Source: Vicinamibacteria bacterium | GTDB lineage: Bacteria; Acidobacteriota; Vicinamibacteria; Fen-336; JAGNNV01 | Assembly: GCA_016650185.1 (NCBI GenBank) | Contig: JAENWE010000043.1 | Coordinates: 1 to 41,367, forward strand | DNA length: 41,367 nucleotides | Reading direction: 5' to 3' | In this document: one piece after another, positions 1 through 41,367 of the stretch | Numbering within the stretch: position 1 is the stretch's first letter | Layout of the letters: every line of letters begins with the position of its first letter | Program-made: the position numbers and the translations under genes | The notes under the pieces: generated by a model | What the model was told of the DNA's origin: nothing | Databases searched by the model: none | Seen by the model: the letters and a program-made list of their open reading frames with translations, nothing else

Positions 1-150
1 CCGAGGCCCTGATCGCGCGCGGTCATGACCACCGCCGCCGCCACCCGGCCCGCGACACGTCGCAGTTCCCGAACTGGTGGGAAGAGGCTGCCGGAGGCGA
101 TGTCCTCGTCGGGCAGAAGGGCTTCAAGGCCGAAGGAGGGTCATTCCTCC

Positions 151-738
151 TCACTGACTCTTGTCCTCTTGTTCTGGTCGAGCGTGCGCCCCGGTCATGC
201 CTGGCCCGGAGAGGGCGGTCGCCACCAGAACCGGACCATCGTTTTGGGCGCCCCCGCGCACCAGCAAGACCGGCCCATGAGAGTGTTGAATGACACGCCG
301 GGCAACGGAGCCCAGCCGGCCCTCCGTCTCCTCCGCTCCGGTCGGCCCAATGACGACAAGGTCAGCCTCCATTTCTTCCGCTATCTCCACGATGATCGCG
401 GCGGGCGAGCCTATGTGCACCTCGACATTCACATCCGCCCGGGGGCGCGAGGTGAGTTCTTCGACGCGCTCGGAAATGATCTTGGTGGCACGGCGGGCGA
501 AGGTGGGAAACGACGCCATCGCTCTGTGGGCGATTTCTGGAAAGAGCACGTGGGTCGAGGATGCCTCAGCAACCGCGTACACGAACTCGAGAGACGCGGC
601 ATGACGCCTTGCCCACGCGTCCGCCTCCAGGATGACCCGGTCGCTGCCGGGACCGAGCTCGGTGGCACAGAGAATGCGTCGAGGACTAGATGGCGCCCAG
701 GGCTTCGAGTTCAGCCCACCGCGCGTAGAGGCGATCAA
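151..738 (-). CDS. Universal stress protein (UspA family)
   Basis: The translation shows USP hallmarks: N-terminal RILCATELGPGSD, ADLVVIGPTG and RLGSVARRVIQHSHGPVLLVR (the G-x2-G-x9-G-S/T region). The only in-frame start upstream of the conserved N-terminus is TTG at 738, which overlaps the ABC-F 3' end by 53 nt. The tail PVLVATALSGPG looks like the start of a second USP repeat that ends abruptly. Confidence 0.7.
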   Translation of the reverse strand: MIASTRGGLNSKPWAPSSPRRILCATELGPGSDRVILEADAWARRHAASLEFVYAVAEASSTHVLFPEIAHRAMASFPTFARRATKIISERVEELTSRPRADVNVEVHIGSPAAIIVEIAEEMEADLVVIGPTGAEETEGRLGSVARRVIQHSHGPVLLVRGGAQNDGPVLVATALSGPGMTGAHARPEQEDKSQ

Positions 739-2524
739 CCGCGCCCTGCGCCTCCGTGAGCGCCTCGTTGGCCCTGATCAAGGCCTGATAGTCGGAGGCG
801 ATGGCCGGATCGGCGACCTCGGCCTGAGCCGCTTCAAGCGCCTGCTCCGCCTCGAGAACATTCGCTTCCATCTGATCCCATTCGCGCTGGTCCTTGTAAC
901 CGAGCTTCTTCGCCTTTCCGGTCGAGGGCTTCTGTGGCGCTGGCTGCTGTGACGGTCGGCTGGCCGCTACCGGCGCGGGCGCCGTGGCGGTGGGCGGCGG
1001 CACGTACTCCCGCCCCTGGGCGTCTTCCCACTGAGCGCAGTCGGCAAAGGGAGTGAGGCCGCCGCGGCCATCGAGGGCAAGGATCTGGGTCGATACCCGG
1101 TCCAGAAGGTACCGGTCATGGGTAACGAGAACGAGCGCGCCGGGGAACTCGAGCAGGCTTTCTTCGAGAACTTCGAGAGTGGGGATGTCGAGATCGTTGG
1201 TGGGCTCATCAAGGAGCAGCACGTCCGCCGGCTCCAGCATCAGTTTGGCGATGACGACCCGAGCCTTCTCGCCGCCGGAGAGACGGCTTACCGGGGTGTC
1301 CAGTTGCTCCGGTCGAAACATGAACCGCTTGGCCCAGCCCACCACGTTGACGGATCGGCCATTGAATATCACCGCATCACCGGTGGCGCCGAGGGTTTGC
1401 CGGAGTGACACCGTCGGATCGAGCCGCGACCGGTGCTGATCGAACATCACGATCTGCAGGGCATCGGCATGCTTGATGGTTCCTGCGTCGGGCTTCTCGG
1501 TTCCGGCCAGCAGACGCATGAGGGTGGTCTTGCCGCTGCCGTTTCCGCCCAGGAGTCCGAGCCGCAGGCCGGGCGACAGAGTCAGATCCAGATTGGTGAC
1601 GATCGGCCGGCCACCGTAGCTCTTCGACAGGCCCTTGGCGAGGACGAGCTGCTTGGTCCTTCGCTCGGTGGCGGCGAAGTCGATGCCCACAATGGACTTC
1701 TGCGACCGCCGATCGAGATCGGCGAGCTCGCTCTGCATCCGGCCCGCCTCGTCGATCCGGGCCTGGGCCTTGCGGGTGCGCGCCTTGGCCTTGCGGGAGA
1801 GCCACACCAGCTCACCCCGCACCCGGTTCCGCAGGGAATCCTGGTACGCCGCCTGCCCGGCCAGAAGGTCATCCTTCTTCTCGAGGTATCGGCTGTAATT
1901 ACCGGCCACGTCGCACATACCGAGCGCAAAGGCCTTGTTCAGCTCGATCATTCGGCTGGTGATCGACTCGAGGAAGTAGCGATCATGGCTGATGGCCACG
2001 AACGCCTCGGGCTCGCGGGGGAGGAGGTCTTCGAGCCAGAGGATGCCTTCGAGATCGAGGTGGTTGGTGGGCTCGTCGAGGAGGAGCAACTCCGGCTCAC
2101 GAATCAACTCGCAGGCGATGGCGAGGCGCTTCTTCCACCCCCCGGAGAGGATCCCGGTTTTCACATTCGGATCGTCGAAACCCGACTTGCCCATCATGAT
2201 GGCCACGTTGGTGTCGACCTCATGCGGATCGAGCGTCCCGCCCTTGAGTGCCGCCCGCAGAATTTGTTCGACGGTGTGGTCGGGATCGAAGGTGGGATCC
2301 TGGGCCACGAAGCCGAAGCGTAGTCGCTTGCGCGCGGCACGGGTGCCGGTGCTCGGCTCTTCCAGGCCGGCCAGGATCTTCAGCAGGGTGGTCTTGCCCG
2401 AGCCGTTGGGGCCCACCAGACCGATGTGATCGCCCTCGAAAACACCGAAAGAGAGACCTTCAAAAAGAGGGGCGGAGCCGAAGGCTTTTCCCAGATCCTG
2501 ACAACTCAACAACAGCTCGGCCAT
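686..2524 (-). CDS. uup: ABC-F family ATPase, Uup-like (two ABC cassettes plus C-terminal coiled-coil domain, no membrane domain)
   Basis: There are two Walker A motifs (GPNGSGKTT, GGNGSGKTT), two signature motifs (LSGGWKKRLAIA, LSGGEKARVVIA) and two Walker B motifs (LLLLDEPTNHLD, VLLLDEPTNDLD). The C-terminus KKLGYKDQREWDQMEANVLEAEQALEAAQAEV is typical of the Uup coiled-coil tail. The symbol is assigned from architecture only. Confidence 0.88.
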   Translation of the reverse strand: MAELLLSCQDLGKAFGSAPLFEGLSFGVFEGDHIGLVGPNGSGKTTLLKILAGLEEPSTGTRAARKRLRFGFVAQDPTFDPDHTVEQILRAALKGGTLDPHEVDTNVAIMMGKSGFDDPNVKTGILSGGWKKRLAIACELIREPELLLLDEPTNHLDLEGILWLEDLLPREPEAFVAISHDRYFLESITSRMIELNKAFALGMCDVAGNYSRYLEKKDDLLAGQAAYQDSLRNRVRGELVWLSRKAKARTRKAQARIDEAGRMQSELADLDRRSQKSIVGIDFAATERRTKQLVLAKGLSKSYGGRPIVTNLDLTLSPGLRLGLLGGNGSGKTTLMRLLAGTEKPDAGTIKHADALQIVMFDQHRSRLDPTVSLRQTLGATGDAVIFNGRSVNVVGWAKRFMFRPEQLDTPVSRLSGGEKARVVIAKLMLEPADVLLLDEPTNDLDIPTLEVLEESLLEFPGALVLVTHDRYLLDRVSTQILALDGRGGLTPFADCAQWEDAQGREYVPPPTATAPAPVAASRPSQQPAPQKPSTGKAKKLGYKDQREWDQMEANVLEAEQALEAAQAEVADPAIASDYQALIRANEALTEAQGAVDRLYARWAELEALGAI

Positions 2525-2766
2525 TAATCCCCGCTCACCAGTCTCTCTTTGGCCTCCCGATCGAGGCGTTTGATCCGAATCTCTTCCTTGAGTCCGTCAC
2601 TCCACGAGTCGCACTCTTTCGACCACGCGAGCGTCACGGGAAGATGCGCGCGCGTGTAGCGCGAGCCTTTTCCATCCTGGTGCTGCTTCACTCGCACAAT
2701 CACGTCCTTGGCGACGCCCGTGTACAGCGACCCATCGCCGCAACGCAGCATGTAGACCCAGGGCAA
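2524..2766 (-). CDS. GIY-YIG nuclease superfamily protein (small stand-alone, UPF0213/YhbQ-like)
   Basis: The 80-aa ORF reads WVYMLRCGDGSLYTGVAKDVIVRVKQHQDGKGSRYTR, matching the GIY..YxG..R..H pattern. The start is TTG at 2766. Its TAA stop shares one nucleotide with the ATG of the ABC-F gene (TAATG at 2522-2526). Confidence 0.82.
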   Translation of the reverse strand: MPWVYMLRCGDGSLYTGVAKDVIVRVKQHQDGKGSRYTRAHLPVTLAWSKECDSWSDGLKEEIRIKRLDREAKERLVSGD

Positions 2767-2789
2767 GGAACGATTCTAGTTGACGCCGG

Positions 2790-3719
2790 TCAGACCTCCT
2801 CTTCCGCCTCCGACACGGCGCCGATGTGCTTCCGCATCGACGCGGCCCAGAAGGCCGCGGGTATGGCCAGGAGTTCAACCGCCATGAGGAACCGAGCCAT
2901 GCCTTCGAGGCGCCAGCTCAGGATCTGGGCGCCGGTTACCAGGTCGTTATCGATGCCTCCCTTCCCCTGGAGATACCAGGTTCTCTCGATGGTCGGACCG
3001 AGCAGGGAGTTGCCGAGCCGGATACCGGCGAAGAGGATCATGAAGGCCAGGAACGCATAGAGGGGTCGCTCGGCCTCCACTTTGCAGCCCCAACCGGTTA
3101 GACCGCGATACAAGAACAGGGCCGCGAAGGCGATCTCTCCTCCGTGGCCGCCGAGCGTGATGGCCAAGACCTCTCCGGTCCCGTTGTACATGAGGAAGTA
3201 CCCGACTGCGGCTCCGGCGAGAGCGATGAGAACTCCGGGCTTCTCTTTCTGCCACCAGGCCAGGATGAGCCAGCCCGCCACCCAGGCCCACACGATGAGG
3301 ACGGATCGTTCCAGATCGCTCATGGTCACCCCGCCGCCATTGCCGAAATCGAACGCCGGAATCGCGCTATAGCCAAACAGCCAGAGCACCACGGTGTGCC
3401 CGATCTCGTGAACCATCGTGGTGAGGGGGGAGAGGATGAAAGAGAGGAAGGGGAAGAAGGTCAGAGCCACGGCCATCCCGAAGCCGATGGCCCCGGCTTT
3501 CCATCCGGGGTGGGTGATCCCGAGAGTTTCGGGGGGTGGCGGCGGACTCCGAAAGGCCGGCAGGGGTGGCGCGAATCCCACCGGTCGGGCCGATGTCCCG
3601 GTGGTCCCAGACTGAGGCCCAACCGCGGCCGGCGCCCGCCACTTCGCGAAGATGATCCCGCAGGCCGGGCAATCGATGACCGCGTCGTCGGTCTGGACAG
3701 AGCAGCGTGGGCAGGTCAT
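2790..3719 (-). CDS. Membrane protein with N-terminal zinc ribbon and M50B-like HExxH metalloprotease core
   Basis: The N-terminus is MTCPRCSVQTDDAVIDCPACG (CxxC...CxxC). It is followed by a Pro-rich linker and several hydrophobic helices, one carrying MVHEIGHTVVLWLFGY (HExxH within a helix, as in Peptidase_M50B). The start is ATG at 3717-3719. Confidence 0.72.
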   Translation of the reverse strand: MTCPRCSVQTDDAVIDCPACGIIFAKWRAPAAVGPQSGTTGTSARPVGFAPPLPAFRSPPPPPETLGITHPGWKAGAIGFGMAVALTFFPFLSFILSPLTTMVHEIGHTVVLWLFGYSAIPAFDFGNGGGVTMSDLERSVLIVWAWVAGWLILAWWQKEKPGVLIALAGAAVGYFLMYNGTGEVLAITLGGHGGEIAFAALFLYRGLTGWGCKVEAERPLYAFLAFMILFAGIRLGNSLLGPTIERTWYLQGKGGIDNDLVTGAQILSWRLEGMARFLMAVELLAIPAAFWAASMRKHIGAVSEAEEEV

Positions 3720-3819
3720 GCTTCTGAGGGGAAGGACGCCTTACCATAACCCTCAGCCGGCCGTTTCTGTCGATCATGGTCGGTTCCGGCGACCGGAGGT
3801 GTGGTATGCAGAAAGAACG

Positions 3820-5121
3820 ATGACGAAAACGAGAACCGACTGCCTGAACCTCGATGCGAACGATCGCCTCGCGCCGTTGCGGGCGCATTTCATGACGGAA
3901 TCCGTCGACGCTCAGAGCCTCATCTATCTGGATGGCAATTCGCTCGGACTCCTGCCCCGGGCCACCCCGGCCAGGGTTCAGGAGGTGGTGCAGGGCGAGT
4001 GGGGAAGGGATCTGATTCGCAGCTGGAACGAAAACGGCTGGATGACGCTTTCGCAACGGATCGGCGACAAGATCGCACCGCTTCTAGGCGTTGGACCGGG
4101 CGAGGTTCTGGTCGCGGATTCCACCTCGGTGAATCTCTACAAGGTGTTGAGCGCCGCCCTGGCCCTGACCAAGGCGGATGCGCCGCGGCGTCGCCTCGTG
4201 GTGGCCGATCGAACCGACTTCCCGAGCGATCTCTATATCGCCGACTCCCTGTGCCGGGAGCGGGGTTTCGAGCTGGTGCTGGCCGACGATCAGGAGATCC
4301 TCTCGAGACTGGACGATCGCGTGGCCGTCCTTCAACTCACTCAGGTGAACTATCGGACCGGTCGTCGGCACCGTATGAGCGAGATCACGCGCGCCGCTCA
4401 CCGTGCGGGAGCGCTGGTCGTTTGGGACCTCTCGCACTCGGCCGGCGCCTTCCCCGTGAAGCTGAAGGGTGAGGGAGCGGCCGAAGATGTGGCGGATTTC
4501 GCTGTCGGTTGCGGGTACAAGTACCTCAATGGCGGTCCGGGCGCGCCCGCGTTTGTATGGGCGAATCCCGCGCACACGCAGCGCATGGACCGGGAGCACA
4601 CGGGGCAGCCGCTCTCGGGCTGGCTGGGACATGAAGCGCCGTTCGAGTTCGAGCCCGACTATCGCCCGGGAACCTCCATGTCGCGTTTTCTGTGCGGCAC
4701 ACCGCCCATACTCTCGCTCGCCGCTCTTGAATGCGGGGTCGATGTCTTTCAAGCCGCCCTCGCCCTGGGAGGCCTCAACGCTCTTTGCGAGAAGTCGATT
4801 GCGCTGACCGGGCTGTTCATCGATCTGGTTGAGTCGCGATGCGCCGGGCAGGGCCTCACCCTGGTCACGCCGCGGCGTAGCGACGAGCGGGGAAGCCAGG
4901 TCTGCTTCAGCCACGAAAGCGGCGCCTTCGCGATCATGAAAGCCGTGATCGAGCGGAATGTGATCGGTGACTTTCGCGCTCCGAACATCCTGCGTTTTGG
5001 CTTCGCTCCGCTCTACACGCGATTCGTCGATGTGTGGGACGCGGTCGATCGACTGGAGACCGTCCTCCGCACCAGCGAATGGCGGGACGCGCGGTTCAGC
5101 CTGCGCGAGGCGGTCACCTAG
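3820..5121 (+). CDS. kynU: Kynureninase
   Basis: Motifs are YLDGNSLGLLP, WGRDLIRSWNENGW, ADSTSVNLYKVL and the PLP-lysine region DFAVGCGYKYLNGGPGAPAFVWANP. The track ORF starts at 3652. I trimmed it to ATG 3820 (MTKTRTDCLNLD...), which gives about 433 aa and avoids overlap with the divergent gene. Confidence 0.9.
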   Translation: MTKTRTDCLNLDANDRLAPLRAHFMTESVDAQSLIYLDGNSLGLLPRATPARVQEVVQGEWGRDLIRSWNENGWMTLSQRIGDKIAPLLGVGPGEVLVADSTSVNLYKVLSAALALTKADAPRRRLVVADRTDFPSDLYIADSLCRERGFELVLADDQEILSRLDDRVAVLQLTQVNYRTGRRHRMSEITRAAHRAGALVVWDLSHSAGAFPVKLKGEGAAEDVADFAVGCGYKYLNGGPGAPAFVWANPAHTQRMDREHTGQPLSGWLGHEAPFEFEPDYRPGTSMSRFLCGTPPILSLAALECGVDVFQAALALGGLNALCEKSIALTGLFIDLVESRCAGQGLTLVTPRRSDERGSQVCFSHESGAFAIMKAVIERNVIGDFRAPNILRFGFAPLYTRFVDVWDAVDRLETVLRTSEWRDARFSLREAVT

Positions 5122-5127
5122 TCTGGG

Positions 5128-6282
5128 CTAGTCAGCGATCGCCTCGTGTTCGACGGTTTCGAATGCCGCGGGCAATGAGACCTCGAGAAGCTGCAGGTCT
5201 GGGGCGGAGTCCATAAGAGCCGTCTTCATCCCGAGTGGAATCACGAAGGAATCACCGGCGCTGAGTTTCTGAGCGGCATGCCCCTGTGCGTGGAGAGTCA
5301 GAGATCCCGACCAGATGAAGCCGAACAGGATATTGGCGTTGTGGCTGGTCCAAATCGGTGAGCCTTGACCGGCCGGCCTGGCGACTCTCACGGAGGCAGC
5401 ACCCGCGGAAGCCACGCTGATCCCGGTCTCCCGCGCCTCGAACCCGCTCAGTCGCCACGGCAGCCAGTCGGCCGCGTCGGCCTGGCTGCGGCGGAAGGTC
5501 TGGCCTCCGAACCGCCGGCCAGGATCTGAGGCCGGAGTTGGCAGGGCCATCTCGTGATCCATGGTGGTGACGTGTTCGGCGGGCACGCTCAGCTCGATCA
5601 CCTGCAGGTTCTCTGACGCCTCCAGGACGCGGTGCCGGATTCGAGGCGGTTGGATGACGCAGTCGCCCGCCTTCAGCACGAAAGGCGGTCCCTGATCCTC
5701 ATAGACCACTCGCACCCATCCGTGCGCGCAGAAGATCAACTGAAAACCCACATCATGGAAATGAACCATGTCAGGCACGGGTCCGGCGTCGGGAATGTGA
5801 ATGTGCGAGGCGATCACCGCTCCGCCGAGTCTTCCGGGAATCAGATCGCGGTAGCGCATGCCGGCGCGCCCGATCACCCAGGGGTCGCCGTCGGCCAGGC
5901 GGCGGACCACCAGGGCGTGTCGCGTGGGGGGAATCTCCACTGGTGGTGTGGCCTCGACGATGTGGATCCGAACGCCACCCGGGCTGGTCAGTTGCCGGGC
6001 GCCCGCGGCGAACGCGTCGGGGTTGAGGCAGGGAAGTCGCAGCACTCCGAGAGACGCGCCCGCTCCGCGGTCCAGTCGGAGGCGCACTCCGTGGCCGGAG
6101 AGAACGGCCTCCCGCGGATCGTCGGCGGGGAAGATCGTGTCGAGCCGGAACCCCAGCCGCACCGTGAAGAAGGCCAGGTCGGCGGTCAGGTCACGGGTGG
6201 GAAGGACCACTTCCATCGTCTGCGCGTTGTCCGGGCTCTGCGTCATGTCCTCTCCACCGTTGCTCAGCGAAGCGTTCAACAT
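5128..6282 (-). CDS. VOC (glyoxalase-like) N-terminal domain fused to two cupin barrels; function unknown
   Basis: The N-terminus VLPTRDLTADLAFFTVRLGFRLDTIFPADDPREAVLSGHGVRLRLD is glyoxalase/VOC-like. Two cupin-like segments follow (FHDVGFQLIFCAHGWVRVVYEDQGPPFVLKAGDCVIQPPRIRHRV and ILFGFIWSGSLTLHAQGHAAQKLSAGDSFVIPLG). The gene converges on kynU with 6 nt between the stops. Confidence 0.65.
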   Translation of the reverse strand: MLNASLSNGGEDMTQSPDNAQTMEVVLPTRDLTADLAFFTVRLGFRLDTIFPADDPREAVLSGHGVRLRLDRGAGASLGVLRLPCLNPDAFAAGARQLTSPGGVRIHIVEATPPVEIPPTRHALVVRRLADGDPWVIGRAGMRYRDLIPGRLGGAVIASHIHIPDAGPVPDMVHFHDVGFQLIFCAHGWVRVVYEDQGPPFVLKAGDCVIQPPRIRHRVLEASENLQVIELSVPAEHVTTMDHEMALPTPASDPGRRFGGQTFRRSQADAADWLPWRLSGFEARETGISVASAGAASVRVARPAGQGSPIWTSHNANILFGFIWSGSLTLHAQGHAAQKLSAGDSFVIPLGMKTALMDSAPDLQLLEVSLPAAFETVEHEAIAD

Positions 6283-6332
6283 ACTCGTCTCCGTTGGAGA
6301 TATTCTGAAGCCTCGCCGCCGTCATCGAAAGA

Positions 6333-6341
6333 CCCCCCCCC
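6333..6341 (+). repeat. Homopolymeric C9 tract 3 nt upstream of the DUF885 start codon
   Basis: Nine consecutive C are read directly at 6333-6341, and the ATG is at 6345. Confidence 0.9.
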
Positions 6342-6344
6342 GAA

Positions 6345-8087
6345 ATGCTCCGATCCGCCCTGACCTTGTCGCTGATCTCACTGGCCGCGTTCAGCCCGGC
6401 CGCGGAGACCGCGTCCGCCCGCCTGGTGCGCGAGGTGGGGGACGGCTACTTGCAGTTGCTCACCCGGGAGAACCCCATGCGCCGCTTGAAGCTGGGCCTT
6501 CCCATCGAGAAGCTGCCCGGCGTCACCCTGGCGGATGAAGAACGGGTGGCGAAGGAGGCGAGCGGCCTGCTCGCGCGCCTGACCCCGGTGAAGCGCAAGG
6601 AACTGACGCACGAGGAAAGCCTTTCGCTGGACGTGCTCACCCGGCAGCTCACCCTCCAGATCGACGCGCCGAAGAGCTTCTATTACCGCTTCCAGGTGAC
6701 GCCCTACCTTTCGCCCCTTGGCGCGGTGAGCCAGATCTTCTCCGCCCTTCCCCTCGCCACCGCCGCCGATCGCGACCTCTACCTGGCTCGACTGGCCGAG
6801 GTTCCAGGCCTTGCCTCGGCCATCGGGGCGAATCTCCAGACCCAGGCGGACAAGGGGATCCGGGTCCCGAAGCCCGAACTCGATCAGGTCGATGGGCTGC
6901 TGAAGGCCTTCGCGGGAACCGGGGAGGCCAGTCCCTTCCGACCGAAGGCGAACCGCCTCGCGTCACTTGCCACGAGCGACCGCGACGCCTTCCTTGGCGC
7001 GGTGGACAAACTGGTCAAGAAAGAGGCGGCGCCTGCGGTTTCGAGGCTCGCGGCCGCGGTCTCGGGCGACTACCGGGCGAAGGCGCCGGAAACAGTCGGG
7101 ATGAAGCAATACCCCGGCGGCCTCGACATGTACCGGGAGTTCGTGAAGCTTCACACCACCATGGACGCGACCCCGGAGCAGGTGCATCAGATCGGTCTTA
7201 AGAATGTGGCCCGGATCTCCGCGGAGATGGCGGCCATCCGGGAGGAACTCGGTTTCAAGGGCACGCAGGCCGAGTTCAAGGAGTCTCTCCGCGGCAATCC
7301 CCGTGTCTATCCGAAGACGCCGGACGAGATCGGGGAGAGGCTGATGAGCTACATCACGCGCATCGAACCCGAGGTCGATCACTACTTCGGCCGGCGACCG
7401 AACGCACCCTATGGGGTGAAACGGCTCGACCCCCAGCTCGAAGCCGGCCAGACCTTTGGCTATTACCAGATTCCGACCGCCACTGAACCCCGCGGGTACT
7501 ACAACTACAACGGTTCGAACCTCGCCGAGCGCTCGCTCCTCAACGCGGGGGCCCTCATCTATCACGAGCTCATCCCAGGTCATCACTTCCAGATCAATCT
7601 GGCCTTCGAGAACCCAGGGATCCCCGAGTTCCGGCGGGAATCCTTCGACACCGCCTTCACCGAGGGGTGGGGCGAATACGCGGCCGGGCTCGCCGGAGAG
7701 ATGGGGATGTACAAGGATGCCTACGATCGTTACGGGCGCCTTTCCATGGAGATGTTCGTGTCGATTCGGCTGGTGGTCGACACCGGCATGAACGCCCTCG
7801 GCTGGTCGCGGGAGCGCGCCATCGACTACATGAAAGAGAACGCCATGGAGTCCGACACCCAGATCCTCAGCGAGACCCTGCGCTACTCCTGCGACATGCC
7901 CGGGCAGGCCCTGGCCTACAAGATGGGGGCGATGAAGATCCTCGAACTGCGGGAGAAGGCGAAGGCCGTCCTCGGGCCCCGGTTCGACATCCGGCGATTT
8001 CATGACTGGATTCTCGCCAGCGGCTCGCTGCCCATGACCACCCTGGAGAGCCACGTCCAGGCCTTCATCGACGCTTCGAAGATGTAG
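6345..8087 (+). CDS. DUF885 family protein (secreted or lipoprotein, metallopeptidase-like HExxH-type site)
   Basis: The signal-like N-terminus is MLRSALTLSLISLAAFSPAAE. The family-typical motifs are HELIPGHHFQ and TEGWGEYAA, and the length (580 aa) is typical of DUF885. Confidence 0.88.
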   Translation: MLRSALTLSLISLAAFSPAAETASARLVREVGDGYLQLLTRENPMRRLKLGLPIEKLPGVTLADEERVAKEASGLLARLTPVKRKELTHEESLSLDVLTRQLTLQIDAPKSFYYRFQVTPYLSPLGAVSQIFSALPLATAADRDLYLARLAEVPGLASAIGANLQTQADKGIRVPKPELDQVDGLLKAFAGTGEASPFRPKANRLASLATSDRDAFLGAVDKLVKKEAAPAVSRLAAAVSGDYRAKAPETVGMKQYPGGLDMYREFVKLHTTMDATPEQVHQIGLKNVARISAEMAAIREELGFKGTQAEFKESLRGNPRVYPKTPDEIGERLMSYITRIEPEVDHYFGRRPNAPYGVKRLDPQLEAGQTFGYYQIPTATEPRGYYNYNGSNLAERSLLNAGALIYHELIPGHHFQINLAFENPGIPEFRRESFDTAFTEGWGEYAAGLAGEMGMYKDAYDRYGRLSMEMFVSIRLVVDTGMNALGWSRERAIDYMKENAMESDTQILSETLRYSCDMPGQALAYKMGAMKILELREKAKAVLGPRFDIRRFHDWILASGSLPMTTLESHVQAFIDASKM

Positions 8088-8143
8088 GCACGCCAGGGAT
8101 CCCCCAGGGATCGCCGCCCGGGCCGTGGCGGTATCCTCGGGTC

Positions 8144-8497
8144 ATGCTGCTCCACTTAAAAGGATTCGGCATGTCTCGCTTCATGGCCCTTCTCATCCAC
8201 GACTTCGGCGGATTTCCAGAAGCGCTCTATCGGATGCGGTACCCCGCCAAGGGCGACCCTGCGCTCGCCACCCGGGTGGTGGAGTTGCTCGGATCCGACC
8301 TTGCCTCCGCGAGCCTCGACTGCGGGCTCGACCATGGGACATGGTCGGTGCTGTGCCACCTGAGGCCGAAGGCCGATTGTCCGGTGGTTCAACTGAGGAT
8401 CGACGACGAGGCGAGTGTGGATCAGCCCGCCCGGGCCGTCAAGCCCTGGCCGGGGGCTCCACTTTTGCGGCTGGATCGGATAGTGTTCCGCTCGTAA
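8144..8497 (+). pseudogene. Truncated remnant of a LigB-family 4,5-DOPA dioxygenase extradiol (ygiD-like) gene
   Basis: The translation IHDFGGFPEALYRMRYPAKGDPALATRVVELL...GLDHGTWSVLCHLRPKADCPVVQLRID matches the central part of E. coli YgiD from memory (IHDFGGFPQALYDTHYPAPGSPALAQRLVELL...FDHGSWGVL...YPDADIPMVQLSID). About 80 N-terminal residues have no room upstream (the DUF885 stop is at 8087). The C-terminal half of about 140 aa is missing or out of frame. Confidence 0.6.
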
Positions 8498-8558
8498 CGC
8501 TTCCGAGTCCTTGGGCCGGGGGCAGCCCCGGCCCGGCCTACACGAGGGAATAACCATC

Positions 8559-9131
8559 ATGAAGACTGACCTATCAGTCGCTGCTCCTCATTCCTGCGGG
8601 CGCCGTCGCTTCTTTGAAGTCACGGCGCTCGCCGGGGGAGCAGGACTTCTGGGCTCGATGCTGCCCGGCGGCGCCGTTCGTGCGGGCAGCGAGACCGACA
8701 TCCTGCTTCTGAGCTGCATGGATTTCCGGCTCGCGAACGAGACCGAGGACTACATGACCGGGCAGGGCCTGCGCGACAAATACGACCATGTGATCCTGGC
8801 CGGCGCTTCACTGGGAGTACTGACCGACAAGTACCCGGCTTGGGGCCAGGCTTTCCGAGAGCACGTCGATATCGCGATCAAGCTGCACCAGATCCACAAG
8901 CTGGTAGTGATCGACCACCGCGACTGCGGCGCCTACAAGGTGCTCCTTGGCGAGGACTTCGCGAAGGACCCGGCCAAGGAGACCACGATCCACGAAACCA
9001 AGATGAAGGAGCTCAGCGCGATCGTGAAGAAGGACTTCCCCACCCTGGAGGTCGAGTTGCTCTTGATGGACCTCGACGGCGTCGTCGAGAAGATCGGCGC
9101 GGGAGGCCACTTCACACGAATCGGCCGCTAG
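8559..9131 (+). CDS. Tat-signal protein with a beta-carbonic-anhydrase-like Cys-x-Asp-x-Arg ... His-x-x-Cys motif arrangement
   Basis: I trimmed the start to ATG 8559, which is preceded by GAGGGA at 8544-8549. The twin-arginine signal is SCGRRRFFEVTALAGGAGLL. SCMDFRL and IDHRDCGAYK lie about 59 residues apart, similar to the beta-CA zinc ligand spacing. Other beta-CA motifs are not evident, so the functional call is weak. Confidence 0.65.
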   Translation: MKTDLSVAAPHSCGRRRFFEVTALAGGAGLLGSMLPGGAVRAGSETDILLLSCMDFRLANETEDYMTGQGLRDKYDHVILAGASLGVLTDKYPAWGQAFREHVDIAIKLHQIHKLVVIDHRDCGAYKVLLGEDFAKDPAKETTIHETKMKELSAIVKKDFPTLEVELLLMDLDGVVEKIGAGGHFTRIGR

Positions 9132-9758
9132 ACGCAGCGCTTGCCGACACCGCGGGGCGCGTCTCGTAAACCAGGACGCCGCGTCTCCCGGACGTTCTCG
9201 AAGAAGGCCAGGGCCTCGGTCAACTGGTTACGGCGAAGCACCCGGCGCTTCCAGTGGGGCTGTGCGCAACCTGGTGAGCGACGCGGCGCCTCGGTCGTCT
9301 CGCGCATCCCGGCACTCCGTGGCAGACTCGTCATCGGTCCAACCCGCGAAGGAAGGTCGGCCCGTTTCGAGGATAGGATGGGCAGTTGCGTCGCGTCGCG
9401 GCCCGGGTCGCCGCCGCCGTGGTTCTTGAGGCCGGCAAGGCCGGACTGGGACGACGGATCCTGGAGAAGGACGTTGAGGCCCTGGTATCGACCAGCATGT
9501 GGGACCCGAGCTACGTTCCGTACGACCCGATGCCCTCCGACTGACCCTCGGCCCCCCGAGAGAGCTAAGGCACTCCAGAAGGCCGCGAGCGCCTCCCGCG
9601 ACCGCCTACGCCCTGGTCGGGAAAATCGGAAGCCCCATTTTGCTCCCGAATGTCGGCCGATACGCGCACGCCCTGGTCCGCCGAGGTGGTGGCAGTTCTG
9701 GCGTGAGTTCAGCTGCAACACCAGTCTCACCGTCGTCTCGATGCTAGTCTGACGGAGC

Positions 9759-10022
9759 ATGGTCGAAGCCACGAATCCGCTGGTCGAGGAAATTCGACGC
9801 GTGATTGTGAGTGCGGCCAGGCTCGAGATCGAACCCGGTGAGATCGGTCTCGACCAGCCATTACATGGGCCGGACAGCCTTGCACTTAATTCCATCGACA
9901 TCTTCGACATGGTGGCCGAGCTCGAAGGGAAACTCGGAATCCAGGTCCCGGACGAAGAGATACCGAGGCTCAATTCAGTCGCTGCGATCCTGGCCTTCGT
10001 CGAATCGCGCCGAAATGCCTGA
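9759..10022 (+). CDS. Acyl carrier protein (stand-alone)
   Basis: The 87-aa ORF reads ALNSIDIFDMVAELEGKLGIQVPDEE, which parallels ACP LDSLDTVELVMALEEEFxxEIPDEE. The phosphopantetheine Ser is probably in NSID. The stop overlaps the start of the next gene (ATGCCTGA, 10015-10022). Confidence 0.82.
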   Translation: MVEATNPLVEEIRRVIVSAARLEIEPGEIGLDQPLHGPDSLALNSIDIFDMVAELEGKLGIQVPDEEIPRLNSVAAILAFVESRRNA

Positions 10023-11271
10023 TCGCGTCGTCATCACCGGCCTCGGCATCGTATCCCCGCTGGGGCTTGACGCGAGAGCTCATTACGAGGCGGCGTGCGA
10101 CGGAAGGAGCGGAATTCGACCCATCGAACACTTTGACGTGACCGGCCTGAGGACGCGGTTCGCGGGCCAGGTCGACGGCGCCGGATTCGCCGCAGCCCTC
10201 GTCGATGTGGATCCAAGCAAGATGGACCGCTTCGCCCACCTGGCGGTCGTCGCCTCCCGTGCAGGTCTTGCCGACGCGCGCCTCCGGCCGGGTGAAGATG
10301 GTGTTCTGTCGGAACGTGTGGCGGTCTGCATAGGGACCGCCCAGGGCGGCCGAATCGCCGACGAGCAGGCGATGGAACGCTATTTCTCAGGAGGAGGCAA
10401 ATTCATGAGGGCGGCGGGGGTCCCGCTGATCATGCCGTCCGCGGCCACAGCATGGGTAGGCATCCTCTGCAACGCTCGGGGACCCGCCTTTCCCTTGTCT
10501 ACGGCCTGCGCCGCGGGACTGCAGAGCGTGGCCCTTGGCGCCTCGCTCATTCAGAGCGGGGCTGCAGATGTGGTGATTGCAGGCGCCGCCGATGCGCCAA
10601 TCGTCAGGACGATGATCCTCGCATGGTGCACCGCGCGCGCGACCTCGGCGCGAAACGGGGATCCGAGGTCGGCAAGCCGCCCATTCGACCTCGGACGGGA
10701 CGGTTTCGTGCTGGCCGAGGGCGCCGCCGCGCTCATTCTGGAATCCGCCGAACACGCGGTGGGCCGAGGCGCCCAGATCTACGCGGAGATCCGCGGGCAG
10801 GGTCATTCGTCGGACGGCTTCGATATGGTGGCTCCCTCGCCCTCAGGTGAGGGAGCGGCACGCGCCATGCGGGCCGCGCTCAAGAATGCGAAGGCGGAGC
10901 CGGATCAGATAACGATCGCGAGCGCTCATGGCACCTCGACCCGCATGAACGACGCCGCCGAGGCGACGGCCCTTCGCGAGGTCTTCGGAGAAAAACCCGG
11001 GCCCGCCATTATGTCGCTCAAGTCGCTTACCGGGCACGCGATGGGAGCCTCCGGAGCGATTGAAGTGGCGACCCTGGCCATGGTTCTGAAGGAGGGGGTC
11101 ATCCCACCCAATCCCAATTTGGTCGAGGTTGACCCCGCCTGCCGGCTGAACCATGTCGCCGGCTCCGCTGGTCGATACCAAGGCGGCCTGGCGATCGCCA
11201 GTTCGCTCGCTTTCGGGGGCGCCAACTCAAGCCTGGTTCTGGCTCCTTGGCCGACCCACGGGGCGTCATAG
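10015..11271 (+). CDS. Beta-ketoacyl-ACP synthase II family (FabF-like KAS)
   Basis: I trimmed the start to ATG 10015 (MPDRVVITGLGIVSPLG...). The active-site Cys is in PLSTACAAGLQSV and the two His are in SAHGTSTRMND and SLTGHAMGASGAIE. The length is about 418 aa. Confidence 0.9.
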   Translation: MPDRVVITGLGIVSPLGLDARAHYEAACDGRSGIRPIEHFDVTGLRTRFAGQVDGAGFAAALVDVDPSKMDRFAHLAVVASRAGLADARLRPGEDGVLSERVAVCIGTAQGGRIADEQAMERYFSGGGKFMRAAGVPLIMPSAATAWVGILCNARGPAFPLSTACAAGLQSVALGASLIQSGAADVVIAGAADAPIVRTMILAWCTARATSARNGDPRSASRPFDLGRDGFVLAEGAAALILESAEHAVGRGAQIYAEIRGQGHSSDGFDMVAPSPSGEGAARAMRAALKNAKAEPDQITIASAHGTSTRMNDAAEATALREVFGEKPGPAIMSLKSLTGHAMGASGAIEVATLAMVLKEGVIPPNPNLVEVDPACRLNHVAGSAGRYQGGLAIASSLAFGGANSSLVLAPWPTHGAS

Positions 11272-11375
11272 GGTCGAGAGAACCCGGGAGACCGGCGACT
11301 GCTTGGAAAAACGTCAACCGGGACGCCCGCTCCGGATACGGGAAGTCGATCATCAAGAGCATCTCAGGCCGACCG

Positions 11376-12572
11376 CTAGAACTTGTCGGCGCGCCAGGTA
11401 TGCGGGTACCCGCGCGGAAACAGGAGCGAGAGGAGCGAGACCACGCTATCGGGGGCGGCGAGGGCGGCCTCGCTCAGAACGACCGGCGCGGGCAGGGTGC
11501 CAAAAACAAGCCGGGTCAGAACGGCTCCGGGCAGCATCACCCGCATGCTCTCAACGCCCCGGGCAGGGTCTCCCATGACGCAAATCGCTTCACTGTTCTC
11601 AACAGCCAGGGTCAGGCGGATACTGGGTCCATCGGGCCGCGCCGCCAGGTAACGGCCCGACAGAACAGGCTCCAGCCTCTTGAGCAGGTTCGGTACGTTG
11701 ATGATCCTCGCCATTCCACCCCCTGAGGCGCGAAGCGTGACCTCCATCTTCGCTCCATAGCGCTCGGCGTGGGCCGCGAACGGGTGATCAGGCGGGATGT
11801 CCGCGCGAACGGATGGAGTCGGAAGACCGGTAATCCGAGGAAGCCAGGACACCAGTTCATCGAAAAACGAAGCGCTTCCTCCAATCTCATCGATATGCAC
11901 CAGTGCGTCTTCCAGGCGCAATCCCGCGTACCCCGAATCCGAGAGGAGGTAGCGGTCCGATTTTTGGTAGAGCCACGGCCACCGGACCTCTGACCGGACC
12001 AGCACTCCAGTACGGCCGACGTTGTTCTCCTGGTAAAGCCTCAGAAGGTGCGGAAGTTCCTCGGGAGTCAGTTCTCGAAGGTCGCCCCTTGCCGCCCCTA
12101 AAGGCGCCTCGAAAGTCAAAGCGTAATCCGGAGTCACCGTGACCCCGGCGAAGCGTTCGTAGTACCCACGGGTCGCCGTGAATCCAATCGCGATCTCGGC
12201 GCCATCGGCGCGGATCTGATCGAGGATCGTCTGGCCGAACCTCAGGGCGAGACCAATGCCGAAGAACTGGGGATCGATGACGAGACCGCTTATCCCGGCC
12301 GCGGGCACGAGCGTCTCTCCGATCTGCAGGCCCAGGTCGAGAAGCTGGAGCCGTCCCACCACCCTGCCGCCGGCTTCCCACAGGAAGCTTCGCTCGCGGC
12401 GCACGTAGGGGCAGGCATTGAGGGCGCCTCCAAAGAGGCTGTAGATGCGCTCGTACTCATCGCTGGCCAGAGCCCCCGCCAGGAGCTCAGCCGAGCGGCG
12501 AACATCGGCTTCGGTCGAAACCGTTCGCAGGGTAACCTCCTGGAGAGGCCTTCGTTGAGCGCCGGATGTCAT
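11376..12572 (-). CDS. Eis-like GNAT N-acyltransferase with SCP2-type C-terminal domain
   Basis: The architecture and motifs parallel mycobacterial Eis: VPAAGISGLVIDPQFFGIGLALRF (the Q-x-x-G-x-G acyl-CoA site), YYERFAGV and MARIINVPNLLKRLEPVL, with a C-terminal Phe. The probable start is ATG 12572 (MTSGAQRRPL...) and the track ORF extends to 12626. Confidence 0.72.
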   Translation of the reverse strand: MTSGAQRRPLQEVTLRTVSTEADVRRSAELLAGALASDEYERIYSLFGGALNACPYVRRERSFLWEAGGRVVGRLQLLDLGLQIGETLVPAAGISGLVIDPQFFGIGLALRFGQTILDQIRADGAEIAIGFTATRGYYERFAGVTVTPDYALTFEAPLGAARGDLRELTPEELPHLLRLYQENNVGRTGVLVRSEVRWPWLYQKSDRYLLSDSGYAGLRLEDALVHIDEIGGSASFFDELVSWLPRITGLPTPSVRADIPPDHPFAAHAERYGAKMEVTLRASGGGMARIINVPNLLKRLEPVLSGRYLAARPDGPSIRLTLAVENSEAICVMGDPARGVESMRVMLPGAVLTRLVFGTLPAPVVLSEAALAAPDSVVSLLSLLFPRGYPHTWRADKF

Positions 12573-12873
12573 GAGGGTGGGCGCGTCAGACTCCGGGCAT
12601 CGGGGTCGTCTCCAAGGTGGACACACCGGGGAGACAGGCCCGGTAAATGGCGGAGATAAGGCGATGAGCTGCGTTGCATGGCCGGCGCACCCCCGATCCT
12701 AAGCGGTCTCCGGCCCGATTACAGTCGGCCCTTTCGATTCTCGCAAGCCTCGCGGAGCGCTCTCGCGCGGTCGATGCTCAAGAATGGGGCGTCCTGTTGG
12801 AGATAGATATTTTCAGCGCGTGAATCGGACGACCTGCCATTGTTCTTCGGAACCGCGGTGGCCGACCCCGGGG

Positions 12874-13974
12874 TCAGCTCCGGCTGAAGATGACGCTGAG
12901 CATCTGGTCCTGGAACGTCTTTGTCCGGGCGATGGCTGCATCAAAGTCATCCTTGTCGAGCGCGTAGACCTCGACCGGACCCCGCGCCCGAATGGTGGCG
13001 GCCCGTGGTTCGCGGGAAATCAACGCCCGCTCGCCAAAGAAGCCCCCGCGCTGGATGGTTCCGACCACCTTGGGAGCGGTCGGACCTCCGGTTTCCACCT
13101 CCACCTCGCCCTCCCGCAGGACGTAGAAACGGTCTCCCTCTTCCCCGAATGTGATGATCGTTTCTCCCGCCTGGTACCTCAGCCGAGCCATTTTCTGGGC
13201 GACCTCCAGGAATTCCGAGGGAGTGCTGCCCGGGAAGAGTCCGGAGTCACGCAGGAGAGTGGCGGCATCTACAACCGGGGCCACCAGAACATTCGAGACG
13301 ATGCGCCCGTCCATCATGTGAACGATCCGGTCCGCCGCATCGAGAAGACGGCTGTCGTGCGTCACCATCAGAGCGGTCGAGCCCTTGCTGCGAACGAGTT
13401 CCTTCATCAGGTCAACGACATTCCGCCCCGTCTCCTTGTCGAGCGCCGCCGTGGGTTCGTCGGCGAGGATCAGCGACGGCCGGTGAACGAGCGCCCTCCC
13501 GATGGCCACTCTCTGGCGCTGTCCTCCGGAAAGACTGTCCGGCTTGTTGTTCAGACGGTGAGAAAGCCCGAGCCTCTCCAGGATCTCCCGAGTTCTTGAG
13601 TTCCTTTCGGTCGCCGGAAGGTCGCTTGAATCGAGCGCCATCCTCACGCTTTCGAATGCGGTGAGGGCGGGAAAGAGGTTGTGATGCTGGAAGATGAAGC
13701 CGATCTTGCGGCGGTAATACAGCAGGGCGCGGGTATCGAAATCCTTGAGCTCGTCGCCGCCAACCTTCAGGCTGCCCTCCTGCACCGAGCGAAGGGCGCC
13801 GATGAGACTCAGGAGAGTCGTCTTGCCCGAACCGGAAGGACCCGACATGATGACGAGTTCGCCCGGATACAGTTCCATGTTGTTCTGGCTCAGAACCTCC
13901 TTCCGGGCTTCGCCCTGGCCATAGGCAAAACTGAGATCACGAATGCGGATGAAGGGTTCTTGGGATTCACGCAT
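12874..13974 (-). CDS. devA: DevA-family ABC exporter ATPase fused to a C-terminal cyclic-nucleotide-binding domain
   Basis: The ATPase motifs are VIMSGPSGSGKTTLLSLIGALRSVQEGSLKV (a DevA-type signature), LSGGQRQRVAIGRAL and LILADEPTAALD. The C-terminal ~120 aa form a cNMP-binding fold with the phosphate-binding cassette FFGERALISREPRAATIRA. ATG 13972-13974 shares one nucleotide with the TGA of the upstream permease (TGATG). Confidence 0.85.
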   Translation of the reverse strand: MRESQEPFIRIRDLSFAYGQGEARKEVLSQNNMELYPGELVIMSGPSGSGKTTLLSLIGALRSVQEGSLKVGGDELKDFDTRALLYYRRKIGFIFQHHNLFPALTAFESVRMALDSSDLPATERNSRTREILERLGLSHRLNNKPDSLSGGQRQRVAIGRALVHRPSLILADEPTAALDKETGRNVVDLMKELVRSKGSTALMVTHDSRLLDAADRIVHMMDGRIVSNVLVAPVVDAATLLRDSGLFPGSTPSEFLEVAQKMARLRYQAGETIITFGEEGDRFYVLREGEVEVETGGPTAPKVVGTIQRGGFFGERALISREPRAATIRARGPVEVYALDKDDFDAAIARTKTFQDQMLSVIFSRS

Positions 13975-15110
13975 CAGAAGAGCTCCGCAGGGTCCGCCTG
14001 CAATACTTTGCGCAAGGCGAGAATGCCGGCGAACACACACATCGAGACCGTGAGTCCGGCCACCAGCGCCATCCGCGGCAGGGTGAGGTTGAGCAGAAGA
14101 CCGGTTGAGGCCTCGAGGACGCGGTAGAGGACCCACCCCGCGGCCAGGCTCGGAATGAGACCGACAACCGAAAGCAACACCGCTTCCACCAGCACGACCC
14201 CGATAATGTAGGCCTTGCCGAAGCCGATCGCCCGCAGTGTCGCGAACTCAGCCAGGTGGTCGGCCACCTCGGTGTAGAGGATCTGATAGCAGATCACCAC
14301 CCCCACCACGAAACCCATCGCCATGCCGATGAAAACGATGAGGCTGACCGGAGTGCCGGTATCCCAGTGCTCGAAATCCATGGCTCGGACCTCGTCTTTC
14401 GTGCGCACGGCGGCATCTCCCGGGAGGCCCGCGCGCAGCCCTTCAATGACCCGCTGCGGTTCGGCCCCGGGCTTCAGCTTCACCGCGATGAGTTCGATTC
14501 CGTTCATGGATTGGTGGGTGATCCGCGCGAACGTCTCGTCGCTCACGAGCAGATTCCCGTCGACCTCCAGGTCCGTGGCCATCGCAAAGGTTCCGACGAC
14601 CGAGAGCCCCTCCTTCTGGACCTGGGCCGGGCCAACCCCGATCCGACCCAGATAGCTCCTGGATCGGCTGTCGAGGAGAGCGGTGCCTGGTTGTCCAAGC
14701 AGTTTCGCCCCCGCACGGATGTCCGGGGGGAGAAACATCGGATCGTCCGGGCGAAAGCCCAGCACTCGGATGGGCCGAAAAGCGCCGTTCTCCAGGTTCT
14801 TCCAGTAAAGAAAGCGGAACCATAAAGGGTAGGCGGCAGCAACGCCCTCGACGGACAGCGTCTGTTGCACGCGAAGCAACGGAATGGTTTCCCTCTGGAT
14901 GGAGTTGTCCTTTTCTTTGTGCATGACCAGGATGTCGGCATCCAGGGACTCCAGGAGAGCAGTCACGCTGTCCAGCAGGGAATTCCTGAACCCCATCTGG
15001 ATTAGCATCAGGAAGACCGCGAAAGCGAGGGCGCCGAGCGAGGTTGCGAGGCGAGCGGGGTTGTGCCAGAGGAGGCGCCACGACAGCAGCACGGCCGATC
15101 CGGGATTCAC
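13974..15110 (-). CDS. devC: DevC-family (FtsX/MacB-type) ABC exporter permease, copy 2
   Basis: The N-terminus LLSWRLLWHNPARLATSLGALAFAVFLMLIQMGFRNSLLDS is typical of DevC. It is followed by a large periplasmic segment and a C-terminal FtsX-type helix bundle ending LQADPAELF. The start is GTG at 15110. Confidence 0.82.
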   Translation of the reverse strand: MNPGSAVLLSWRLLWHNPARLATSLGALAFAVFLMLIQMGFRNSLLDSVTALLESLDADILVMHKEKDNSIQRETIPLLRVQQTLSVEGVAAAYPLWFRFLYWKNLENGAFRPIRVLGFRPDDPMFLPPDIRAGAKLLGQPGTALLDSRSRSYLGRIGVGPAQVQKEGLSVVGTFAMATDLEVDGNLLVSDETFARITHQSMNGIELIAVKLKPGAEPQRVIEGLRAGLPGDAAVRTKDEVRAMDFEHWDTGTPVSLIVFIGMAMGFVVGVVICYQILYTEVADHLAEFATLRAIGFGKAYIIGVVLVEAVLLSVVGLIPSLAAGWVLYRVLEASTGLLLNLTLPRMALVAGLTVSMCVFAGILALRKVLQADPAELF

Positions 15111-15114
15111 GGGA

Positions 15115-16299
15115 CTAGAAGAGCTCCGCGGGATCGGCGGTACGGAGGCGACGCAGGCTCAGGAGGCCCGCGACCGTGCACATCGAGAGGCTCAGGAGGA
15201 GAACCAAGAGGGCCCGCCCGCCGCTCATGGCAATCGGGACCAGGGTCGCCCGATAGGCCGCGTCATACACAAGCAGCGCCAGGAGCAGAGCCGGCACGTA
15301 TCCCAGCGCCGCGAAAAGCCACGATTGCTGGAGAACGAGGACATACAGCCGACGGTTGGTGAAGCCCATGACCTTCATCGTCGCGTATTGGGGCAGGTGA
15401 GCGCGAATGTCCGTCGAGAGCACCTGGAACAGGATCATGGTCCCGACCAGAAATCCGACGACCGCGCCCATTTGAAAGATGGTCCCGATGGCGGTGTCCT
15501 CGACCCAGAATCGCGTCTGTCGATCGTTGAGTTGCCCCACGGTGAGGACCAGGGTATCCGGCGGCAGCACACGGCGCAGCCGGTCTGCAATCGCCTCCAC
15601 ATCGCTCCCCGCCTCGAGTCGCACGAGTCCCATATTGACTTCGTCCGCGGGTTGCCCATCGAACATCTGGGCGTAGGTCTCGTCGCTCGAAAGGAGTGAG
15701 CCGTCGGCCAGGAAACCCACGCCCAGCGTGTAACGCCCGACGAGATCCCTCATGCCTTCTCGAACCTCCACGGTCTTGAGGGTTTCGGTCGCTCCGCACT
15801 TTTCCTGGGTGAGCCGGTCGACCACGATGCTTCCGGGAGAGCCGAGCGCAGTCACCAGATTCGCGAGGCCCTCGATTCGGAGCGGCACCGCCGCAGCGAG
15901 GGGGAAGCCGATGGCGAAGAGGCTGCAGCCCCGCCCGGTCAACGGAGCCTTCCATCGCGCGATCCTCATGTAGATCGGGGTCACGCTCTTCACCTCGGGA
16001 ATCGATCTGGCCTGAAACAGGCGGCTGCGGGGCATCGAGCCCGAATCCGACAGATGAAGAAACTTCGCCGGTACCAGGACCAGATCCCCTTCAAAGCGGG
16101 AAGAAACCGCGACCGCGGTGGCGCGCAGCGCTCCCAGGAAGCCCAGTTGCAGGAACATGAAGAGGATCGCGAATGCGATTCCCGAGACCGCCACCCCGGT
16201 GCGCACCTTCTTGTGAGCGACCAAGCGGAGCGCCAGCCGCGTCGGCCGCGGGGAACCTGGGTCAGCCGTCGGCACGCGCGACGGCGAATCCGGGCTCAT
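15115..16299 (-). CDS. devC: DevC-family (FtsX/MacB-type) ABC exporter permease, copy 1
   Basis: The layout is the same as the neighbouring permease (SGIAFAILFMFLQLGFLGALRATA ... LRTADPAELF). ATG at 16297-16299 lies 1 nt after the devB-like stop. Confidence 0.82.
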   Translation of the reverse strand: MSPDSPSRVPTADPGSPRPTRLALRLVAHKKVRTGVAVSGIAFAILFMFLQLGFLGALRATAVAVSSRFEGDLVLVPAKFLHLSDSGSMPRSRLFQARSIPEVKSVTPIYMRIARWKAPLTGRGCSLFAIGFPLAAAVPLRIEGLANLVTALGSPGSIVVDRLTQEKCGATETLKTVEVREGMRDLVGRYTLGVGFLADGSLLSSDETYAQMFDGQPADEVNMGLVRLEAGSDVEAIADRLRRVLPPDTLVLTVGQLNDRQTRFWVEDTAIGTIFQMGAVVGFLVGTMILFQVLSTDIRAHLPQYATMKVMGFTNRRLYVLVLQQSWLFAALGYVPALLLALLVYDAAYRATLVPIAMSGGRALLVLLLSLSMCTVAGLLSLRRLRTADPAELF

Positions 16300-16300
16300 C

Positions 16301-17293
16301 CTACCGATCGCTTTGCAGGAGGATCTTGACTTGGCCTTCGAGATTTGTGAACCGGGCGGCGCTCACGCTGTCGTCAAGGGTCACGGTCACCTGAACGACG
16401 CGCGCGTTGTCCGGCGCGGTCGGGTCTTCGCCGAACACATTATTTTTCCCAACGAGGGCGCCGATCCTCGAGACGCGCCCCTCAACCGGGCCGGGCAGGG
16501 CCGCGCTCGTGAAGGTCGCGCGCTGGCCCACGCTGACAAGGTGCACATCGTTGGCGTGCACCTCCGCGAGCGCGGTCATGTCGGAAACCGCCCCGATCTG
16601 GGCGACGCCATCGGGCGCCCGCTCTCCGGGGCGGGCCAAAACCCGGAGGACGGTTCCGCTGACCGGCGCAACCACGGTAGTCCTTTCGAGGAGAATCCGG
16701 GCGCGTACCAGCTCGTTTCGGGCGTCCTGGGCGTTCAGCGCATTCGATCCCTCCAGGTATTTGAGATCGGCCCTGGCCGCCGACGCCTGCTCCTCGGCGC
16801 GCCGAGCCAGCAGACGTGTGGCGTCGAGTTGTTTCCCGGGCACCAGTCCCGCCTCCACGAGGCCTTTCTGCCGCTCAACGTCGGCGTTGTACTGAACCGC
16901 CTCCGCCTCGCTCAGCCGAACCCGGGCGCTCTGCGCGTCCATTTGAAGGGCGCCCAGCCGTCCGCGCTCGACCCGCAACTCCGCCGATCGGACGTCCTCC
17001 AGGCGCAGGGCGCGCGAAGCAAGATAGGCAATCGGATCGCCGGCCTTGACCGAATCCCCTTCGGCGACAAGAAGGCTCTGAACCACCCCGTCTTCGGCGA
17101 CTGCGGCGCGTACGACCTTGCCTGAAGGCTCCAGGCGGGCCATCGCGACAATCGAGTCTCGCTTCGGGGGAGCCTGAGGCGGATCGGACTTTGCGGCGCA
17201 GGCCGGGGAGAACGCTAATGCACTGACAATGGGAAACGCCGTTAGTCGTGCCCAGGCTGCGGGCTTGCCGAGCGGTTGAGCTTGCCGTTCCAT
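16301..17293 (-). CDS. devB: DevB-family (HlyD-type) membrane fusion protein
   Basis: The translation shows a lipoyl/beta-barrel plus coiled-coil pattern: ARLEPSGKVVRAAV...LLVAEGDSVKAGDPIAYL, VVAPVSGTVLRVLARPGE and the C-terminal NARVVQVTVTLDD, which is typical of DevB. I trimmed the start to ATG 17293 (MERQAQPL...). Confidence 0.82.
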   Translation of the reverse strand: MERQAQPLGKPAAWARLTAFPIVSALAFSPACAAKSDPPQAPPKRDSIVAMARLEPSGKVVRAAVAEDGVVQSLLVAEGDSVKAGDPIAYLASRALRLEDVRSAELRVERGRLGALQMDAQSARVRLSEAEAVQYNADVERQKGLVEAGLVPGKQLDATRLLARRAEEQASAARADLKYLEGSNALNAQDARNELVRARILLERTTVVAPVSGTVLRVLARPGERAPDGVAQIGAVSDMTALAEVHANDVHLVSVGQRATFTSAALPGPVEGRVSRIGALVGKNNVFGEDPTAPDNARVVQVTVTLDDSVSAARFTNLEGQVKILLQSDR

Positions 17294-17318
17294 TAAAGAG
17301 GCATCATAGACCCAATGG

Positions 17319-17348
17319 TTGCCACTCGGTTGGAGGCGTGGATACAAT
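17319..17348 (+). promoter_or_regulatory. Candidate sigma70-type promoter (TTGCCA-N18-TACAAT) for the TolC-like gene
   Basis: TTGCCA is at 17319-17324 and TACAAT at 17343-17348. They lie in the 83-bp divergent intergenic region, about 29 nt upstream of the ATG at 17377. This is a pattern match only. Confidence 0.3.
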
Positions 17349-17376
17349 CCTCGCTGTGGGCCAGCCAGAACCAGTC

Positions 17377-18942
17377 ATGCGCCTCCGGCTCGTCACCGGC
17401 CGGGGTCCGGGCCGTATTCGGTTCGGCGGCTCTGTCTCCTCCTCGATCCTCGTTCTCGCCGCTTCCGTATCTTTCGCCCAGCCCGCGCCGATTCCCGGAT
17501 TGCCGCTTTCGGAGGCGGTGCGCCTGACCCTGGAGCGGCAGCCCGGGATCAAACTCGCCGAGGAGCAGTTGAGCTTCGTCAACGGGAGCCTTCAAACCGC
17601 GCTCGGCGCCTTCGACGTGCAGTTCGGTTCGAGGCTGGGGGGCGCCTGGGATCGCGTGCCCCTGGCCTCGGACGCTAGCCGACCCGGGCTGGCGGAGAGC
17701 CGGATCACGAGCTTCAGTTACGTCTCCGAGGCTTCCAAGCTATTCAAGAACGGCCTCCTCATTACACCCTCGATCAGCCTTGCGAGTGGAGACTCGAATC
17801 TCGCCACGTTCACGGAGAGCCGGTCCGTGATCGCCTTCACGCTGCGCCAGCCCCTGCTCCGCGGGCGAGGCGAGGGCGGAGTGGCGGCGGCGTCCACCGC
17901 GGTGGGGCTGGACCGCGACGCGACTGCTTTCGACCTCCGTCACGTCGTGTCTCTGAGCGTCCTCGACACTGTGTACGCCTACTGGAGCTATCTCGCCGCG
18001 GTGGAGCGCATGCGGATCGTCCGGGAATCCGAGGATCGATTCGCCGAACTTCAGGAGCACTCCGAGAAGCTCCTGGAGGCGCGTGAGGTCGCGGCCGTGG
18101 ATTTAAAGCAGCTCAGCGCGAACGTGGCGAGGCGTCGGATCTCCCGGCTTCAAGCCGAGCAAACGGTGTTCGATGCCCGCGTTCGGCTGGGCCTTTCAGT
18201 CGGGCTGGACGCCGCCTCGCTCATTTCGATGGGATCGCCCCAGGACCCCTTCCCTTCGCCGCAGTCCGAAAGTTCGTCAACCGATGTCAGTGCGCTGATT
18301 CAGACGGCGCTGGCCGAGCGAGCCGATCTGCGGGCGGCTCGTCTGCGTCAGGACTCGGTGCGCGTGGCCGTGGGCGCTGCGAAGAACGCGACCCGGGCCA
18401 GCCTGGACCTGGTGGTGGGCACCAGCTACTCGGGAGAGAGCGAGCGGGGGGGGGTGAGAGGCTTCCTCGGCCCCTTGGGCGACAACCTACGGGGCCCGAG
18501 CGCTTCGGCGGCCCTGGTCTTTGAATGGCCGACCAGCAACCGGGCCGCGCTTGGGCGGCTGGCTGAAAACCAGTCCAGCCTTCGCCAATCCGGCATCGCC
18601 CTCGCCGATCTGGAGCGGGTGATCGGCGCTCGTGTGGCCCTTGCCGTCAACAACGTGGAGAAAAGCGCCGCTCGCCTTTCCACTGCCCGGGAATCGTGCG
18701 ACCTGTACCGCGAGGCGCTCGCGGCGGAGAGACAGCGCCTGCAGATCGGCATCAGCAGCGTACTCGACGTGATCAACACCGAAGACCGGCTGAACGAAAG
18801 CCTGCTGGAGGCGGTCTCGGCTGAACTGGACTACGCCCAGTCCGTCGCCGCCTTGCGTTTCGAAACCGGCACCCTCGTCCAGCAGACGGCGAATGGAGAC
18901 GAAATCGATTTTGCCTCATTGACGACCCCGCCGCGGCACTGA
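17377..18942 (+). CDS. TolC-like outer membrane efflux protein
   Basis: I trimmed the start to ATG 17377. The signal-like N-terminus is SSILVLAASVSFAQP. Two OEP-type repeats are visible (LSEAVRLTLERQPGIKLAEEQL... and ALIQTALAERADLRAARLRQD...). The gene is divergent from the devBCCA-type operon. Confidence 0.82.
   Translation: MRLRLVTGRGPGRIRFGGSVSSSILVLAASVSFAQPAPIPGLPLSEAVRLTLERQPGIKLAEEQLSFVNGSLQTALGAFDVQFGSRLGGAWDRVPLASDASRPGLAESRITSFSYVSEASKLFKNGLLITPSISLASGDSNLATFTESRSVIAFTLRQPLLRGRGEGGVAAASTAVGLDRDATAFDLRHVVSLSVLDTVYAYWSYLAAVERMRIVRESEDRFAELQEHSEKLLEAREVAAVDLKQLSANVARRRISRLQAEQTVFDARVRLGLSVGLDAASLISMGSPQDPFPSPQSESSSTDVSALIQTALAERADLRAARLRQDSVRVAVGAAKNATRASLDLVVGTSYSGESERGGVRGFLGPLGDNLRGPSASAALVFEWPTSNRAALGRLAENQSSLRQSGIALADLERVIGARVALAVNNVEKSAARLSTARESCDLYREALAAERQRLQIGISSVLDVINTEDRLNESLLEAVSAELDYAQSVAALRFETGTLVQQTANGDEIDFASLTTPPRH
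18446..18454 (+). repeat. Homopolymeric G9 tract inside the TolC-like CDS
   Basis: Nine consecutive G are read directly at 18446-18454 and encode ..ERGGV... Confidence 0.9.
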
Positions 18943-19114
18943 GTAGGGCGCTCAGCGGCCGCGCGGAGCATCCTGGATCGCGCGAGGGGCCCTTGGTCCT
19001 CTTTTCCGATCACCGGCAGCGGCCCGTCGCAGTCGCTGCGGTCAGCTGGCCGCCCATGCCGAAGCGAGAAAGCTAAGGCATACTTCGCGGCAGGTCCCGA
19101 GTCCTGCCTCCCCG

Positions 19115-19804
19115 GTGATTGCCCTGAAACTCCTGACTACGCTCATCCTCATCCTCATCCTCGTCGTCGTCCTCCTTCTGGGCCTCACGCCGCTGCTGGA
19201 TCGATTCCGACGAACGGTGCTCAGGCGCATCCTCGTGGACGTGACCGACGTTCTGAACCGCCATGACATCGAGTACTGGGCCGACTTCGGAACCCTTCTC
19301 GGCTTGATCCGGCAGGGCGACATCATCCTGGGCGACAAGGATGTCGATCTGTGCGTCCTCGATGCCGAGAGGCCGCGAGTGATGGCGGCGTACGCGGATT
19401 TCGCCGCCCGAGGCTATTGGCTAACGGGTGAAGGCGGGGCTGCGGGCAAACTCATGCGCGTGTTCGACCTTCGCTCGCCCTTCTACGCGGATATCTATCC
19501 TTATCTCGCGAATGGAGAGACGGTCGCGAGCGTGCTCGACCCCCGCGATGACGCGCCCACCCGGCTCGTGAGCGCGAAGGAGAATGTGGCATTCCGCGGC
19601 GCCTTGATTTCAACTCCCCGGGAAGCGGAGCCGCTCCTGGAGTATCGCTACGGCCCTTCCTTCAGGATACCGAGACGGAATGACAAGGGCCGCGCGGGAG
19701 GCGCCGGGCCCTGGCACAGCCTTTCGCAGGATCTGGAGGCGAGCGCTCTTTTCGTCTGGTTCTTCCTCCGCTACGCCCTGGGCGTAAGACCGGGACGCGC
19801 TTGA
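19115..19804 (+). CDS. licD: LicD-family phospho-alcohol (phosphocholine-type) transferase with N-terminal membrane anchor
   Basis: LNRHDIEYWADFGTLLGLIRQGDIILGDKDVDLCVLD matches the LicD core (Y.., GTLLG, D-x-D). The N-terminal hydrophobic helix is LLTTLILILILVVVLLLGL. The start is GTG at 19115, and the TGA overlaps the TTG of the next gene (TTGA at 19801-19804). Confidence 0.78.
   Translation: MIALKLLTTLILILILVVVLLLGLTPLLDRFRRTVLRRILVDVTDVLNRHDIEYWADFGTLLGLIRQGDIILGDKDVDLCVLDAERPRVMAAYADFAARGYWLTGEGGAAGKLMRVFDLRSPFYADIYPYLANGETVASVLDPRDDAPTRLVSAKENVAFRGALISTPREAEPLLEYRYGPSFRIPRRNDKGRAGGAGPWHSLSQDLEASALFVWFFLRYALGVRPGRA
19142..19171 (+). repeat. Short tandem repeats (CTCATC)x3 followed by (GTC)x3 within the licD-like membrane anchor
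   Basis: Read directly from the sequence. The repeats encode LILILILVVV, and the unit lengths are multiples of 3. Confidence 0.85.
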
Positions 19805-21606
19805 GGGCCCTCATCCTCGCTGCGGGTCTCGGCCGACGTCTGGGCGATCTCACCCGCGATCGCACCAAGGCCATGGTCGAAGTAGCCGGCCACCGGCTGA
19901 TCGACCGCGCTCTCGATGCCCTGCTGGCGGCAGGCATTCACGACGTGGTCATTGTCCTTGGACACGGTGCCCCGGGGTTGCGCGCGGCCATCGAGGGTCG
20001 GGGAGGCGACCTCTGCGTGGTGTTCATCGAGAACCCGGTCTACGCGGAAACGAACAACATCTATTCGCTCTGGCTCGCCCGCGAAGTCCTGGCGGAGGGC
20101 GACACCCTTGTTCTTGAGAGCGATCTGATCTTCGACCCCGGGCTCATCGTCGACGTCCTCAACGATGACTCCAAGAGCCTGGCCGTCGTGGCCCCGTTCA
20201 AGCCCTGGATGGACGGGACCGTCACCATCCTCGATCCCAGTGACGACATCGTGAGCCTGCTGCCCCGCGCCGCCTTCGAGTGGCGGGACGCGAGCCGCTA
20301 TTTCAAGACCGTCAATATCTACAAGTTCTCCCGCGGTTTCTCCCGCGATCTCTACCTGCCCTTCCTCGAGGCCTACATTCGCGCCTTCGGACGATCGCGC
20401 TTCTACGAGCAGGTGTTGTCCGTGATCACCGCGATGGGAAAAAGCGAATTGCAGGCGCACCGGACCACCCGGCTCTGGTACGAAATCGATGACGTCGAGG
20501 ACCTGCGCACCGCGGAGACGCTTTTCTCCGCCCCGCAGGACCGACTGCTCAGTTACGCCCGCCGGTTCGGCGGCTTCTGGCGTTTTCCCGGCCTGCTCGA
20601 TGCCTGCTACCTGGTGCATCCCTTCTTTCCGCCTCCAAGACTCCTGGAGGAAATGAAGGCGCAGTTCGACGGGATGGTGACCGCATACCCCTCGGGCATG
20701 GACGTGCAGTGCGAACTCGCGACACGCCTTTTCCCGGTGAGACCCTCTCAGCTTCTCGTGGGCAATGGCGCGTCCGAACTGATCCGCTCTCTGCGCCGGG
20801 TATTGCCCGGTCCGTGGTGCGTGCCCGTACCGACCTTCGAGGAATACCTCGCGCATGGAGAAAGCAACGTTGTCATCGATACATCGGGCGCCGGCTTCAC
20901 GCCCGATCCGTCGCAGCTGGAGACGCTTGCAGGCGGAGCTCGAGTCCTCGCTCTGGCGAATCCCAACAATCCCACGGGGCGGCTGTTGACGGCGCCCGAG
21001 GTGGCTGCGCAGGTGGAGGTGACGCGCCGACTCGGGATGCGCCTGATCCTCGACGAGTCGTTCATCGACTTCGCGGTAGACGCGGACACCCTCTCCCTCC
21101 TGAGCGCAGAATTGCTTGACCAGAACCCCCACGTGATCGTGTTACGCAGCCTGGGCAAGAGCCACGGCGTCGGCGGCCTGCGCCTGGGTGTGGTGGCCAC
21201 CGGGGACAAGGACCTCCTCGCCAACGTTCGCGCCGACCTGCCCATCTGGAACGTGGGTTCTTTGGCGGAAGGATTTCTTCAGGTGGCGCCGCGCCACCAC
21301 GAGGCCTATCGGGACGCCTGCCGGCGCCTGGCCGCGGAGAGGACGCGCTTGAGCGCGGCCCTCGATCTTCTGCCGGGCGTTCGCGTGTTTCCATCGCATG
21401 CGAACTTCCTTCTTGTGGCCTTGCCGGTGATGGCCACTCCCGTGGTGAACCGCCTCCTCGAGGGCTTCGAGATCCTCATCAAGGACCTCACGGGCAAGGC
21501 TGGTCTTGGAGGCGGCCGCTTCGTGCGGATCGCCGTTCGCACCGAGCAGGAGAACGACCGACTCCTGGTCGCCCTGGAGACTCTGCTGGCGCAAGAACGC
21601 GCCTGA
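19801..21606 (+). CDS. Bifunctional LicC-like cytidylyltransferase / class I-II PLP-dependent enzyme (HisC/CobD-type)
   Basis: The N-terminal ~240 aa carry ALILAAGLGRRLGDLTRDRTKAMVEV, NNIYSLWLAREVL and WYEIDDVEDLRTAE, which parallel S. pneumoniae LicC motifs. The C-terminal ~350 aa carry LLVGNGASELI, LALANPNNPTGRLL, LILDESFIDF and the PLP-Lys in LRSLGKSHGVGGLRLGV. Confidence 0.82.
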   Translation: MRALILAAGLGRRLGDLTRDRTKAMVEVAGHRLIDRALDALLAAGIHDVVIVLGHGAPGLRAAIEGRGGDLCVVFIENPVYAETNNIYSLWLAREVLAEGDTLVLESDLIFDPGLIVDVLNDDSKSLAVVAPFKPWMDGTVTILDPSDDIVSLLPRAAFEWRDASRYFKTVNIYKFSRGFSRDLYLPFLEAYIRAFGRSRFYEQVLSVITAMGKSELQAHRTTRLWYEIDDVEDLRTAETLFSAPQDRLLSYARRFGGFWRFPGLLDACYLVHPFFPPPRLLEEMKAQFDGMVTAYPSGMDVQCELATRLFPVRPSQLLVGNGASELIRSLRRVLPGPWCVPVPTFEEYLAHGESNVVIDTSGAGFTPDPSQLETLAGGARVLALANPNNPTGRLLTAPEVAAQVEVTRRLGMRLILDESFIDFAVDADTLSLLSAELLDQNPHVIVLRSLGKSHGVGGLRLGVVATGDKDLLANVRADLPIWNVGSLAEGFLQVAPRHHEAYRDACRRLAAERTRLSAALDLLPGVRVFPSHANFLLVALPVMATPVVNRLLEGFEILIKDLTGKAGLGGGRFVRIAVRTEQENDRLLVALETLLAQERA

Positions 21607-21616
21607 TCGAGATCTG

Positions 21617-23383
21617 GTGGCGACGATTCTCCTGAGCTACGCCGCCGGCGCCGCGGTTCACGCTTCCAACCAGCGCACGCTTCTAGCCTCCGCAAGATCC
21701 ATCGGAGGGTTCGACCGCATCCAGGCGCACGGCCCCCTGGCCGCCGATCATCCCCTCCGCCTTGCCCATCGGGACATCTTCGAAGGCCACGAGGGCGCCG
21801 GATACTGGTTGTGGAAGCCTCAGGTCATTCTGCAGGCTCTCGAGTCCGGGTCGCCTGGCGACATCGTCGTGTATGTCGATTCGGGAGCGCGCCTGCGGCG
21901 CTCGCTTGCGCCTCTCATCGCCCTGGCGCGAGCACACGACGCGGTGCTCTTCCTGAACGATCATGCCAACGCGCCCTACACGAAGCGCGATGCCTACATC
22001 CTCACGGGTACTGATGTCGCGGATTGTCATGGGACGAAACAACTGGACGCGGCCTTCATGCTGTGGCGCAACACGGCAAGGAGCCGCCGTCTGGTTTCCG
22101 AGTGGCTCCGCGTGTGCCGGGACGCACGCGCGCTCACCGATCAGCCCGGCGCCTGCGGCCTTCCGGAGCTTCCTTCTTTCCGAGCCCATCGACACGACCA
22201 GGCGCTTCTCAGCCTTCTGGTTTTTCGGGATCGTCAGGACCTTTCCCTGGCCCTGCTTCCTCGTCGGGTGAAGTACCGTTTTCTCGAGCACCATCGCCGC
22301 CGGATCGCGTGGCTGCCGATTGCTTTGTGGCACGCCACCCACGATGCGGCGTGGGAGACTCGACGGAGGGTGGCTCGGCGACGTGATGTGCGCCACCGCC
22401 GCGGCCTGGGCCTCGCGAAGAGGCTTCAAGGCGATCCGTGCCGGATGCAGCGCCTCTCCGACAGACGTCTTTATTCCACGGTGGATCACTGCCTTTCCTT
22501 TCTCCGGACCCTTCCCGAGGCCCCACCGCGCGAAGGCCCCCCCGAACCCGTCCACTTCTATTGGGATGGTCCGGGTTTCGGGGCGAAGCCCGCGCTCTGT
22601 CTGCGTTCCTTCCTGGCGACCCAGGATTCGCGTCGCGTGCGTCCATGGCTGTGGTTGGCGCATTCGCGGGCCTGGGACGAGCGGGCCGTGAACCCTCACC
22701 TCATTCCCCTTCTGCCGCATATCGAGGCGCGTCGATTTGACCTCGCGACGCTCGCTCAAGGCACACCGCTCGCCGCCGAAAGTTGGCCGACCGGACTTCA
22801 GCCCGCCGCGGCCTCGGACCTCGCTCGCCTGCTTTGCACGTTCCACCACGGCGGCTTCTACTCCGACCTCGACGCGGTTTTCCTTCGAGACCTGGGACCG
22901 TTGCTGAACCTTACCGGCGGCCGGGATTTCGGCTTTCAGTGGTCCCTCACCCGGCGAGGCACTAACGCATTCTGCCGCCACGCCCGGAACAGCCCGCTTC
23001 TTCTGGACCTGATGAACCGGGTTCGCGAGACCGGCTCGGGTCATCCCGAGCATCTCTTCGACTTCGAAACCGGACCGAGCGAGATGCTCATCCTGCCCGT
23101 TGCCGCGTTCTCTCCGGCCTGGCTCGTGGTGGATGGTCACGACCAAAGCGCGTTCTCACCTTTCACCCGATTCGATGACTTCTTCGCCCCCCGACCTCCC
23201 GACGATCCGAGGCGGGCCACAGTCGCGACAATCTTTCCCGGGGCATTCACGTATCACTGGCACGGCCGGTGGGGAGCGCCGGAGGCCGCTTCCTCCTGGG
23301 CCGGGCAACTGGCCGAGGACATCCACCAGAAACTGGCGTCGAAGCTTCGCTCCCCGACATTCGGCCCGCGCTACGGGTCATGA
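21617..23383 (+). CDS. Two-domain putative glycosyltransferase: uncharacterised N-terminal domain plus C-terminal GT32-type (DxD sugar-binding region) domain
   Basis: The C-terminal half carries HFYWDGPGFGAKPALCLRSF and AASDLARLLCTFHHGGFYSDLDAVFLRDL, which is the GT32/Gly_transf_sug pattern. The N-terminal half (GYWLWKPQVILQAL, IVVYVDSGARL, HRHDQALLS) is not confidently assigned. I chose GTG 21617, just after the upstream stop, as the start; the track ORF starts at 21506. Confidence 0.7.
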   Translation: MATILLSYAAGAAVHASNQRTLLASARSIGGFDRIQAHGPLAADHPLRLAHRDIFEGHEGAGYWLWKPQVILQALESGSPGDIVVYVDSGARLRRSLAPLIALARAHDAVLFLNDHANAPYTKRDAYILTGTDVADCHGTKQLDAAFMLWRNTARSRRLVSEWLRVCRDARALTDQPGACGLPELPSFRAHRHDQALLSLLVFRDRQDLSLALLPRRVKYRFLEHHRRRIAWLPIALWHATHDAAWETRRRVARRRDVRHRRGLGLAKRLQGDPCRMQRLSDRRLYSTVDHCLSFLRTLPEAPPREGPPEPVHFYWDGPGFGAKPALCLRSFLATQDSRRVRPWLWLAHSRAWDERAVNPHLIPLLPHIEARRFDLATLAQGTPLAAESWPTGLQPAAASDLARLLCTFHHGGFYSDLDAVFLRDLGPLLNLTGGRDFGFQWSLTRRGTNAFCRHARNSPLLLDLMNRVRETGSGHPEHLFDFETGPSEMLILPVAAFSPAWLVVDGHDQSAFSPFTRFDDFFAPRPPDDPRRATVATIFPGAFTYHWHGRWGAPEAASSWAGQLAEDIHQKLASKLRSPTFGPRYGS

Positions 23384-24240
23384 TCGCGACGCTCGAGAAG
23401 TTGTATGGAACCTACCTGGGCGGCTGGGCCCGCTTCCGCCGAGAGCATTTCACGGTGTTCGCGGGTCCGCGCGAAGGGCCTCTCGCGGCGGTCGATGCGC
23501 CGCCCTGGAGCTACTTCGCCGACCCTTTTCCCTGGGTTCACGCGGGCGAGCCTTGGCTCCTGATGGAGGAATTCCAGTACTTCAAGAACCACGGTCGCTT
23601 GATCACCCGTCGCCTCTCGGGTGGACCCTCCGAGGAGATTCACCTCGATGGCCGAGGCCATGCCTCGTTTCCCTGTGTGTTCGAGATCGATGGAGAGCTT
23701 CACCTGCTGCCGGAAACAGGCGAGGACGGAACCCTGGATCTGTATGTGTGCGAGCGTTTTCCCGATCGTTGGCGGCTCCGCCACCGGCTGCTGAGGGATG
23801 TCGACGCGGCGGATTCGGTTCCCCTCTTCCATGACGGCCGGTGGTGGGTCATCAGCTCGCTCCGTGAGTCGAAGGCGGACGGCGGCCATCGTTCTCTCGG
23901 GATTTTCCAGTGCGAAGATCTGCGGACCGACGCTCCAGCCCCTCATCCTGTGAACCGCGAGCGCCGCTACGTGGATTCTCCATACTCCTATGGCCGGAGC
24001 GCGGGCCCCATCCACGTATCCAGGGAACTTACGATGTTCCGTCCCATTCAGATAAGCCGGAAGGTCTATGGAGAAGCTCTAGGCTGGACCCGCATCGACC
24101 TCCTCTCCGCGACACAATTCGTAGAAACGCTCTGCGAGAAGGCGCCTTCCGAGGTTGGCCAGTTGCCGGGGCACCCCCTGCACCATGTCGCAGGGCATGG
24201 CCCATGGCTCGCCTGCGACACCCGCGACCGCAGGCCCTGA
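23380..24240 (+). CDS. Conserved hypothetical protein, GH43-like beta-propeller-type family often found in polysaccharide loci
   Basis: The translation MIATLEKLYG... contains WSYFADPFPWVHAGEPWLLMEEFQY, HASFPCVFEIDGELHLLPE and LDLYVCERFPDRW. I recognise this pattern from an uncharacterised family in glycan clusters, and I cannot verify the family name. The ATG overlaps the upstream TGA (ATGA at 23380-23383). Confidence 0.6.
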   Translation: MIATLEKLYGTYLGGWARFRREHFTVFAGPREGPLAAVDAPPWSYFADPFPWVHAGEPWLLMEEFQYFKNHGRLITRRLSGGPSEEIHLDGRGHASFPCVFEIDGELHLLPETGEDGTLDLYVCERFPDRWRLRHRLLRDVDAADSVPLFHDGRWWVISSLRESKADGGHRSLGIFQCEDLRTDAPAPHPVNRERRYVDSPYSYGRSAGPIHVSRELTMFRPIQISRKVYGEALGWTRIDLLSATQFVETLCEKAPSEVGQLPGHPLHHVAGHGPWLACDTRDRRP

Positions 24241-24276
24241 CCGGACAAAGGACCATCTGGAGTACGCTCGCACCGA

Positions 24277-25113
24277 ATGGCGCATTACGACACCATTCTC
24301 GCGTCGTTTCGAAGTCTGCGACGGCTGGGCCGCGACCCCGAGTATCGCCGCGCCTCGGCGTTCTCCTTCATCTACGGACTGTATCCTCGGCGTCGCCCTT
24401 CTTGGGTCACGATCAATGGAGTCCGAACCCACTTTTGTGACGCATCGTCGTTCACTCACCAGTACGAGGAGATATTCGCGAATCGCACCTACGAGTTTGC
24501 GACCGACAATCCTCACCCCCTGATCCTCGATCTTGGCGCCAACGTCGGAGTGAGCGTGCTCTTCTTCAAGAGCCGCTACCCCGGGGCGCGCGTGATCGCC
24601 TACGAAGCCGACCCCAAGGTTTTCGACTTTCTCCGGCGCAATGTCCTGGCTCATCGGCTCGCTGGCGTCGAGATCCACAACGTGGCGGTCTGGACCGAAC
24701 GGGGAGAAATCCCGTTTGAGTCCGACGGCGCCGACGCGGGACGACTGGGGGAGCGAATGGGCAAGGCGGGGTCGATCGTCGTACCGACCGTTCCCATCGC
24801 GGAGATCCTCCTCGGCCACGAGCGGATCGACTTTCTGAAGCTCGACATCGAAGGCGCCGAGGATGATGTCCTTCCGGCTTGCGACGGTTTGCTCGGTCGC
24901 GTTGACAACCTCTTCCTCGAGTATCACTCGACCACTTCGCGGCCGCAGAAACTCGACGAACTCGTGGGGATGCTCAAACGGGCGGGGTTCCGGCTCTCAA
25001 TCGCTCCGGAGTACGCCCTTCCCGCACCGTTTCTTAAGAGACCCCACGAGCGGCACTTCGACCTTCAGCTGAATATTTCGGCCTATCGCCCGATACCCGC
25101 GACATCGCAATAA
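24277..25113 (+). CDS. FkbM-family SAM-dependent methyltransferase
   Basis: Motifs are ILDLGANVGVSVLFF, VIAYEADPKVFDFLRRNV and IDFLKLDIEGAEDDVL (the FkbM signature). Confidence 0.85.
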   Translation: MAHYDTILASFRSLRRLGRDPEYRRASAFSFIYGLYPRRRPSWVTINGVRTHFCDASSFTHQYEEIFANRTYEFATDNPHPLILDLGANVGVSVLFFKSRYPGARVIAYEADPKVFDFLRRNVLAHRLAGVEIHNVAVWTERGEIPFESDGADAGRLGERMGKAGSIVVPTVPIAEILLGHERIDFLKLDIEGAEDDVLPACDGLLGRVDNLFLEYHSTTSRPQKLDELVGMLKRAGFRLSIAPEYALPAPFLKRPHERHFDLQLNISAYRPIPATSQ

Positions 25114-26039
25114 GCGACCTCGTCCCCCAGGAGCATCGTCCAGGGAAGGGATTCGTTGAACTCGAGTGCGCAATCCGAGAGCGATGAGCGGTTCTTGAGC
25201 AGGTGGGCGCAACGGGACAGGAGCAGGCAGGTGAGGACGGCGGTACGACCTTTTTCGAAGGGGGAAAAGCGCGGGTCGTGGTGGACGCCTCCTCGGGAAC
25301 GGGTCGACGCGTCGGCCATCGGCGAGTTGGCCAGGGAACAGATGCGGCTGCCATAGCGGCGGGTCGCCCACTCCAAGAACTCCGCCTGGTCCGTGGCCAC
25401 GAAGATCTTCGGACGATGCGGCGCATGGTGCTGAAGCAAGCGCTCAATCTGCCGTCCGTATCCCTCAAAAGACGGCCTCTGGGTGGGGAAATGGGTGCTC
25501 TTGTCCGTACCACGGAAGTGGACACCCAGGACGAAGTCCGCGCCCGTCGTGTACTCCCGCAGGTGTTCGTCCACCTGGTCGACCATCCAAGGCTGTACAC
25601 GGATGTGGCGCCTGGTGAGGCGTCGGCACTCGCGAAGGGATTCAGCCGCGCCCAGGGGGTAGGGCTGCCGAACGCTGTTCGTGGGGACGGCGAGAGCCGT
25701 CCACGATTCATTGAAGAAATGCGGACCGTAACAGTGCCATCCGCGGCAATGCACTTCCTCAACCGGGTCGCGGCCTTCTTTTAAGGGCATGAGTTTGCTG
25801 AAGAAATAGGCCCACCAGTTGGGCCCGCGCGCGGCATCCAGGTAGTACGCGTTGTTGAATCGAACGAGCACCTCACTTGCCTCCTGTGCCTCCGCGAACT
25901 TGAGGGCGCCCAGAACCGCATGGAACTCCGAGAACAATCCCTGGGCCTGGGCGAGACGTCCTCCAAACGGGGAATCCACACGGCTATAGACGACCAGCCG
26001 GCGGTCGCGAACGCGTGGAAGCGGCAGGAGGGAATACAA
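25083..26039 (-). CDS. GT23-like (NodZ/FUT8-type) fucosyltransferase-family glycosyltransferase
   Basis: LGVHFRGTDK, IFVATDQAEFLEW and AVLTCLLLSRCAHLLKNRSSLSDCALE parallel the three FUT8/NodZ motifs (GVHVRRTDK, VYLATDDPSLL, DIHFLSQADFLVCTFSSQV). The start is TTG at 26039. The 3' end overlaps the convergent FkbM gene by 31 nt. Confidence 0.68.
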   Translation of the reverse strand: MYSLLPLPRVRDRRLVVYSRVDSPFGGRLAQAQGLFSEFHAVLGALKFAEAQEASEVLVRFNNAYYLDAARGPNWWAYFFSKLMPLKEGRDPVEEVHCRGWHCYGPHFFNESWTALAVPTNSVRQPYPLGAAESLRECRRLTRRHIRVQPWMVDQVDEHLREYTTGADFVLGVHFRGTDKSTHFPTQRPSFEGYGRQIERLLQHHAPHRPKIFVATDQAEFLEWATRRYGSRICSLANSPMADASTRSRGGVHHDPRFSPFEKGRTAVLTCLLLSRCAHLLKNRSSLSDCALEFNESLPWTMLLGDEVAYCDVAGIGR

Positions 26040-26053
26040 AGAGGGTCTCCGAT

Positions 26054-27022
26054 CTACGACTCGTCAGGCCCCCCACGCCGGGCGGGAGGCATCCAGTAGA
26101 TTAGATCCGCGTCGAAATAGGCGAGGCGCCGATACCCGAGCGGATAAAGCAGACGCTCGTAGGGGGAGAGGTCGCCCCGCGCTTCGCTCACGATGTAACG
26201 AGGACGAAACCCGGCGTGGCAAACGGCGGACAGAACCTCGAGATCGAGCCCCTCGATATCCAGCGAGAGGACGCCGAAGGTGCGCGGGAGCGCGGCGCCG
26301 CGGCTGGTCAAGGACTCCTCGATAGAGAGCATCAGCGTTTCCGCGCTCTCCCCTCGTACCGAAACCCCGAACTCGCCCGGCGCCCCAGAGGGCGCCAAAA
26401 GAGACGAACCGGTGTGAGCCCAACCCTTGATATTCAGGGTCTGAGGCCCGTCGGTTCGCCCGGTCACCGCACTGATGCGGATGATCACGCGATCCTCGTG
26501 TCCGAGCCAGCGCTTGTCCCTCCCTGCGTTGTTCCGAAGCTCGGCTTCGAGCGCTGGGTTCGCTTCGACGAGCACCGCCCACCAGCCGAGTTGGGTGAAG
26601 TTGCAGGAATGGCTGCCTTGAAAGCCATCGTTGGCGCCCAGGTCGATGACGATCCTTTCGTCTTCGGCGATGGACGCGTGTTGTCGCATATGCGAGAGGA
26701 GGAACGCGAACTGACCCCGGCTCGAGACATCGAAAACGGCGCGTTGCACGCCGGGGGAGGTCTCGACGAGCAGCAGCCGGCTGACAAGCCCTTCCTCGAC
26801 CGCCCAGGCTCCGAGATGTTTCAATCGACGGTAGACATCGTAGTGCGAGGCGCTCATGGGCGCATCCGACGAATCGCCCAAGGCGCCCCGGAACACCAAT
26901 CCCCATTTCTTCGCCTCTCGTAGATAGGGCCACGCCTTGAAGCAAAACCAGCTCAGCGTGGCGCCGAGCAAGAGGAGGGCGAGGGCAGCCACAAGCACCA
27001 CGGCTTCGGCGAGTGGGGTCAT
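26054..27022 (-). CDS. Membrane-anchored FkbM-like methyltransferase
   Basis: The N-terminal helix is AVVLVAALALLLLGATLSWFCF. The FkbM-like motifs are VIDLGANDGFQGS, VLVEANPALEAELRNN and VLSLDIEGLDLEVL. Confidence 0.72.
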   Translation of the reverse strand: MTPLAEAVVLVAALALLLLGATLSWFCFKAWPYLREAKKWGLVFRGALGDSSDAPMSASHYDVYRRLKHLGAWAVEEGLVSRLLLVETSPGVQRAVFDVSSRGQFAFLLSHMRQHASIAEDERIVIDLGANDGFQGSHSCNFTQLGWWAVLVEANPALEAELRNNAGRDKRWLGHEDRVIIRISAVTGRTDGPQTLNIKGWAHTGSSLLAPSGAPGEFGVSVRGESAETLMLSIEESLTSRGAALPRTFGVLSLDIEGLDLEVLSAVCHAGFRPRYIVSEARGDLSPYERLLYPLGYRRLAYFDADLIYWMPPARRGGPDES

Positions 27023-27074
27023 GGCGCCTCCGGGACCGGGGAAAAAGGGCAGGCGGCCTCATCGCGTCGAAGCA

Positions 27075-28076
27075 TCACCGTGACTGACCGATATGCCCGG
27101 CCTCCCGCAGCCAGCGAACCGTGTCGGCGAGAGTGGAGCGCGCGTCGCGGAAGGAGACACCCAGCTCCCTCTGGGCCTTGTCGCTCGACATATACCAGAA
27201 GAGCGTTCCGTAGGGAACCACCGCGGGGTTGAAAGGAAGGGGAATCCGCAGCAAGGGGCCGACCCGCGCGATGAACCGCAGGAGCGAATTGGGGATTTTC
27301 AGGGTGCGCGGCTTCCGCCCGAGAATCGCGAGCGTTGTCCGGGCCAGATCCTCGACGCTCACATTCTCCCCACCGAGAATGTAACGTTCCCCGCTGCGGC
27401 CCTTGTCCAGTGCGGCCACGGCGCCTTCGGCGACGTCATCCACATGGGCGACGCTCGTTCCGCCCGTGCAGACCACCGCCGGCGCGCTGTTCGCGAAATC
27501 CGCCAGCGTGCCCGCGGTGATCATGCCTGTGTCATTCGGGCCGTACACCTCGGTGGGATTGACCATGACCACGCGCAGACCGTCGGCGGAGGCCCGACGG
27601 CACAGTGCCTCCGCTTCGCGTTTTACCCGCGGATAGAGGTACCGGTCGAGCGGCAGTGTGAACTTGCTCTCTTCGTCGTGGACCACCGGTGTGGCCGATC
27701 CGTTGATCGCGGTGGCGCTGGATACGAACACGACTCGCACTCCTTCGCGGGCCAAAGCCGCCCGCAGGATGTGGCCGGTGCCGGCCACAACCACATCGGG
27801 GAGAACGGGGGAATTGATGTCGGTCCAGGAGGAAGGGCTTGCGAGATGGATGACTGAGTCGCACCCGTTGACCGCACGTTCGACGGCGGCGGAATCGCGC
27901 ACGTCCCCGAGCGCCGTTTCGTAAGGGAGACTCTGGATCCGTTCGGTCCGGCTCTCCGCGCGGAGGAGACAGCGGACATGGCCACCTTCCTCGAGAAGGC
28001 GGCGGACCACCCGCGACCCGATGAACCCGTTGCCGCCGGTGACGAGCGTGCGTCGGTGTTCCGACGCGTTCATCAT
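27075..28076 (-). CDS. Extended-SDR NAD(P)-dependent epimerase/dehydratase-family reductase
   Basis: The Rossmann motif is LVTGGNGFIGSRVV and the catalytic Y-x3-K is in YPRVKREAE. The ATG overlaps the TGA of the upstream alpha-oxoamine synthase (ATGA at 28073-28076). Confidence 0.85.
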   Translation of the reverse strand: MMNASEHRRTLVTGGNGFIGSRVVRRLLEEGGHVRCLLRAESRTERIQSLPYETALGDVRDSAAVERAVNGCDSVIHLASPSSWTDINSPVLPDVVVAGTGHILRAALAREGVRVVFVSSATAINGSATPVVHDEESKFTLPLDRYLYPRVKREAEALCRRASADGLRVVMVNPTEVYGPNDTGMITAGTLADFANSAPAVVCTGGTSVAHVDDVAEGAVAALDKGRSGERYILGGENVSVEDLARTTLAILGRKPRTLKIPNSLLRFIARVGPLLRIPLPFNPAVVPYGTLFWYMSSDKAQRELGVSFRDARSTLADTVRWLREAGHIGQSR

Positions 28077-29575
28077 CGGCAGAGCGCAGACCCGCCGAGG
28101 ACGCGATCCGCGGTCAGCCGGATGGCATGGTCCAGGTGGTCCTCGGTGTGGAGGCTCGACACGAAAAATCGGAGACGCGCGGTGCCTGGCTCCACCGCCG
28201 GGGAAACCAGCGGCTGAACGTTGACGCCCGCGGCAAACAGCTCGTTCGACAAGCGCATGGCGTCTAAGTCGCCGCCCACGATCACCGGGACCACGCCGGA
28301 ATGGGCGGACCGACCGACATCGAGCCCGCTTGCCCGCGCTTTCCGCGCAAGATACTCCGCGTTGCGGCGGAGCGTTCCCACGCGCGCGGGCTCGGCCTGC
28401 AGCATCTGGATCGCTCGCAGGGCCGCCGCGGCGTTTGCGGGAGAGATTCCGGCAGAGAAGATGAAACCCGGGCAGGTGTAGCGTAGGTAACGGATCAGCC
28501 GTCGCGCTCCCGCCACGTAGCCGCCACAGCTCGCGAGGGATTTGGAGAGCGTGCCCATGAGGATGTCGATTTCCGAAGCAGGGATCGAGAAGTGTTCGGC
28601 GATACCGCGCCCCGAGCGGCCCAGGACGCCAATGGAGTGGGCCTCATCGACCATCAGCCAAGCCTTGTGCTCGTGTTTGATGCGAATCAGTTCGTGGAGG
28701 TCGGGTATGTCGCCCTCCGTGCTGTAGACACCCTCGACCAGCACCAGTGCCGAGCGGTGGTTCCGGCGCTCTATCCCGAGGAGAGCGTCAAGAGCTGCGA
28801 AGTCGTTGTGAGGGAAGGACAGACATCGCGCTCCCGACAGGCGCGCGCCGGTGATGGCGCTGTTGTGCATCAAGGAGTCGTAGACGATGACGTCCCGGGG
28901 CGAGCAGAGATGGCTGATAACGGAGACGTTCGTCGCGTGGCCCCCGACGAAAACTAGCGCCTCTTCGGCTCCTACGAATCGCGCGAGAACGCTTTCGAGG
29001 CGGCGGTGGATTTCTCGCTCGCCTGAGGAGAGGCGACTCGCCGAAACCGAGGCTCCATACCGGTCGACGGCTTCGCGCGCCGCTTTTTTGACCTCGGGGT
29101 CATCGGCGAGCCCGAGGTAGTTGTACGAAGCGAAATTGATCAGGCTCCGGCCCCCGGAAACGATGGTTGAGCCAGACGCTCCATCGAACGAGCGGAAGAA
29201 GGGGTCTTCGAGTCCCGCGTCGTCGAGAGCCCGGAAGCGGGCCTCGAACTCGAGCAAACCGGGCAGCGCGTCGTACCCTCCGATGGCCTCGGCGGGTTTG
29301 GTCGATTCGACGGGGGCGGGAGCAGACAAGTGTTCGGCGAGCGCTCGGATCGAAGGCTGCTTCCACAGCAGGTCGGGATCGATACGACGGCCCGTCCAAT
29401 CTTCTGCCTCCGCGAGGACCGAAGCCACGGAAACCGAGTCAAGACCATATCCCGAGATGGGCGCGGTGAGATCGAGCCGATCCCGCCCGATCCCGGCTTC
29501 TCCTAAGAAGAGACTGATGAGCTTCTCCTCAACCTGGTCGCGGCTGAAGAGGCCCGGGGGCTTCGAAGGCATCAT
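28073..29575 (-). CDS. Carrier-protein domain fused to an alpha-oxoamine synthase (serine palmitoyltransferase/AONS family)
   Basis: The N-terminal ~90 aa form a PP-binding domain (ISGYGLDSVSVASVLAEAEDW). The AOS core carries INFASYNYLGL, GGHATNVSVIS, LMVDEAHSIGVLG and the PLP-Lys in MGTLSKSLASCGGY. I trimmed the start to ATG 29575 (MMPSKPPGLF...), and the track ORF extends to 29686. Confidence 0.85.
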   Translation of the reverse strand: MMPSKPPGLFSRDQVEEKLISLFLGEAGIGRDRLDLTAPISGYGLDSVSVASVLAEAEDWTGRRIDPDLLWKQPSIRALAEHLSAPAPVESTKPAEAIGGYDALPGLLEFEARFRALDDAGLEDPFFRSFDGASGSTIVSGGRSLINFASYNYLGLADDPEVKKAAREAVDRYGASVSASRLSSGEREIHRRLESVLARFVGAEEALVFVGGHATNVSVISHLCSPRDVIVYDSLMHNSAITGARLSGARCLSFPHNDFAALDALLGIERRNHRSALVLVEGVYSTEGDIPDLHELIRIKHEHKAWLMVDEAHSIGVLGRSGRGIAEHFSIPASEIDILMGTLSKSLASCGGYVAGARRLIRYLRYTCPGFIFSAGISPANAAAALRAIQMLQAEPARVGTLRRNAEYLARKARASGLDVGRSAHSGVVPVIVGGDLDAMRLSNELFAAGVNVQPLVSPAVEPGTARLRFFVSSLHTEDHLDHAIRLTADRVLGGSALCR

Positions 29576-29833
29576 GATCTTCGCGTTCACCCTCGCGATC
29601 TGCGTGTTCAGCGTCCGTCTTCCGGCCGTGAAGGGCTGGGGGAGGGAATACGAGCCTGACCGTAGAACCTGCGTCTTGCAGGACAACGTGAGCCAGGGGC
29701 GCGATCATGCCAGGTCAGCAACCTATTCAGTTTACACATGGGCTCCCGGTACGCCGGTTCTCCTCGGCCGCGCCGGCCGCTCTCATGGAAGCAGCGCGAA
29801 AAATGACGGGGCCCCACCACAAAACCCGCGCCA

Positions 29834-31609
29834 TCAGGCGCTGAAGATCTGGTTCTCCACGAGTTCGGCGTAGACCGAACCCTGGCGCATCAGCGATCCA
29901 TGCGTTCCCGACTCGACCACCCGGCCGCCATCGAGCACGATCACGCGATCGGCGGAACGGATGGTGGACAGGCGATGGGCGATTACCAGCGTGGTCCGTC
30001 CCTGCATGAGGCGTTCGACCGCTTCATGCACTAGGGATTCGCTCTCGCTGTCGAGGGCGCTCGTCGCCTCGTCGAGGATGAGAATTCGCGGGTCCTTGAG
30101 TACGGTGCGGGCGATGGCGATGCGTTGTCGCTGGCCGCCGGAAAGCTGAACTCCGCGCTCGCCCACCCGGGTCTCGAATCCTTGCGGAAGGCCCGTGATG
30201 AAGTCGTGCGCGTTTGCCGCCCGCGCCGCGTTCACGACCTCCGCCGTCGAGACGTGATCGAGGCCGAAGCGGATGTTCTCGGCGATGGTCAGGGCAAAAA
30301 GTGTCGGCTCCTGCGACACGAAACCGATGTGTCGCCGCAGCCATCGACCGTCGAGGGTGCGTGAATCGGCGCCATCGATCAGGATGCGGCCTGCGAGCGG
30401 GTCATGAAAACGCAGCAGGAGGCCCGCGAGTGTCGACTTCCCCGCCCCGGATGCTCCGACGAGAGCGACCACCTCGCCGGGTCGAACCGCTAGGCTGAGA
30501 TCGTGCAGCACCGGCACTTCGGGCCTCGATGGGTAAGCGAACCCCACACCTTCGAAGACGACCTCGCCGGTCATGGCCTCCGCGCCCTTCCCCTCGCCCA
30601 CGGGAATGCGTGGCTCTCGGCCGAGGACCTCCAATATCCGTTTAAGGGCCCCCGACGCCCGTCGGACCTCTGTGGAACATTCGGCCAGGTCGCGAACCGC
30701 GCCCAACGCCAGCATGCCGGTGAAGGCGAATGCGGCGAGGCCTCCGGTGCTGACGGCTCCCGCCGAAAGCTGAGGCATCCCCACCAGGATGACGACGAGC
30801 ATTTCGGGGCCCACCACGGACACGCCGCGGACCACGCCATAGACAAAGTTGGTGCGTCGCCCGATGGCAAGGTTGCCTAGGGCGGCGGTCCGATAGCGTT
30901 GCGACATGAAGGCCTCCTGGTCGCTCGCGCGGACCGTACGAATGCCGGAGATGGCCTCCGCCGCGATGCTCGCCATGTCCCCCGTGTTGGTCTGGTAGTC
31001 GTGGGCCAGCTCGGCCACGCGCCGTCCCAGGCGATTGACGAAGAGCACGAAGGGCGTCAGAACGCCCACCAGCACCAGCGTCAGGAGCGGAGACATCCAC
31101 AGCAACACGATTGCCCCCCCGCCGACGAGCACCAGGCTTCGCATGGCAGCCACTACTTGGCCCACGAGGACCTCCTCGAGGGCCTGGGCGTCACCCATGA
31201 GACGGCTCGTCAGGTCGCCTGCCCGCTCTTCGTCGAAGAAGCCGACCTCCTGCCGGAGGATCGAGTCGAAAGTAGAGCTGCGCAGCCGCGCGATCAAGCT
31301 TTGGCTGGCCGAGCTGAAGAGCACTCTTTCCCCGAATCGGCTAAGTCCGCCCAGGCAGAGAACGCCGAAAATGAAGAGCGCGAAGTCCACAGAGAGGCGG
31401 CCTTCATCCACAACGCGGCCCACGGCCTGTGGGAAGTACAGCTGCGTGGCTCCGGCCAGGAAACCGGACACGATGCCCGCCGCGATCATCCAGAGATCCG
31501 GGACCACGAGCGCCCATAGTCGTTCCCGCGCCGAGACTCGTGGGGAGCCATGGCCCGTGGGTTCGTTCTTCACAAGGGGCCCCGGCCGGCGTTTCTTCGT
31601 GAGAACCAA
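29834..31609 (-). CDS. ABC exporter, fused permease-ATPase half transporter (MsbA-like lipid flippase type)
   Basis: The protein has a six-helix ABC_membrane region followed by GASGAGKST, LSGGQRQRIAIAR and ILILDEATSALD. The start is ambiguous: TTG at 31609, or GTG at 31573 that overlaps the upstream TGA (GTGA). Confidence 0.85.
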   Translation of the reverse strand: MVLTKKRRPGPLVKNEPTGHGSPRVSARERLWALVVPDLWMIAAGIVSGFLAGATQLYFPQAVGRVVDEGRLSVDFALFIFGVLCLGGLSRFGERVLFSSASQSLIARLRSSTFDSILRQEVGFFDEERAGDLTSRLMGDAQALEEVLVGQVVAAMRSLVLVGGGAIVLLWMSPLLTLVLVGVLTPFVLFVNRLGRRVAELAHDYQTNTGDMASIAAEAISGIRTVRASDQEAFMSQRYRTAALGNLAIGRRTNFVYGVVRGVSVVGPEMLVVILVGMPQLSAGAVSTGGLAAFAFTGMLALGAVRDLAECSTEVRRASGALKRILEVLGREPRIPVGEGKGAEAMTGEVVFEGVGFAYPSRPEVPVLHDLSLAVRPGEVVALVGASGAGKSTLAGLLLRFHDPLAGRILIDGADSRTLDGRWLRRHIGFVSQEPTLFALTIAENIRFGLDHVSTAEVVNAARAANAHDFITGLPQGFETRVGERGVQLSGGQRQRIAIARTVLKDPRILILDEATSALDSESESLVHEAVERLMQGRTTLVIAHRLSTIRSADRVIVLDGGRVVESGTHGSLMRQGSVYAELVENQIFSA

Positions 31610-33138
31610 CGACGATTGTTGTGGTAAGCCGACGTGAACGCCGTGAACCCCTGGTCGTAAACCCGGCGGTGCGCCGGGCGGGGTTCAAAGGTCCGTTCCA
31701 CAGGAGCAAGCGCTTCGAGCGATTCGAAGGTGTCCACCACGCCGAGAGCGTGGAGGGTGAGCAATGCGGCGCCTCGGGCAGCCGCGAACTCGGGCCTCGG
31801 GATCCTCACGAGGGGGCGGTCGAGGACATCTGCGAGAATCTGGCTCAGGACGTCGCTTCTTGCCCCACCGCCAGTCAGCCGGAGACCGCCAGCTTGCGGC
31901 GTGCCGACCAGCGGCTCGACCTTCGAAAGAGCCCACCGCGTGTTGTAGGCGATGCCTTCGAAAACTGCCCGGGCGAGGTGGGACCGCCCGTGATTCAGAT
32001 CGAGATTCAAAAACCCTCCGCGCGCATGCGCGTCGTCTATGGGCGTGCGCTCTCCGGCAAACCAGGGCAGAAAAGTGAGGTGGGCGGAACCCGGCTCACA
32101 GTCGTTGACGAGGCAGGAGAGGGCTTCGTGGCTGAGGGGCACTCCTTGATCCGACAGTACGCGAAGCCGTAGCCACTCGATGAGGTTACCCGCGTTTTGC
32201 TGGGCGGCCACCACGAGATAGCGCGATGCGTCGGCGCTGCACATAGGGCCTACGTACGAAAGCGGATCGGACACCCGTCGAGGGGCGTGCGCCGCGACCC
32301 AGGAGCTCGTTCCGATCGATACGTGCATGGCGGCGCCGCGCACCGCCCCGCAGCCAATGGACATGGCCGCCACATCGCCCGGGCCGGTCATCACCACGGT
32401 CCCCGGATTCAATCCGAGATCTCTCGCGGCCTCCGCGGTGAGTGGGCCCGAAGGATCCGTGGGGGCCAGAAGGTCGGGAAGCAGCGACTCCCGGAGGCCT
32501 ATCATCCCGAGAATCGTTGAGGACCAAGAGCGCCGACCCGGCCGCGTGTCCATCAGCCAAGTGAGGTTGGCGCAATCGTGCGAGGTGACGTACCGGCCCG
32601 TGCTTCTAAAGAGCAAGTAATCCTTCACGTCGAGAAGCTTGGCCGTCTCGCGCCAGATTTCCGGCCTGCTCTGGCGGAGCCAGACGATCTTGGAAACCGG
32701 ATCGGTTCCGGTCAGGGACGGAGCCCCGCCTGTAAGCCAGAGCCAGCGGGCGATGCGGGTGGCTCCGTAGCCAAAAACCCGAATCAGGCCGCCCGTGACT
32801 TCCCGCGCCTGTCGCCCGGCCCGGGCATCCAGCCAGATCATCGAACGCATCAGGGGGCGGCCCTCGGCGTCCACCGGGAGTGTTCCCTGCATCTGACCGG
32901 TGAAGGTAAGGGCGCGCACTTCGTGGGCCTCGACCGACGCGTCCGATAGGACACGAGCGGTGGTCGTCCGGACCGCGTTCCACCAGTCGAGAGGATCCTG
33001 TTCGGCGAAACCTGCCTCGGGGAAATGAGTCGGGTACGAAGCGGACGCGGTCGCGATCAGACTCCCCTGCTCATCCAGGAGCACAGCCTTGTCGCTCGAG
33101 GTGCCCACATCGTGGGCCAAGACCAGTCGCCTCTTCAC
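31570..33138 (-). CDS. FGGY-family carbohydrate/polyol kinase
   Basis: The N-terminus is LVLAHDVGTSSDKAVLLDEQG and the C-terminal motif is LRLTGGGARSDVLSQILADVLDRPL. My preferred start is GTG 33138, which overlaps the cdsA-like TGA (GTGA). The track ORF starts at 33156. Confidence 0.82.
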   Translation of the reverse strand: MKRRLVLAHDVGTSSDKAVLLDEQGSLIATASASYPTHFPEAGFAEQDPLDWWNAVRTTTARVLSDASVEAHEVRALTFTGQMQGTLPVDAEGRPLMRSMIWLDARAGRQAREVTGGLIRVFGYGATRIARWLWLTGGAPSLTGTDPVSKIVWLRQSRPEIWRETAKLLDVKDYLLFRSTGRYVTSHDCANLTWLMDTRPGRRSWSSTILGMIGLRESLLPDLLAPTDPSGPLTAEAARDLGLNPGTVVMTGPGDVAAMSIGCGAVRGAAMHVSIGTSSWVAAHAPRRVSDPLSYVGPMCSADASRYLVVAAQQNAGNLIEWLRLRVLSDQGVPLSHEALSCLVNDCEPGSAHLTFLPWFAGERTPIDDAHARGGFLNLDLNHGRSHLARAVFEGIAYNTRWALSKVEPLVGTPQAGGLRLTGGGARSDVLSQILADVLDRPLVRIPRPEFAAARGAALLTLHALGVVDTFESLEALAPVERTFEPRPAHRRVYDQGFTAFTSAYHNNRRWFSRRNAGRGPL

Positions 33139-33866
33139 TCCGCCCGACATGCCCACAGATAGGCCTGGAAGAGTGGGGCAACAAAGATCAGCGAGTCGTA
33201 GACGTCGAGGACACCGCCGTGGGTGGGGATGACCGCGCCGAAGTCCTTGATCCTCGCGGCGCGTTTGATCGACGAGGCGAACAGGTCGCCGGCCGTGCCC
33301 GCGCCGGCGAGGAAACCGCCGCCGATCAGGACCTGTTCCCGGCTCAGCGAAGGCACCGCGAAATGGAAGAGAGGCGCCATCGCAATGGTTGTCACGAGCC
33401 CACCCACAAGGCCGGCGACGGTCTTATTGGGACTAAGCGCCGGAAAAGGCCGCGCTTTCCCGAAAGTAGCACCGATCAGATAGGCGGACGAGTCGTTGAT
33501 CTCGACCGCAGCGTAGCAGAAGAACACATCCCCGAATCCGGTGGGGGCAGCGCCCAGGGCAAAGAGCGCCCCCAGGAAAAGGCCCGGGTACAAAAGAGTT
33601 AAGCCAGCGAGCCCCATCCTCCCCAAGGCCCGGGCCGCTTCGATCGCGCAGGCGAGGCCAATCGCGGAAACCGCGGCCAGAAACCACCAGGGTCCCAAGT
33701 AGGCGGGGACGAGGATCGCAGCCAGGGTCAGGATCTCGACGACGTAAGTCGTCCAAATGCGCCGCCCCATGAGACGGCCTTTGGCCTGAGCGAGACCGAT
33801 CCACAGAGCAGCCAGCCCGAATATTGTGGCGACCAATTCCACGGCGGTCTGGGCAGGCTCACGCAT
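33135..33866 (-). CDS. CdsA-family cytidylyltransferase (phosphatidate cytidylyltransferase paralog)
   Basis: The protein is multi-pass and carries SPNKTVAGLVGG and the CdsA signature region GDLFASSIKRAARIKDFGAVIPTHGGVLDVYDS. The usual Arg after GG-x-x-D is Val here. I trimmed the start to ATG 33866. Confidence 0.8.
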   Translation of the reverse strand: MREPAQTAVELVATIFGLAALWIGLAQAKGRLMGRRIWTTYVVEILTLAAILVPAYLGPWWFLAAVSAIGLACAIEAARALGRMGLAGLTLLYPGLFLGALFALGAAPTGFGDVFFCYAAVEINDSSAYLIGATFGKARPFPALSPNKTVAGLVGGLVTTIAMAPLFHFAVPSLSREQVLIGGGFLAGAGTAGDLFASSIKRAARIKDFGAVIPTHGGVLDVYDSLIFVAPLFQAYLWACRAE

Positions 33867-34070
33867 GTATGGCCAGGCTAGGATAGGCGGCTCTATGCCA
33901 CCTTGCAATGACCTCCGGCACGTGCCTTCAAGAAACAGGACAACGGGATCATGGAAACGACTCGAGGATGGGAACATCCAGGGCGTCCGTTTCCCACCTC
34001 CGGAGATGCAGCCAGGAGTCGCCCCCGATACCCGGCGCCGGGCTGACCATGTGTTCCGGTATCGCGTCTA

Positions 34071-35009
34071 GTGGAACGTCTGGACGTCGTCTATGCCTGG
34101 GTGGATGGAGCCTGGCCCGGCTACCGGGACGAACTCTCACGCTACGCGGGCCGTCCCGTCGACTTGAACCCCAACCGCCACCGCGACAATCTCGACCTGT
34201 TGAAATACAGTCTTCGCTCCCTGGAGGTCTTCGCCCCCTGGATTGAGAGGATTCACCTGGTAACCGCTCGTCCGCAGTCGCCTTCCTGGCTGAACCCGCA
34301 CGCACCGGGCCTCAAAGTGATTCACCATGACGAGTTGTTCGCGCTCCGACACCTTCCGACCTTCAACTCCTTCGCCATCGAGTCCTATCTGTATCTCCTG
34401 CCCGACCTCTCACCCCGCTTCTTGTACTTCAACGACGATATGGTCCTCGGCCGCACCCTTCACCCTGGAGACGTGATGACCAAAGACGGTCGGGCGCGCA
34501 TCCACCTCGAATGGAATCCTTCGATCGCCCGGCGAAAGGATGAGCATCCCTGGCGCGCCGCCATCGGCTTCGCGAACGAGCTGCTCGATAAAGCCTTCGG
34601 CGCGGCCAATGCGCGGCGTCTGGTGCGCCATGCTCCGGTGTTGATGGAGATCCAACGCTGGCAGGCACTCGCTGATAAGTGGCCCGAGCCCCTGGAAGCC
34701 ACGCGGTCCGGGCGCTTCCGTTCGGGAGACACGTTCGCTCCCGACTTCCTCTATCCGTACTTTTGTCTCGCTACCGGGCACGCAACCGCGGTATCGATCG
34801 TGGACAGTTACCGCCAGGCCGCCTATGTTGGTCTCGATAACCGGGGGTGGCTGGTGAGCCTCCAGCTCGCCGTCGTCGATCGCCTCCGCCCCCTTTTCCT
34901 CACCCTGAACGACAATTTCGACGAAACGGCTGCGGAGGCCGTCGTGGCCTCGGTGCGCCGATTCCTCGAGTCGTGGTTTCCGCGCCCCTCGCGCTTTGAG
35001 AAGCCATGA
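34071..35009 (+). CDS. Stealth-family hexose-1-phosphoryltransferase
   Basis: The Stealth conserved regions are present: CR1 VVYAWVDG, CR2 NRHRDNLDLLKYSLRSLEVFAPWIERIHLVT...PSWL, and CR3 LPTFNSFAIESYLYLLPDLSPRFLYFNDDMVLG. The start is GTG at 34071. Confidence 0.85.
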   Translation: MERLDVVYAWVDGAWPGYRDELSRYAGRPVDLNPNRHRDNLDLLKYSLRSLEVFAPWIERIHLVTARPQSPSWLNPHAPGLKVIHHDELFALRHLPTFNSFAIESYLYLLPDLSPRFLYFNDDMVLGRTLHPGDVMTKDGRARIHLEWNPSIARRKDEHPWRAAIGFANELLDKAFGAANARRLVRHAPVLMEIQRWQALADKWPEPLEATRSGRFRSGDTFAPDFLYPYFCLATGHATAVSIVDSYRQAAYVGLDNRGWLVSLQLAVVDRLRPLFLTLNDNFDETAAEAVVASVRRFLESWFPRPSRFEKP

Positions 35010-36721
35010 GCGGATCCATGACGTTCGTTGACGTGCTGCGCCGTCGCGCCGAAAGCCGGGAGGGTGAGAAAGGCTACACCTTCCTGGTCGATGGCGAGGG
35101 CCTCGAGGAACGACTCAACTACGCCGAACTGGCGGTTCGCGCCCGGCTGATTGGAGGAAGGCTGGCCGCCCGGATCCCGCGGGGCGTCCGGGCTGTGCTT
35201 GTTTTTGACCCCGGGCTCGCATACATCGCGACGCTTTTCGGCTGCTTGCAGGCCGGCATCGTGGCCGTTCCGGCATACCCGCCGAACCCCCTTCGGCCGG
35301 AAGCCGGCCTCGACCAGATCGAACGCGTGACCGCAAGTGCAAAGGCCAGGTTCATCCTGGGCTCCGGCGAACTCCTGGGCCGTCTGCACAATCTGCTCAG
35401 AGGCGCCCCCTGGGTGCAGGGCCTGGGGTGGATCGACGTCAGCGCCGCCGACGCCGATCAGGCGAACTGTCTCCCTGAGGTTTCGGAGGACGACATCGCC
35501 ATCATCCAGTACACCTCCGGTTCCACGTCCGAACCCAAGGGCGTGATGGTGACCCATCGCAACCTGATTCAGAACGCCGAGTTCATTCGTGCAGGCTTCG
35601 CACTCACCGAGAATGCCAGTGGCGTCTCCTGGCTGCCTCCCCATCACGACATGGGTCTGATGGGAGGGATCATCCAGCCTCTGTTCATGGGCATGAACAT
35701 GGTTCTCCTATCGCCCCAGCTTTTCGCGCGGCGTCCGGCCACCTTCCTCGAGGCCATTTCGCGATTTCAGTTGACGGGTGGGGGCGGCCCGAACTTCGCA
35801 TACGACATGCTGACCAGGAGGGTGGGCGAAGCGGCCAAGGCCCAGCTGGACCTCTCGTCCTGGAATCTGGCGTTTTGTGGAGCGGAGCCGGTGCGCGCGG
35901 CGACCCTCGACGCCTTCGCCGATGCCTTCGCGGGATGTGGCTTTCGCCGCGAGGCTTTTCTCCCGTGCTACGGCCTCGCCGAGGCGACTCTTCTGGTCAC
36001 CGCCTCTGAATTCACCAGGGAGCCGCGACGCCTGACTCTCGACGACGGCGCGCTCGAGAAGGGTTTTGTGGTGCCTGCCGACCCTTGCCTGCCGGGAACA
36101 CGCGCGTTCGTCAGTTGCGGCCGTGCGCCAGCCGGCATGCGAGTGACGATTGTCGATCCCGGGACCGGTCAGGTTCAACCGAAAGGCCGAACCGGCGAGA
36201 TCTGGGTCAAGGGCCCCAACGTCGCCGCGGGATACTGGGACGCCCCGCTCGCCACCGCGGCCAGCTTCAATGCACAACTCGACGACGGGCAGTCGGGATT
36301 CCTTCGTACCGGCGACCTCGGTTTCATCGATCAGGGCGAGTTGTTCATCACCGGAAGGTTCAAAGACCTGATCATCATTCGGGGCCGCAATCTGCACCCC
36401 CAGGACATCGAGTCGACCGTCGAAAACGCTCACTCCGCGGTGCGGCCGGGCCGATCAGCCGCGTTCTCCGTGGAGGTCGAGGGCGACGAGCGGCTGGTCG
36501 TGGTCTTCGAAGTCGGCCGCCGGGCCCTCCTCGATCCCGCACCCGTCCGGGAAGCGGTCCGACGGGCGGTCGCCGGAGCGCACAGCATCGTTCCCCACGA
36601 GATCGTCCTTCTAGAGCCCGCAAGGCTCCCCCGCACATCGAGCGGCAAACCGCGAAGGGTCCTCACTCGGCAGCGGTTCCTGGCGGGGCGGCTCGGTCTC
36701 GACGTGGAGACCCCCGAATGA
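35006..36721 (+). CDS. Fatty acyl-AMP ligase (FAAL, FadD32-like adenylating enzyme)
   Basis: The N-terminus is TFVDVLRRRAESREGEKGYTFL...LNYAELAVRA. The adenylation motifs are IIQYTSGSTSEPKGVMVTHRNL, WLPPHHDMGLMGG, TGDLGFI and SSGKPRR. The ATG overlaps the Stealth TGA (ATGA at 35006-35009). Confidence 0.88.
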   Translation: MSGSMTFVDVLRRRAESREGEKGYTFLVDGEGLEERLNYAELAVRARLIGGRLAARIPRGVRAVLVFDPGLAYIATLFGCLQAGIVAVPAYPPNPLRPEAGLDQIERVTASAKARFILGSGELLGRLHNLLRGAPWVQGLGWIDVSAADADQANCLPEVSEDDIAIIQYTSGSTSEPKGVMVTHRNLIQNAEFIRAGFALTENASGVSWLPPHHDMGLMGGIIQPLFMGMNMVLLSPQLFARRPATFLEAISRFQLTGGGGPNFAYDMLTRRVGEAAKAQLDLSSWNLAFCGAEPVRAATLDAFADAFAGCGFRREAFLPCYGLAEATLLVTASEFTREPRRLTLDDGALEKGFVVPADPCLPGTRAFVSCGRAPAGMRVTIVDPGTGQVQPKGRTGEIWVKGPNVAAGYWDAPLATAASFNAQLDDGQSGFLRTGDLGFIDQGELFITGRFKDLIIIRGRNLHPQDIESTVENAHSAVRPGRSAAFSVEVEGDERLVVVFEVGRRALLDPAPVREAVRRAVAGAHSIVPHEIVLLEPARLPRTSSGKPRRVLTRQRFLAGRLGLDVETPE

Positions 36722-37362
36722 TCGACAGTCTCTACCGGTCGAAACAGGATGCGTTCTGGGACCGGTTGGGAGGCGTTCTTGCCCGGCGCGGCGTGTCGCC
36801 GGATGCCGTGACCAAAGGCGCGTTTCTTCTGAGCACGCTCAACTCTTTCGCCTTCCTCGTTCACCGCAACTTCCTCGCCTACGGTCTGCTGCTCGCGATG
36901 ACGGAACTTCTGGACAACTTGGACGGGGCCGTCGCCCGCGTGAGCGGGCGGAAGACGAGGTATGGCGCGTTTCTCGATGCGGCCACGGATCGCTACAAGG
37001 AGTCGCTGAGTCTGTTCGTCGTGGCCTGGGTGACGGGCTACTGGGTCGCGTGTTTCGCGGCGGTGACGGGCTCCCTGCTCACGAGCTACAACCGCGCGCG
37101 CGCCGCCGTCGAAGGCGCACAGGCCGCCGCCACGGGTCTTGATCTCTTTGAGCGCTTCGAACGTGTGGCGACACTCGTGCTGGGTCTCGTTCTTTCTCCG
37201 CTCTTGCCGCCCTCGCTGTTCCTCGGTCGCGACGCCCTCTGGGGCGCGTTGGTGTTGATCGGGATCTTGTCTCACCTAACGTCGGTTCAGCGCGTGTGGC
37301 GTGCCCGCCGGGTCCTGCGTGAACTTGACCGCGGGTCGTCCTCTCCCTTCCCCCGGGCCTGA
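36718..37362 (+). CDS. CDP-alcohol phosphatidyltransferase family protein
   Basis: The motif D-x2-D-G-x2-A-R-x8-G-x3-D-x3-D is read as DNLDGAVARVSGRKTRYGAFLDAATDRYKE. The protein is a multi-pass membrane protein of about 214 aa. The ATG overlaps the FAAL TGA (ATGA at 36718-36721). The track ORF from 36085 is an in-frame artefact over the FAAL 3' end. Confidence 0.85.
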   Translation: MIDSLYRSKQDAFWDRLGGVLARRGVSPDAVTKGAFLLSTLNSFAFLVHRNFLAYGLLLAMTELLDNLDGAVARVSGRKTRYGAFLDAATDRYKESLSLFVVAWVTGYWVACFAAVTGSLLTSYNRARAAVEGAQAAATGLDLFERFERVATLVLGLVLSPLLPPSLFLGRDALWGALVLIGILSHLTSVQRVWRARRVLRELDRGSSSPFPRA

Positions 37363-38523
37363 ATGGTTTCGCCCGAACTCTTCGATCTGAAATCGCCGGC
37401 GCGACGAAGGGTGGCGCTTCTGGTGTGTCGTCTCTATGCGGTGTTGCCCTGCGTCATCACGCCCCTCGTGACGGGCTTCTTGTGCGCGATCGAGAACGGC
37501 GTCTTCGCGGCCGCGGGCCTGGTCATCGTTTCCTCCGCTTTGATGGCCGTCCGGTTCCCTGACTTCCGAGAGAAGTCAGGCGCCATGGCGCTGAACGCCC
37601 TTTTCTACTTCACTCTGATCGCCCTGCCTCCGCTCGTTTTGCCTTTCGCCGGTCCTGCGGGCTTCCTTGCCGGAGCGATCTTCGGATCGGTGCTGTCACT
37701 GGCCGTGATCGGCTGGATCCCTCGCGTGCCCCGCGTGGGGTCGATGCTTCAGCCGGAGCTTTTTCCCGATGTGCTCACAGGACTGATCCTGAGCCTGCTC
37801 TTTTACATACCCGTTTTCCTTCTCAAGCGCCCGCGACTCGCCCCGCTCGAACCGGCCCCGCCTTTCGACGTGGCGGTGATCCTCTGCGCCTACCAGGAGG
37901 AGGCCACGATTGACGAATCACTCGCGAGTATCCGGGTTGCGGTCGACTGCCTGCGGGGATCGCCGCTCGTGAAACGAGTCCGCGTCATCCTCGTGGACTC
38001 GAGTCCCGTCGAAGCGACGCGCCGGCGCGTCGCTTCCCAGGTCGACCGCGTGATCGACGGAGACTCGGGGAAGCTGAGTGCCCGCCATCAGGCGATGCGC
38101 CTCGAAAATGCGGACATTTTCGTGGCCGCGGACGCCGATCGCCGCTATGACCCCGAATGGCTGGTGACCCTGCTGGCGCCCTTCGCCGACCCGAGGGTGG
38201 TGGCGACCATGGGAGAGACGCGAAACGCGGGTGCGGGCATGAGTGCTAGCGCCTTGTGTCGCGCCACGCTGAAGCTCCCGTACAACGGCGGCAACTCCGC
38301 CTTCTTTCGTTCCGCCTACTTCGCGGCGCCCTTCGCCACCACCATCGATCAGGGTCGGCACAAGGAACTCTGGGTCGAGGAGGAGTTTCTGTTCGGCTTG
38401 ACTCTGCAGGCGCAGGGACGCATAGCCCATGTGATGGAATGCCGCTCCTACGAACTGCGCCCCTACCCGCTTTTCGCCCAGCTCTCGCGTCATCTCTTCG
38501 GCGTGCGGCTTCGGACTTTCTGA
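37363..38523 (+). CDS. Membrane-anchored GT2-family glycosyltransferase
   Basis: Four or five N-terminal hydrophobic helices are followed by a GT-A domain with FDVAVILCAYQEEATIDESL and VAADADRRYDPEWL (DxD). The ATG directly follows the upstream TGA (TGAATG). Confidence 0.75.
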   Translation: MVSPELFDLKSPARRRVALLVCRLYAVLPCVITPLVTGFLCAIENGVFAAAGLVIVSSALMAVRFPDFREKSGAMALNALFYFTLIALPPLVLPFAGPAGFLAGAIFGSVLSLAVIGWIPRVPRVGSMLQPELFPDVLTGLILSLLFYIPVFLLKRPRLAPLEPAPPFDVAVILCAYQEEATIDESLASIRVAVDCLRGSPLVKRVRVILVDSSPVEATRRRVASQVDRVIDGDSGKLSARHQAMRLENADIFVAADADRRYDPEWLVTLLAPFADPRVVATMGETRNAGAGMSASALCRATLKLPYNGGNSAFFRSAYFAAPFATTIDQGRHKELWVEEEFLFGLTLQAQGRIAHVMECRSYELRPYPLFAQLSRHLFGVRLRTF

Positions 38524-38824
38524 AATCACGCCCTTTGTACGCACTCCGTGATGTCAAGAACCGCGAGGTGGTCGGGCGGCGGAGTGCGGGGCGGCGCGCG
38601 CGGTCCGGCACGTCGGTCACCTCGCCCGCCGCAGCTGCCGCCTGCCCGGCCTGCGCGTGGTTTTAGGTACGATGAGGAGACCTCCGCTTCACGGAGCGAT
38701 TCCGACTGATACCGCGAAGCACCGACCGAACGGCGGGCATGGGTACGCTTTCGCAGCCACTATCAACTTGAAGCGGTGAGTCGTCTCTCGTTAGCCTCCA
38801 CCCCGTTCGCAAGCTCAGCCAAAT

Positions 38825-39802
38825 ATGAAATCTGAAAGAATTCTCGTCGCCGGTGCGGGTGGGTTTATCGGAGGGCACCTCGTTGCCGACCTTCTCAGTC
38901 AGGGATACAAGGACATCCGCGCCGTGGATCGCAAGCCGATGCGTGATTGGTACCAAAAGTTCCCGCAGGTGGAGAGTTCGCGGCTCGATCTCCAGGAACA
39001 AGATGCCTGCGAGCAGGCGGTCAAAGGCGCGAAGGTCGTCTATAACCTCGCCGCCGACATGGGCGGGATGGGCTTCATCGAGCTGAACAAGGGGCTGTGC
39101 ATGCTGAGCGTGCTGATCAACACCCACCTTCTCCTCTCCGCGAAGAAGAACAACGTGCGGCGCTTTTTCTTCGCCTCCTCCGCCTGCGTTTACAACGTGG
39201 ACAAACAACGCGATCCGAACGTAACCGCGCTCAAGGAGGCGGACGCCTACCCGGCGATGCCCGAAGACGGCTACGGTTGGGAGAAACTTTTCAGCGAGCG
39301 GATGTGTCGGCATTTCCGCGAGGACTTTGGCATCCAGACGCGCGTCGCCCGTTACCACAACGTCTATGGCCCCAACGGGACCTATGAAGGAGGGCGTGAA
39401 AAAGCCCCTGCCGCGATCTGCCGCAAGGTCATCCAGGCGAAGCTTTCACAGAAGCACTCGATCGAAATCTGGGGCGACGGCAAGCAGACCCGGAGCTTCA
39501 TGTACATCGACGACTGCCTCAAAGGCACGCACATGCTCATGCGCAGCGGTGTGATCGAACCGCTCAACATCGGCAGCAGCGAGCTTGTCTCGATCAACCA
39601 GCTCGTGGACATAGTCGAGGACATTGCCGGCATCAAGCTGAAGCGGAAGTACAACCTTAGCGCCCCGAAAGGCGTGAATGGGCGTAACAGCGACAACACT
39701 CTCATCAAAGCCCGCCTCGGCTGGGAGCCAGACACCCCTCTGCGCGACGGGATGGAGAAGACCTACCGCTGGATTTACGATCAGATGACGCGCAAGAAGT
39801 AG
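38825..39802 (+). CDS. GDP-mannose 3,5-epimerase (GME-type extended SDR)
   Basis: From memory this is close to plant and bacterial GME throughout: GAGGFIGGHL, NLAADMGGMGFI, RFFFASSACVY, YGWEKL, RYHNVYGPNGTYEGGREKAPAAICRKV, WGDGKQTRSFMYIDDC and GVNGRNSDNTLIKARLGWEP. Confidence 0.85.
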   Translation: MKSERILVAGAGGFIGGHLVADLLSQGYKDIRAVDRKPMRDWYQKFPQVESSRLDLQEQDACEQAVKGAKVVYNLAADMGGMGFIELNKGLCMLSVLINTHLLLSAKKNNVRRFFFASSACVYNVDKQRDPNVTALKEADAYPAMPEDGYGWEKLFSERMCRHFREDFGIQTRVARYHNVYGPNGTYEGGREKAPAAICRKVIQAKLSQKHSIEIWGDGKQTRSFMYIDDCLKGTHMLMRSGVIEPLNIGSSELVSINQLVDIVEDIAGIKLKRKYNLSAPKGVNGRNSDNTLIKARLGWEPDTPLRDGMEKTYRWIYDQMTRKK

Positions 39803-39834
39803 CAGCAGCCGCTTGGCGTCAGAAGAAACTCAAG

Positions 39835-39865
39835 CCCCGCAAGCGACGAGCGGGCGTCTTGTTCG
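39835..39865 (+). terminator. Weak candidate intrinsic terminator after the GME gene
   Basis: A CCCGC / GCGGG 5-bp stem (39836-39840 and 39850-54) with a 9-nt loop is followed by the T-containing tail GTCTTGTTCG. The stem is short, so confidence is low. Confidence 0.2.
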
Positions 39866-40409
39866 TGCAGCGTCCCGGCGCGGAAGTCGGTTTCCCGCAT
39901 TTCCGGACCGTACTACACAACTGCTCGACGCAGCCATCGCCACCTCGAGGAGCTCAAGGATACGACGCGTCGCTGCGGGCCCACCGTTCCCGATCGCGTG
40001 CCGTCGTCCGGGCGATCCACGCCGAGTTCCGACTCCCCCGCCATGCCCAGAAGGAACTCCTCGCCTTCCTCGACTGCGGGCTCCTCTGTCGCGGCTTTGC
40101 CCCGACTGAAATGCCGATGCCCAAGCCGGCGGCAAGCACTGCGGCGCCGGTCACGTAGGCAAGCGCCGGATGCGCCGGAATCCACGGAATCACCTGAATC
40201 ACGAGCGCGTGAAACTAGGCGGGGAAAGGCTGTGCTGCCATGTCGGCACAAACCAGATGCTCGCCGCCCTTGGCTGCTGTCCATTCCGGCGCGCGAGGCG
40301 AAACGCGCCGGTGAGAAAGGCGAGCGGCCCGCGGCGCCGACGGAAGAATCATGAAGCGACAGATGGAAAAGCGCATCGCTGTCTATTGAATCGGATCAAG
40401 CCCAGGTCG

Positions 40410-40670
40410 TCAGCCCGGAGTCTTGTCGGGGCCCGCGCGCAATTCGCGCCAGCCCGCTTCGTGAATCTGCACGCCGTATTGCTTGGCGGCAGCCTTTATC
40501 CGCCGCCACGCGTCGTCGCGCTCGGCGTCGCTTACGCCTTGCACCTGGTCGAAGCGCGCAATGGCGTTGCGAACATGGCTCGCATTCTCGATCGGCTCCT
40601 TGCGCTGCGCGGGAAACGCAAACTTCGTGTCCGGAATAGCGGCTCGTGCCTTCGTGGTCAGCTTGGACAT
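40410..40670 (-). CDS. Small conserved hypothetical protein (resembles the DUF6582 family)
   Basis: The 86-aa ORF contains FAFPAQRKEPIENASHVRNAIARFDQVQGVSDAERDDAWRRIKAAAKQYGV, a pattern I recall from a small proteobacterial family. The family name is not verifiable here. Confidence 0.55.
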   Translation of the reverse strand: MSKLTTKARAAIPDTKFAFPAQRKEPIENASHVRNAIARFDQVQGVSDAERDDAWRRIKAAAKQYGVQIHEAGWRELRAGPDKTPG

Positions 40671-40719
40671 TTTTTCTCCTCGTAGAGTGCAGGCCGGCCT
40701 GCATCGTTAGGCGTCGGTC

Positions 40720-41367
40720 TCACCTTGGCGCAAAATCGAGCACCACCCGAGACGGCACCTCGCCCTTGGCCAGCCGCTCGAAGACGGTGTTAATGGCCGA
40801 CAGCGGCTGTAGCTCGATATCGGCTTTGACCTTGCCCGCGGCCGCGAAGGCCAGCGCCTCAGCCATGTCGTGCCGATTGCCGACAAAGGAGCCGCGGATG
40901 GTGATGCAGTTGGCCACCACGTCAAACAGCGGCGTCGGAAAGTCGCCCGGCGGAATGCCCACCAGTACGCAGGTGCCGTGTTTGCGCGTCATGCCGACGC
41001 CTTGCTTGAAGGCCGGCAATGACGGCGCCGTGATGACAACACCGTGGGCGCCCCCGCCCGTGACCTTCACCACGACGGCCACCGGATCACCGTTCCTGGC
41101 GTTGACCACCGCATCGGCGCCCAGGCGCTTGGCGTGTTCAAGCTTGCGGTCGTCGATGTCCACCGCGCACACATGCAGGCCCATCGCCTTGGCGTATTGC
41201 ACACCCAGATGCCCCAGCCCGCCGATGCCCGAGATCACAATCCATTCGCCCGGCCGGGCCTGGGTCTGCTTGATGCCCTTGTACGACGTAATGCCGGCGC
41301 AGATCAGCGGCGCTGCGTTCTTGGCCACCAGGTGCGCAGGGATGTGCGCGACGTAGTTCGGGTCGGC
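40720..41367 (-). CDS. adhP: Zinc-type alcohol dehydrogenase, AdhP-like (C-terminal ~215 aa; the 5' end lies beyond the window)
   Basis: The frame stays open to the window edge (ADPNYVAHIPAHLVAKNAAPLICAGITSYKG...). The Rossmann motif is VISGIGGLGHLGVQYAK and the C-terminus is INTVFERLAKGEVPSRVVLDF, as in propanol-preferring ADHs. Confidence 0.85.
   Translation of the reverse strand, partial: ADPNYVAHIPAHLVAKNAAPLICAGITSYKGIKQTQARPGEWIVISGIGGLGHLGVQYAKAMGLHVCAVDIDDRKLEHAKRLGADAVVNARNGDPVAVVVKVTGGGAHGVVITAPSLPAFKQGVGMTRKHGTCVLVGIPPGDFPTPLFDVVANCITIRGSFVGNRHDMAEALAFAAAGKVKADIELQPLSAINTVFERLAKGEVPSRVVLDFAPR

What the first reader, a model, noticed from the sequence alone, without database searches (positions are those of the whole stretch)
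9759..39802. ~30-kb multi-operon locus joining a ceramide-type lipid core pathway to phospho/glyco head-group enzymes and two export machines
Seen in the sequence: co-directional blocks, mostly joined by 1-8 nt start/stop overlaps, encode four groups of functions. (i) A fatty acyl-AMP ligase (35006-36721), a carrier-domain-fused alpha-oxoamine synthase (28073-29575), an extended-SDR reductase (27075-28076), an Eis-like GNAT with SCP2-type tail (11376-12572), and a stand-alone ACP plus KAS II (9759-11271). (ii) A CdsA paralog, an FGGY kinase, a CDP-alcohol phosphatidyltransferase, a LicC-like/PLP fusion, LicD and Stealth. (iii) GT2, GT32-type and GT23-type transferases, two FkbM methyltransferases and a GDP-mannose 3,5-epimerase. 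(iv) An MsbA-like ABC exporter and DevB-DevC-DevC-DevA with a TolC-like gene. Established knowledge: the functions in (i) are the classes genetically required for bacterial ceramide synthesis in Caulobacter (Spt, ACP, acyl-ACP synthetase, epimerase-family reductase, GNAT-type ceramide synthase). DevBCA with a TolC homolog exports heterocyst glycolipid in cyanobacteria. Inference: the locus builds a long-chain-base (sphingolipid-like) lipid, adds a phosphodiester-linked, methylated, L-sugar-containing head group, and exports it to the outer membrane. I do not know of a described system with this exact combination.
Basis: partly seen in the sequence, partly recalled or inferred. Interest (0 to 1): 0.85.

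Follow-up and report, generated by a model that had tools for sequence, protein, structure and literature searches.

The report
Sphingolipid-like lipid synthesis and export locus
A soil acidobacterium carries a 30-kb gene cluster that most likely builds a sphingolipid-like membrane lipid by an unusual route, decorates it with phosphate-linked groups and sugars, and sits beside two export machines, which offers testable candidates for how bacteria move such lipids to their outer membrane.

Summary
One call fails: "GT23" is unsupported.

The window is a whole contig, apparently from a Vicinamibacteria (Acidobacteriota) MAG.

- **Long-chain base:** The carrier-fused oxoamine synthase falls in a clade with an SgaB-like gene. 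SgaB is a biochemically proven serine palmitoyltransferase. The clade lies away from BioF and Kbl. Natural FAAL-ACP-AOS fusions exist.
- **N-acylation:** The Eis-like GNAT occurs elsewhere as a FAAL-ACP-GNAT fusion. It is not detectably related to the canonical bacterial ceramide synthase candidate.
- **Co-conservation:** The blocks recur in shuffled order in relatives. Some relatives replace the ethanolamine-phosphate genes with aminoethylphosphonate genes.
- **Caveat:** A smaller core (DevBCA + TolC-like + FGGY kinase + CdsA-like + CDP-alcohol transferase) occurs in other bacteria without any oxoamine synthase nearby. The head-group and export machinery is therefore not specific to sphingoid lipids.

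Verdict: a new variant of bacterial sphingolipid-type biosynthesis. No chemistry has been shown.

The parts
9759..10022 (+). Stand-alone acyl carrier protein (87 aa, DSL serine)
   Evidence: Pfam PP-binding, 30 bits. Motif seen. No alignment to the Sphingomonas AcpR-like ACP.
10015..11271 (+). KAS II-type beta-ketoacyl-ACP synthase; overlaps the ACP gene by 8 nt
   Evidence: Pfam ketoacyl-synt N and C domains. fabF TIGR03150 385 bits, below the cutoff of 494. Cys165 (TACAAG), HGTST and KSLTGH present. Conserved next to the GNAT in L082, 84% identity.
11376..12572 (-). Eis-like three-domain GNAT, proposed acyl-ACP-dependent N-acyltransferase
   Evidence: Acetyltransf_9. AF2 model pLDDT 92; Foldseek matches Eis and 4my3 at TM 0.69-0.76. 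Occurs as a FAAL-ACP-GNAT fusion in P0124. Lies immediately upstream of the CDP-alcohol transferase in six loci.
12874..13974 (-). DevA-family ABC ATPase with a C-terminal cyclic-nucleotide-binding domain
   Evidence: TIGR02982 305 bits, above the cutoff of 295.8. Pfam ABC_tran + cNMP_binding.
13974..15110 (-). DevC-type permease 2 (FtsX/MacB)
   Evidence: Pfam FtsX + MacB_PCD. devC TIGR01185 277 bits against a cutoff of 290.
15115..16299 (-). DevC-type permease 1
   Evidence: Pfam FtsX + MacB_PCD. devC 288.4 bits against a cutoff of 290.35.
16301..17293 (-). DevB-family membrane-fusion protein
   Evidence: TIGR02971 169 bits, above the cutoff of 129.
17377..18942 (+). TolC-like outer-membrane factor (start uncertain, 17248-17377)
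   Evidence: Pfam OEP 103 bits. TolC family model 74 bits, below cutoff. Adjacent to DevB and to the AOS in L083, L084 and L002.
19115..19804 (+). LicD-family phosphotransferase with an N-terminal membrane anchor
   Evidence: Pfam LicD. Best NCBIfam match is diacylglycerol cholinephosphotransferase Mf1, below cutoff. Predicted TM segment at residues 1-32.
19801..21606 (+). Fusion of a LicC/PntC-like nucleotidyltransferase and a serine- or threonine-phosphate decarboxylase-like PLP domain
   Evidence: Pfam NTP_transf_3 + Aminotran_1_2. CobD model 178 bits, below cutoff. PDB 6oux 124 bits for the C-terminal half; LicC 1jyk and PntC 6pd1 for the N-terminal part.
21617..23383 (+). GT32-type glycosyltransferase (DXD region)
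   Evidence: Pfam Gly_transf_sug 29.5 bits, above the cutoff of 23. Conserved in L003 and L083.
23380..24240 (+).
   Evidence: Pfam PF24793 57 bits, above the cutoff of 27. Conserved next to the AOS in L002, L003, L083 and L084.
24277..25113 (+). FkbM-family methyltransferase 1
   Evidence: Pfam Methyltransf_21 59 bits. TIGR01444 93 bits, above the cutoff of 37.7.
25083..26039 (-).
   Evidence: Only a sub-threshold FUT8_N_cat hit. No PDB sequence match. 79% identical ortholog in L083.
26054..27022 (-). FkbM-family methyltransferase 2, with an N-terminal membrane anchor
   Evidence: Pfam Methyltransf_21 24.6 bits, above the cutoff of 22.7. Predicted TM segment at residues 1-31.
27075..28076 (-). 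Extended SDR (HpnA-like), proposed 3-keto reductase; overlaps the AOS gene by 4 nt
   Evidence: Pfam Epimerase and 3Beta_HSD. HpnA model 226 bits, below cutoff. 26% identity, E 6e-13, to the CerR-like reductase of Sphingomonas. Follows the AOS in L001-L003, L083 and L084.
28073..29686 (-). ACP-fused alpha-oxoamine synthase (SPT-like); alternative start at 29575
   Evidence: Pfam PP-binding + Aminotran_1_2. GLDS Ser84 and PLP Lys382 present. NJ tree places it in a clade with the SgaB-like gene (91%), within the SPT/LCB2 group and outside Kbl and BioF.
29834..31573 (-). MsbA-like ABC exporter (half transporter)
   Evidence: Pfam ABC_membrane + ABC_tran. MsbA_rel 503 bits and MsbA_lipidA 448 bits, both below cutoff.
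31570..33138 (-). FGGY-family kinase, substrate unknown
   Evidence: Pfam FGGY_N and FGGY_C. XylB model 313 bits, below cutoff. PDB xylulokinase and gluconokinase matches at about 185-190 bits. Paired with the CdsA-like gene in L087, L089, L096, L102 and L114.
33135..33977 (-). CdsA-like membrane CTP-transferase paralog
   Evidence: Pfam CTP_transf_1 149 bits. CdsA equivalog only 78 bits against a cutoff of 385. The C-terminal half matches TmCdsA; the signature is kept except LDVYD in place of LDRID.
34071..35009 (+). Stealth-family hexose-1-phosphate transferase
   Evidence: Pfam Stealth CR1-CR4. Conserved next to the FAAL in L081, L088 and L089.
35006..36721 (+). Fatty acyl-AMP ligase
   Evidence: Pfam AMP-binding + AMP-dom_DIP2-like. 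FAAL subfamily models 388-394 bits, below cutoffs. Next to an AOS homolog in nearly all of 80 loci. Fused as FAAL-ACP-AOS and FAAL-ACP-GNAT.
36718..37362 (+). CDP-alcohol phosphotransferase, closest to AIP/PIP synthases
   Evidence: Pfam CDP-OH_P_transf. AIP synthase model 125 bits and PIP synthase model 79 bits, both below cutoff. D(x)2DG(x)2AR(x)8G(x)3D(x)3D motif intact.
37363..38523 (+). GT2 glycosyltransferase with an N-terminal multi-pass membrane domain
   Evidence: Pfam Glycos_transf_2. Predicted TM segments. Follows the CDP-alcohol transferase in L081, L089 and L092.
38825..39802 (+). GDP-mannose 3,5-epimerase (membership of the locus less certain)
   Evidence: PDB GME 317 and 302 bits against 99 bits for the next family. 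Separated from GT2 by a 301-nt gap. Not seen after GT2 in L081.

Best explanation
The locus encodes synthesis, decoration and export of a complex amphiphile. In this lineage the hydrophobic anchor is a sphingoid (long-chain-base) lipid, probably N-acylated like a ceramide.

**Proposed steps**
1. The FAAL adenylates a fatty acid and loads it onto the ACP domain fused to the oxoamine synthase.
2. The PLP domain condenses the acyl chain with an amino acid, most likely L-serine, giving a 3-keto long-chain base.
3. The co-translated HpnA-like SDR reduces the 3-keto group.
4. The same FAAL loads the stand-alone ACP, where KAS II may extend the chain. The Eis-like GNAT then transfers that acyl group to the amine.
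5. The FGGY kinase, the CdsA-like CTP-transferase and the AIP/PIP-synthase-like CDP-alcohol transferase install a phosphodiester-linked polyol-type head group.
6. Further groups are added. The LicC-PLP fusion would make CDP-ethanolamine or CDP-aminopropanol from phosphoserine or phosphothreonine, and LicD would transfer it. Stealth would add a sugar-1-phosphate. GT2, GT32 and the GINT1_N-like protein would add sugars. GME would supply GDP-L-galactose or GDP-L-gulose. The FkbM enzymes would methylate.
7. The MsbA-like exporter flips the lipid across the inner membrane. DevBCA with the TolC-like channel expels it to the outer membrane or cell surface, possibly under cyclic-nucleotide control.

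**Shown here:** family assignments, gene fusions, synteny and phylogenetic placement.
**Inferred:** every substrate, the order of the steps, and the destination of the product.
For: - **AOS placement.** In an NJ tree the window AOS sits with an SgaB-like gene and other ACP-fused AOS in a clade with 91% support. That clade lies inside the SPT/LCB2 group (84-100% support). Kbl and BioF fall outside.
- **Link to a proven enzyme.** SgaB is a purified serine palmitoyltransferase with near-exclusive L-serine preference (PMC12134224). L105 is syntenic with the sga cluster and its AOS is 50% identical to the window AOS.
- **Fusions.** FAAL-ACP-AOS tri-domain proteins exist at about 50% identity. A FAAL lies next to an AOS homolog in nearly all of 80 loci across five phyla. 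An SDR-AOS fusion exists in Streptomyces. P0124 is a FAAL-ACP-GNAT fusion.
- **Gene linkage.** The SDR overlaps the AOS by 4 nt and follows it in all close relatives. The GNAT sits inside the Stealth-FAAL-CDPOH-GT2 block in L081 and L088.
- **Exporter next to the AOS.** DevBCA and the TolC-like gene directly abut the AOS in L083, L084 and L002.
- **A more distant lineage.** L112 (AOS 50% identical) again combines FAAL, ACP-AOS, SDR, FkbM, Stealth, LicD and an ABC exporter, together with GT21-type (ceramide glucosyltransferase family) genes.
- **Head-group swap.** Relatives replace the LicC-PLP genes with PEP mutase, Ppd, PntC and an aminotransferase, which make aminoethylphosphonate, the phosphonate analogue of ethanolamine phosphate.
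- **Exporter family membership.** DevA and DevB pass curated thresholds.
Against: - No lipid has been measured and the organism is uncultured.
- The core of DevBCA, OEP, FGGY, CdsA-like and CDPOH genes occurs without AOS, FAAL or GNAT within 10 kb in L114. It occurs without AOS or FAAL in Myxococcota-type loci L087, L096, L097 and L102. The head-group and export enzymes may therefore act on a glycerolipid.
- The GNAT has no detectable homology to the bCerS candidate, and its acceptor is unknown.
- The amino-acid specificity of the AOS is inferred only from clade membership at 50% identity. The tree is NJ, with few references and without ALAS or CqsA.
- No ceramide or LCB kinase of a known type and no inositol-phosphate synthase lies in the window.
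- Most enzyme assignments fall below NCBIfam equivalog cutoffs.
Confidence: 0.55

Rival explanations
1. The conserved core (FGGY kinase, CdsA-like, AIP/PIP-synthase-like transferase, DevBCA/TolC-like, MsbA-like) makes and exports a glycerophospholipid with an unusual polyol-phosphate head group (phosphatidyl-X-phosphate), which is then glycosylated. The AOS, SDR, FAAL and GNAT genes make a separate aminolipid, or only an optional alternative anchor, so the main product is not a sphingolipid.
For: - L114 carries the core alone, with no AOS, FAAL or GNAT within 10 kb. L087, L096, L097 and L102 carry the core without AOS or FAAL.
- The transferase is closest to enzymes that join a CDP-activated glycerolipid (CDP-diacylglycerol or CDP-archaeol) to a phosphorylated alcohol. 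An FGGY kinase is a natural source of such an alcohol phosphate.
- The CdsA signature is largely retained.
Against: - In the Vicinamibacteria-type loci the AOS and SDR genes are interleaved with the export and decoration genes, and this arrangement is kept through several rearrangements.
- The FAAL overlaps the transferase gene by 4 nt, and FAAL-ACP-GNAT directly precedes it in L088.
- A housekeeping CdsA would already supply CDP-diacylglycerol, so the need for a dedicated divergent paralog is unexplained.
Confidence: 0.25
2. The locus is chiefly a capsule or exopolysaccharide locus producing a phosphodiester-containing glycan. Stealth, LicD, the glycosyltransferases, FkbM and GME would make a methylated, phospho-substituted polysaccharide carrying a small lipid primer, and the ABC systems would export the polymer.
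For: Stealth, LicD, FkbM, GT2 and GME are typical of capsule and O-antigen loci. In the Pseudomonas sga cluster, Capsule_synth (KpsC/KpsS-like) genes accompany the AOS.
Against: - Nothing in the window matched the polymerase, flippase or export families usual for capsule loci (Wzx, Wzy, Wza, Wzc, KpsM, KpsT); none appeared in the Pfam scans.
- The exporters are of the DevBCA type, which exports glycolipid in cyanobacteria, and of the MsbA type.
- Four dedicated lipid-building enzymes (FAAL, AOS, KAS, GNAT) and three membrane phospholipid-type enzymes dominate the locus.
Confidence: 0.08
3. The FAAL, ACP-AOS and SDR genes make a diffusible specialised metabolite: an amino-alcohol signal, or a sphingoid-like inhibitor of the CAI-1, fumonisin or sphingofungin type. 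The pumps export it, and the remaining genes are an unrelated neighbouring envelope locus.
For: ACP- or PKS-coupled AOS enzymes of this clade are frequent in natural-product-like clusters on plasmids of Streptomyces, Bacillus, Planktothrix and Burkholderia. The locus is patchily distributed: only three close hits among 185,579 species genomes.
Against: - The AOS and SDR genes stay interleaved with the same envelope, head-group and export genes through several independent rearrangements. This argues for one pathway.
- The CqsA model scores far lower than the SPT, BioF and Kbl models (173 bits against 289-354; PDB 98 bits).
Confidence: 0.07

Closest known systems
Pseudomonas fluorescens MYb115 SgaAB(C) PKS-dependent sphingolipid pathway (PMC12134224)
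   Same: - The AOS belongs to the same clade. It is about 50% identical to the SgaB-like gene of the syntenic Pseudomonas plasmid locus L105, with 91% clade support.
- The acyl chain is presented on a carrier protein rather than as acyl-CoA.
- A reductase is encoded in the cluster.
- The end products carry phospho head groups.
- The accompanying genes are similar in kind: a PhyH hydroxylase in relatives, a GNAT, and sulfatase/LTA-synthase-type and capsule-type genes.
   Different: - The chain comes from a FAAL plus an ACP fused to the AOS, together with a separate ACP and KAS II. There is no iterative type I PKS.
- The reductase is an extended HpnA-like SDR, not a classical KDSR-like adh_short enzyme.
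- The GNAT is a 400-aa Eis-type protein, not a 200-aa single-domain GNAT.
- This locus adds CdsA-like, FGGY, CDP-alcohol transferase, Stealth, LicD, LicC-PLP, DevBCA and TolC-like genes.
Canonical bacterial ceramide pathway of Caulobacter and Sphingomonas (Spt, AcpR, AasR, CerR, bCerS; PMC11324152, PMC11087976)
   Same: - The same enzyme classes in the same logic: a PLP oxoamine synthase, a dedicated ACP, an adenylate-forming acyl activator, an epimerase-family reductase and an N-acyltransferase.
- Both loci also hold head-group and transport genes.
- Both reductases have HpnA as their best NCBIfam match.
   Different: - The AOS lies outside the three curated SPT equivalogs and is 32% identical to SpSPT.
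- One ACP is fused to the AOS. The free ACP does not align with AcpR.
- The activator is a FAAL.
- The GNAT is not detectably homologous to the bCerS candidate.
- The SDR has no signal peptide: its Rossmann motif begins at residue 12. CerR is reported to be periplasmic.
- The transport genes are DevBCA/TolC-like and MsbA-like, rather than LptC2/F2/G2.
DevBCA-HgdD (TolC) heterocyst glycolipid exporter of Anabaena
   Same: The components are a DevB membrane-fusion protein, DevC FtsX-type permease(s), a DevA ATPase and a TolC-like outer-membrane factor, encoded beside lipid-synthesis genes. DevA and DevB pass the curated family cutoffs.
   Different: - There are two DevC paralogs.
- DevA carries a cNMP-binding domain.
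- The host is a non-cyanobacterial heterotroph.
- The neighbouring pathway is not the Hgl polyketide-type glycolipid pathway.
Archaetidylinositol-phosphate and phosphatidylinositol-phosphate synthases acting with CarS/CdsA
   Same: A CDP-alcohol transferase with the full catalytic motif, whose best matches are AIP and PIP synthases, is paired with a dedicated CTP_transf_1 enzyme.
   Different: - Scores fall below the curated cutoffs (125 bits against 180; 79 against 170).
- No inositol-phosphate synthase lies in the locus.
- An FGGY kinase is the conserved partner, which suggests a different alcohol phosphate.
- The lipid partner may be a ceramide phosphate.
Phosphonate and phosphocholine-type decoration systems (PntC/LicC + LicD; T. 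denticola PntC-AEPT, PDB 6pd1)
   Same: A LicC-like nucleotidyltransferase is fused to a PLP enzyme, with LicD nearby. Relatives carry PEP mutase-PntC, Ppd and an aminotransferase at the equivalent place.
   Different: The PLP domain here is a class I/II serine- or threonine-phosphate decarboxylase type (CobD or 6oux-like), not the class V AEP transaminase. No PEP mutase is present in the window.

Membership tests
Serine palmitoyltransferase (functional SPT within the alpha-oxoamine synthase family) | Groups phylogenetically with characterised SPTs rather than with BioF, Kbl, ALAS or CqsA | tested here: met
   NJ tree on 358 columns with 100 bootstraps. The window AOS sits in a clade with the SgaB-like gene (91%), sister to plant LCB2 (100%), joined to bacterial SPTs (84%), with Kbl, Thermus BioF/KBL and E. 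coli BioF outside. ALAS and CqsA were not in the tree but score lower.
Serine palmitoyltransferase (functional SPT within the alpha-oxoamine synthase family) | Passes a curated SPT equivalog model (NCBIfam NF047599, NF047600 or NF047603) | tested here: not met
   Scores of 329, 289 and 215 bits against cutoffs of 640, 500 and 670. The best model is bioF at 354 bits against a cutoff of 426. The SgaB-like AOS of L105, taken by synteny to represent the proven SgaB type, shows the same pattern, so this failure is uninformative for this clade.
Serine palmitoyltransferase (functional SPT within the alpha-oxoamine synthase family) | Uses L-serine and a long-chain acyl thioester to form 3-ketosphinganine | not testable with these tools
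   Needs an enzyme assay. Inferred only from about 50% identity to the SgaB-type clade (PMC12134224).
Bacterial ceramide synthase bCerS (Caulobacter CC_1154 type) | Sequence homology to bCerS | tested here: not met
   hhalign of the GNAT family profile (24 sequences) against the 383-aa N-acetyltransferase that follows lptF-lptG in the Sphingomonas SPT locus gave probability 1.5%. The reference was identified as bCerS by synteny only. The Caulobacter sequence itself was not available.
Bacterial ceramide synthase bCerS (Caulobacter CC_1154 type) | N-acylates a long-chain base or 3-ketosphinganine | not testable with these tools
   Indirect support only: the FAAL-ACP-GNAT fusion and synteny with AOS, FAAL and CDPOH genes.
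Eis-like GNAT (GNAT-GNAT-SCP2 fold) | Full-length three-domain fold with an Acetyltransf_9 N-terminal domain | tested here: met
   Pfam Acetyltransf_9. Model pLDDT 92; Foldseek matches 4my3, 2i00 and Eis 3ryo at TM 0.69-0.76 over about 420 columns. Distant family members hit SCP2_2 and Acetyltransf_17.
Ceramide reductase CerR (Caulobacter CC_1164 type) | Homology to the epimerase-family reductase encoded next to acpR-spt | tested here: inconclusive
   26% identity, E 6e-13, over the full length to the Sphingomonas NAD(P)H-binding protein upstream of ACP-SPT. Both have HpnA as best NCBIfam match. This level of similarity is common across extended SDRs.
AcpR (specialised ACP for SPT) | Sequence similarity to the ACP encoded next to spt in Rhodobacteria | tested here: not met
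   BLASTP found no alignment between the window ACP and the Sphingomonas ACP. The pathway's ACP function is instead supplied by a domain fused to the AOS.
DevBCA ABC exporter with TolC-like outer-membrane factor | DevA-, DevB- and DevC-family proteins encoded together with an OEP | tested here: met
   DevA 305 bits against a cutoff of 295.8. DevB 169 bits against 129. DevC1 288.4 bits and DevC2 276.8 bits, both just under the cutoff of 290.35. OEP Pfam 103 bits.
DevBCA ABC exporter with TolC-like outer-membrane factor | Exports a glycolipid across the outer membrane | not testable with these tools
   Needs genetics and lipid localisation.
MsbA (lipid A flippase) | Passes the MsbA equivalog model | tested here: not met
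   TIGR02203 448 bits against a cutoff of 602. MsbA_rel 503 bits against 780. It is MsbA-like, not an MsbA ortholog.
CdsA (phosphatidate cytidylyltransferase) | Passes the CdsA equivalog model and keeps the C-terminal signature | tested here: inconclusive
   Pfam CTP_transf_1 149 bits, but the equivalog scores 78 bits against a cutoff of 385. The signature SxxKRx4KDxG...HGGxLDxxD is present with R replaced by V. The family also contains CTP-dependent lipid kinases.
AIP/PIP synthase (CDP-alcohol phosphotransferase acting on inositol-1-phosphate) | Passes the curated model; catalytic motif present; inositol-phosphate supply available | tested here: not met
   125 bits against a cutoff of 180, and 79 bits against 170. 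The motif is intact. No inositol-phosphate synthase was found in the window.
GDP-mannose 3,5-epimerase | Specific similarity to solved GMEs over other extended SDRs | tested here: met
   317 and 302 bits to GME structures 8sg0 and 2c59, against 99 bits for the next family.
GT23 fucosyltransferase | Significant match to a GT23/FUT8 model | tested here: not met
   FUT8_N_cat E 0.0023, 17.2 bits against a cutoff of 27.6. No PDB sequence hit.

The most novel reading that the evidence does not exclude
The locus encodes a sphingolipid counterpart of the CDP-diacylglycerol pathway.

- The FGGY enzyme would act as a long-chain-base or ceramide kinase.
- The Eis-like GNAT would be a third, independently evolved ceramide synthase, fed by FAAL-loaded acyl-ACP.
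- The CdsA paralog would make CDP-ceramide, an intermediate never described.
- The AIP-synthase-like enzyme would couple CDP-ceramide to an alcohol phosphate.
- MsbA-like and DevBCA-TolC-like machines would then form a dedicated route from the inner to the outer membrane for bacterial sphingolipids. That transport step is still unknown in every model organism.
Probability: 0.15. Interest if true: 0.9.

Novelty: new variant of a known kind. Interest (0 to 1): 0.68.

Why it matters
Bacterial sphingolipids are now thought to be widespread. Only two biosynthetic routes are characterised: Spt/CerR/bCerS, and the PKS-dependent Sga route. The 2024 papers read here state that the flippases and transporters that move these lipids to the outer membrane are unidentified (PMC11087976, PMC11324152).

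This locus offers four things:
- A third way to feed an SPT-type enzyme, through a FAAL and a fused ACP.
- A candidate non-homologous ceramide synthase, of the Eis fold and linked to acyl-ACP.
- A conserved enzyme trio (FGGY, CdsA-like, CDP-alcohol transferase) that may define a new way of building phospho head groups.
- Two concrete exporter candidates, physically linked to the pathway in several lineages.

It also extends candidate sphingoid-lipid production to Vicinamibacteria, an abundant soil group, which matters for interpreting environmental lipidomes. The swap between ethanolamine-phosphate genes and aminoethylphosphonate genes in relatives gives a natural comparison for assigning head-group enzymes.

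Tried and rejected
- **Exact look-up of the SDR protein:** not on record. The source was inferred from relatives instead.
- **Stankeviciute et al. 2022:** not held in the library, so the true Caulobacter Spt, bCerS and CerR sequences could not be used. A Sphingomonas locus found through the plasmid collection served as the canonical reference.
- **Word-index search with the GNAT:** only two relatives found. The exhaustive profile search was needed.
- **Metagenome scan with GNAT alignments:** One alignment call was wasted on a junk row. The CDP-alcohol transferase was used as the anchor instead.
- **First AlphaFold model of the GNAT:** built from three sequences and unusable (pLDDT 48). It was redone with 24 sequences.
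- **Rfam scan of the window:** no matches.
- **Literature searches:** searches for FAAL + oxoamine synthase clusters and for Acidobacteria or Vicinamibacteria sphingolipids found nothing relevant. The Nostoc SPT-like paper concerns a different, non-ACP enzyme.
- **LicC-PLP fusion as a PntC-AEP transaminase:** rejected. The PLP domain matches serine- or threonine-phosphate decarboxylases, and only the N-terminal part matches 6pd1.
- **FGGY kinase as a homolog of the Caulobacter ceramide kinase CpgB:** rejected. CpgB is of the DAG-kinase/LCB5 type.
- **ORF listing of L090, L097 and L102:** attempted in order to annotate the gaps, but too noisy at this GC content to use.

Full report
**1. What is in the sequence**

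The window is 41,367 bp at about 65% GC, with no compositional break. It is a complete contig in the protein collection (P0001). Between 9759 and 39802 I find 25 genes in frames with GC3 of 0.67-0.81. They form five transcription-unit-like blocks:
- ACP-KAS on the plus strand.
- DevB-DevC-DevC-DevA-(gap)-GNAT on the minus strand.
- TolC-like, LicD, LicC/PLP, GT32, GINT1_N-like, FkbM on the plus strand.
- CdsA-like, FGGY, MsbA-like, (gap), ACP-AOS, SDR, FkbM, unknown on the minus strand.
- Stealth, FAAL, CDP-alcohol transferase, GT2, (gap), GME on the plus strand.

Of 20 same-strand junctions, nine overlap by 1-8 nt and six more are gaps of 0-14 nt. The flanks hold unrelated genes: an ABC-F protein, kynureninase, a cupin, DUF885, a carbonic anhydrase and a zinc ADH. 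No Rfam family was found.

**2. Family assignments**

- *Well supported:*
  - DevA and DevB pass curated NCBIfam cutoffs, and both DevC paralogs fall just under.
  - The last gene is clearly a GDP-mannose 3,5-epimerase (317 bits to solved GMEs against 99 for the next family).
  - KAS II has its Cys/His/His triad.
  - Both carrier domains have their serine, and the AOS has its PLP lysine.
  - The CDP-alcohol transferase has the complete catalytic motif.
- *Eis-like GNAT:* the description is borne out by a high-confidence model (pLDDT 92) that matches Eis-family structures over the full length.
- *Corrections:*
  - "GT23" is not supported.
  - A GINT1_N-like gene at 23380-24240 was missed.
  - DevA carries a cyclic-nucleotide-binding domain.
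- *LicC/PLP fusion:* the PLP half resembles serine- or threonine-phosphate decarboxylases (CobD model 178 bits; PDB 6oux). It does not resemble an AEP transaminase. This suggests CDP-ethanolamine or CDP-aminopropanol synthesis for LicD.

**3. Source organism**

The closest AOS homologs (69-83% identity) are from Vicinamibacteria and Acidobacteriota MAGs. Next come Gemmatimonadota (about 52%), then Planctomycetota, Cyanobacteria and Legionella. Only three species-level genomes out of 185,579 carry a close homolog. The locus is therefore rare and patchily distributed.

**4. Is the oxoamine synthase an SPT?**

- Against solved structures the best match is Sphingobacterium SPT (243 bits), ahead of BioF/KBL (210) and LCB2 (207).
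- Curated models are indecisive. bioF scores 354 bits and SPT-CFB 329, all below cutoff.
- A search of the plasmid collection found a Pseudomonas locus (L105) with a type I PKS, an AOS, PhyH, capsule genes, a GNAT, an LTA synthase and an SDR. Its gene order matches the locus-tag spacing of the P. fluorescens MYb115 sga cluster.
- The AOS of that cluster, SgaB, was purified and shown to prefer L-serine almost exclusively and to make 3-ketosphinganines (PMC12134224).
- The window AOS is about 50% identical to the SgaB-like protein of L105. It is 36% identical to SmSPT, 32% to SpSPT and 30% to E. coli Kbl and BioF.
- In an NJ tree (358 columns, 100 bootstraps) it falls in a 91%-supported clade with the SgaB-like protein and the ACP-fused AOS of other phyla. 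That clade is sister to plant LCB2 and joins bacterial SPTs, with Kbl and BioF outside.
- The SgaB-like protein shows the same "best hit bioF, below cutoff" pattern. That pattern is therefore no argument against SPT function.
- Caveats: distance method, few references, no ALAS or CqsA in the tree.

**5. Links among the core-lipid genes**

- A FAAL lies beside an AOS homolog in almost all of 80 loci across five phyla. FAAL-ACP-AOS single-chain fusions exist.
- The SDR overlaps the AOS by 4 nt and follows it in every close relative. An SDR-AOS fusion is annotated in Streptomyces.
- The GNAT family is small: 40 representatives at E ≤ 1e-30 among 1.84 billion proteins. One member is a FAAL-ACP-GNAT fusion. 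This implies that the GNAT takes a FAAL-loaded acyl-ACP as its donor.
- In L081 and L088 the GNAT sits between the FAAL and the CDP-alcohol transferase, inside the block that in the window reads Stealth-FAAL-transferase-GT2.
- The window has one FAAL but two carrier sites. One is fused to the AOS. The other is free, beside KAS II and convergent with the GNAT, and this arrangement is conserved in L082.

**6. Co-conservation of the blocks**

- L083 (AOS 83% identical): DevC-DevC-DevB | TolC-AOS-SDR-FkbM-unknown | FkbM-GINT1_N-GT32-LicC/PLP.
- L084: DevA-DevC-DevC-DevB | TolC-GINT1_N-x-AOS-SDR | LicD.
- L089: FGGY-CdsA | Stealth-FAAL-transferase-GT2.
- L112 (AOS 50% identical): GT21/GT2, FAAL, ACP-AOS, FkbM, Stealth, LicD, ABC exporter, SDR.
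- The P0328 contig: MsbA-like-FGGY-CdsA | transferase-GT2-...-desaturase-MT-Stealth-...-LicC/PLP-SDR | DevB-DevC.

The order is shuffled but the membership is kept, which argues for one pathway.

In L081, L085 and L111 a PEP mutase-PntC fusion and phosphonopyruvate decarboxylase are present, and L085 also carries a class V aminotransferase. These occupy the place of the LicC/PLP genes. That is an exchange of ethanolamine phosphate for its phosphonate analogue. Both head groups are known on sphingolipids (my own knowledge: ceramide phosphoethanolamine and ceramide aminoethylphosphonate).

**7. What weakens the ceramide reading**

- *The core occurs without the lipid-building genes.* Using the highly conserved transferase as an anchor, I found a smaller module of DevB-DevC-DevC-DevA-FGGY | CdsA-like | transferase | OEP. 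In a 6.25-Mb assembly it stands alone, with no AOS, FAAL or GNAT within 10 kb (L114). Versions with a GNAT but without AOS or FAAL occur in Myxococcota-type contigs (L087, L096, L097, L102). The head-group trio and the exporters are therefore an older, more widespread unit that could work on a glycerolipid. The sphingoid genes look like a lineage-specific addition.
- *The parallel with Caulobacter holds only at the level of enzyme class.* I used a canonical locus from Sphingomonas parapaucimobilis as reference: CerR-like, ACP, SPT [833 bits on the SPT equivalog]..., lptF-lptG-desaturase-N-acetyltransferase.
  - The GNAT profile shows no homology to the bCerS candidate (hhalign probability 1.5%).
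  - The free ACP does not align with the AcpR-like ACP.
  - The SDR is only 26% identical to the CerR-like reductase, although both have HpnA as best match.
- *The kinase is not CpgB-like.* The known Caulobacter ceramide kinase CpgB is a DAG-kinase-type enzyme, not an FGGY enzyme.

**8. Mechanism proposed**

I rate the following at about 0.55 overall.
1. FAAL to ACP-AOS (with serine) to SDR gives a long-chain base.
2. FAAL to free ACP (with or without KAS II elongation) to the Eis-like GNAT gives an N-acyl long-chain base.
3. FGGY, CdsA-like and the transferase add a phosphodiester-linked polyol-type head group.
4. LicC/PLP with LicD, Stealth, GT2, GT32, the GINT1_N-like protein, GME and the FkbM enzymes decorate the head group.
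5. The MsbA-like exporter flips the lipid, and DevBCA with the TolC-like channel expels it.

My confidence by sub-claim:
- Long-chain-base synthesis: about 0.8.
- N-acylation by the GNAT: about 0.55.
- Head-group trio acting on the sphingoid lipid: about 0.35-0.4.
- Export role of the pumps: about 0.6.

The main rival (0.25) is that the core makes an exported glycerophospholipid and the sphingoid part is separate or optional.

**9. Novelty**

I found no description of this combination in the literature available here. It is a new variant of bacterial sphingolipid-type biosynthesis. It is closest to the 2025 Sga pathway in its AOS, but differs in five respects:
- how the chain is supplied;
- the reductase type;
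- the N-acyltransferase fold;
- the phospho-head-group enzymes;
- the linked exporters.

The most novel reading still open is a CDP-ceramide pathway with a dedicated DevBCA route to the outer membrane.

Noticed in passing
window 12874-13974 (-): The DevA ATPase carries a C-terminal cyclic-nucleotide-binding domain (Pfam cNMP_binding, 78 bits). The DevA of the Myxococcota locus L087 (241 aa) and of L114 (235 aa) lack it, while the 93%-identical relative in L082 is long enough to have it. This suggests cNMP-gated export.
   Followed up: partly
L088 1151-4375 (= P0124; same contig as L094): A single 1074-aa soil-metagenome protein fuses FAAL, ACP and the Eis-like GNAT. It is followed directly by the CDP-alcohol transferase and preceded by a divergently oriented Stealth gene.
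   Followed up: yes
L114 3312-12282 (6.25-Mb assembled contig, ERZ26167894): A minimal stand-alone module: DevB-DevC-DevC-DevA-FGGY | CdsA-like | CDP-alcohol transferase | OEP, with no AOS, FAAL or GNAT within 10 kb. It may define a widespread uncharacterised unit for phospholipid synthesis and export.
   Followed up: partly
L081 6985-10546; L085 488-5131; L111 18766-21348: Relatives carry phosphonate genes where the window has LicC/PLP and LicD. L081 and L085 have a PEP mutase fused to a PntC-like nucleotidyltransferase, phosphonopyruvate decarboxylase and a second nucleotidyltransferase, and L085 also has a class V aminotransferase. L111 has PEP mutase and a decarboxylase fragment. This predicts phosphonolipid variants of the same lipid.
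   Followed up: partly
window 23380-24240 (+): A gene matching the N-terminal domain of plant glucosamine inositolphosphorylceramide transferase 1 (PF24793). It is conserved next to the AOS in four relatives, and a 563-aa version exists in L084. The link to sphingolipid head groups rests on the family name only.
   Followed up: partly
window 9132-9758: About 630 bp upstream of the ACP gene contain no ORF with coding-like composition and no Rfam hit. This may be a promoter or regulatory region for the ACP-KAS operon.
   Followed up: partly
L113 (Sphingomonas parapaucimobilis NZ_CP155753.1, 62072-103124): A 385-kb replicon labelled as a plasmid carries the SPT/ACP/CerR-like cluster together with rplU, rpmA, obgE, proB, lptF and lptG. 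It therefore looks like a chromid or a chromosome fragment rather than a plasmid.
   Followed up: no
one search hits P0041 and P0030; one search hit H29: Other natural fusions of this AOS clade: GT2-ACP-AOS (869 aa), a SnoaL-like domain fused to ACP-AOS, and an SDR-AOS bifunctional protein in Streptomyces. These are further Rosetta-stone links between the AOS, glycosylation and reduction.
   Followed up: no
L108 (Prevotella sp. oral taxon 299, NC_022111.1); also the S. meliloti and Methylobacterium records: Several megabase-sized records in the plasmid collection are evidently chromosomes. Sinorhizobium and Methylobacterium records encode AOS proteins 48-50% identical to the window AOS.
   Followed up: no

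What the first reader, a model, noticed from the sequence alone, without database searches (positions are those of the whole stretch)
27075..29575. Carrier-protein domain fused in cis to a serine-palmitoyltransferase-like enzyme and translationally coupled to an SDR reductase
Seen: one ORF carries an N-terminal PP-binding domain (GLDSVS) followed by a complete alpha-oxoamine synthase core (PLP-Lys in GTLSKS). Its TGA overlaps the ATG of an extended-SDR gene (ATGA), which is followed by a membrane FkbM-like methyltransferase and a GT23-like transferase on the same strand. Established: characterised bacterial Spt enzymes use acyl-CoA or a separately encoded acyl-ACP, and a 3-keto reduction follows condensation. 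Inference: the acyl donor is tethered on the enzyme's own carrier domain, presumably loaded by the FAAL at 35006. The SDR then reduces the 3-keto product or its N-acylated form.
Basis: partly seen in the sequence, partly recalled or inferred. Interest (0 to 1): 0.72.

Follow-up and report, generated by a model that had tools for sequence, protein, structure and literature searches.

The report
Carrier-fused lipid amino-alcohol synthase module
A soil-type bacterium (probably Acidobacteriota) encodes an enzyme that carries its own fatty-acid "handle", is very likely loaded by a neighbouring fatty-acid activating enzyme, and together with a reductase probably builds a sphingolipid-like membrane-lipid backbone; this is a fused, so far uncharacterised version of a known pathway.

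Summary
Minus-strand gene 28073-29575 encodes a carrier (PP-binding) domain with GLDS Ser47, fused to a complete alpha-oxoamine synthase (AOS) with PLP-Lys345. Its TGA overlaps the ATG of an extended-SDR reductase (27075-28076).

- Ser47 and the AOS catalytic residues are invariant in 70 aligned homologues.
- Natural FAAL-ACP-AOS tridomain proteins exist, and their FAAL part is 42-57% identical to the window FAAL (35006-36721).
- A FAAL lies next to the (ACP-)AOS gene in six loci; those that are named are Acidobacteriota and Cyanobacteria.
- One tridomain gene is followed directly by an Sfp-type phosphopantetheinyl transferase.
- The SDR orthologue follows with overlapping stop/start in all three close relatives.

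The "serine palmitoyltransferase" label is not established. The protein scores below every NCBIfam Spt, BioF and Kbl cut-off, so the amino-acid substrate is open.

The context is a roughly 20-kb lipid head-group and export cluster. It contains an MsbA-like ABC transporter, glycosyltransferases, Stealth, LicD, CdsA-like and PIP-synthase-like genes. Relatives carry phosphonate genes.

The ACP-AOS architecture is widespread and was catalogued in 2013. Dedicated ACP-dependent Spt working in trans is already known. I rate this a new, uncharacterised variant of a known kind, of moderate interest.

The parts
28073..29575 (-). ACP-AOS didomain gene. It is 500 aa from the ATG at 29575; the open frame extends to a TTG at 29686.
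   Evidence: ORF list, sequence, Pfam PP-binding + Aminotran_1_2. AF2 model mean pLDDT 91.6.
29327..29527 (-). Carrier (PP-binding) domain, aa 17-83. The predicted phosphopantetheine attachment Ser47 (GLDS) is encoded at 29435-29437.
   Evidence: Pfam E 4.1e-11. Ser47 is invariant in 70/70 homologues and present in 98 of about 102.
29258..29326 (-). Interdomain linker, about aa 84-106, Ala/Pro-rich. In the model aa 90-94 have pLDDT below 50.
   Evidence: AF2 confidence profile; sequence.
28118..29143 (-). Alpha-oxoamine synthase (PLP fold type I) domain, aa 145-486. PLP-Lys345 is encoded at 28541-28543. Other catalytic residues are His237, Asp310, His313, Thr342 and Arg469.
   Evidence: Pfam. 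Alignment to S. paucimobilis and S. multivorum SPT, E. coli BioF and Kbl. Invariance. Foldseek best match 8guh, TM 0.94.
28073..28076 (-). ATGA stop/start overlap between the ACP-AOS gene and the SDR gene.
   Evidence: Sequence. TGATG overlaps occur at the same junction in L001, L002 and L004.
27075..28076 (-). Extended-SDR (HpnA-like) NAD(P)-dependent reductase, the predicted 3-ketoreductase.
   Evidence: Pfam Epimerase/3Beta_HSD. NCBIfam HpnA 226 bits (below cut-off), SdmB and OleD. Motifs. PDB relatives.
35006..36721 (+). Fatty acyl-AMP ligase (FAAL), the predicted loader of the carrier domain.
   Evidence: Pfam and NCBIfam. Top PDB hits are all FAALs. Rosetta-stone fusions and synteny.
26054..27022 (-). 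FkbM-like methyltransferase with an N-terminal hydrophobic segment, in the same operon.
   Evidence: Pfam 24.6 bits. Hydropathy.
25083..26039 (-). Unassigned 318-aa protein. The 'GT23-like' label rests only on a sub-threshold hit.
   Evidence: FUT8_N_cat 17.2 bits against a 27.6 cut-off. No NCBIfam hit.
29834..31609 (-). MsbA-like ABC exporter, a candidate lipid flippase, immediately upstream of the ACP-AOS gene.
   Evidence: Pfam ABC_membrane + ABC_tran. NCBIfam MsbA_rel 502.9 bits.
31570..33977 (-). FGGY-family kinase (31570-33156) and CdsA-like cytidylyltransferase (33135-33977), at the head of the minus-strand operon.
   Evidence: Pfam and NCBIfam.
34071..39802 (+). Divergent operon. In order: Stealth (34071-35009), FAAL, CDP-alcohol phosphatidyltransferase of AIPS/PIPS type (36718-37362), GT2 (37363-38523), epimerase/reductase (38825-39802).
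   Evidence: Pfam and NCBIfam. Junction sequences.
19115..25113 (+). Head-group genes. In order: LicD (19115-19804), nucleotidyltransferase fused to a CobD-like decarboxylase (19801-21606), DXD glycosyltransferase (21506-23383), GINT1_N protein (23269-24240), FkbM methyltransferase (24277-25113).
   Evidence: Pfam. NCBIfam. Synteny with L002 and L004.

Best explanation
This is the backbone-forming module of a membrane-lipid gene cluster. It is a cis-fused, FAAL-primed version of the first two steps of bacterial sphingoid-base synthesis.

Step 1 (inferred). A phosphopantetheinyl transferase converts Ser47 of the N-terminal carrier domain to the holo form.

Step 2 (inferred from fusions and synteny). 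The FAAL at 35006-36721 adenylates a free long-chain fatty acid and transfers it to the carrier-domain thiol, bypassing CoA.

Step 3 (inferred from complete conservation of the catalytic residues). The PLP-dependent AOS domain forms an external aldimine with an alpha-amino acid, most likely L-serine, and carries out a decarboxylative Claisen condensation with the tethered acyl thioester. This releases a 2-amino-3-keto long-chain base and regenerates the holo-carrier.

Step 4 (inferred). The translationally coupled cytoplasmic extended SDR reduces the 3-ketone to the 3-hydroxyl.

Afterwards, the amino-alcohol (or an N-acyl derivative) is decorated and exported by the surrounding head-group enzymes, the MsbA-like ABC exporter and possibly the MacB-type pump encoded in the cluster.

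In this cluster the acyl chain would be supplied on a covalently attached carrier domain, not on the separate AcpR protein that Caulobacter-type Spt prefers.
For: Domains and residues.
- Domain calls and motifs.
- Ser47, His237, Asp310, His313, Lys345 and Arg469 are invariant. They map onto SpSPT His159, Asp231, His234, Lys265 and Arg390 (SpSPT sequence verified).
- The AF2 model has two confident domains joined by a low-confidence linker. The best structural match is S. multivorum SPT, TM 0.94.

FAAL link.
- Best PDB matches of the window enzyme are all FAALs.
- FAAL-ACP-AOS tridomain proteins exist: P0023, P0028, P0036, P0057, P0058 and P0118. Their FAAL part is 42-57% identical to the window FAAL.
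- A FAAL lies beside the (ACP-)AOS gene in six loci. Those that are named are an Acidobacteriota MAG (L001) and a cyanobacterium (L006, Egbenema).
- A PPTase gene lies directly after a tridomain gene (L011).

SDR link.
- Orthologues follow with stop/start overlap in L001, L002 and L004.
- Other reductases lie near the gene in distant loci.
- The SDR catalytic motif is present and relatives are carbonyl reductases.

Lipid context.
- MsbA-like exporter and glycosyltransferases.
- An ACP-AOS-GT2 fusion, P0041.
- Phosphonate (2-aminoethylphosphonate-type) genes next to the module in L001 and L012.
- A PAP2_3 protein in L011.

Precedent. Dedicated acyl-ACP is the preferred donor of rhodobacterial Spt (PMC9386255) and of SulA (PMC9304779).
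Against: - There is no biochemical or lipidomic evidence.
- The AOS scores below the curated cut-offs of all three NCBIfam Spt models (329 against 640, 289 against 500, 215 against 670). Its best score is actually to the BioF model (354 against 426).
- Identity to S. multivorum SPT (36.7%) is no higher than SPT-to-Kbl identity (38.1%). A cyanobacterial BioF with 38.75% identity to that SPT made no 3-ketosphinganine (PMC8895605).
- No PPTase and no conserved N-acyltransferase (ceramide-synthase analogue) was found in the window. The GNAT at 11376-12626 is not syntenic elsewhere.
- The residue at the SulA-Lys281/Spt-Ala position is Ala only in the query and 20 of its homologues (21 of 120 aligned sequences). 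It is Val in the other 99.
- No carrier domain was recorded for 20 of the 120 best-scoring homologues, and 18-20 lack it in the alignment. At least one of these is labelled partial (P0013); how many are truncated gene calls was not checked.
Confidence: 0.7

Rival explanations
1. The chemistry is the same but the amino acid is not serine (for example alanine or glycine). The product would then be a 1-deoxy- or 1-desoxymethyl-sphingoid base, or another 2-amino-3-hydroxy alkane, and head groups would attach elsewhere, at the 3-OH or the amine.
For: - The AOS fails all Spt equivalog cut-offs and scores highest on the BioF (alanine-using) model.
- Arg378 of S. paucimobilis SPT is replaced by Val457.
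- The pocket position 375 is Val in most of the family.
- Percent identity is uninformative.
Against: - The query has Ala375, as bona fide SPTs do (Thr in BioF, Asn in Kbl, Lys in SulA).
- It shares the 'VSPAV' loop with S. multivorum SPT.
- The phospho- and phosphono-head-group genes that travel with the module most simply need a primary C1 hydroxyl. That step is inference only.
Confidence: 0.2
2. The module makes a diffusible amino-ketone or amino-alcohol secondary metabolite or signal (in the manner of CqsA/LqsA, or as a PKS/NRPS-type CP-AOS off-loading step), not a membrane lipid.
For: - CP-AOS and A-CP-AOS architectures were first catalogued among NRPS/PKS-like proteins (PMC3870968).
- Some homologues carry SnoaL-like or PKS dehydratase-like domains (P0030, P0074).
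Against: - There are no KS/AT/C domains in the cluster. The only KS in the window (9811-11271) is FabF-like and 17 kb away.
- Neighbours are glycosyltransferases, phospho-head-group transferases, a CdsA-like enzyme and an MsbA-like exporter.
- The same kinds of neighbours recur in relatives.
Confidence: 0.07
3. The enzyme is a biotin-pathway BioF that carries its own ACP for pimeloyl-ACP.
For: - The best NCBIfam score is to TIGR00858 bioF (354 bits).
- From background knowledge, E. coli BioF accepts pimeloyl-ACP.
- Source annotations call many homologues '8-amino-7-oxononanoate synthase'.
Against: - The score is below the bioF cut-off of 426.
- No bioA/B/D genes are in the window.
- The conserved partners are a long-chain FAAL, a reductase and glycolipid genes.
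- Identity to E. coli BioF is 30.9%, the lowest of the four references.
Confidence: 0.03

Closest known systems
AasR / AcpR / Spt system of Caulobacter crescentus and other Rhodobacteria (PMC9386255)
   Same: A dedicated adenylate-forming enzyme loads a dedicated carrier protein, and the AOS-family condensing enzyme prefers that acyl-carrier thioester. This channels free fatty acids into long-chain-base synthesis. A reductase (CerR) acts afterwards.
   Different: - There the three functions are three separate proteins. Here carrier and condensing enzyme are one polypeptide, and in relatives all three are fused.
- The loader here is a FAAL-type enzyme, not AasR.
- The AOS scores well below the alpha- and beta-proteobacterial Spt models.
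- The SDR here has no export signal, whereas CerR is periplasmic and NDUFA9-like (PMC11087976).
Sphingobacterium multivorum serine palmitoyltransferase (PDB 3a2b/8guh)
   Same: It is the best sequence and structure match (E 5e-71; TM 0.94). The catalytic His, Asp, His, Thr, Lys and Arg, the 'VSPAV' loop and the Ala at the PLP-phosphate position are shared.
   Different: - Identity is only 36.7%.
- SmSPT has no carrier domain.
- The Asn52 position is shifted (SYNY against SNSY).
- Serine use by the query is untested.
SulA, cysteate acyl-ACP transferase of sulfonolipid synthesis (PDB 7u7h; PMC9304779)
   Same: It is an AOS-family enzyme for which acyl-ACP, not acyl-CoA, is the real donor. It makes the backbone of a sphingolipid-like membrane lipid.
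   Different: The ACP acts in trans and comes from fatty-acid synthesis. SulA has Lys281 where the query has Ala375, so cysteate is unlikely here.
CP-AOS fusions of secondary metabolism (SxtA, PigH, RedN from background knowledge; catalogue in PMC3870968)
   Same: A carrier domain is covalently linked to an AOS domain that condenses the tethered acyl group with an amino acid. The A-CP-AOS architecture is listed for Microscilla and Blastopirellula.
   Different: Those act on short or pyrrolyl acyl groups inside PKS/NRPS pathways. Here the partners are a long-chain FAAL, a ketoreductase and glycolipid or phospholipid head-group genes, with no PKS/NRPS modules.

Membership tests
Alpha-oxoamine synthase (PLP fold-type I, Aminotran_1_2) | PLP-binding Lys in the G-T-[FL]-S-K motif, PLP-stacking His, Asp-x-x-His, and the carboxylate-binding Arg | tested here: met
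   Lys345, His237, Asp310/His313, Thr342 and Arg469 align with SpSPT Lys265, His159, Asp231/His234, Thr262 and Arg390. They are invariant in the family.
Alpha-oxoamine synthase (PLP fold-type I, Aminotran_1_2) | AOS fold | tested here: met
   AF2 pLDDT 91.6. Foldseek TM 0.94 to 8guh and 0.94 to 2jg2.
Serine palmitoyltransferase (NCBIfam equivalogs NF047600, NF047599, NF047603) | Score at or above the curated family cut-off | tested here: not met
   329 against 640, 289.5 against 500, and 215 against 670 bits.
Serine palmitoyltransferase | Uses L-serine and a long-chain acyl thioester to give 3-ketosphinganine | not testable with these tools
   There are only indirect hints: Ala375 and the VSPAV loop as in SPTs. 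Identity is uninformative.
[quoted passage not shown] | Score at or above the cut-off, and a biotin-gene context | tested here: not met
   354.3 against 426.45 bits. No bio genes were found among the ORFs scanned.
Phosphopantetheine-dependent carrier domain (PF00550) | Domain score above the gathering threshold, and a conserved Ser in the G-x-D-S motif | tested here: met
   43.4 bits against 20.8. GLDS Ser47 is invariant in 70/70.
Phosphopantetheine-dependent carrier domain (PF00550) | A cognate PPTase and actual holo-modification | tested here: inconclusive
   No PPTase was found among the window ORFs scanned. An Sfp-type PPTase lies directly downstream of a tridomain homologue in L011. The modification itself is not testable here.
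Fatty acyl-AMP ligase (FAAL) | Closer to FAALs than to acyl-CoA synthetases; FAAL/DIP2-type C-terminal domain | tested here: met
   The top 15 PDB matches are FAALs or FAAL domains (E 1e-145 to 5e-57), while CoA ligases score E 1e-28 or weaker. PF23024 is present. NCBIfam FAAL subfamily models are the best hits but fall below cut-off (393.9 against 600).
Extended SDR ketoreductase | TGxxGxxG cofactor motif and a Ser...YxxxK catalytic set | tested here: met
   TGGNGFIG at aa 13-20, Ser119/120, Tyr148 and Lys152. Pfam Epimerase E 8e-33.
HpnA (TIGR03466) / CerR | Equivalog-level score (HpnA); periplasmic NDUFA9-like protein (CerR) | tested here: not met
   HpnA 226 against 367.65 bits. There is no signal peptide or hydrophobic N-terminus, whereas CerR is periplasmic (PMC11087976). 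No CerR sequence was available for direct comparison.
AasR/AcpR/Spt three-protein system | Separate ACP and separate acyl-ACP synthetase encoded beside spt | tested here: not met
   The carrier is fused in cis. The loader is FAAL-type and sits in the divergent operon. The system works like the three-protein one but is not a member.

The most novel reading that the evidence does not exclude
The FAAL / cis-ACP-AOS / reductase module may be the core of a previously unrecognised sphingolipid-type pathway, present in Acidobacteriota and possibly in the other phyla that carry the didomain. As far as I know and could search, these are phyla in which no sphingolipids have been tied to genes.

In this window the base would be phosphorylated (FGGY kinase), CMP-activated (CdsA-like enzyme) and transferred by an archaetidylinositol-phosphate-synthase-like enzyme. 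It would then be glycosylated, phospho-aminoalcohol-decorated and exported. That would be a bacterial, CDP-activated route to GIPC-like or phosphono-sphingolipids of the outer membrane.
Probability: 0.15. Interest if true: 0.8.

Novelty: new variant of a known kind. Interest (0 to 1): 0.55.

Why it matters
If the mechanism holds, sphingoid-type lipid backbones are made by a self-contained "activate, tether, condense, reduce" module. That module is widespread in abundant soil and aquatic phyla: Acidobacteriota/Vicinamibacteria, Gemmatimonadota, Cyanobacteria and Chloroflexota.

Surveys that look for bacterial sphingolipid producers by searching for Spt, bCerS and CerR homologues would probably miss these organisms, because the AOS falls below Spt family thresholds and sources label it BioF.

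It would also give a simple genetic marker (FAAL next to, or fused with, ACP-AOS) for assigning environmental sphingolipid-like and phosphonolipid signals to organisms. In addition it offers a compact three-protein system for making long-chain amino-alcohols from free fatty acids.

Tried and rejected
(1) Assigning the amino-acid substrate from similarity. Pairwise identities to SmSPT, SpSPT, EcBioF and EcKbl are 31-37% and do not discriminate. All NCBIfam equivalogs are below cut-off. Structural matches are equally good to SPT, ThAOS, Kbl, BioF and ALAS. Only weak pocket hints remain.

(2) Looking for a ceramide-synthase analogue. The Eis-like GNAT at 11376-12626 has no counterpart in the related loci. 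The conserved neighbour GINT1_N (23269-24240) belongs to a family whose members overlap GH43 models or are labelled formyl transferase, so it is not an obvious N-acyltransferase. The small unknown proteins next to the gene in L004, L005, L006 and L008 are not homologous to window proteins, and the cyanobacterial one looks like a methyltransferase.

(3) Regulatory RNA or tRNA near the gene: none found.

(4) Promoter and terminator scan. Terminator-like hairpins lie just after the MsbA-like stop (29841-29809), but the overall count is only about 2 sd above shuffles, so operon boundaries stay uncertain.

(5) Literature.
- No paper in the held library contains both 'fatty acyl-AMP ligase' and 'serine palmitoyltransferase', or both FAAL and AONS.
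- The FAAL reviews do not mention AOS partners.
- The Caulobacter ACP paper does not mention fusions.
- The Stankeviciute 2022 paper was not held.

(6) Nostoc Npun_R3567 (PMC8895605) was considered as a characterised relative. It is a 394-aa stand-alone BioF, not this family.

(7) CqsA could not be aligned, because no sequence was obtainable with the tools.


Full report
**1. What is in the sequence**

On the minus strand, an ORF runs from 29686 (TTG) to 28073. From the ATG at 29575 it encodes 500 aa.

- Pfam finds a phosphopantetheine-attachment domain at aa 17-83 (E 4.1e-11, 43.4 bits against a gathering score of 20.8). It also finds a class I/II aminotransferase-fold domain at aa 145-486 (E 1.5e-47).
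GLDSVS is at aa 44-49 (Ser47 codon 29435-29437). GTLSKS is at aa 341-346 (Lys345 codon 28541-28543).
- The gene ends '...tgc cga TGA'. The next gene starts with the ATG that overlaps it (ccgATGAtgaac, 28073-28076).
- That next gene (27075-28076) is an extended SDR: Pfam Epimerase E 8.2e-33, TGGNGFIG at aa 13-20, Ser119/120, Tyr148 and Lys152. It has no hydrophobic N-terminus.
- Downstream lies a marginal FkbM-type methyltransferase with an N-terminal hydrophobic segment.
- After it comes a 318-aa protein whose 'GT23-like' label rests only on a sub-threshold hit (17.2 against 27.6 bits; no NCBIfam hit).
- The enzyme at 35006-36721 is a genuine fatty acyl-AMP ligase. Its best solved relatives are all FAALs or FAAL domains (E 1e-145 to 5e-57), while CoA ligases only reach about 1e-28.

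One qualification applies. ATGA overlaps also join Stealth to FAAL (35006-35009) and FAAL to the CDP-alcohol transferase (36718-36721). Translational coupling is therefore general in this cluster.

**2. Is the didomain functional, and is it rare?**

A search of the protein collection returned more than 7,700 AOS-family relatives. Of the 120 best, 100 carry the PP-binding domain.

- The closest relatives are from an uncultured Acidobacteriota MAG (83%) and a Vicinamibacteria MAG (72%). More distant ones (42-53%) are named Gemmatimonadota, Cyanobacteria (Egbenema, Chroococcidiopsis, Oxynema, Calothrix, Trichodesmium), Chloroflexota (Dictyobacter) and Actinomycetes.
- In a 70-sequence alignment of didomain proteins, Ser47, His237, Asp310, His313, Lys345 and Arg469 are invariant. 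In the 120-sequence alignment, Ser47 is conserved in 98 of about 102 sequences that have the domain.
- I aligned the protein with S. multivorum SPT (sequence taken from the PDB alignment), S. paucimobilis SPT (sequence verified against 2jg2), and E. coli BioF and Kbl. The query residues map as His237=His159, Asp310=Asp231, His313=His234, Thr342=Thr262, Lys345=Lys265 and Arg469=Arg390.
- An AlphaFold2 model built on the alignment is confident (mean pLDDT 91.6, pTM 0.81). It has a four-helix carrier domain, a low-confidence linker (aa 90-94) and an AOS domain. Foldseek's best match is S. multivorum SPT (TM 0.94 on the target), closely followed by ThAOS, S. paucimobilis SPT, Kbl, BioF, SulA and ALAS.

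The protein is therefore a bona fide AOS with an intact carrier domain, and the architecture is common, not rare. A-CP-AOS and CP-AOS architectures were already listed in a 2013 survey, without function (PMC3870968).

**3. Who loads the carrier domain?**

Three independent lines point to the FAAL.

- Rosetta-stone fusions. At least six homologues are FAAL-ACP-AOS tridomain proteins (P0023, P0028, P0036, P0057, P0058, P0118). [quoted passage not shown] In the two whose domain order was checked (P0028, P0057), the carrier domain follows directly.
- Synteny. A FAAL 40-61% identical to the window enzyme lies next to the (ACP-)AOS gene in L001 (Acidobacteriota, divergent), L005 (divergent), L006 and L008 (two FAALs directly upstream; L006 is the cyanobacterium Egbenema), L012 and L013.
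- A PPTase neighbour. In L011 the tridomain gene is followed within 36 nt by an Sfp-type phosphopantetheinyl transferase.

According to PMC8460268 (abstract), FAALs reject CoA and depend on a holo-carrier. In this window the FAAL sits in the divergent operon, 5.4 kb from the ACP-AOS gene, translationally coupled to head-group enzymes. This places it in the same pathway.

**4. The reductase**

- SDR orthologues (81%, 68% and 68% identity) follow the ACP-AOS gene in L001, L002 and L004. In all three the stop and start codons overlap (TGATG).
- In more distant loci a different reductase is nearby: a classical adh_short/KR in L006 and L013, and an Epimerase-type SDR in L005 and L012. This fits a conserved need for a keto-reduction step met by non-orthologous enzymes.
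- The window SDR scores best on HpnA (226 bits, below the 367.65 cut-off), then on the sterol 3-keto enzyme SdmB and the 2-alkyl-3-oxoalkanoate reductase OleD.
- Its nearest solved relatives are a putative oxidoreductase (3wj7) and cinnamoyl-CoA/dihydroflavonol-type carbonyl reductases.
- It has no export signal, unlike the periplasmic, NDUFA9-like CerR of Caulobacter (PMC11087976). A cytoplasmic reduction directly after condensation is the simplest reading. Whether the substrate is the free base or an N-acyl form cannot be decided.

**5. Is it a serine palmitoyltransferase?**

- The AOS domain is below the curated cut-off of every relevant NCBIfam model: bioF 354 against 426; Spt-CFB 329 against 640; Spt-beta 289 against 500; Spt-alpha 215 against 670; Kbl 297 against 460.
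- Identity to S. multivorum SPT (36.7%) is no greater than that SPT's identity to E. coli Kbl (38.1%).
- A cyanobacterial BioF that is 38.75% identical to the same SPT produced no 3-ketosphinganine (PMC8895605).
- Two small hints favour an Spt-like pocket. First, the residue whose backbone binds the PLP phosphate is Ala375, as in both SPTs (Thr in BioF, Asn in Kbl, Lys281 in the cysteate enzyme SulA). Second, the 'VSPAV' loop is shared with S. multivorum SPT. However, position 375 is Val in most of the wider family.

I therefore describe it as an AOS of a distinct subfamily that works like an Spt. Serine is the most likely substrate but unproven. BioF is unlikely: the score is below cut-off, there are no bio genes, and the partners are a long-chain FAAL, a reductase and glycolipid genes.

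**6. Surroundings: a lipid head-group and export cluster**

- The minus-strand unit reads CdsA-like cytidylyltransferase, FGGY kinase, MsbA-like ABC exporter, ACP-AOS, SDR, FkbM, unknown.
- The divergent plus-strand unit reads Stealth, FAAL, a CDP-alcohol phosphatidyltransferase, GT2, epimerase/reductase. The CDP-alcohol transferase is closest to archaetidylinositol-phosphate/PIP synthases. It carries the complete DX2DGX2AR...GX3DX3D motif (DNLDGAVAR...GAFLDAATD; translation; motif from PMC9246714).
- Upstream on the plus strand lie LicD, a nucleotidyltransferase fused to a CobD-like phospho-amino-acid decarboxylase (178 bits), a DXD glycosyltransferase, a GINT1_N protein and a second FkbM.
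- GINT1_N, the DXD glycosyltransferase and LicD recur beside ACP-AOS/SDR in L002 and L004. So does the MacB-type tripartite pump at 12874-18942 (57-69% identity in L004).
- Relatives carry other head-group chemistry next to the same module. L001 has PEP mutase, a TPP decarboxylase, an aminotransferase and a nucleotidyltransferase (2-aminoethylphosphonate type), and L012 has PEP mutase and a TPP enzyme. L011 has a PAP2_3 protein, GT4 and Wzi. The cyanobacteria have GT4 and a fatty-acid hydroxylase.
- An ACP-AOS-GT2 fusion exists (P0041).

Together these argue that the product is a membrane lipid anchor that is glycosylated and/or phospho(no)-decorated and exported, rather than a diffusible metabolite.

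**7. Comparison with what is known**

- The closest functional analogue is the AasR/AcpR/Spt system of Rhodobacteria. There a dedicated acyl-ACP synthetase loads a dedicated ACP, which the Spt prefers over acyl-CoA (PMC9386255).
- SulA likewise uses acyl-ACP (PMC9304779).
- From background knowledge, cis CP-AOS fusions are established in secondary metabolism (SxtA, PigH, RedN). These are catalogued in PMC3870968.
- What differs here is the combination. The loader is FAAL-type. The carrier is fused to, and in relatives all three activities are fused into, a long-chain AOS outside the recognised Spt families. A cytoplasmic extended SDR is coupled to it, all inside glycolipid/phospholipid clusters of phyla in which, as far as I know and could search, no sphingolipids have been tied to genes.
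- In the held library I found no paper that connects FAALs with Spt or AONS. Reviews of FAALs do not mention AOS partners. This is absence in a limited library, not proof of novelty.

**8. Verdict**

- The mechanism is supported by comparative genomics (confidence about 0.7 for FAAL to cis-carrier to AOS to SDR giving a long-chain 2-amino-3-hydroxy base). The amino acid, any N-acylation and the final lipid are unresolved.
- It is a new, uncharacterised variant of a known kind of system. Interest is moderate (0.55), because the principle (a dedicated acyl-carrier donor for Spt-like enzymes) and the architecture are already known.
- The bolder reading is a complete CDP-activated sphingolipid-type pathway in Acidobacteriota. 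The evidence does not exclude it, but support is weak (about 0.15), because the CdsA-like, FGGY and PIPS-like genes are linked to the module only in this window.

Noticed in passing
window 12874-18942; L004 1-5367: A MacB-type tripartite pump sits beside the lipid cluster. It comprises an ABC ATPase fused to a cyclic-nucleotide-binding domain, two FtsX/MacB permeases, a HlyD adaptor and an outer-membrane factor. It is syntenic (57-69% identity) with the equivalent cluster in L004. It may export the lipid or a lipid-linked product. The cNMP-binding ATPase is unusual.
   Followed up: partly
window 19115-21606: LicD is coupled by a 4-nt coordinate overlap (19801-19804) to a fusion protein. The fusion joins a nucleotidyltransferase to a CobD-like threonine-/serine-phosphate decarboxylase (TIGR01140 178 bits, below cut-off). 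This suggests a CDP-ethanolamine- or CDP-aminopropanol-type head-group donor made by one protein and transferred by LicD.
   Followed up: partly
window 31570-33977 and 36718-37362: A divergent CdsA-like cytidylyltransferase, an FGGY-family kinase and an archaetidylinositol-phosphate/PIP-synthase-like CDP-alcohol transferase (full DX2DGX2AR...GX3DX3D motif) sit in the same cluster as the ACP-AOS gene. This could mean CMP-activation of the new lipid rather than of phosphatidate. No inositol-phosphate synthase was seen in the window, and the trio was not found in the related loci.
   Followed up: partly
L001 1565-6182; L012 18766-21348: Phosphonate biosynthesis genes lie next to the FAAL/ACP-AOS/SDR module in two relatives. 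L001 has a PEP mutase fused to a nucleotidyltransferase, a TPP-dependent decarboxylase, a class-V aminotransferase and a second nucleotidyltransferase. L012 has PEP mutase and a TPP enzyme. This hints at phosphono-sphingolipid-like products.
   Followed up: partly
L012 7558-10059; L013 7524-9305: An acyl-CoA-dehydrogenase domain is fused to the FAAL (L012) or encoded between the FAAL and the ACP-AOS gene (L013). If it desaturates the tethered acyl chain at C2-C3, condensation would give a delta-4 (sphingosine-like) base. L001 has a PhyH-type dioxygenase (8146-8922) at the same place.
   Followed up: no
P0041, P0030, P0074 (homologues): Other natural fusions of the ACP-AOS core exist: ACP-AOS-GT2 (P0041), ACP-AOS-SnoaL-like (P0030), and a PKS-dehydratase-like N-terminus on an AOS (P0074).
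   Followed up: partly
L011 2289-3742: An Sfp-type PPTase lies directly after the FAAL-ACP-AOS tridomain gene. It is followed by a PAP2_3/PAP2 membrane protein, which from memory is the family that includes inositol-phosphorylceramide and sphingomyelin synthases. GT4, LPG_synthase_TM and Wzi come next.
   Followed up: partly
window 23269-24240; L002 2232-3119; L004 5376-7067: A GINT1_N-domain protein is the most consistently conserved unknown neighbour of ACP-AOS/SDR in the close relatives. Its family includes forms of about 290 aa and forms of about 500 aa. Some are labelled 'formyl transferase' by sources, and some overlap the GH43 Pfam model. Its function is unknown.
   Followed up: partly
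window 29809-29841 (minus strand): Two overlapping terminator-like hairpins with T-runs lie immediately after the MsbA-like stop codon, ahead of the 258-nt spacer before the ACP-AOS start. ACP-AOS, SDR, FkbM and the unknown gene may therefore be a separate transcription unit. Scan-wide counts are only about 2 sd above shuffles.
   Followed up: no
It comprises two paralogous FAALs, the ACP-AOS gene, a protein of about 300 aa with weak methyltransferase hits, and a GT4. A KR (L006) or a fatty-acid hydroxylase (L008) is nearby. This looks like a glycosylated amino-lipid cluster that appears uncharacterised.
   Followed up: partly

Follow-up and report, generated by a model that had tools for sequence, protein, structure and literature searches.

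In a 41,367-nucleotide stretch of DNA from a soil-type Vicinamibacteria bacterium (contig JAENWE010000043.1; the whole stretch is called the window below), a CdsA paralog, an FGGY-family kinase and a CDP-alcohol transferase form a conserved core, from which the neighboring MsbA-like exporter gene is excluded. The three genes are inherited together. Among 301 genomes of the phylum of G405, with FGGY orthologs accepted at 49% identity or more, they occur in the identical nine genomes (9/9 versus 0/292), and in those nine they lie on one contig within ~10 kb. This strict co-distribution bears out a first-pass annotation of the window, which had named the transferase beginning at 36718 as the partner of the CdsA paralog. 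The features discussed are the following.

11376..18942, no strand assigned: context genes for an Eis-like GNAT, two DevC/FtsX permeases, an HlyD adaptor and a TolC-like OEP; homologs of these occur alongside the trio in Myxococcota
27075..29686, minus strand: context genes for an ACP-fused alpha-oxoamine synthase (Spt-like) and an SDR reductase, from gene annotation
29809..29841, minus strand: two hairpins resembling terminators, with T-runs, by the ABC stop, from a consensus-only scan
29834..31573, minus strand: MsbA-like half-transporter, 579 aa from GTG (TIGR02203, 447 bits; TIGR02204, 503 bits; neither reaches the cut-off)
31570..31573, minus strand: GTGA overlap of the FGGY stop and a possible ABC start, from ortholog N-terminus comparison; the alternative start is TTG 31609
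31570..33138, minus strand: FGGY-family kinase, 522 aa, XylB-like (Pfam FGGY_N and FGGY_C matches)
33135..33138, minus strand: GTGA overlap of the cdsA-like stop and the FGGY start
33135..33866, minus strand: CdsA paralog of 243 aa in the CTP_transf_1 family, its signature lacking the Arg (Pfam PF01148, 149 bits)
33192..33221, minus strand: signature HGGVLDVYDS, where Val222 (33203-33201), flanked by the two catalytic Asp residues, stands at the position of the family Arg
34071..36721, plus strand: context genes for a Stealth hexose-1-phosphate transferase and a fatty acyl-AMP ligase (FAAL), which also flank the cdsA-like and FGGY pair in L034 and L114
36718..37362, plus strand: CDP-alcohol phosphotransferase of six-TM size, archaetidylinositol-phosphate/PIP synthase type (PF01066 match)

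Two GTGA overlaps link the three minus-strand genes, CdsA-like (33866-33135), FGGY kinase (33138-31570) and MsbA-like ABC (31573-29834); both overlaps had been read correctly in the first-pass annotation. At the first, the cdsA-like stop TGA (33137-33135) overlaps GTG 33138-33136, which starts the FGGY reading frame (V-KRRLVLAHDVGTSSDK). L034 and L114, the closest two of the orthologous loci, have an ATG at the homologous position and hence an ATGA overlap with the cdsA-like stop, so that both the 4-nt overlap and the FGGY start are conserved, and the ATGA/GTGA coupling is present in the window lineage. Ortholog support is lacking for the alternative in-frame FGGY starts upstream (GTG 33156, ATG 33150) and for a longer cdsA-like ORF reaching 33977; the called start of the latter gene, ATG 33866, matches the orthologs. 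At the second overlap, the FGGY stop TGA (31572-31570) meets GTG 31573-31571, which begins the ABC frame with an N-terminus of similar length to that of the L034 ortholog. Two additional ORFs separate FGGY and ABC in L034, and this junction is therefore not conserved. Terminator-like hairpins are more frequent in the region than expected (9 versus 3.2 in the consensus-only scan), and the operon likely ends at those by the ABC stop. The Stealth and fatty acyl-AMP ligase genes diverge from this operon and run into the CDP-alcohol transferase (214 aa).

The MsbA-like protein had been taken for a co-expressed flippase of the finished lipid. Its gene is co-transcribed in the window, but it accompanies the conserved set in only three of 16 loci (the window, L034 and L036), and elsewhere a DevA/DevC-type exporter follows the kinase. 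The better MsbA candidate of the genome is a copy on contig C101 (570 on TIGR02203), of which the window gene is a paralog.

A second cdsA in the same genome adjoins uppS on contig C170 and carries the signature HGGALDRMDG. The window copy, which stands outside any uppS-cdsA context, is therefore a paralog of this housekeeping gene, as had been supposed. It scores 77.9 bits against a cut-off of 385 on the CdsA equivalog model and matches TmCdsA (4Q2G) at E 1e-16. Like TmCdsA (PDB 4Q2E/4Q2G) and housekeeping bacterial CdsA, it has the C-terminal catalytic domain of the family, and all the residues proven essential in TmCdsA, D144, K167, D219, K226, D246 and D249, are present; D246 and D249 are the two Asp residues of the signature block (PMC4083444). 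In contrast, the Arg between D246 and D249 is replaced by Val, Ile or Leu (Val in the window), E222 is replaced by Ala, and the window-type paralog lacks ~55 residues of the middle domain. The divergent signature first noticed as GGVLDVYDS reads in context PTHGGVLDVYDS, and the Arg-to-Val change is kept in homologs of 42-68% identity, so it is not a chance difference but a family trait. Proteins with the Arg-less motif D[VIL][YF]D constitute a clade of their own in Acidobacteriota, Myxococcota, Gemmatimonadota and Alphaproteobacteria, with every locus inside a lipid-synthesis or export island. These Arg-less lipid-island proteins form one supported set (SH-aLRT 95, 30 rows), separate from the DRxD enzymes. 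In L142 and L177 an Arg-less CdsA-like gene adjoins an oxoamine synthase or PKS-AOS, with no FGGY gene. Judged from these residues, the paralog is probably active with an altered substrate. A non-diacylglycerol lipid phosphate, as suggested in the first-pass annotation, is plausible because the window and related loci hold an alpha-oxoamine synthase, FAAL, SDR and GNAT.

The CdsA superfamily also includes CTP-dependent lipid kinases (dolichol kinase, phytol kinase), and with its altered signature the paralog might be such a kinase, like these or yeast Dgk1, with the FGGY enzyme acting on the head group. This is very improbable, since the CdsA catalytic set is complete in the paralog and comprises the HGG..D..D block, a feature not known from the CTP-dependent lipid kinases of the superfamily, and since its strict partner, the CDP-alcohol transferase, requires a CDP-activated substrate.

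The FGGY ortholog is present at all 16 D[VLI][YF]D loci examined for neighboring genes and at none of ~130 canonical cdsA loci. A chance grouping of a redundant phosphatidate cytidylyltransferase, a catabolic xylulokinase and a general ABC exporter would agree with the names that the databases give to the first two proteins. It is strongly disfavored by this distribution, by the adjacency of the pair in every sufficiently long locus across at least three phyla, by the conserved Arg loss, and by the scores of both proteins, which fall under the equivalog cut-offs (313.5 versus 380.25 on TIGR01312, XylB, for the kinase). Among the annotated genes beside the kinase in annotated loci, neither xylose isomerase nor sugar-uptake genes are found.

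The FGGY kinase retains the catalytic Asp and the GGGARS motif, and a search for TM segments found none, as expected of a soluble protein. Placed phylogenetically, as had been advised, it groups with a sister set and not with E. coli XylB or GlpK; by its sequence, it is not a xylulokinase. In 15 of the 22 sister-set loci an S1P lyase lies 30-215 nt downstream of the kinase or, in L212, 1.7 kb away (683 bits to StSPL). The module kinase and the lyase-linked kinases belong to the same XylB-like, non-XylB branch, and in both the catalytic Asp is followed by Asp-Val, where XylB and an aldolase-linked relative carry Asp-Asn. Within the sister group, branches without the lyase diverge before the lyase-linked clade, and one of them lies beside an aminotransferase and a class II aldolase; the ancestral substrate of the module kinase, which itself falls outside the lyase-linked clade, was therefore not necessarily a lipid. 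The kinase-lyase pairs, themselves uncharacterized, look catabolic (phosphorylate, then cleave), whereas the module kinase, beside a CDP-activating enzyme and a transferase, would serve an anabolic use.

The transferase is most similar to archaetidylinositol-phosphate (AIP) and PIP synthases. It has their six-helix size and equivalents of MtPIPS S132, R155 and R195, and both phosphate-binding Arg residues of PIP synthase are retained. Inositol-1-phosphate synthase (MIPS) is present in G000 and in 5/5 other module genomes tested; the enzyme is common in the phylum of the window (120/201 genomes), and its presence is therefore only permissive. The prokaryotic inositol-lipid route (MIPS, CdsA or CarS, and PIP or archaetidylinositol-phosphate synthase) offers a close parallel, but the transferase stays under every equivalog cut-off (125 bits versus 180 on NF040950), the module brings its own CdsA paralog and FGGY kinase, which are absent from known routes, and no PIP phosphatase was recognized in the cluster.

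The kinase had been proposed to supply a phospho-polyol head-group precursor. It would then phosphorylate a soluble polyol or sugar, and the transferase would couple this product to a CDP-lipid from the paralog, yielding lipid-P-polyol-P by analogy with GlpK, CdsA and PgsA or with MIPS, CdsA and PIP synthase; the CDP-lipid would be CDP-diacylglycerol, or CDP-ceramide with its phosphate from another kinase. Several observations agree with this: all nine known FGGY functions, and every characterized FGGY kinase, act on soluble sugars, polyols or sugar acids (PMC3245297); the module kinase is soluble and retains a XylB-like polar loop (GQMQG in the window); the transferase is a six-helix enzyme of the class that uses soluble acceptors, with both phosphate-binding Arg residues; and in L135 and L138 kinase and transferase are co-transcribed, which fits acceptor supply equally well. 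The FGGY precedents, the polar loop and this co-transcription also speak against a lipid kinase. Strict co-inheritance of the trio is equally expected. However, the source of a non-phosphatidate lipid phosphate is then left unexplained, with no other kinase among the annotated parts of module loci, or else a redundant CdsA is needed for ordinary phosphatidate despite its conserved active-site change. In addition, L130 has an AIPS-like transferase with the same Arg residues and a CdsA-like gene but no FGGY gene. With the transferase Arg residues retained and inositol-1-phosphate synthase present, the acceptor need not come from the kinase. Phospho-polyol supply is one of two readings, rather unlikely but a serious rival; that the kinase makes the lipid phosphate is rated somewhat higher, because its sister clade is operonic with S1P lyase and inositol-1-phosphate synthase occurs in every module genome tested. 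The earlier interpretation is partly supported: the paralog, its signature and its transferase partner stand, while the polyol kinase role is weakened and the exporter falls outside the set.

The closest known system is that of the Caulobacter crescentus ceramide (di)phosphoglycerate genes, where cpgB (CC_1160, ceramide kinase), cpgC (CC_1161, CdsA-like) and cpgA (CC_1159, CDP-alcohol transferase) are adjacent and the CdsA-like protein is the proposed maker of NDP-activated ceramide (PMC11324152, PMC12275187). With cpgD (CC_1152), this sphingolipid locus combines a kinase with a CdsA-like protein, a CDP-alcohol phosphotransferase and a cytidylyltransferase of the NTP_transf_3 type, a set of functions comparable to that here. 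Unlike the FGGY-fold module kinase, CpgB, for which yeast Dgk1 was a lipid-kinase comparator, has the DAG-kinase fold and a GGDG motif; the Caulobacter lipid bears phosphoglycerate as its head group, and transport is by LptF/G/C paralogs instead of MsbA-like and DevBCA proteins. CpgC and the window paralog are likened by role and description, not by sequence.

NTP_transf_3 genes occur in 9/16 module loci, the window has one fused to a PLP enzyme beside LicD, and in Caulobacter the CDP-glycerate for a lipid of this type comes from CpgD (PMC12275187). In a Kennedy-type branch, the kinase product would be cytidylylated by such an enzyme and passed as CDP-alcohol to a CDP-alcohol transferase or LicD, with the CdsA paralog as a separate step; the second CDP-alcohol transferase of the Myxococcota loci, which lacks the phosphate-binding Arg residues, would suit this. 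We regard it as improbable, since the kinase is strictly associated with the CdsA paralog and the Arg-bearing transferase rather than with nucleotidyltransferases, the window has no second transferase of the Arg-less type, and the Myxococcota nucleotidyltransferases are accounted for by adjacent phosphonate genes (PMC6697681). The Myxococcota modules, which have phosphonate genes instead of an oxoamine synthase next to them and so also count against a lipid kinase, include in the operon a Ppm-cytidylyltransferase fusion, Ppd, a second cytidylyltransferase and "phospholipid" genes. In this they resemble the predicted "Burkholderiales_CDP-OH" phosphonolipid clusters, for whose seven-gene core no FGGY kinase is named (PMC8942020). 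In contrast, neither Ppm nor Ppd was detected in the window genome (79% completeness).

Tentatively, we favor the reading in which the trio would be a single three-enzyme module attaching a phosphodiester head group to a non-phosphatidate lipid, with the kinase acting on a sphingoid-type lipid. We infer the following substrates and order of steps. The backbone would most likely be a sphingoid amino-alcohol or ceramide from the neighboring FAAL, ACP-oxoamine synthase, SDR and GNAT, the ACP-fused synthase and SDR being the likely source of the long-chain amino-alcohol. The soluble FGGY kinase would phosphorylate the long-chain base (or ceramide) at its primary hydroxyl, and the membrane-bound CdsA paralog would use CTP to convert the lipid phosphate to a CDP-lipid. 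The six-helix transferase would then couple the CDP-lipid to a soluble phospho-alcohol, for which the most evident candidate is inositol-1-phosphate, made by the synthase that the genome itself encodes. The product may be decorated, flipped by the MsbA-like protein and exported via the DevBCA/TolC-like system. The trio, co-inherited in several phyla, probably makes, by a previously undescribed route, a phosphate-linked head group for a sphingolipid-like lipid of the outer membrane.

The CdsA-like gene of the window heads three tightly packed minus-strand genes:

33866-33135, minus strand: CdsA-like protein, CTP_transf_1 (243 aa), from ATG 33866 to TGA 33135
33138-31570, minus strand: FGGY kinase (522 aa), from GTG 33138 to TGA 31570
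31573-29834, minus strand: half-size ABC exporter of the MsbA type, starting at GTG 31573 (or TTG 31609) and ending at 29834

A GTGA is found at both gene junctions, which confirms what the first-pass annotation had read from the sequence. The first junction is kept in L034 from a Vicinamibacteria MAG and L114 from a metagenome contig, the two nearest orthologous loci, with an ATG at the homologous codon of the kinase that overlaps the cdsA-like stop as ATGA. The kinase/exporter junction is not conserved, since L034 has two extra ORFs between these genes. These ORFs (158 and 456 aa; L034:5883-7742) lack a Pfam match and a counterpart in the window. Two terminator-like hairpins lie directly at the ABC stop and, together with the packing and the overlaps, make it plausible that the three genes form one transcription unit. 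On the other side, a 204-bp divergent region (33867-34070) separates this operon from the Stealth-FAAL-transferase-GT2 operon. A consensus scan of window positions 29500-34200 returned no sigma-70-like promoter.

The genome assembly (a 3.85-Mb MAG in 535 contigs, 79% complete) contains a second PF01148 gene. It lies on contig C170 immediately downstream of the undecaprenyl-diphosphate synthase gene, as in the classical uppS-cdsA pairing, and its signature block is the canonical HGGALDRMDG. The housekeeping cdsA is therefore located elsewhere in the genome, and the window copy is an additional one. This copy scores 149.1 bits on PF01148 (cut-off 24) and 77.9 bits on the CdsA equivalog NF008635 (cut-off 385), the latter match being confined to residues 157-274. 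The residues D144, K167, D219, K226, D246, and D249, shown to be essential in Thermotoga CdsA (TmCdsA) by mutagenesis (PMC4083444), are all aligned and are invariant in the paralog family. Relative to TmCdsA, the Arg between D246 and D249 is replaced by Val, and E222 by Ala. The signature H-G-G-x-x-D-R-x-D has thus lost its Arg and reads HGGVLDVYD in the window copy. The divergent signature noted on the first pass is a family trait and not a one-off: among 17 homologs (42-68% identity) the block PT[HQ]GGV[LF]DVYD[SA] is nearly invariant, and in the paralog alignment the Val reaches at least 90% conservation. As a speculation, loss of the cationic Arg next to the two catalytic Asp residues could let the site accept the ammonium or amide group at C2 of a sphingoid phosphate. 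An alternative in which the paralog is itself a CTP-dependent lipid kinase is rated lower.

In a quick maximum-likelihood tree of CdsA-like proteins, the D[VILM][YFLA]D members from lipid islands form one supported set apart from the DRxD enzymes (SH-aLRT 95, 30 rows), and an AOS-linked DIYD branch (AOS, alpha-oxoamine synthase) extends to Alphaproteobacteria (Rhizomicrobium MAGs). Two further clades without the Arg, DC[IM]D and DV[VL]D/DQ[VL]D, are placed elsewhere in the tree. Their loci (L140, L141, L149, L153, L161, L163, L167; L169, L174, L180-L186, L193) have no FGGY gene nearby, and the clades are unrelated to the lipid-island clade. At 240-257 aa, the window-type paralog is missing ~55 middle-domain residues, roughly two helices, which are kept in the 300-aa Myxococcota type (L038:9950-10903).

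The Arg-less paralog is tightly linked to the kinase. Scans of genome and metagenome contigs yielded 160 loci with a CdsA-like gene, with 92 pattern matches to the DRxD form of the signature. An ortholog of the window FGGY kinase (41-73% identity) is present in all 16 sufficiently long D[VLI][YF]D loci and in 0 of ~130 canonical DRxD cdsA loci. The same 16 loci, with counts limited by contig ends, contain an AIP/PIP-synthase-like transferase in 10 cases, FtsX/DevC permeases in 11, an HlyD adaptor in 10, and an NTP_transf_3 protein in 9. A Kennedy-type branch running through such nucleotidyltransferases has also been considered and is rated lower.

The linkage was also examined in an even sample of 301 Myxococcota genomes. 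Here the paralog, the kinase ortholog (at least 49% identity and at least 561 bits, the next tier being at most 40% and 394 bits), and the CDP-alcohol transferase occur in exactly the same 9 genomes, in each of them on one contig and within ~10 kb, and none of the three occurs in the other 292. The first-pass proposal that the transferase at 36718-37362 (plus strand) is the partner of the paralog is borne out by this strict co-inheritance. That the trio are chance neighbours is likewise rated lower. In the phylum of the window, no further carrier of the paralog was found among 400 genomes.

The exporter does not share this pattern. It had been proposed as the flippase for the finished lipid, and its co-transcription with the cdsA-like/FGGY pair in the window is plausible, but the window, L034, and L036 (a further related locus) are the only loci where an MsbA-like gene accompanies the pair. 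In Myxococcota, the kinase is instead the first gene of a DevA-DevC-DevC-DevB operon. The window exporter reaches 447.4 bits on TIGR02203, below the cut-off of 602, and the genome has a better MsbA candidate on contig C101 (570 vs 447 bits).

The transferase (214 aa) shows the motif D-x2-D-G-x2-A-R...G-x3-D-x3-D as DNLDGAVAR...GAFLDAATDR, conserved in all module loci. It falls below the equivalog cut-offs of NF040950 (125.4 vs 180) and NF045883 (78.8 vs 170). Its length corresponds to the six-helix size, which has been assigned to CDP-alcohol phosphotransferases with a soluble acceptor, and R155 and R195 of the reference PIP synthase MtPIPS bind the phosphate of inositol phosphate (PMC4634129). 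The ERFER and VQRV segments of the window enzyme align to these two residues, and all module loci, as well as the FGGY-less locus L130, keep residues matching MtPIPS S132, K135 (as Arg), R155, and R195. Based on the six-helix size and the conserved phosphate-binding Args, the predicted acceptor is very likely a phosphorylated alcohol. The inositol-1-phosphate synthase (MIPS) gene is present in the window genome (at a contig end, C396:17096-17434) and in each of the five further module genomes that were tested. This 6/6 is only permissive, because 120 of 201 genomes in the phylum of the window already carry the gene (118 of 199 without the unpublished G024 and G049), as do all 17 genomes sampled from its class and order, the window genome included. 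The acceptor could come from central metabolism.

The window kinase has both FGGY domains (PF00370, 143 bits; PF02782, 104.9 bits), the catalytic Asp and the ATP motifs, with GPGDVAA aligning to the XylB motif GGGDNAA and GGGARS present, and no hydrophobic segment was found in it. A bona fide xylulokinase can be rejected: the protein is below the XylB cut-offs (TIGR01312, 313.5 vs 380.25; NF011601, 196.7 vs 912), E. coli XylB falls outside its group, and its annotated neighbourhood consists of lipid and export genes. In the ESM Atlas, all clusters retrieved were labelled 'xylulokinase family'. The nearest relatives in module-less Myxococcota genomes (37-41% identity) are likewise below the XylB cut-off. 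When placed phylogenetically, the module kinases join this sister set in one group (SH-aLRT 87), with E. coli XylB and GlpK outside.

In 15 of 22 Myxococcota loci, the sister-set kinase lies directly upstream of a homolog of S1P lyase, on the same strand and usually with a gap of 30-60 nt (L213:7737-10867 and 14 further among L212-L229). The lyase gene product matches Symbiobacterium S1P lyase with 683 bits and human SGPL1 with 420 bits. The lyase-linked kinases form a clade in the kinase tree (support 96). S1P lyase requires a long-chain-base 1-phosphate, so the FGGY branch with the lyase-linked kinases probably contains sphingoid-base kinases. This pairing has been measured in the Myxococcota sample. 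The literature search found no published link of FGGY with S1P lyase, sphingosine, sphingolipid, or CdsA, and likewise nothing relevant on 'CDP-ceramide'. A conserved 277-aa protein follows the lyase in 9 of the 15 pairs; no relatives of it were found in Pfam or PDB.

Two positions distinguish these kinases. The module and lyase-linked enzymes have Asp-Val after the catalytic Asp, where XylB and a basal relative have Asp-Asn. In place of the XylB His loop GQMHG, the module enzymes have GQMQG or CQMFG, and the lyase-linked ones QW[AS]G. The basal relative shares its operon (L230:3871-8321) with genes for a class-III aminotransferase, a class II aldolase, and a TetR regulator, which suggests a soluble amino-sugar or amino-polyol pathway.

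Two roles for the module kinase have been weighed. In the one we favour, to which we give a little under an even chance, the FGGY kinase would phosphorylate a sphingoid lipid, the CdsA paralog would convert the lipid phosphate to a CDP-lipid, and the transferase would join this CDP-lipid to inositol phosphate or another central phospho-alcohol. The presence of a second CdsA whose active site is altered, the S1P-lyase pairing of the kinase's kin, and the locking of the kinase to the paralog are all explained by this scheme. The last feature recalls Caulobacter, where the kinase gene cpgB is tied to the CdsA-like cpgC (PMC11324152, PMC12275187). On the other hand, the first-pass annotation had the kinase making a phospho-polyol acceptor. 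Known FGGY kinases uniformly use soluble substrates (PMC3245297), the module kinase keeps a polar XylB-like loop, and kinase and transferase are co-transcribed in two related loci (L135, L138). We consider this role the less likely of the two, though still a serious competitor. The earlier interpretation is partly supported: it holds for the paralog, its divergent signature, and the transferase partner, and is weakened for the MsbA-like link.

The genes around the trio are consistent with a specialised lipid. In the window they encode a fatty acyl-AMP ligase, an ACP-fused AOS (Spt-like), an SDR, and an Eis-like GNAT, as well as a Stealth transferase, several glycosyltransferases, two FkbM methyltransferases, LicD with a cytidylyltransferase-PLP fusion, and a DevBCA/TolC-like exporter. 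AOS genes are absent from the Myxococcota module loci, and each Myxococcota carrier has AOS homologs of 37-44% identity. One of these (39% identity to the window enzyme), in the module-bearing genome G405, adjoins the lipid-transport genes mlaA and mlaC (L209:9110-12255, contig C27), and no ACP, reductase, or acyltransferase gene was found beside it.

The Myxococcota paralog is co-transcribed with a PEP-mutase-cytidylyltransferase fusion, a phosphonopyruvate decarboxylase, and a further NTP_transf_3 protein (L038:6163-11683, L037:4703-11270), and the loci sometimes add an aminotransferase (class-V in L037). They also have a second CDP-alcohol transferase, which keeps the catalytic motif and lacks the phosphate-binding Args. 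This gene set suggests a variant of the same lipid decorated with phosphonate, and the Myxococcota loci resemble the 'Burkholderiales_CDP-OH' predicted phosphonolipid clusters (PMC8942020). Neither Ppm nor Ppd was found in the window genome, in an assembly that is 79% complete.

Arg-less CdsA-like genes also occur without FGGY, in L177 beside an AOS and Stealth and in L142 beside a PKS(ER-KR-ACP)-AOS pair, a Dev-like exporter, and a CDP-alcohol transferase. The L142 cluster (L142:59-11591) comprises a PKS terminal module (ER-KR-ACP), the AOS, an amine oxidase, a 491-aa protein, HlyD, two FtsX permeases, the DIYD CdsA-like gene, and, convergently, the CDP-alcohol transferase, which is of another subtype. 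This layout recalls the SgaAB sphingolipid pathway, the products of which include a phosphoglycerol sphingolipid (PMC12134224), and we read L142 as an SgaAB-like sphingolipid cluster that carries a CDP-activation pair of its own. What members of the clade have in common is a specialised lipid destined for export, in many cases one with an amino-alcohol backbone.

As read from sequence, the module is a variant of the CDP-dependent head-group logic of the PGP, PIP, and (genetically) Caulobacter CPG pathways, with its substrates predicted; it stands out by the unexpected kinase family and the diagnostic CdsA signature. To our knowledge, a CDP-sphingoid liponucleotide has never been demonstrated. 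The most specific form of the proposal, which we hold tentatively and regard as rather unlikely in its entirety, is that an FGGY-fold sphingoid-base/ceramide kinase would supply the Arg-less paralog, and that its CDP-sphingoid would be used by the transferase to make PI-independent inositol-phosphoryl (glyco)sphingolipids in Acidobacteriota and Myxococcota.

The head-group chemistry of bacterial sphingolipids is largely unsolved, and the module provides a sharply defined, phylogenetically portable three-gene unit that can be assayed together. The conserved Arg-to-hydrophobic change is a simple sequence marker against housekeeping CdsA, from which current annotation does not separate these enzymes. 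If the kinase takes a sphingoid base, an FGGY-fold lipid kinase and a CDP-activated sphingoid intermediate would be established, and the widespread FGGY/S1P-lyase pairs would be explained.

Follow-up and report, generated by a model that had tools for sequence, protein, structure and literature searches.

Four genes lie back to back on the plus strand of a 41,367-nucleotide stretch of DNA (the window) from an uncultured soil-type Acidobacterium. They encode a minimal Stealth hexose-1-phosphate transferase (34071–35009), a fatty acyl-AMP ligase (FAAL; 35006–36721), a class I CDP-alcohol phosphotransferase of the inositol-phosphate type (36718–37362), and a membrane-anchored GT2 glycosyltransferase (37363–38523). 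The initial annotation described these genes as linked without a gap, and the sequence agrees: the Stealth stop and FAAL start codons share ATGA (35006–35009), the FAAL stop and transferase start codons share a second ATGA (36718–36721), and the transferase stop abuts the GT2 start in TGAATG (37360–37365). The four family identities were likewise confirmed by Pfam, NCBIfam, and PDB matches. Stop/start overlaps are the rule across the surrounding island, being found also at the LicD/NTP-transferase, GT32/next gene, AOS/SDR, CdsA/FGGY, and FGGY/MsbA junctions, so three consecutive tight junctions are not unusual here, and the 'stoichiometric' expression proposed for the operon cannot be read from the overlaps. 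The tight packing is nevertheless conserved rather than accidental, because a sister species (L116, from the G061 population) has the same gene order with overlapping junctions (ATGTTGA, GTGA, and ATGA) at protein identities of 70–74%. Scans for promoter and terminator consensus sequences inside the operon gave 1 against 0.9 and 7 against 5.8 in shuffled controls, with no excess.

The Stealth protein (312 aa), encoded by the first gene of the operon, matched the Pfam Stealth CR2, CR3, and CR4 families above cut-off and carries the CR1 motif DVVYAWVDG at its N-terminus. GTG at 34071 is the sole start codon that retains CR1; the reading frame extends upstream for 8 more codons, none of them a start. 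The protein aligned end to end with the catalytic core of CpsY (8J2N; residues 4–311 versus 3–310) and also with GNPTAB. Its NDD, FR, and LND motifs, the counterparts of N322/D324, R419, and CR4 of CpsY, are invariant in alignment A1, and the catalytic residues defined for CpsY are kept. The FAAL (571 aa) contains AMP-binding and DIP2-like C-terminal domains (Pfam). Its top NCBIfam matches were FAAL subfamilies, at 394 and 388 bits and under the curated cut-offs, and its PDB matches were FAAL domains, led by 7R7E-G (1e-145) and followed by 3KXW, FadD23/32/28, and 3PBK. The GT2 protein (386 aa) has approximately five hydrophobic segments (aa 16–156) preceding a GT-A domain (Glycos_transf_2, aa 172–292), and a DAD motif is present. 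Its protein-atlas neighbours are GT2/GT21-like, which serves as a lead only, and the Pfam GT21 match had an E-value of 0.2.

The CDP-alcohol phosphotransferase (214 aa; Pfam CDP-OH_P_transf) is of six-TM size, which has been assigned to soluble-acceptor enzymes, the lipid-acceptor enzymes having extra helices (PIPS structure paper, PMC4634129). Its top NCBIfam match was the archaetidylinositol-phosphate synthase (AIPS) model, aligned over its whole length at 128 bits (cut-off 180); the PIP synthase (PIPS) model gave 82 bits, and both equivalog cut-offs were missed. All PDB matches were inositol-phosphate enzymes (AF2299, MtPIPS 6H53, and DIPPS 4MND). The signature D..DG..AR...G...D...D is intact, and the inositol-phosphate residues S132, K135, R155, and R195 of MtPIPS correspond in the alignment to S123, R126, R149, and R192, which are kept in 29 orthologs, with a single His at the K135 position. 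As an AIPS/PIPS-like enzyme it stands at 127–138 bits versus 36–41 bits for the second transferase of proteobacterial loci. An alternative start at TTG 36085 was rejected, homologs and the AIPS model both aligning from residue 1–6 of the protein that begins at ATG 36718. The genome encodes a myo-inositol-1-phosphate synthase (MIPS) outside the island. Found in 17 of 18 genomes of the genus and with housekeeping genes on both sides, this core gene is therefore not island-specific. No PIP-type phosphatase was evident in the island.

Upstream of the Stealth gene, a divergent intergenic region defined by the ORF coordinates (33978–34070; up to approximately 200 bp if the neighbouring CdsA paralog starts at 33866) yielded no Rfam family match and no promoter consensus. 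Beyond it, three genes lie on the minus strand. The first encodes a CdsA paralog (33135–33977; CTP_transf_1, Pfam 149 bits), a housekeeping CdsA being encoded elsewhere on C170. Compared with TmCdsA (4Q2E), the paralog keeps the Asp dyad and the KR, KD, and HGG motifs, but the Arg of LDRID is replaced by Val; this loss of the canonical DRxD Arg is common to all 21 cluster-linked CdsA paralogs examined and holds for each of the 22 sequences compared. The start of the second gene overlaps the stop of the first and belongs to a xylulokinase-like FGGY-family kinase (31570–33156; FGGY_N and FGGY_C, Pfam). This protein scored 313 bits against the XylB model (cut-off 380), had xylulokinases and a gluconate kinase as top PDB matches, and has DxGTS, GxGD, and GGxA motifs that are kept in orthologs. 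No FGGY kinase is known to use a lipid substrate, and our searches gave nothing relevant. The third gene encodes an MsbA-like ABC lipid flippase/exporter (29834–31609; ABC_membrane and ABC_tran, Pfam), which scored 503 and 447 bits against MsbA-related models, under their cut-offs. The four-gene arrangement of the initial annotation holds, but the functional unit also takes in this divergent CdsA-FGGY-MsbA operon, which had been missed.

Further genes on the same strand may bear on the supply of a lipid backbone. A carrier-protein (PP-binding) domain is fused to an Spt/BioF-like alpha-oxoamine synthase (AOS; 28073–29686, minus strand; PP-binding and Aminotran_1_2, Pfam) that scored 354 bits for BioF and 329 bits for CFB-type Spt, both under cut-off. 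Its stop codon overlaps the start of an extended, HpnA-like SDR reductase (27075–28076, minus strand; Pfam Epimerase/3Beta_HSD; HpnA model 226 bits), and the SDR adjoins the AOS also in G076, G061, and G071. Within the genus, the FAAL is present in exactly the 4 of 18 genomes that hold the carrier-fused AOS. In one of these, G076, the FAAL gene is divergently adjacent to the AOS gene while the CDP-alcohol transferase gene is located elsewhere, and in Terasakiella the position upstream of the AOS is occupied not by a FAAL but by a reducing PKS of 2102 aa that has its own ACP. No N-acyltransferase (ceramide synthase) was identified, a GNAT at 11376–12626 being a candidate at most. The remainder of the island contains head-group decoration genes (19115–27062; Pfam matches to LicD, an NTP-transferase/PLP-enzyme fusion, a GT32-type DXD transferase, a GINT1_N-like protein, FkbM methyltransferase(s), and a GT23-like protein), whose orthologs adjoin the AOS-SDR pair in G061 and G071. 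It also contains a MacB-type tripartite pump (12874–18942, Pfam) made up of an ABC ATPase with a cNMP domain, two FtsX/MacB permeases, an HlyD adaptor, and a divergent TolC-like channel. On the other side, 300 bp downstream of the GT2 gene, lies a GDP-fucose-synthase-like SDR, an NDP-sugar epimerase/reductase (38825–39802, plus strand; Pfam Epimerase; 127 bits against the GDP-L-fucose synthase model, cut-off 500), whose membership of the operon is uncertain.

Recurrence of these genes was assessed in 80 loci holding relatives of the island Stealth gene. The most frequent neighbours were GT4 glycosyltransferases (55 loci), PIPS-like CDP-alcohol transferases (52), FGGY kinases (51), NTP transferases (44), MIPS (39), adh_short SDRs (38), MsbA (35), LptF/G paralogs (32), CdsA paralogs (26, or approximately 45 at looser coverage), and oxoamine synthases (approximately 35). 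In about 50 of the loci the FGGY gene adjoins the PIPS-like transferase gene and is divergent from the Stealth gene; in L021 a MIPS gene separates the FGGY gene from the transferase gene. FtsX-type permeases also occur in a few loci (cluster cl28). The recurrent set, of which we found no description in the literature, is found in Alpha-, Beta-, Gamma-, and Deltaproteobacteria, and the window holds most of it, spread over the two divergent operons. A reciprocal search with the CdsA paralog in 251 sampled alphaproteobacterial genomes matched only its own genome and G084, where the AOS, SDR, CdsA paralog, MIPS, GT4, Stealth, FGGY, transferase, and MsbA genes form one locus. An orthologous FAAL was found in 1 of the 80 loci and a GT2 ortholog in none, the sole GT2 ortholog being that of L116 (71% identity). 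The four-gene order with overlapping junctions, for which recurrence in other genomes had been suggested as a check, occurs only in that one sister species, at approximately 72% amino-acid identity. Judged by these comparisons, the FAAL and GT2 genes are lineage-specific additions, and the operon is a mosaic assembled from two or more sub-modules, not a fixed unit.

Gene identities, intact catalytic motifs, cross-phylum co-location, and presence/absence patterns are direct observations. Together, the shared Stealth, transferase, CdsA, AOS, and exporter neighbourhoods, the reciprocal CdsA search, and the co-occurrence of FAAL with AOS suggest that the four genes very probably serve a single lipid-linked product, not a capsule plus an unrelated lipid; this part of the initial proposal is supported. 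We give about an even chance to the more specific reading that the island, an accessory region of approximately 30 kb, builds and exports one anionic glycolipid, an inositol-phospho (sphingo)lipid phosphoglycosylated by the Stealth enzyme, with the four genes as the plus-strand half of the island. For this reading we infer substrates and an order of steps. The FAAL would adenylate a long-chain fatty acid and load it onto the carrier domain of the AOS, which with the adjoining SDR would produce a sphingoid-type amino-alcohol backbone. After phosphorylation of this lipid, the dedicated CdsA paralog would turn it into a CDP-lipid; the FGGY protein may be the kinase that supplies the CdsA paralog with phosphorylated lipid, or it may phosphorylate a sugar or polyol that becomes a head-group substituent. 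The PIPS/AIPS-like transferase would next transfer the lipid-phosphate to L-myo-inositol-1-phosphate, after which the head group would be glycosylated by the membrane GT2 and other island transferases, and the Stealth enzyme would attach hexose-1-phosphate by a phosphodiester bond. The MsbA-like transporter would flip the product, and the MacB/TolC-type pump is a possible exporter that may carry it outwards. A precedent for such a set comes from Caulobacter, where adjacent genes encode a kinase, a CdsA-like protein, and a CDP-alcohol transferase that are all required for phosphosphingolipid synthesis (PMC11324152).

It is also conceivable, though unlikely, that the transferase moves a CDP/CMP-activated small head group (CDP-inositol, CDP-ethanolamine, or CMP-aminoethylphosphonate) to a lipid hydroxyl in a Kennedy-type reaction, with one of the nucleotidyltransferases supplying the donor. 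The CdsA paralog would then be otherwise employed, acting for instance, like dolichol kinase, as a lipid kinase that depends on CTP; the CTP_transf_1 family also includes CTP-dependent polyprenol kinases. In G076 a transferase ortholog of 71% identity lies beside phosphonate and cytidylyltransferase genes: next after it come a PEP-mutase/NTP-transferase fusion, a TPP enzyme, and a further NTP transferase. The Stealth, FGGY, and CdsA-paralog genes were not detected in this 82% complete genome. This arrangement hints at a CDP/CMP-head-group donor and at a weaker link from the CdsA paralog to the transferase. The frequency of NTP transferases among the Stealth loci points the same way, and a CDP-inositol route of this kind has been proposed for Bacteroides (PMC9246714). 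Against this, the transferase is of the short soluble-acceptor form, the compared orthologs conserve the Arg pair and Ser/Lys positions used in binding the inositol-1-phosphate phosphate group, the LicD genes beside nucleotidyltransferases are more obvious users of CDP/CMP groups, and the paralog retains the CdsA-type HGG..D..D motif.

The single inositol-phospho (sphingo)lipid must also be weighed against two separate products, a rather improbable arrangement in which the transferase, glycosyltransferases, and Stealth enzyme make a diacylglycerol-based phosphatidylinositol-type glycolipid, like mycobacterial PIMs, and the FAAL, AOS, and SDR make an amino-lipid. The sub-modules do split within the genus, FAAL/AOS/SDR being held by 4 genomes versus 2 of 18 in which Stealth, FGGY, and the CdsA paralog co-occur. 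About half of the Stealth loci have no AOS within 10 kb, although many AOS matches are simply truncated by the end of the locus, and the GT4 enzymes beside Stealth are ones that we take to resemble PimA-type enzymes. However, the housekeeping CdsA already makes CDP-diacylglycerol and the dedicated paralog has an altered substrate motif, the FAAL gene sits between the Stealth and transferase genes with overlapping junctions in two species, and L021, L024, and G084 each have the AOS and SDR genes immediately next to the CdsA paralog. We give still less credence to the Stealth enzyme as a polymerase forming a lipid-anchored poly(hexose-phosphate) capsule or lipophosphoglycan-like polymer in place of a small glycolipid. 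Characterised bacterial Stealth proteins include the Neisseria serogroup A and X capsule polymerases, and large exporters (LptFG paralogs and the MacB/TolC pump) are near, but the island protein consists of the catalytic core only, capsule exporters are absent among the annotated recurrent neighbour families, and MsbA-type flippases work on lipid-linked molecules whose size is limited. Least probable is a secondary-metabolite cluster secreting a lipo-amino-alcohol glycoside through the pumps, with the phospholipid-type genes as unrelated neighbours: a FAAL with a carrier-fused oxoamine synthase, or a PKS as in Terasakiella, is common natural-product starter logic, and the island is accessory and patchy (Stealth orthologs in 2 of 78 genomes of the order), but the CdsA paralog, PIPS-like transferase, and MIPS are the most conserved cross-phylum partners and are interleaved with the other genes.

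We read the junctions of the four-gene operon directly from the sequence, and they were exactly those described in the initial annotation: ATGA at 35006–35009, ATGA at 36718–36721 and TGAATG at 37360–37365, with open reading frames at 34071–35009, 35006–36721, 36718–37362 and 37363–38523. The GTG at 34071 is the sole Stealth start that retains the CR1 motif. The third gene starts at the ATG at 36718, not at a TTG further upstream in the open frame, because the family models and all orthologs align from the first residues encoded from this ATG. Start/stop overlaps are common across the whole island, so three of them in succession are not special in themselves, and the earlier argument that the overlaps imply stoichiometric co-expression is not supported. 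Consensus promoter and terminator scans of the operon gave internal signals no different from those of shuffled sequence. The divergent intergenic region had no Rfam match, and its inverted repeats were only short and imperfect.

Recurrence of the gene order was checked in 80 genomic loci with related Stealth genes. A FAAL ortholog was found only in the contig of G061, a genome of the same genus, and a GT2 ortholog in none of the 80 loci. A metagenome contig of the G061 population (L116) has the FGGY and CdsA-paralog genes divergent from Stealth, FAAL, transferase and GT2 genes (protein identity 61–74%); its four-gene operon has the same order, with 70–74% identity and the junctions ATGTTGA, GTGA and ATGA. 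Because L116 and the G061 contig share 98.7% DNA identity, this order adds one further species, not many. In G076, another genome of the genus, the FAAL gene lies next to, and points away from, the genes of the carrier-fused oxoamine synthase and the SDR, and the transferase is on a separate contig, so operon layout is fluid even within the genus. The four genes are thus not a fixed unit, the order being kept only in the one sister lineage. Among the 18 genomes of the genus, the four that have FAAL are also the four that have the carrier-fused oxoamine synthase (the genome of the window, G000, and G061, G071 and G076); the transferase ortholog occurs in G000, G076 and the G061 population, and Stealth, FGGY and the CdsA paralog in G000 and G061 only. 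In the taxonomic order as a whole, the Stealth ortholog was found in 2 of 78 genomes. This pattern of presence and absence indicates that the island is accessory and modular. In the operon of the window, a backbone gene (FAAL) is set among head-group genes.

The main result is broader than the four genes: several phyla share a set of genes, not described before, that would make an inositol-phosphate lipid and that includes Stealth and FGGY. We counted partners in the 80 Stealth loci as matches covering at least half their length. By this measure a GT4 is found near Stealth in 55 loci, a PIPS-like transferase in 52, an FGGY kinase in 51, a MIPS in 39 (within 10 kb of Stealth), an adh_short SDR in 38, an MsbA-like transporter in 35, paralogs of LptF/LptG in 32, DUF4833 in 29 and a CdsA paralog in 26 (approximately 45 at looser coverage); an oxoamine synthase is complete in 16 and cut at the locus edge in about 20 more. 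Loci with the conserved set come from Alpha-, Beta-, Gamma- and Deltaproteobacteria, and in the typical proteobacterial layout FGGY, MIPS or a Frag1/PGAP2-like gene, transferase and MsbA follow one another in this order and are all divergent from Stealth. The single lipid-linked product predicted in the initial annotation finds support in this comparative genomics. Several cultured marine Alphaproteobacteria have the module (Stappia stellulata DSM 5886, Terasakiella pusilla DSM 6293, Shimia biformata JCM 18818 and Pseudooceanicola nanhaiensis DSM 18065), so the predictions can be tested by knock-outs and lipidomics.

The third gene (36718–37362, forward strand) encodes a class I CDP-alcohol phosphotransferase of 214 amino acids. 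Its best model is archaetidylinositol-phosphate synthase (AIPS), at 128 bits over the entire model (cut-off 180), followed by phosphatidylinositol-phosphate synthase (PIPS) at 82 bits (cut-off 170), and it scores 62 bits against a cut-off of 350 on the BT_1523-type model, thus reaching no curated equivalog cut-off among the three. Its PDB relatives are inositol-phosphate enzymes only. The signature D..DG..AR...G...D...D is intact and is kept in 29 orthologs, with one Ala-to-Ser change in locus L073. The residues of MtPIPS that bind inositol phosphate, S132, K135, R155 and R195 (PMC4634129), align to S123, R126, R149 and R192 of the transferase and are kept in the 29 orthologs, with Lys or Arg (one His) at the second position. 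The transferase therefore resembles MtPIPS (6H53), RsPIPS (5D91) and AIPS in its six-transmembrane size, its full signature and its conservation of the residues that contact inositol-1-phosphate at the phosphate and at the ring. It differs from them in falling below both equivalog cut-offs, in being partnered with its own CdsA paralog, and at the position of MtPIPS P153, which stacks on a diacylglycerol chain and is Phe in the window and Leu, Met, Phe or Gln in the orthologs. Transferases of the window type score 127–138 bits and are AIPS/PIPS-like; a second transferase of the proteobacterial loci is distant (36–41 bits).

G000 encodes MIPS as a single gene split across two contig ends by an assembly gap (G000:C47:3–335 and G000:C396:16863–17446); metH adjoins it at one end, and NUDIX, rluD-like, lgt and class I tRNA synthetase genes at the other. 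We rejected MIPS as an island-specific gene, as 17 of the 18 genomes of the genus have it and in G000 its neighbours are housekeeping genes. In G076 (L111, contig C20, 6146–10694) a 71%-identical transferase is followed by a small ORF resembling GT2 residues 8–78, a PEP-mutase/NTP-transferase fusion, a TPP enzyme (phosphonopyruvate-decarboxylase-like) and another NTP transferase, a phosphonate (aminoethylphosphonate-type) module in place of the LicD and NTP-PLP fusion of the window.

The CdsA paralog (33135–33977, reverse strand) matches Pfam CTP_transf_1 at 149 bits and the NCBIfam CdsA model at 78 bits, against a cut-off of 385. Comparison with 4Q2E/4Q2G located the KR, KD and HGG motifs as well as the Asp dyad. 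In the canonical signature ...GG.LDR.D, the Arg is replaced in the paralog of the window and in all 21 other cluster-linked paralogs, so that all 22 have kept the catalytic Asp dyad and lost the DRxD Arg. A separate housekeeping CdsA is encoded in G000. When the Terasakiella CdsA paralog was searched in a sample of 251 alphaproteobacterial genomes, which like its counterpart below includes two unpublished genomes (G120 and G320) that underlie no particular conclusion here, only its own genome and G084 matched, and as a reciprocal check the G084 locus carries the complete gene set again. A CTP_transf_1 search of 251 alphaproteobacterial genomes returned mostly housekeeping CdsA among the matches listed.

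The FGGY protein (31570–33156, reverse strand) is xylulokinase-like, below the XylB cut-off. No other kinase belongs to the conserved set. In the window the FGGY start overlaps the stop codon of the CdsA paralog, and in other loci the gene adjoins the transferase. The window contains no DAGK_cat gene, with one elsewhere in the G000 genome, and in the genome of Shimia biformata, one of the carriers of the conserved module, there is no lipid kinase of the diacylglycerol-kinase type at all. On these grounds the FGGY enzyme could be a lipid kinase, a tentative assignment to which we give an appreciable but minor chance. Alternatively it may be a sugar or polyol kinase for a substituent of the head group, which fits the xylulokinase-like motifs better and also agrees with the co-variation of FGGY with Stealth. 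In the G061 locus L010 (1728–3587) two extra genes of 456 and 158 amino acids, both lacking a Pfam match, separate FGGY from MsbA; the window has neither, and the larger recurs in 10 Stealth loci.

FAAL, the product of the second gene (35006–36721, forward strand), has FAALs or FAAL domains as all of its best 15 PDB matches, ranging from 1e-145 down to FadD28. Its best stand-alone NCBIfam models are FAAL subfamilies, at 394 bits (cut-off 600) and 388 bits (cut-off 775). By these matches the protein is nearer to proven fatty acyl-AMP ligases (FAALs) than to acyl-CoA ligases. The Spt-like oxoamine synthase of the window (28073–29686, reverse strand) scores 329 bits against a cut-off of 640, and an SDR (27075–28076, reverse strand) is present. 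No ceramide synthase or N-acyltransferase (bCerS) was recognised; a GNAT at 11376–12626 is a candidate. The Frag1/PGAP2-family membrane protein encoded between FGGY and transferase (L024 7619–8383, L056 6931–7761), or the DUF4833 protein overlap-coupled between MIPS and oxoamine synthase (L081 18624–19244; 29 loci), could provide the missing acyltransferase or a remodelling step. In Terasakiella pusilla (L024 13386–19694) a fully reducing type I PKS of 2102 amino acids (KS-AT-DH-ER-KR-ACP) is encoded immediately upstream of the oxoamine synthase, and with its own ACP it stands where FAAL and the fused carrier domain would be. Nearly all members of the genus (G073:C22:283842–288997 and equivalents in approximately 13 genomes) also encode a further oxoamine synthase (41% identity), with a different CDP-alcohol transferase (approximately 33% identity) some 4.5 kb away. 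This locus may be a core amino-lipid locus separate from the accessory island; the search did not find it in G000, an incomplete MAG.

The Stealth protein (34071–35009, forward strand) is a minimal core in which CR2, CR3 and CR4 exceed the Pfam cut-offs; the CR1 motif is visible at residues 5–13, and the Pfam CR1 model was not among the reported matches. Along its whole length it can be aligned with the catalytic core of Mycobacterium tuberculosis CpsY (8J2N) and with GNPTAB. NDD and FR are invariant in Stealth alignment A1, in concurrence with the 8J2N and GNPTAB alignments, and the motifs NDD, FR and LND, where the residues needed in CpsY (N322, D324 and R419) are located, are kept. The equivalent of CpsY E305, a sugar contact, is present in the window and varies across its clade. 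As the catalytic core and motifs are shared with the Stealth family, the protein is presumably a UDP-hexose-dependent hexose-1-phosphate transferase. This likeness extends to the meningococcal capsule polymerases as well as to CpsY and GNPTAB; unlike all of these, the Stealth of the window is the minimal core only, and the genes around it are those of lipid synthesis and lipid flipping, not glucan or capsule genes. In most other Acidobacteriota the Stealth homolog is accompanied by LicD and MsbA instead. A quick tree put the Stealth of the window outside the main Acidobacteriota clade, with no settled placement, and a horizontal origin from a named donor is not claimed.

The closest experimentally studied logic is the ceramide-phosphoglycerate pathway of Caulobacter crescentus, in which cpgA–cpgD adjoin spt and direct synthesis of CPG/CPG2 (PMC11324152, PMC12275187, PMC10331486). 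There spt has as its neighbours a kinase, the CdsA-like CC_1161 and the CDP-alcohol transferase CC_1159, all encoded side by side (PMC11324152, PMC12275187); activation of ceramide as an NDP derivative has been put forward (PMC11324152), and the lipid made is anionic, carries two phosphates and belongs to the outer membrane (PMC11324152, PMC12275187, PMC10331486). Both systems place a backbone module (Spt, carrier protein, acyl-carrier loading enzyme and reductase) by genes for a kinase, for a protein like CdsA and for a CDP-alcohol transferase, a likeness of gene types and arrangement. The clustered kinase differs, CpgB being of the diacylglycerol-kinase type (PMC10331486) and the window having an FGGY sugar-kinase homolog alone, as does the head group, phosphoglycerate in Caulobacter and an inositol-phosphate-type transferase in the window. 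Beyond the Caulobacter system, MIPS is co-localised in relatives of the window, and Stealth and several glycosyltransferases are added.

The second comparison is with Bacteroides, where BT_1522–BT_1526 of Bacteroides thetaiotaomicron and an alternative cluster of Bacteroides vulgatus and Prevotella bring MIPS and a CDP-alcohol transferase together with sphingolipid synthesis, which yields inositol-phospho-(dihydro)ceramide (PMC9246714). MIPS and the CDP-alcohol transferase are shared with these clusters, and the other genes are not. We recognised neither a PIP phosphatase nor a head-group exchanger from PI to ceramide here; the set has the CdsA paralog, the FGGY kinase and Stealth instead. Some Proteobacteria make an inositol-phospho-ceramide-like lipid without either Bacteroides cluster, so another route must exist (PMC9246714). 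Our literature search found no paper that mentions CDP-ceramide, and none that ties Stealth or FGGY to the synthesis of sphingolipids or inositol lipids.

Gene identities, intact catalytic motifs and conserved co-location were observed directly; the remaining steps of the route are proposed. From family knowledge, FAAL would load a fatty acid on the fused carrier domain of the oxoamine synthase, which with the SDR would produce a sphingoid-type backbone. The transferase would take a CDP-lipid donor and inositol-1-phosphate, since it is short (the soluble-acceptor form) and has the conserved inositol-phosphate residues. The dedicated CdsA paralog with its changed substrate motif would be the obvious CDP-lipid supplier; a lipid phosphate would be required ahead of this step, for which the FGGY enzyme is the only candidate kinase in the conserved set. 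Stealth would then attach hexose-1-phosphate to the head group, GT2 and other transferases of the island would attach sugars, MsbA would flip the product, and export would be by the LptFG paralogs in Proteobacteria and by the MacB/TolC pump in the window. The putative lipid reading is weakest in its sub-threshold family scores, the G076 counter-example, the FGGY kinase with its unsettled role, and the N-acyltransferase, of which no candidate gene was firmly recognised. In its fullest form, a new route to inositol-phospho-sphingolipids in Acidobacteriota and four classes of Proteobacteria, with CDP-ceramide or a CDP-long-chain base formed via the Arg-less CdsA, FGGY as lipid kinase and phosphoglycosylation by Stealth to give an outer-membrane glycolipid like the GIPCs of plants and fungi or Leishmania lipophosphoglycan, we consider the proposal unlikely.

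The head-group pathways of bacterial sphingolipids and inositol lipids are known from just two models, Caulobacter and Bacteroides. The island and its proteobacterial counterparts represent a third, widespread set, with the CdsA paralog, PIPS-like transferase and MIPS as its core logic and the FGGY kinase and Stealth phosphosugar transferase as unexpected members. If confirmed, inositol sphingolipids would gain a further route, through a CDP-lipid, Stealth proteins would have a role at lipid head groups, and there would be a candidate explanation of the inositol sphingolipids reported from Proteobacteria without the Bacteroides genes; an FGGY lipid kinase, if true, would be the first in that sugar-kinase family.

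G000 is a MAG of an uncultured organism, fragmented into 535 contigs (3.85 Mb, 79% complete), of which contig C43 makes up the window in full, and the nearest named relatives of the window proteins are from Vicinamibacteria (Acidobacteriota). Since both a TolC-type channel and LpxC are encoded in the genome, the organism is an LPS-making diderm, and the presence of LpxC rules out the island lipid as a necessary replacement of LPS.

GT2, encoded by the fourth gene (37363–38523, forward strand), begins with approximately five hydrophobic segments, and its GT-A domain, of the GT2 family, contains a DAD motif. Its protein-atlas neighbours gave a weak lead to a GT21 ceramide glucosyltransferase (Pfam GT21 E=0.2), which we do not claim. 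The divergent operon runs from the CdsA paralog through FGGY, the MsbA-like transporter (29834–31609, reverse strand) and the carrier-fused alpha-oxoamine synthase to the SDR, which is of the extended type. To its left are LicD, a nucleotidyltransferase/PLP-enzyme fusion, a GT32-type DXD transferase, a GINT1_N protein, methyltransferases and a GT23-like gene, and farther left a MacB-type pump with a TolC-like channel, the GNAT and a FabF-like ketosynthase. The genes at 23269–24240 and 21506–23383 match families of eukaryotic inositol-phosphoceramide glycosylation, GINT1_N and DXD Gly_transf_sug. GINT1_N is the N-terminal domain of the plant glucosamine-inositolphosphorylceramide (GIPC) transferase, and GINT1_N-like genes occur in 7 of the 80 Stealth loci; the Gly_transf_sug family is one that we take to include the yeast MIPC synthases. 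Paired LptF/LptG paralogs lie inside the cluster in L081 (13546–15788) and in 31 other alphaproteobacterial loci, which suggests that the product reaches the outer membrane by an Lpt-type pathway. In the MacB-type pump the ABC ATPase (12874–14136) ends in a cyclic-nucleotide-binding domain, a regulatory fusion unusual for this type of pump.
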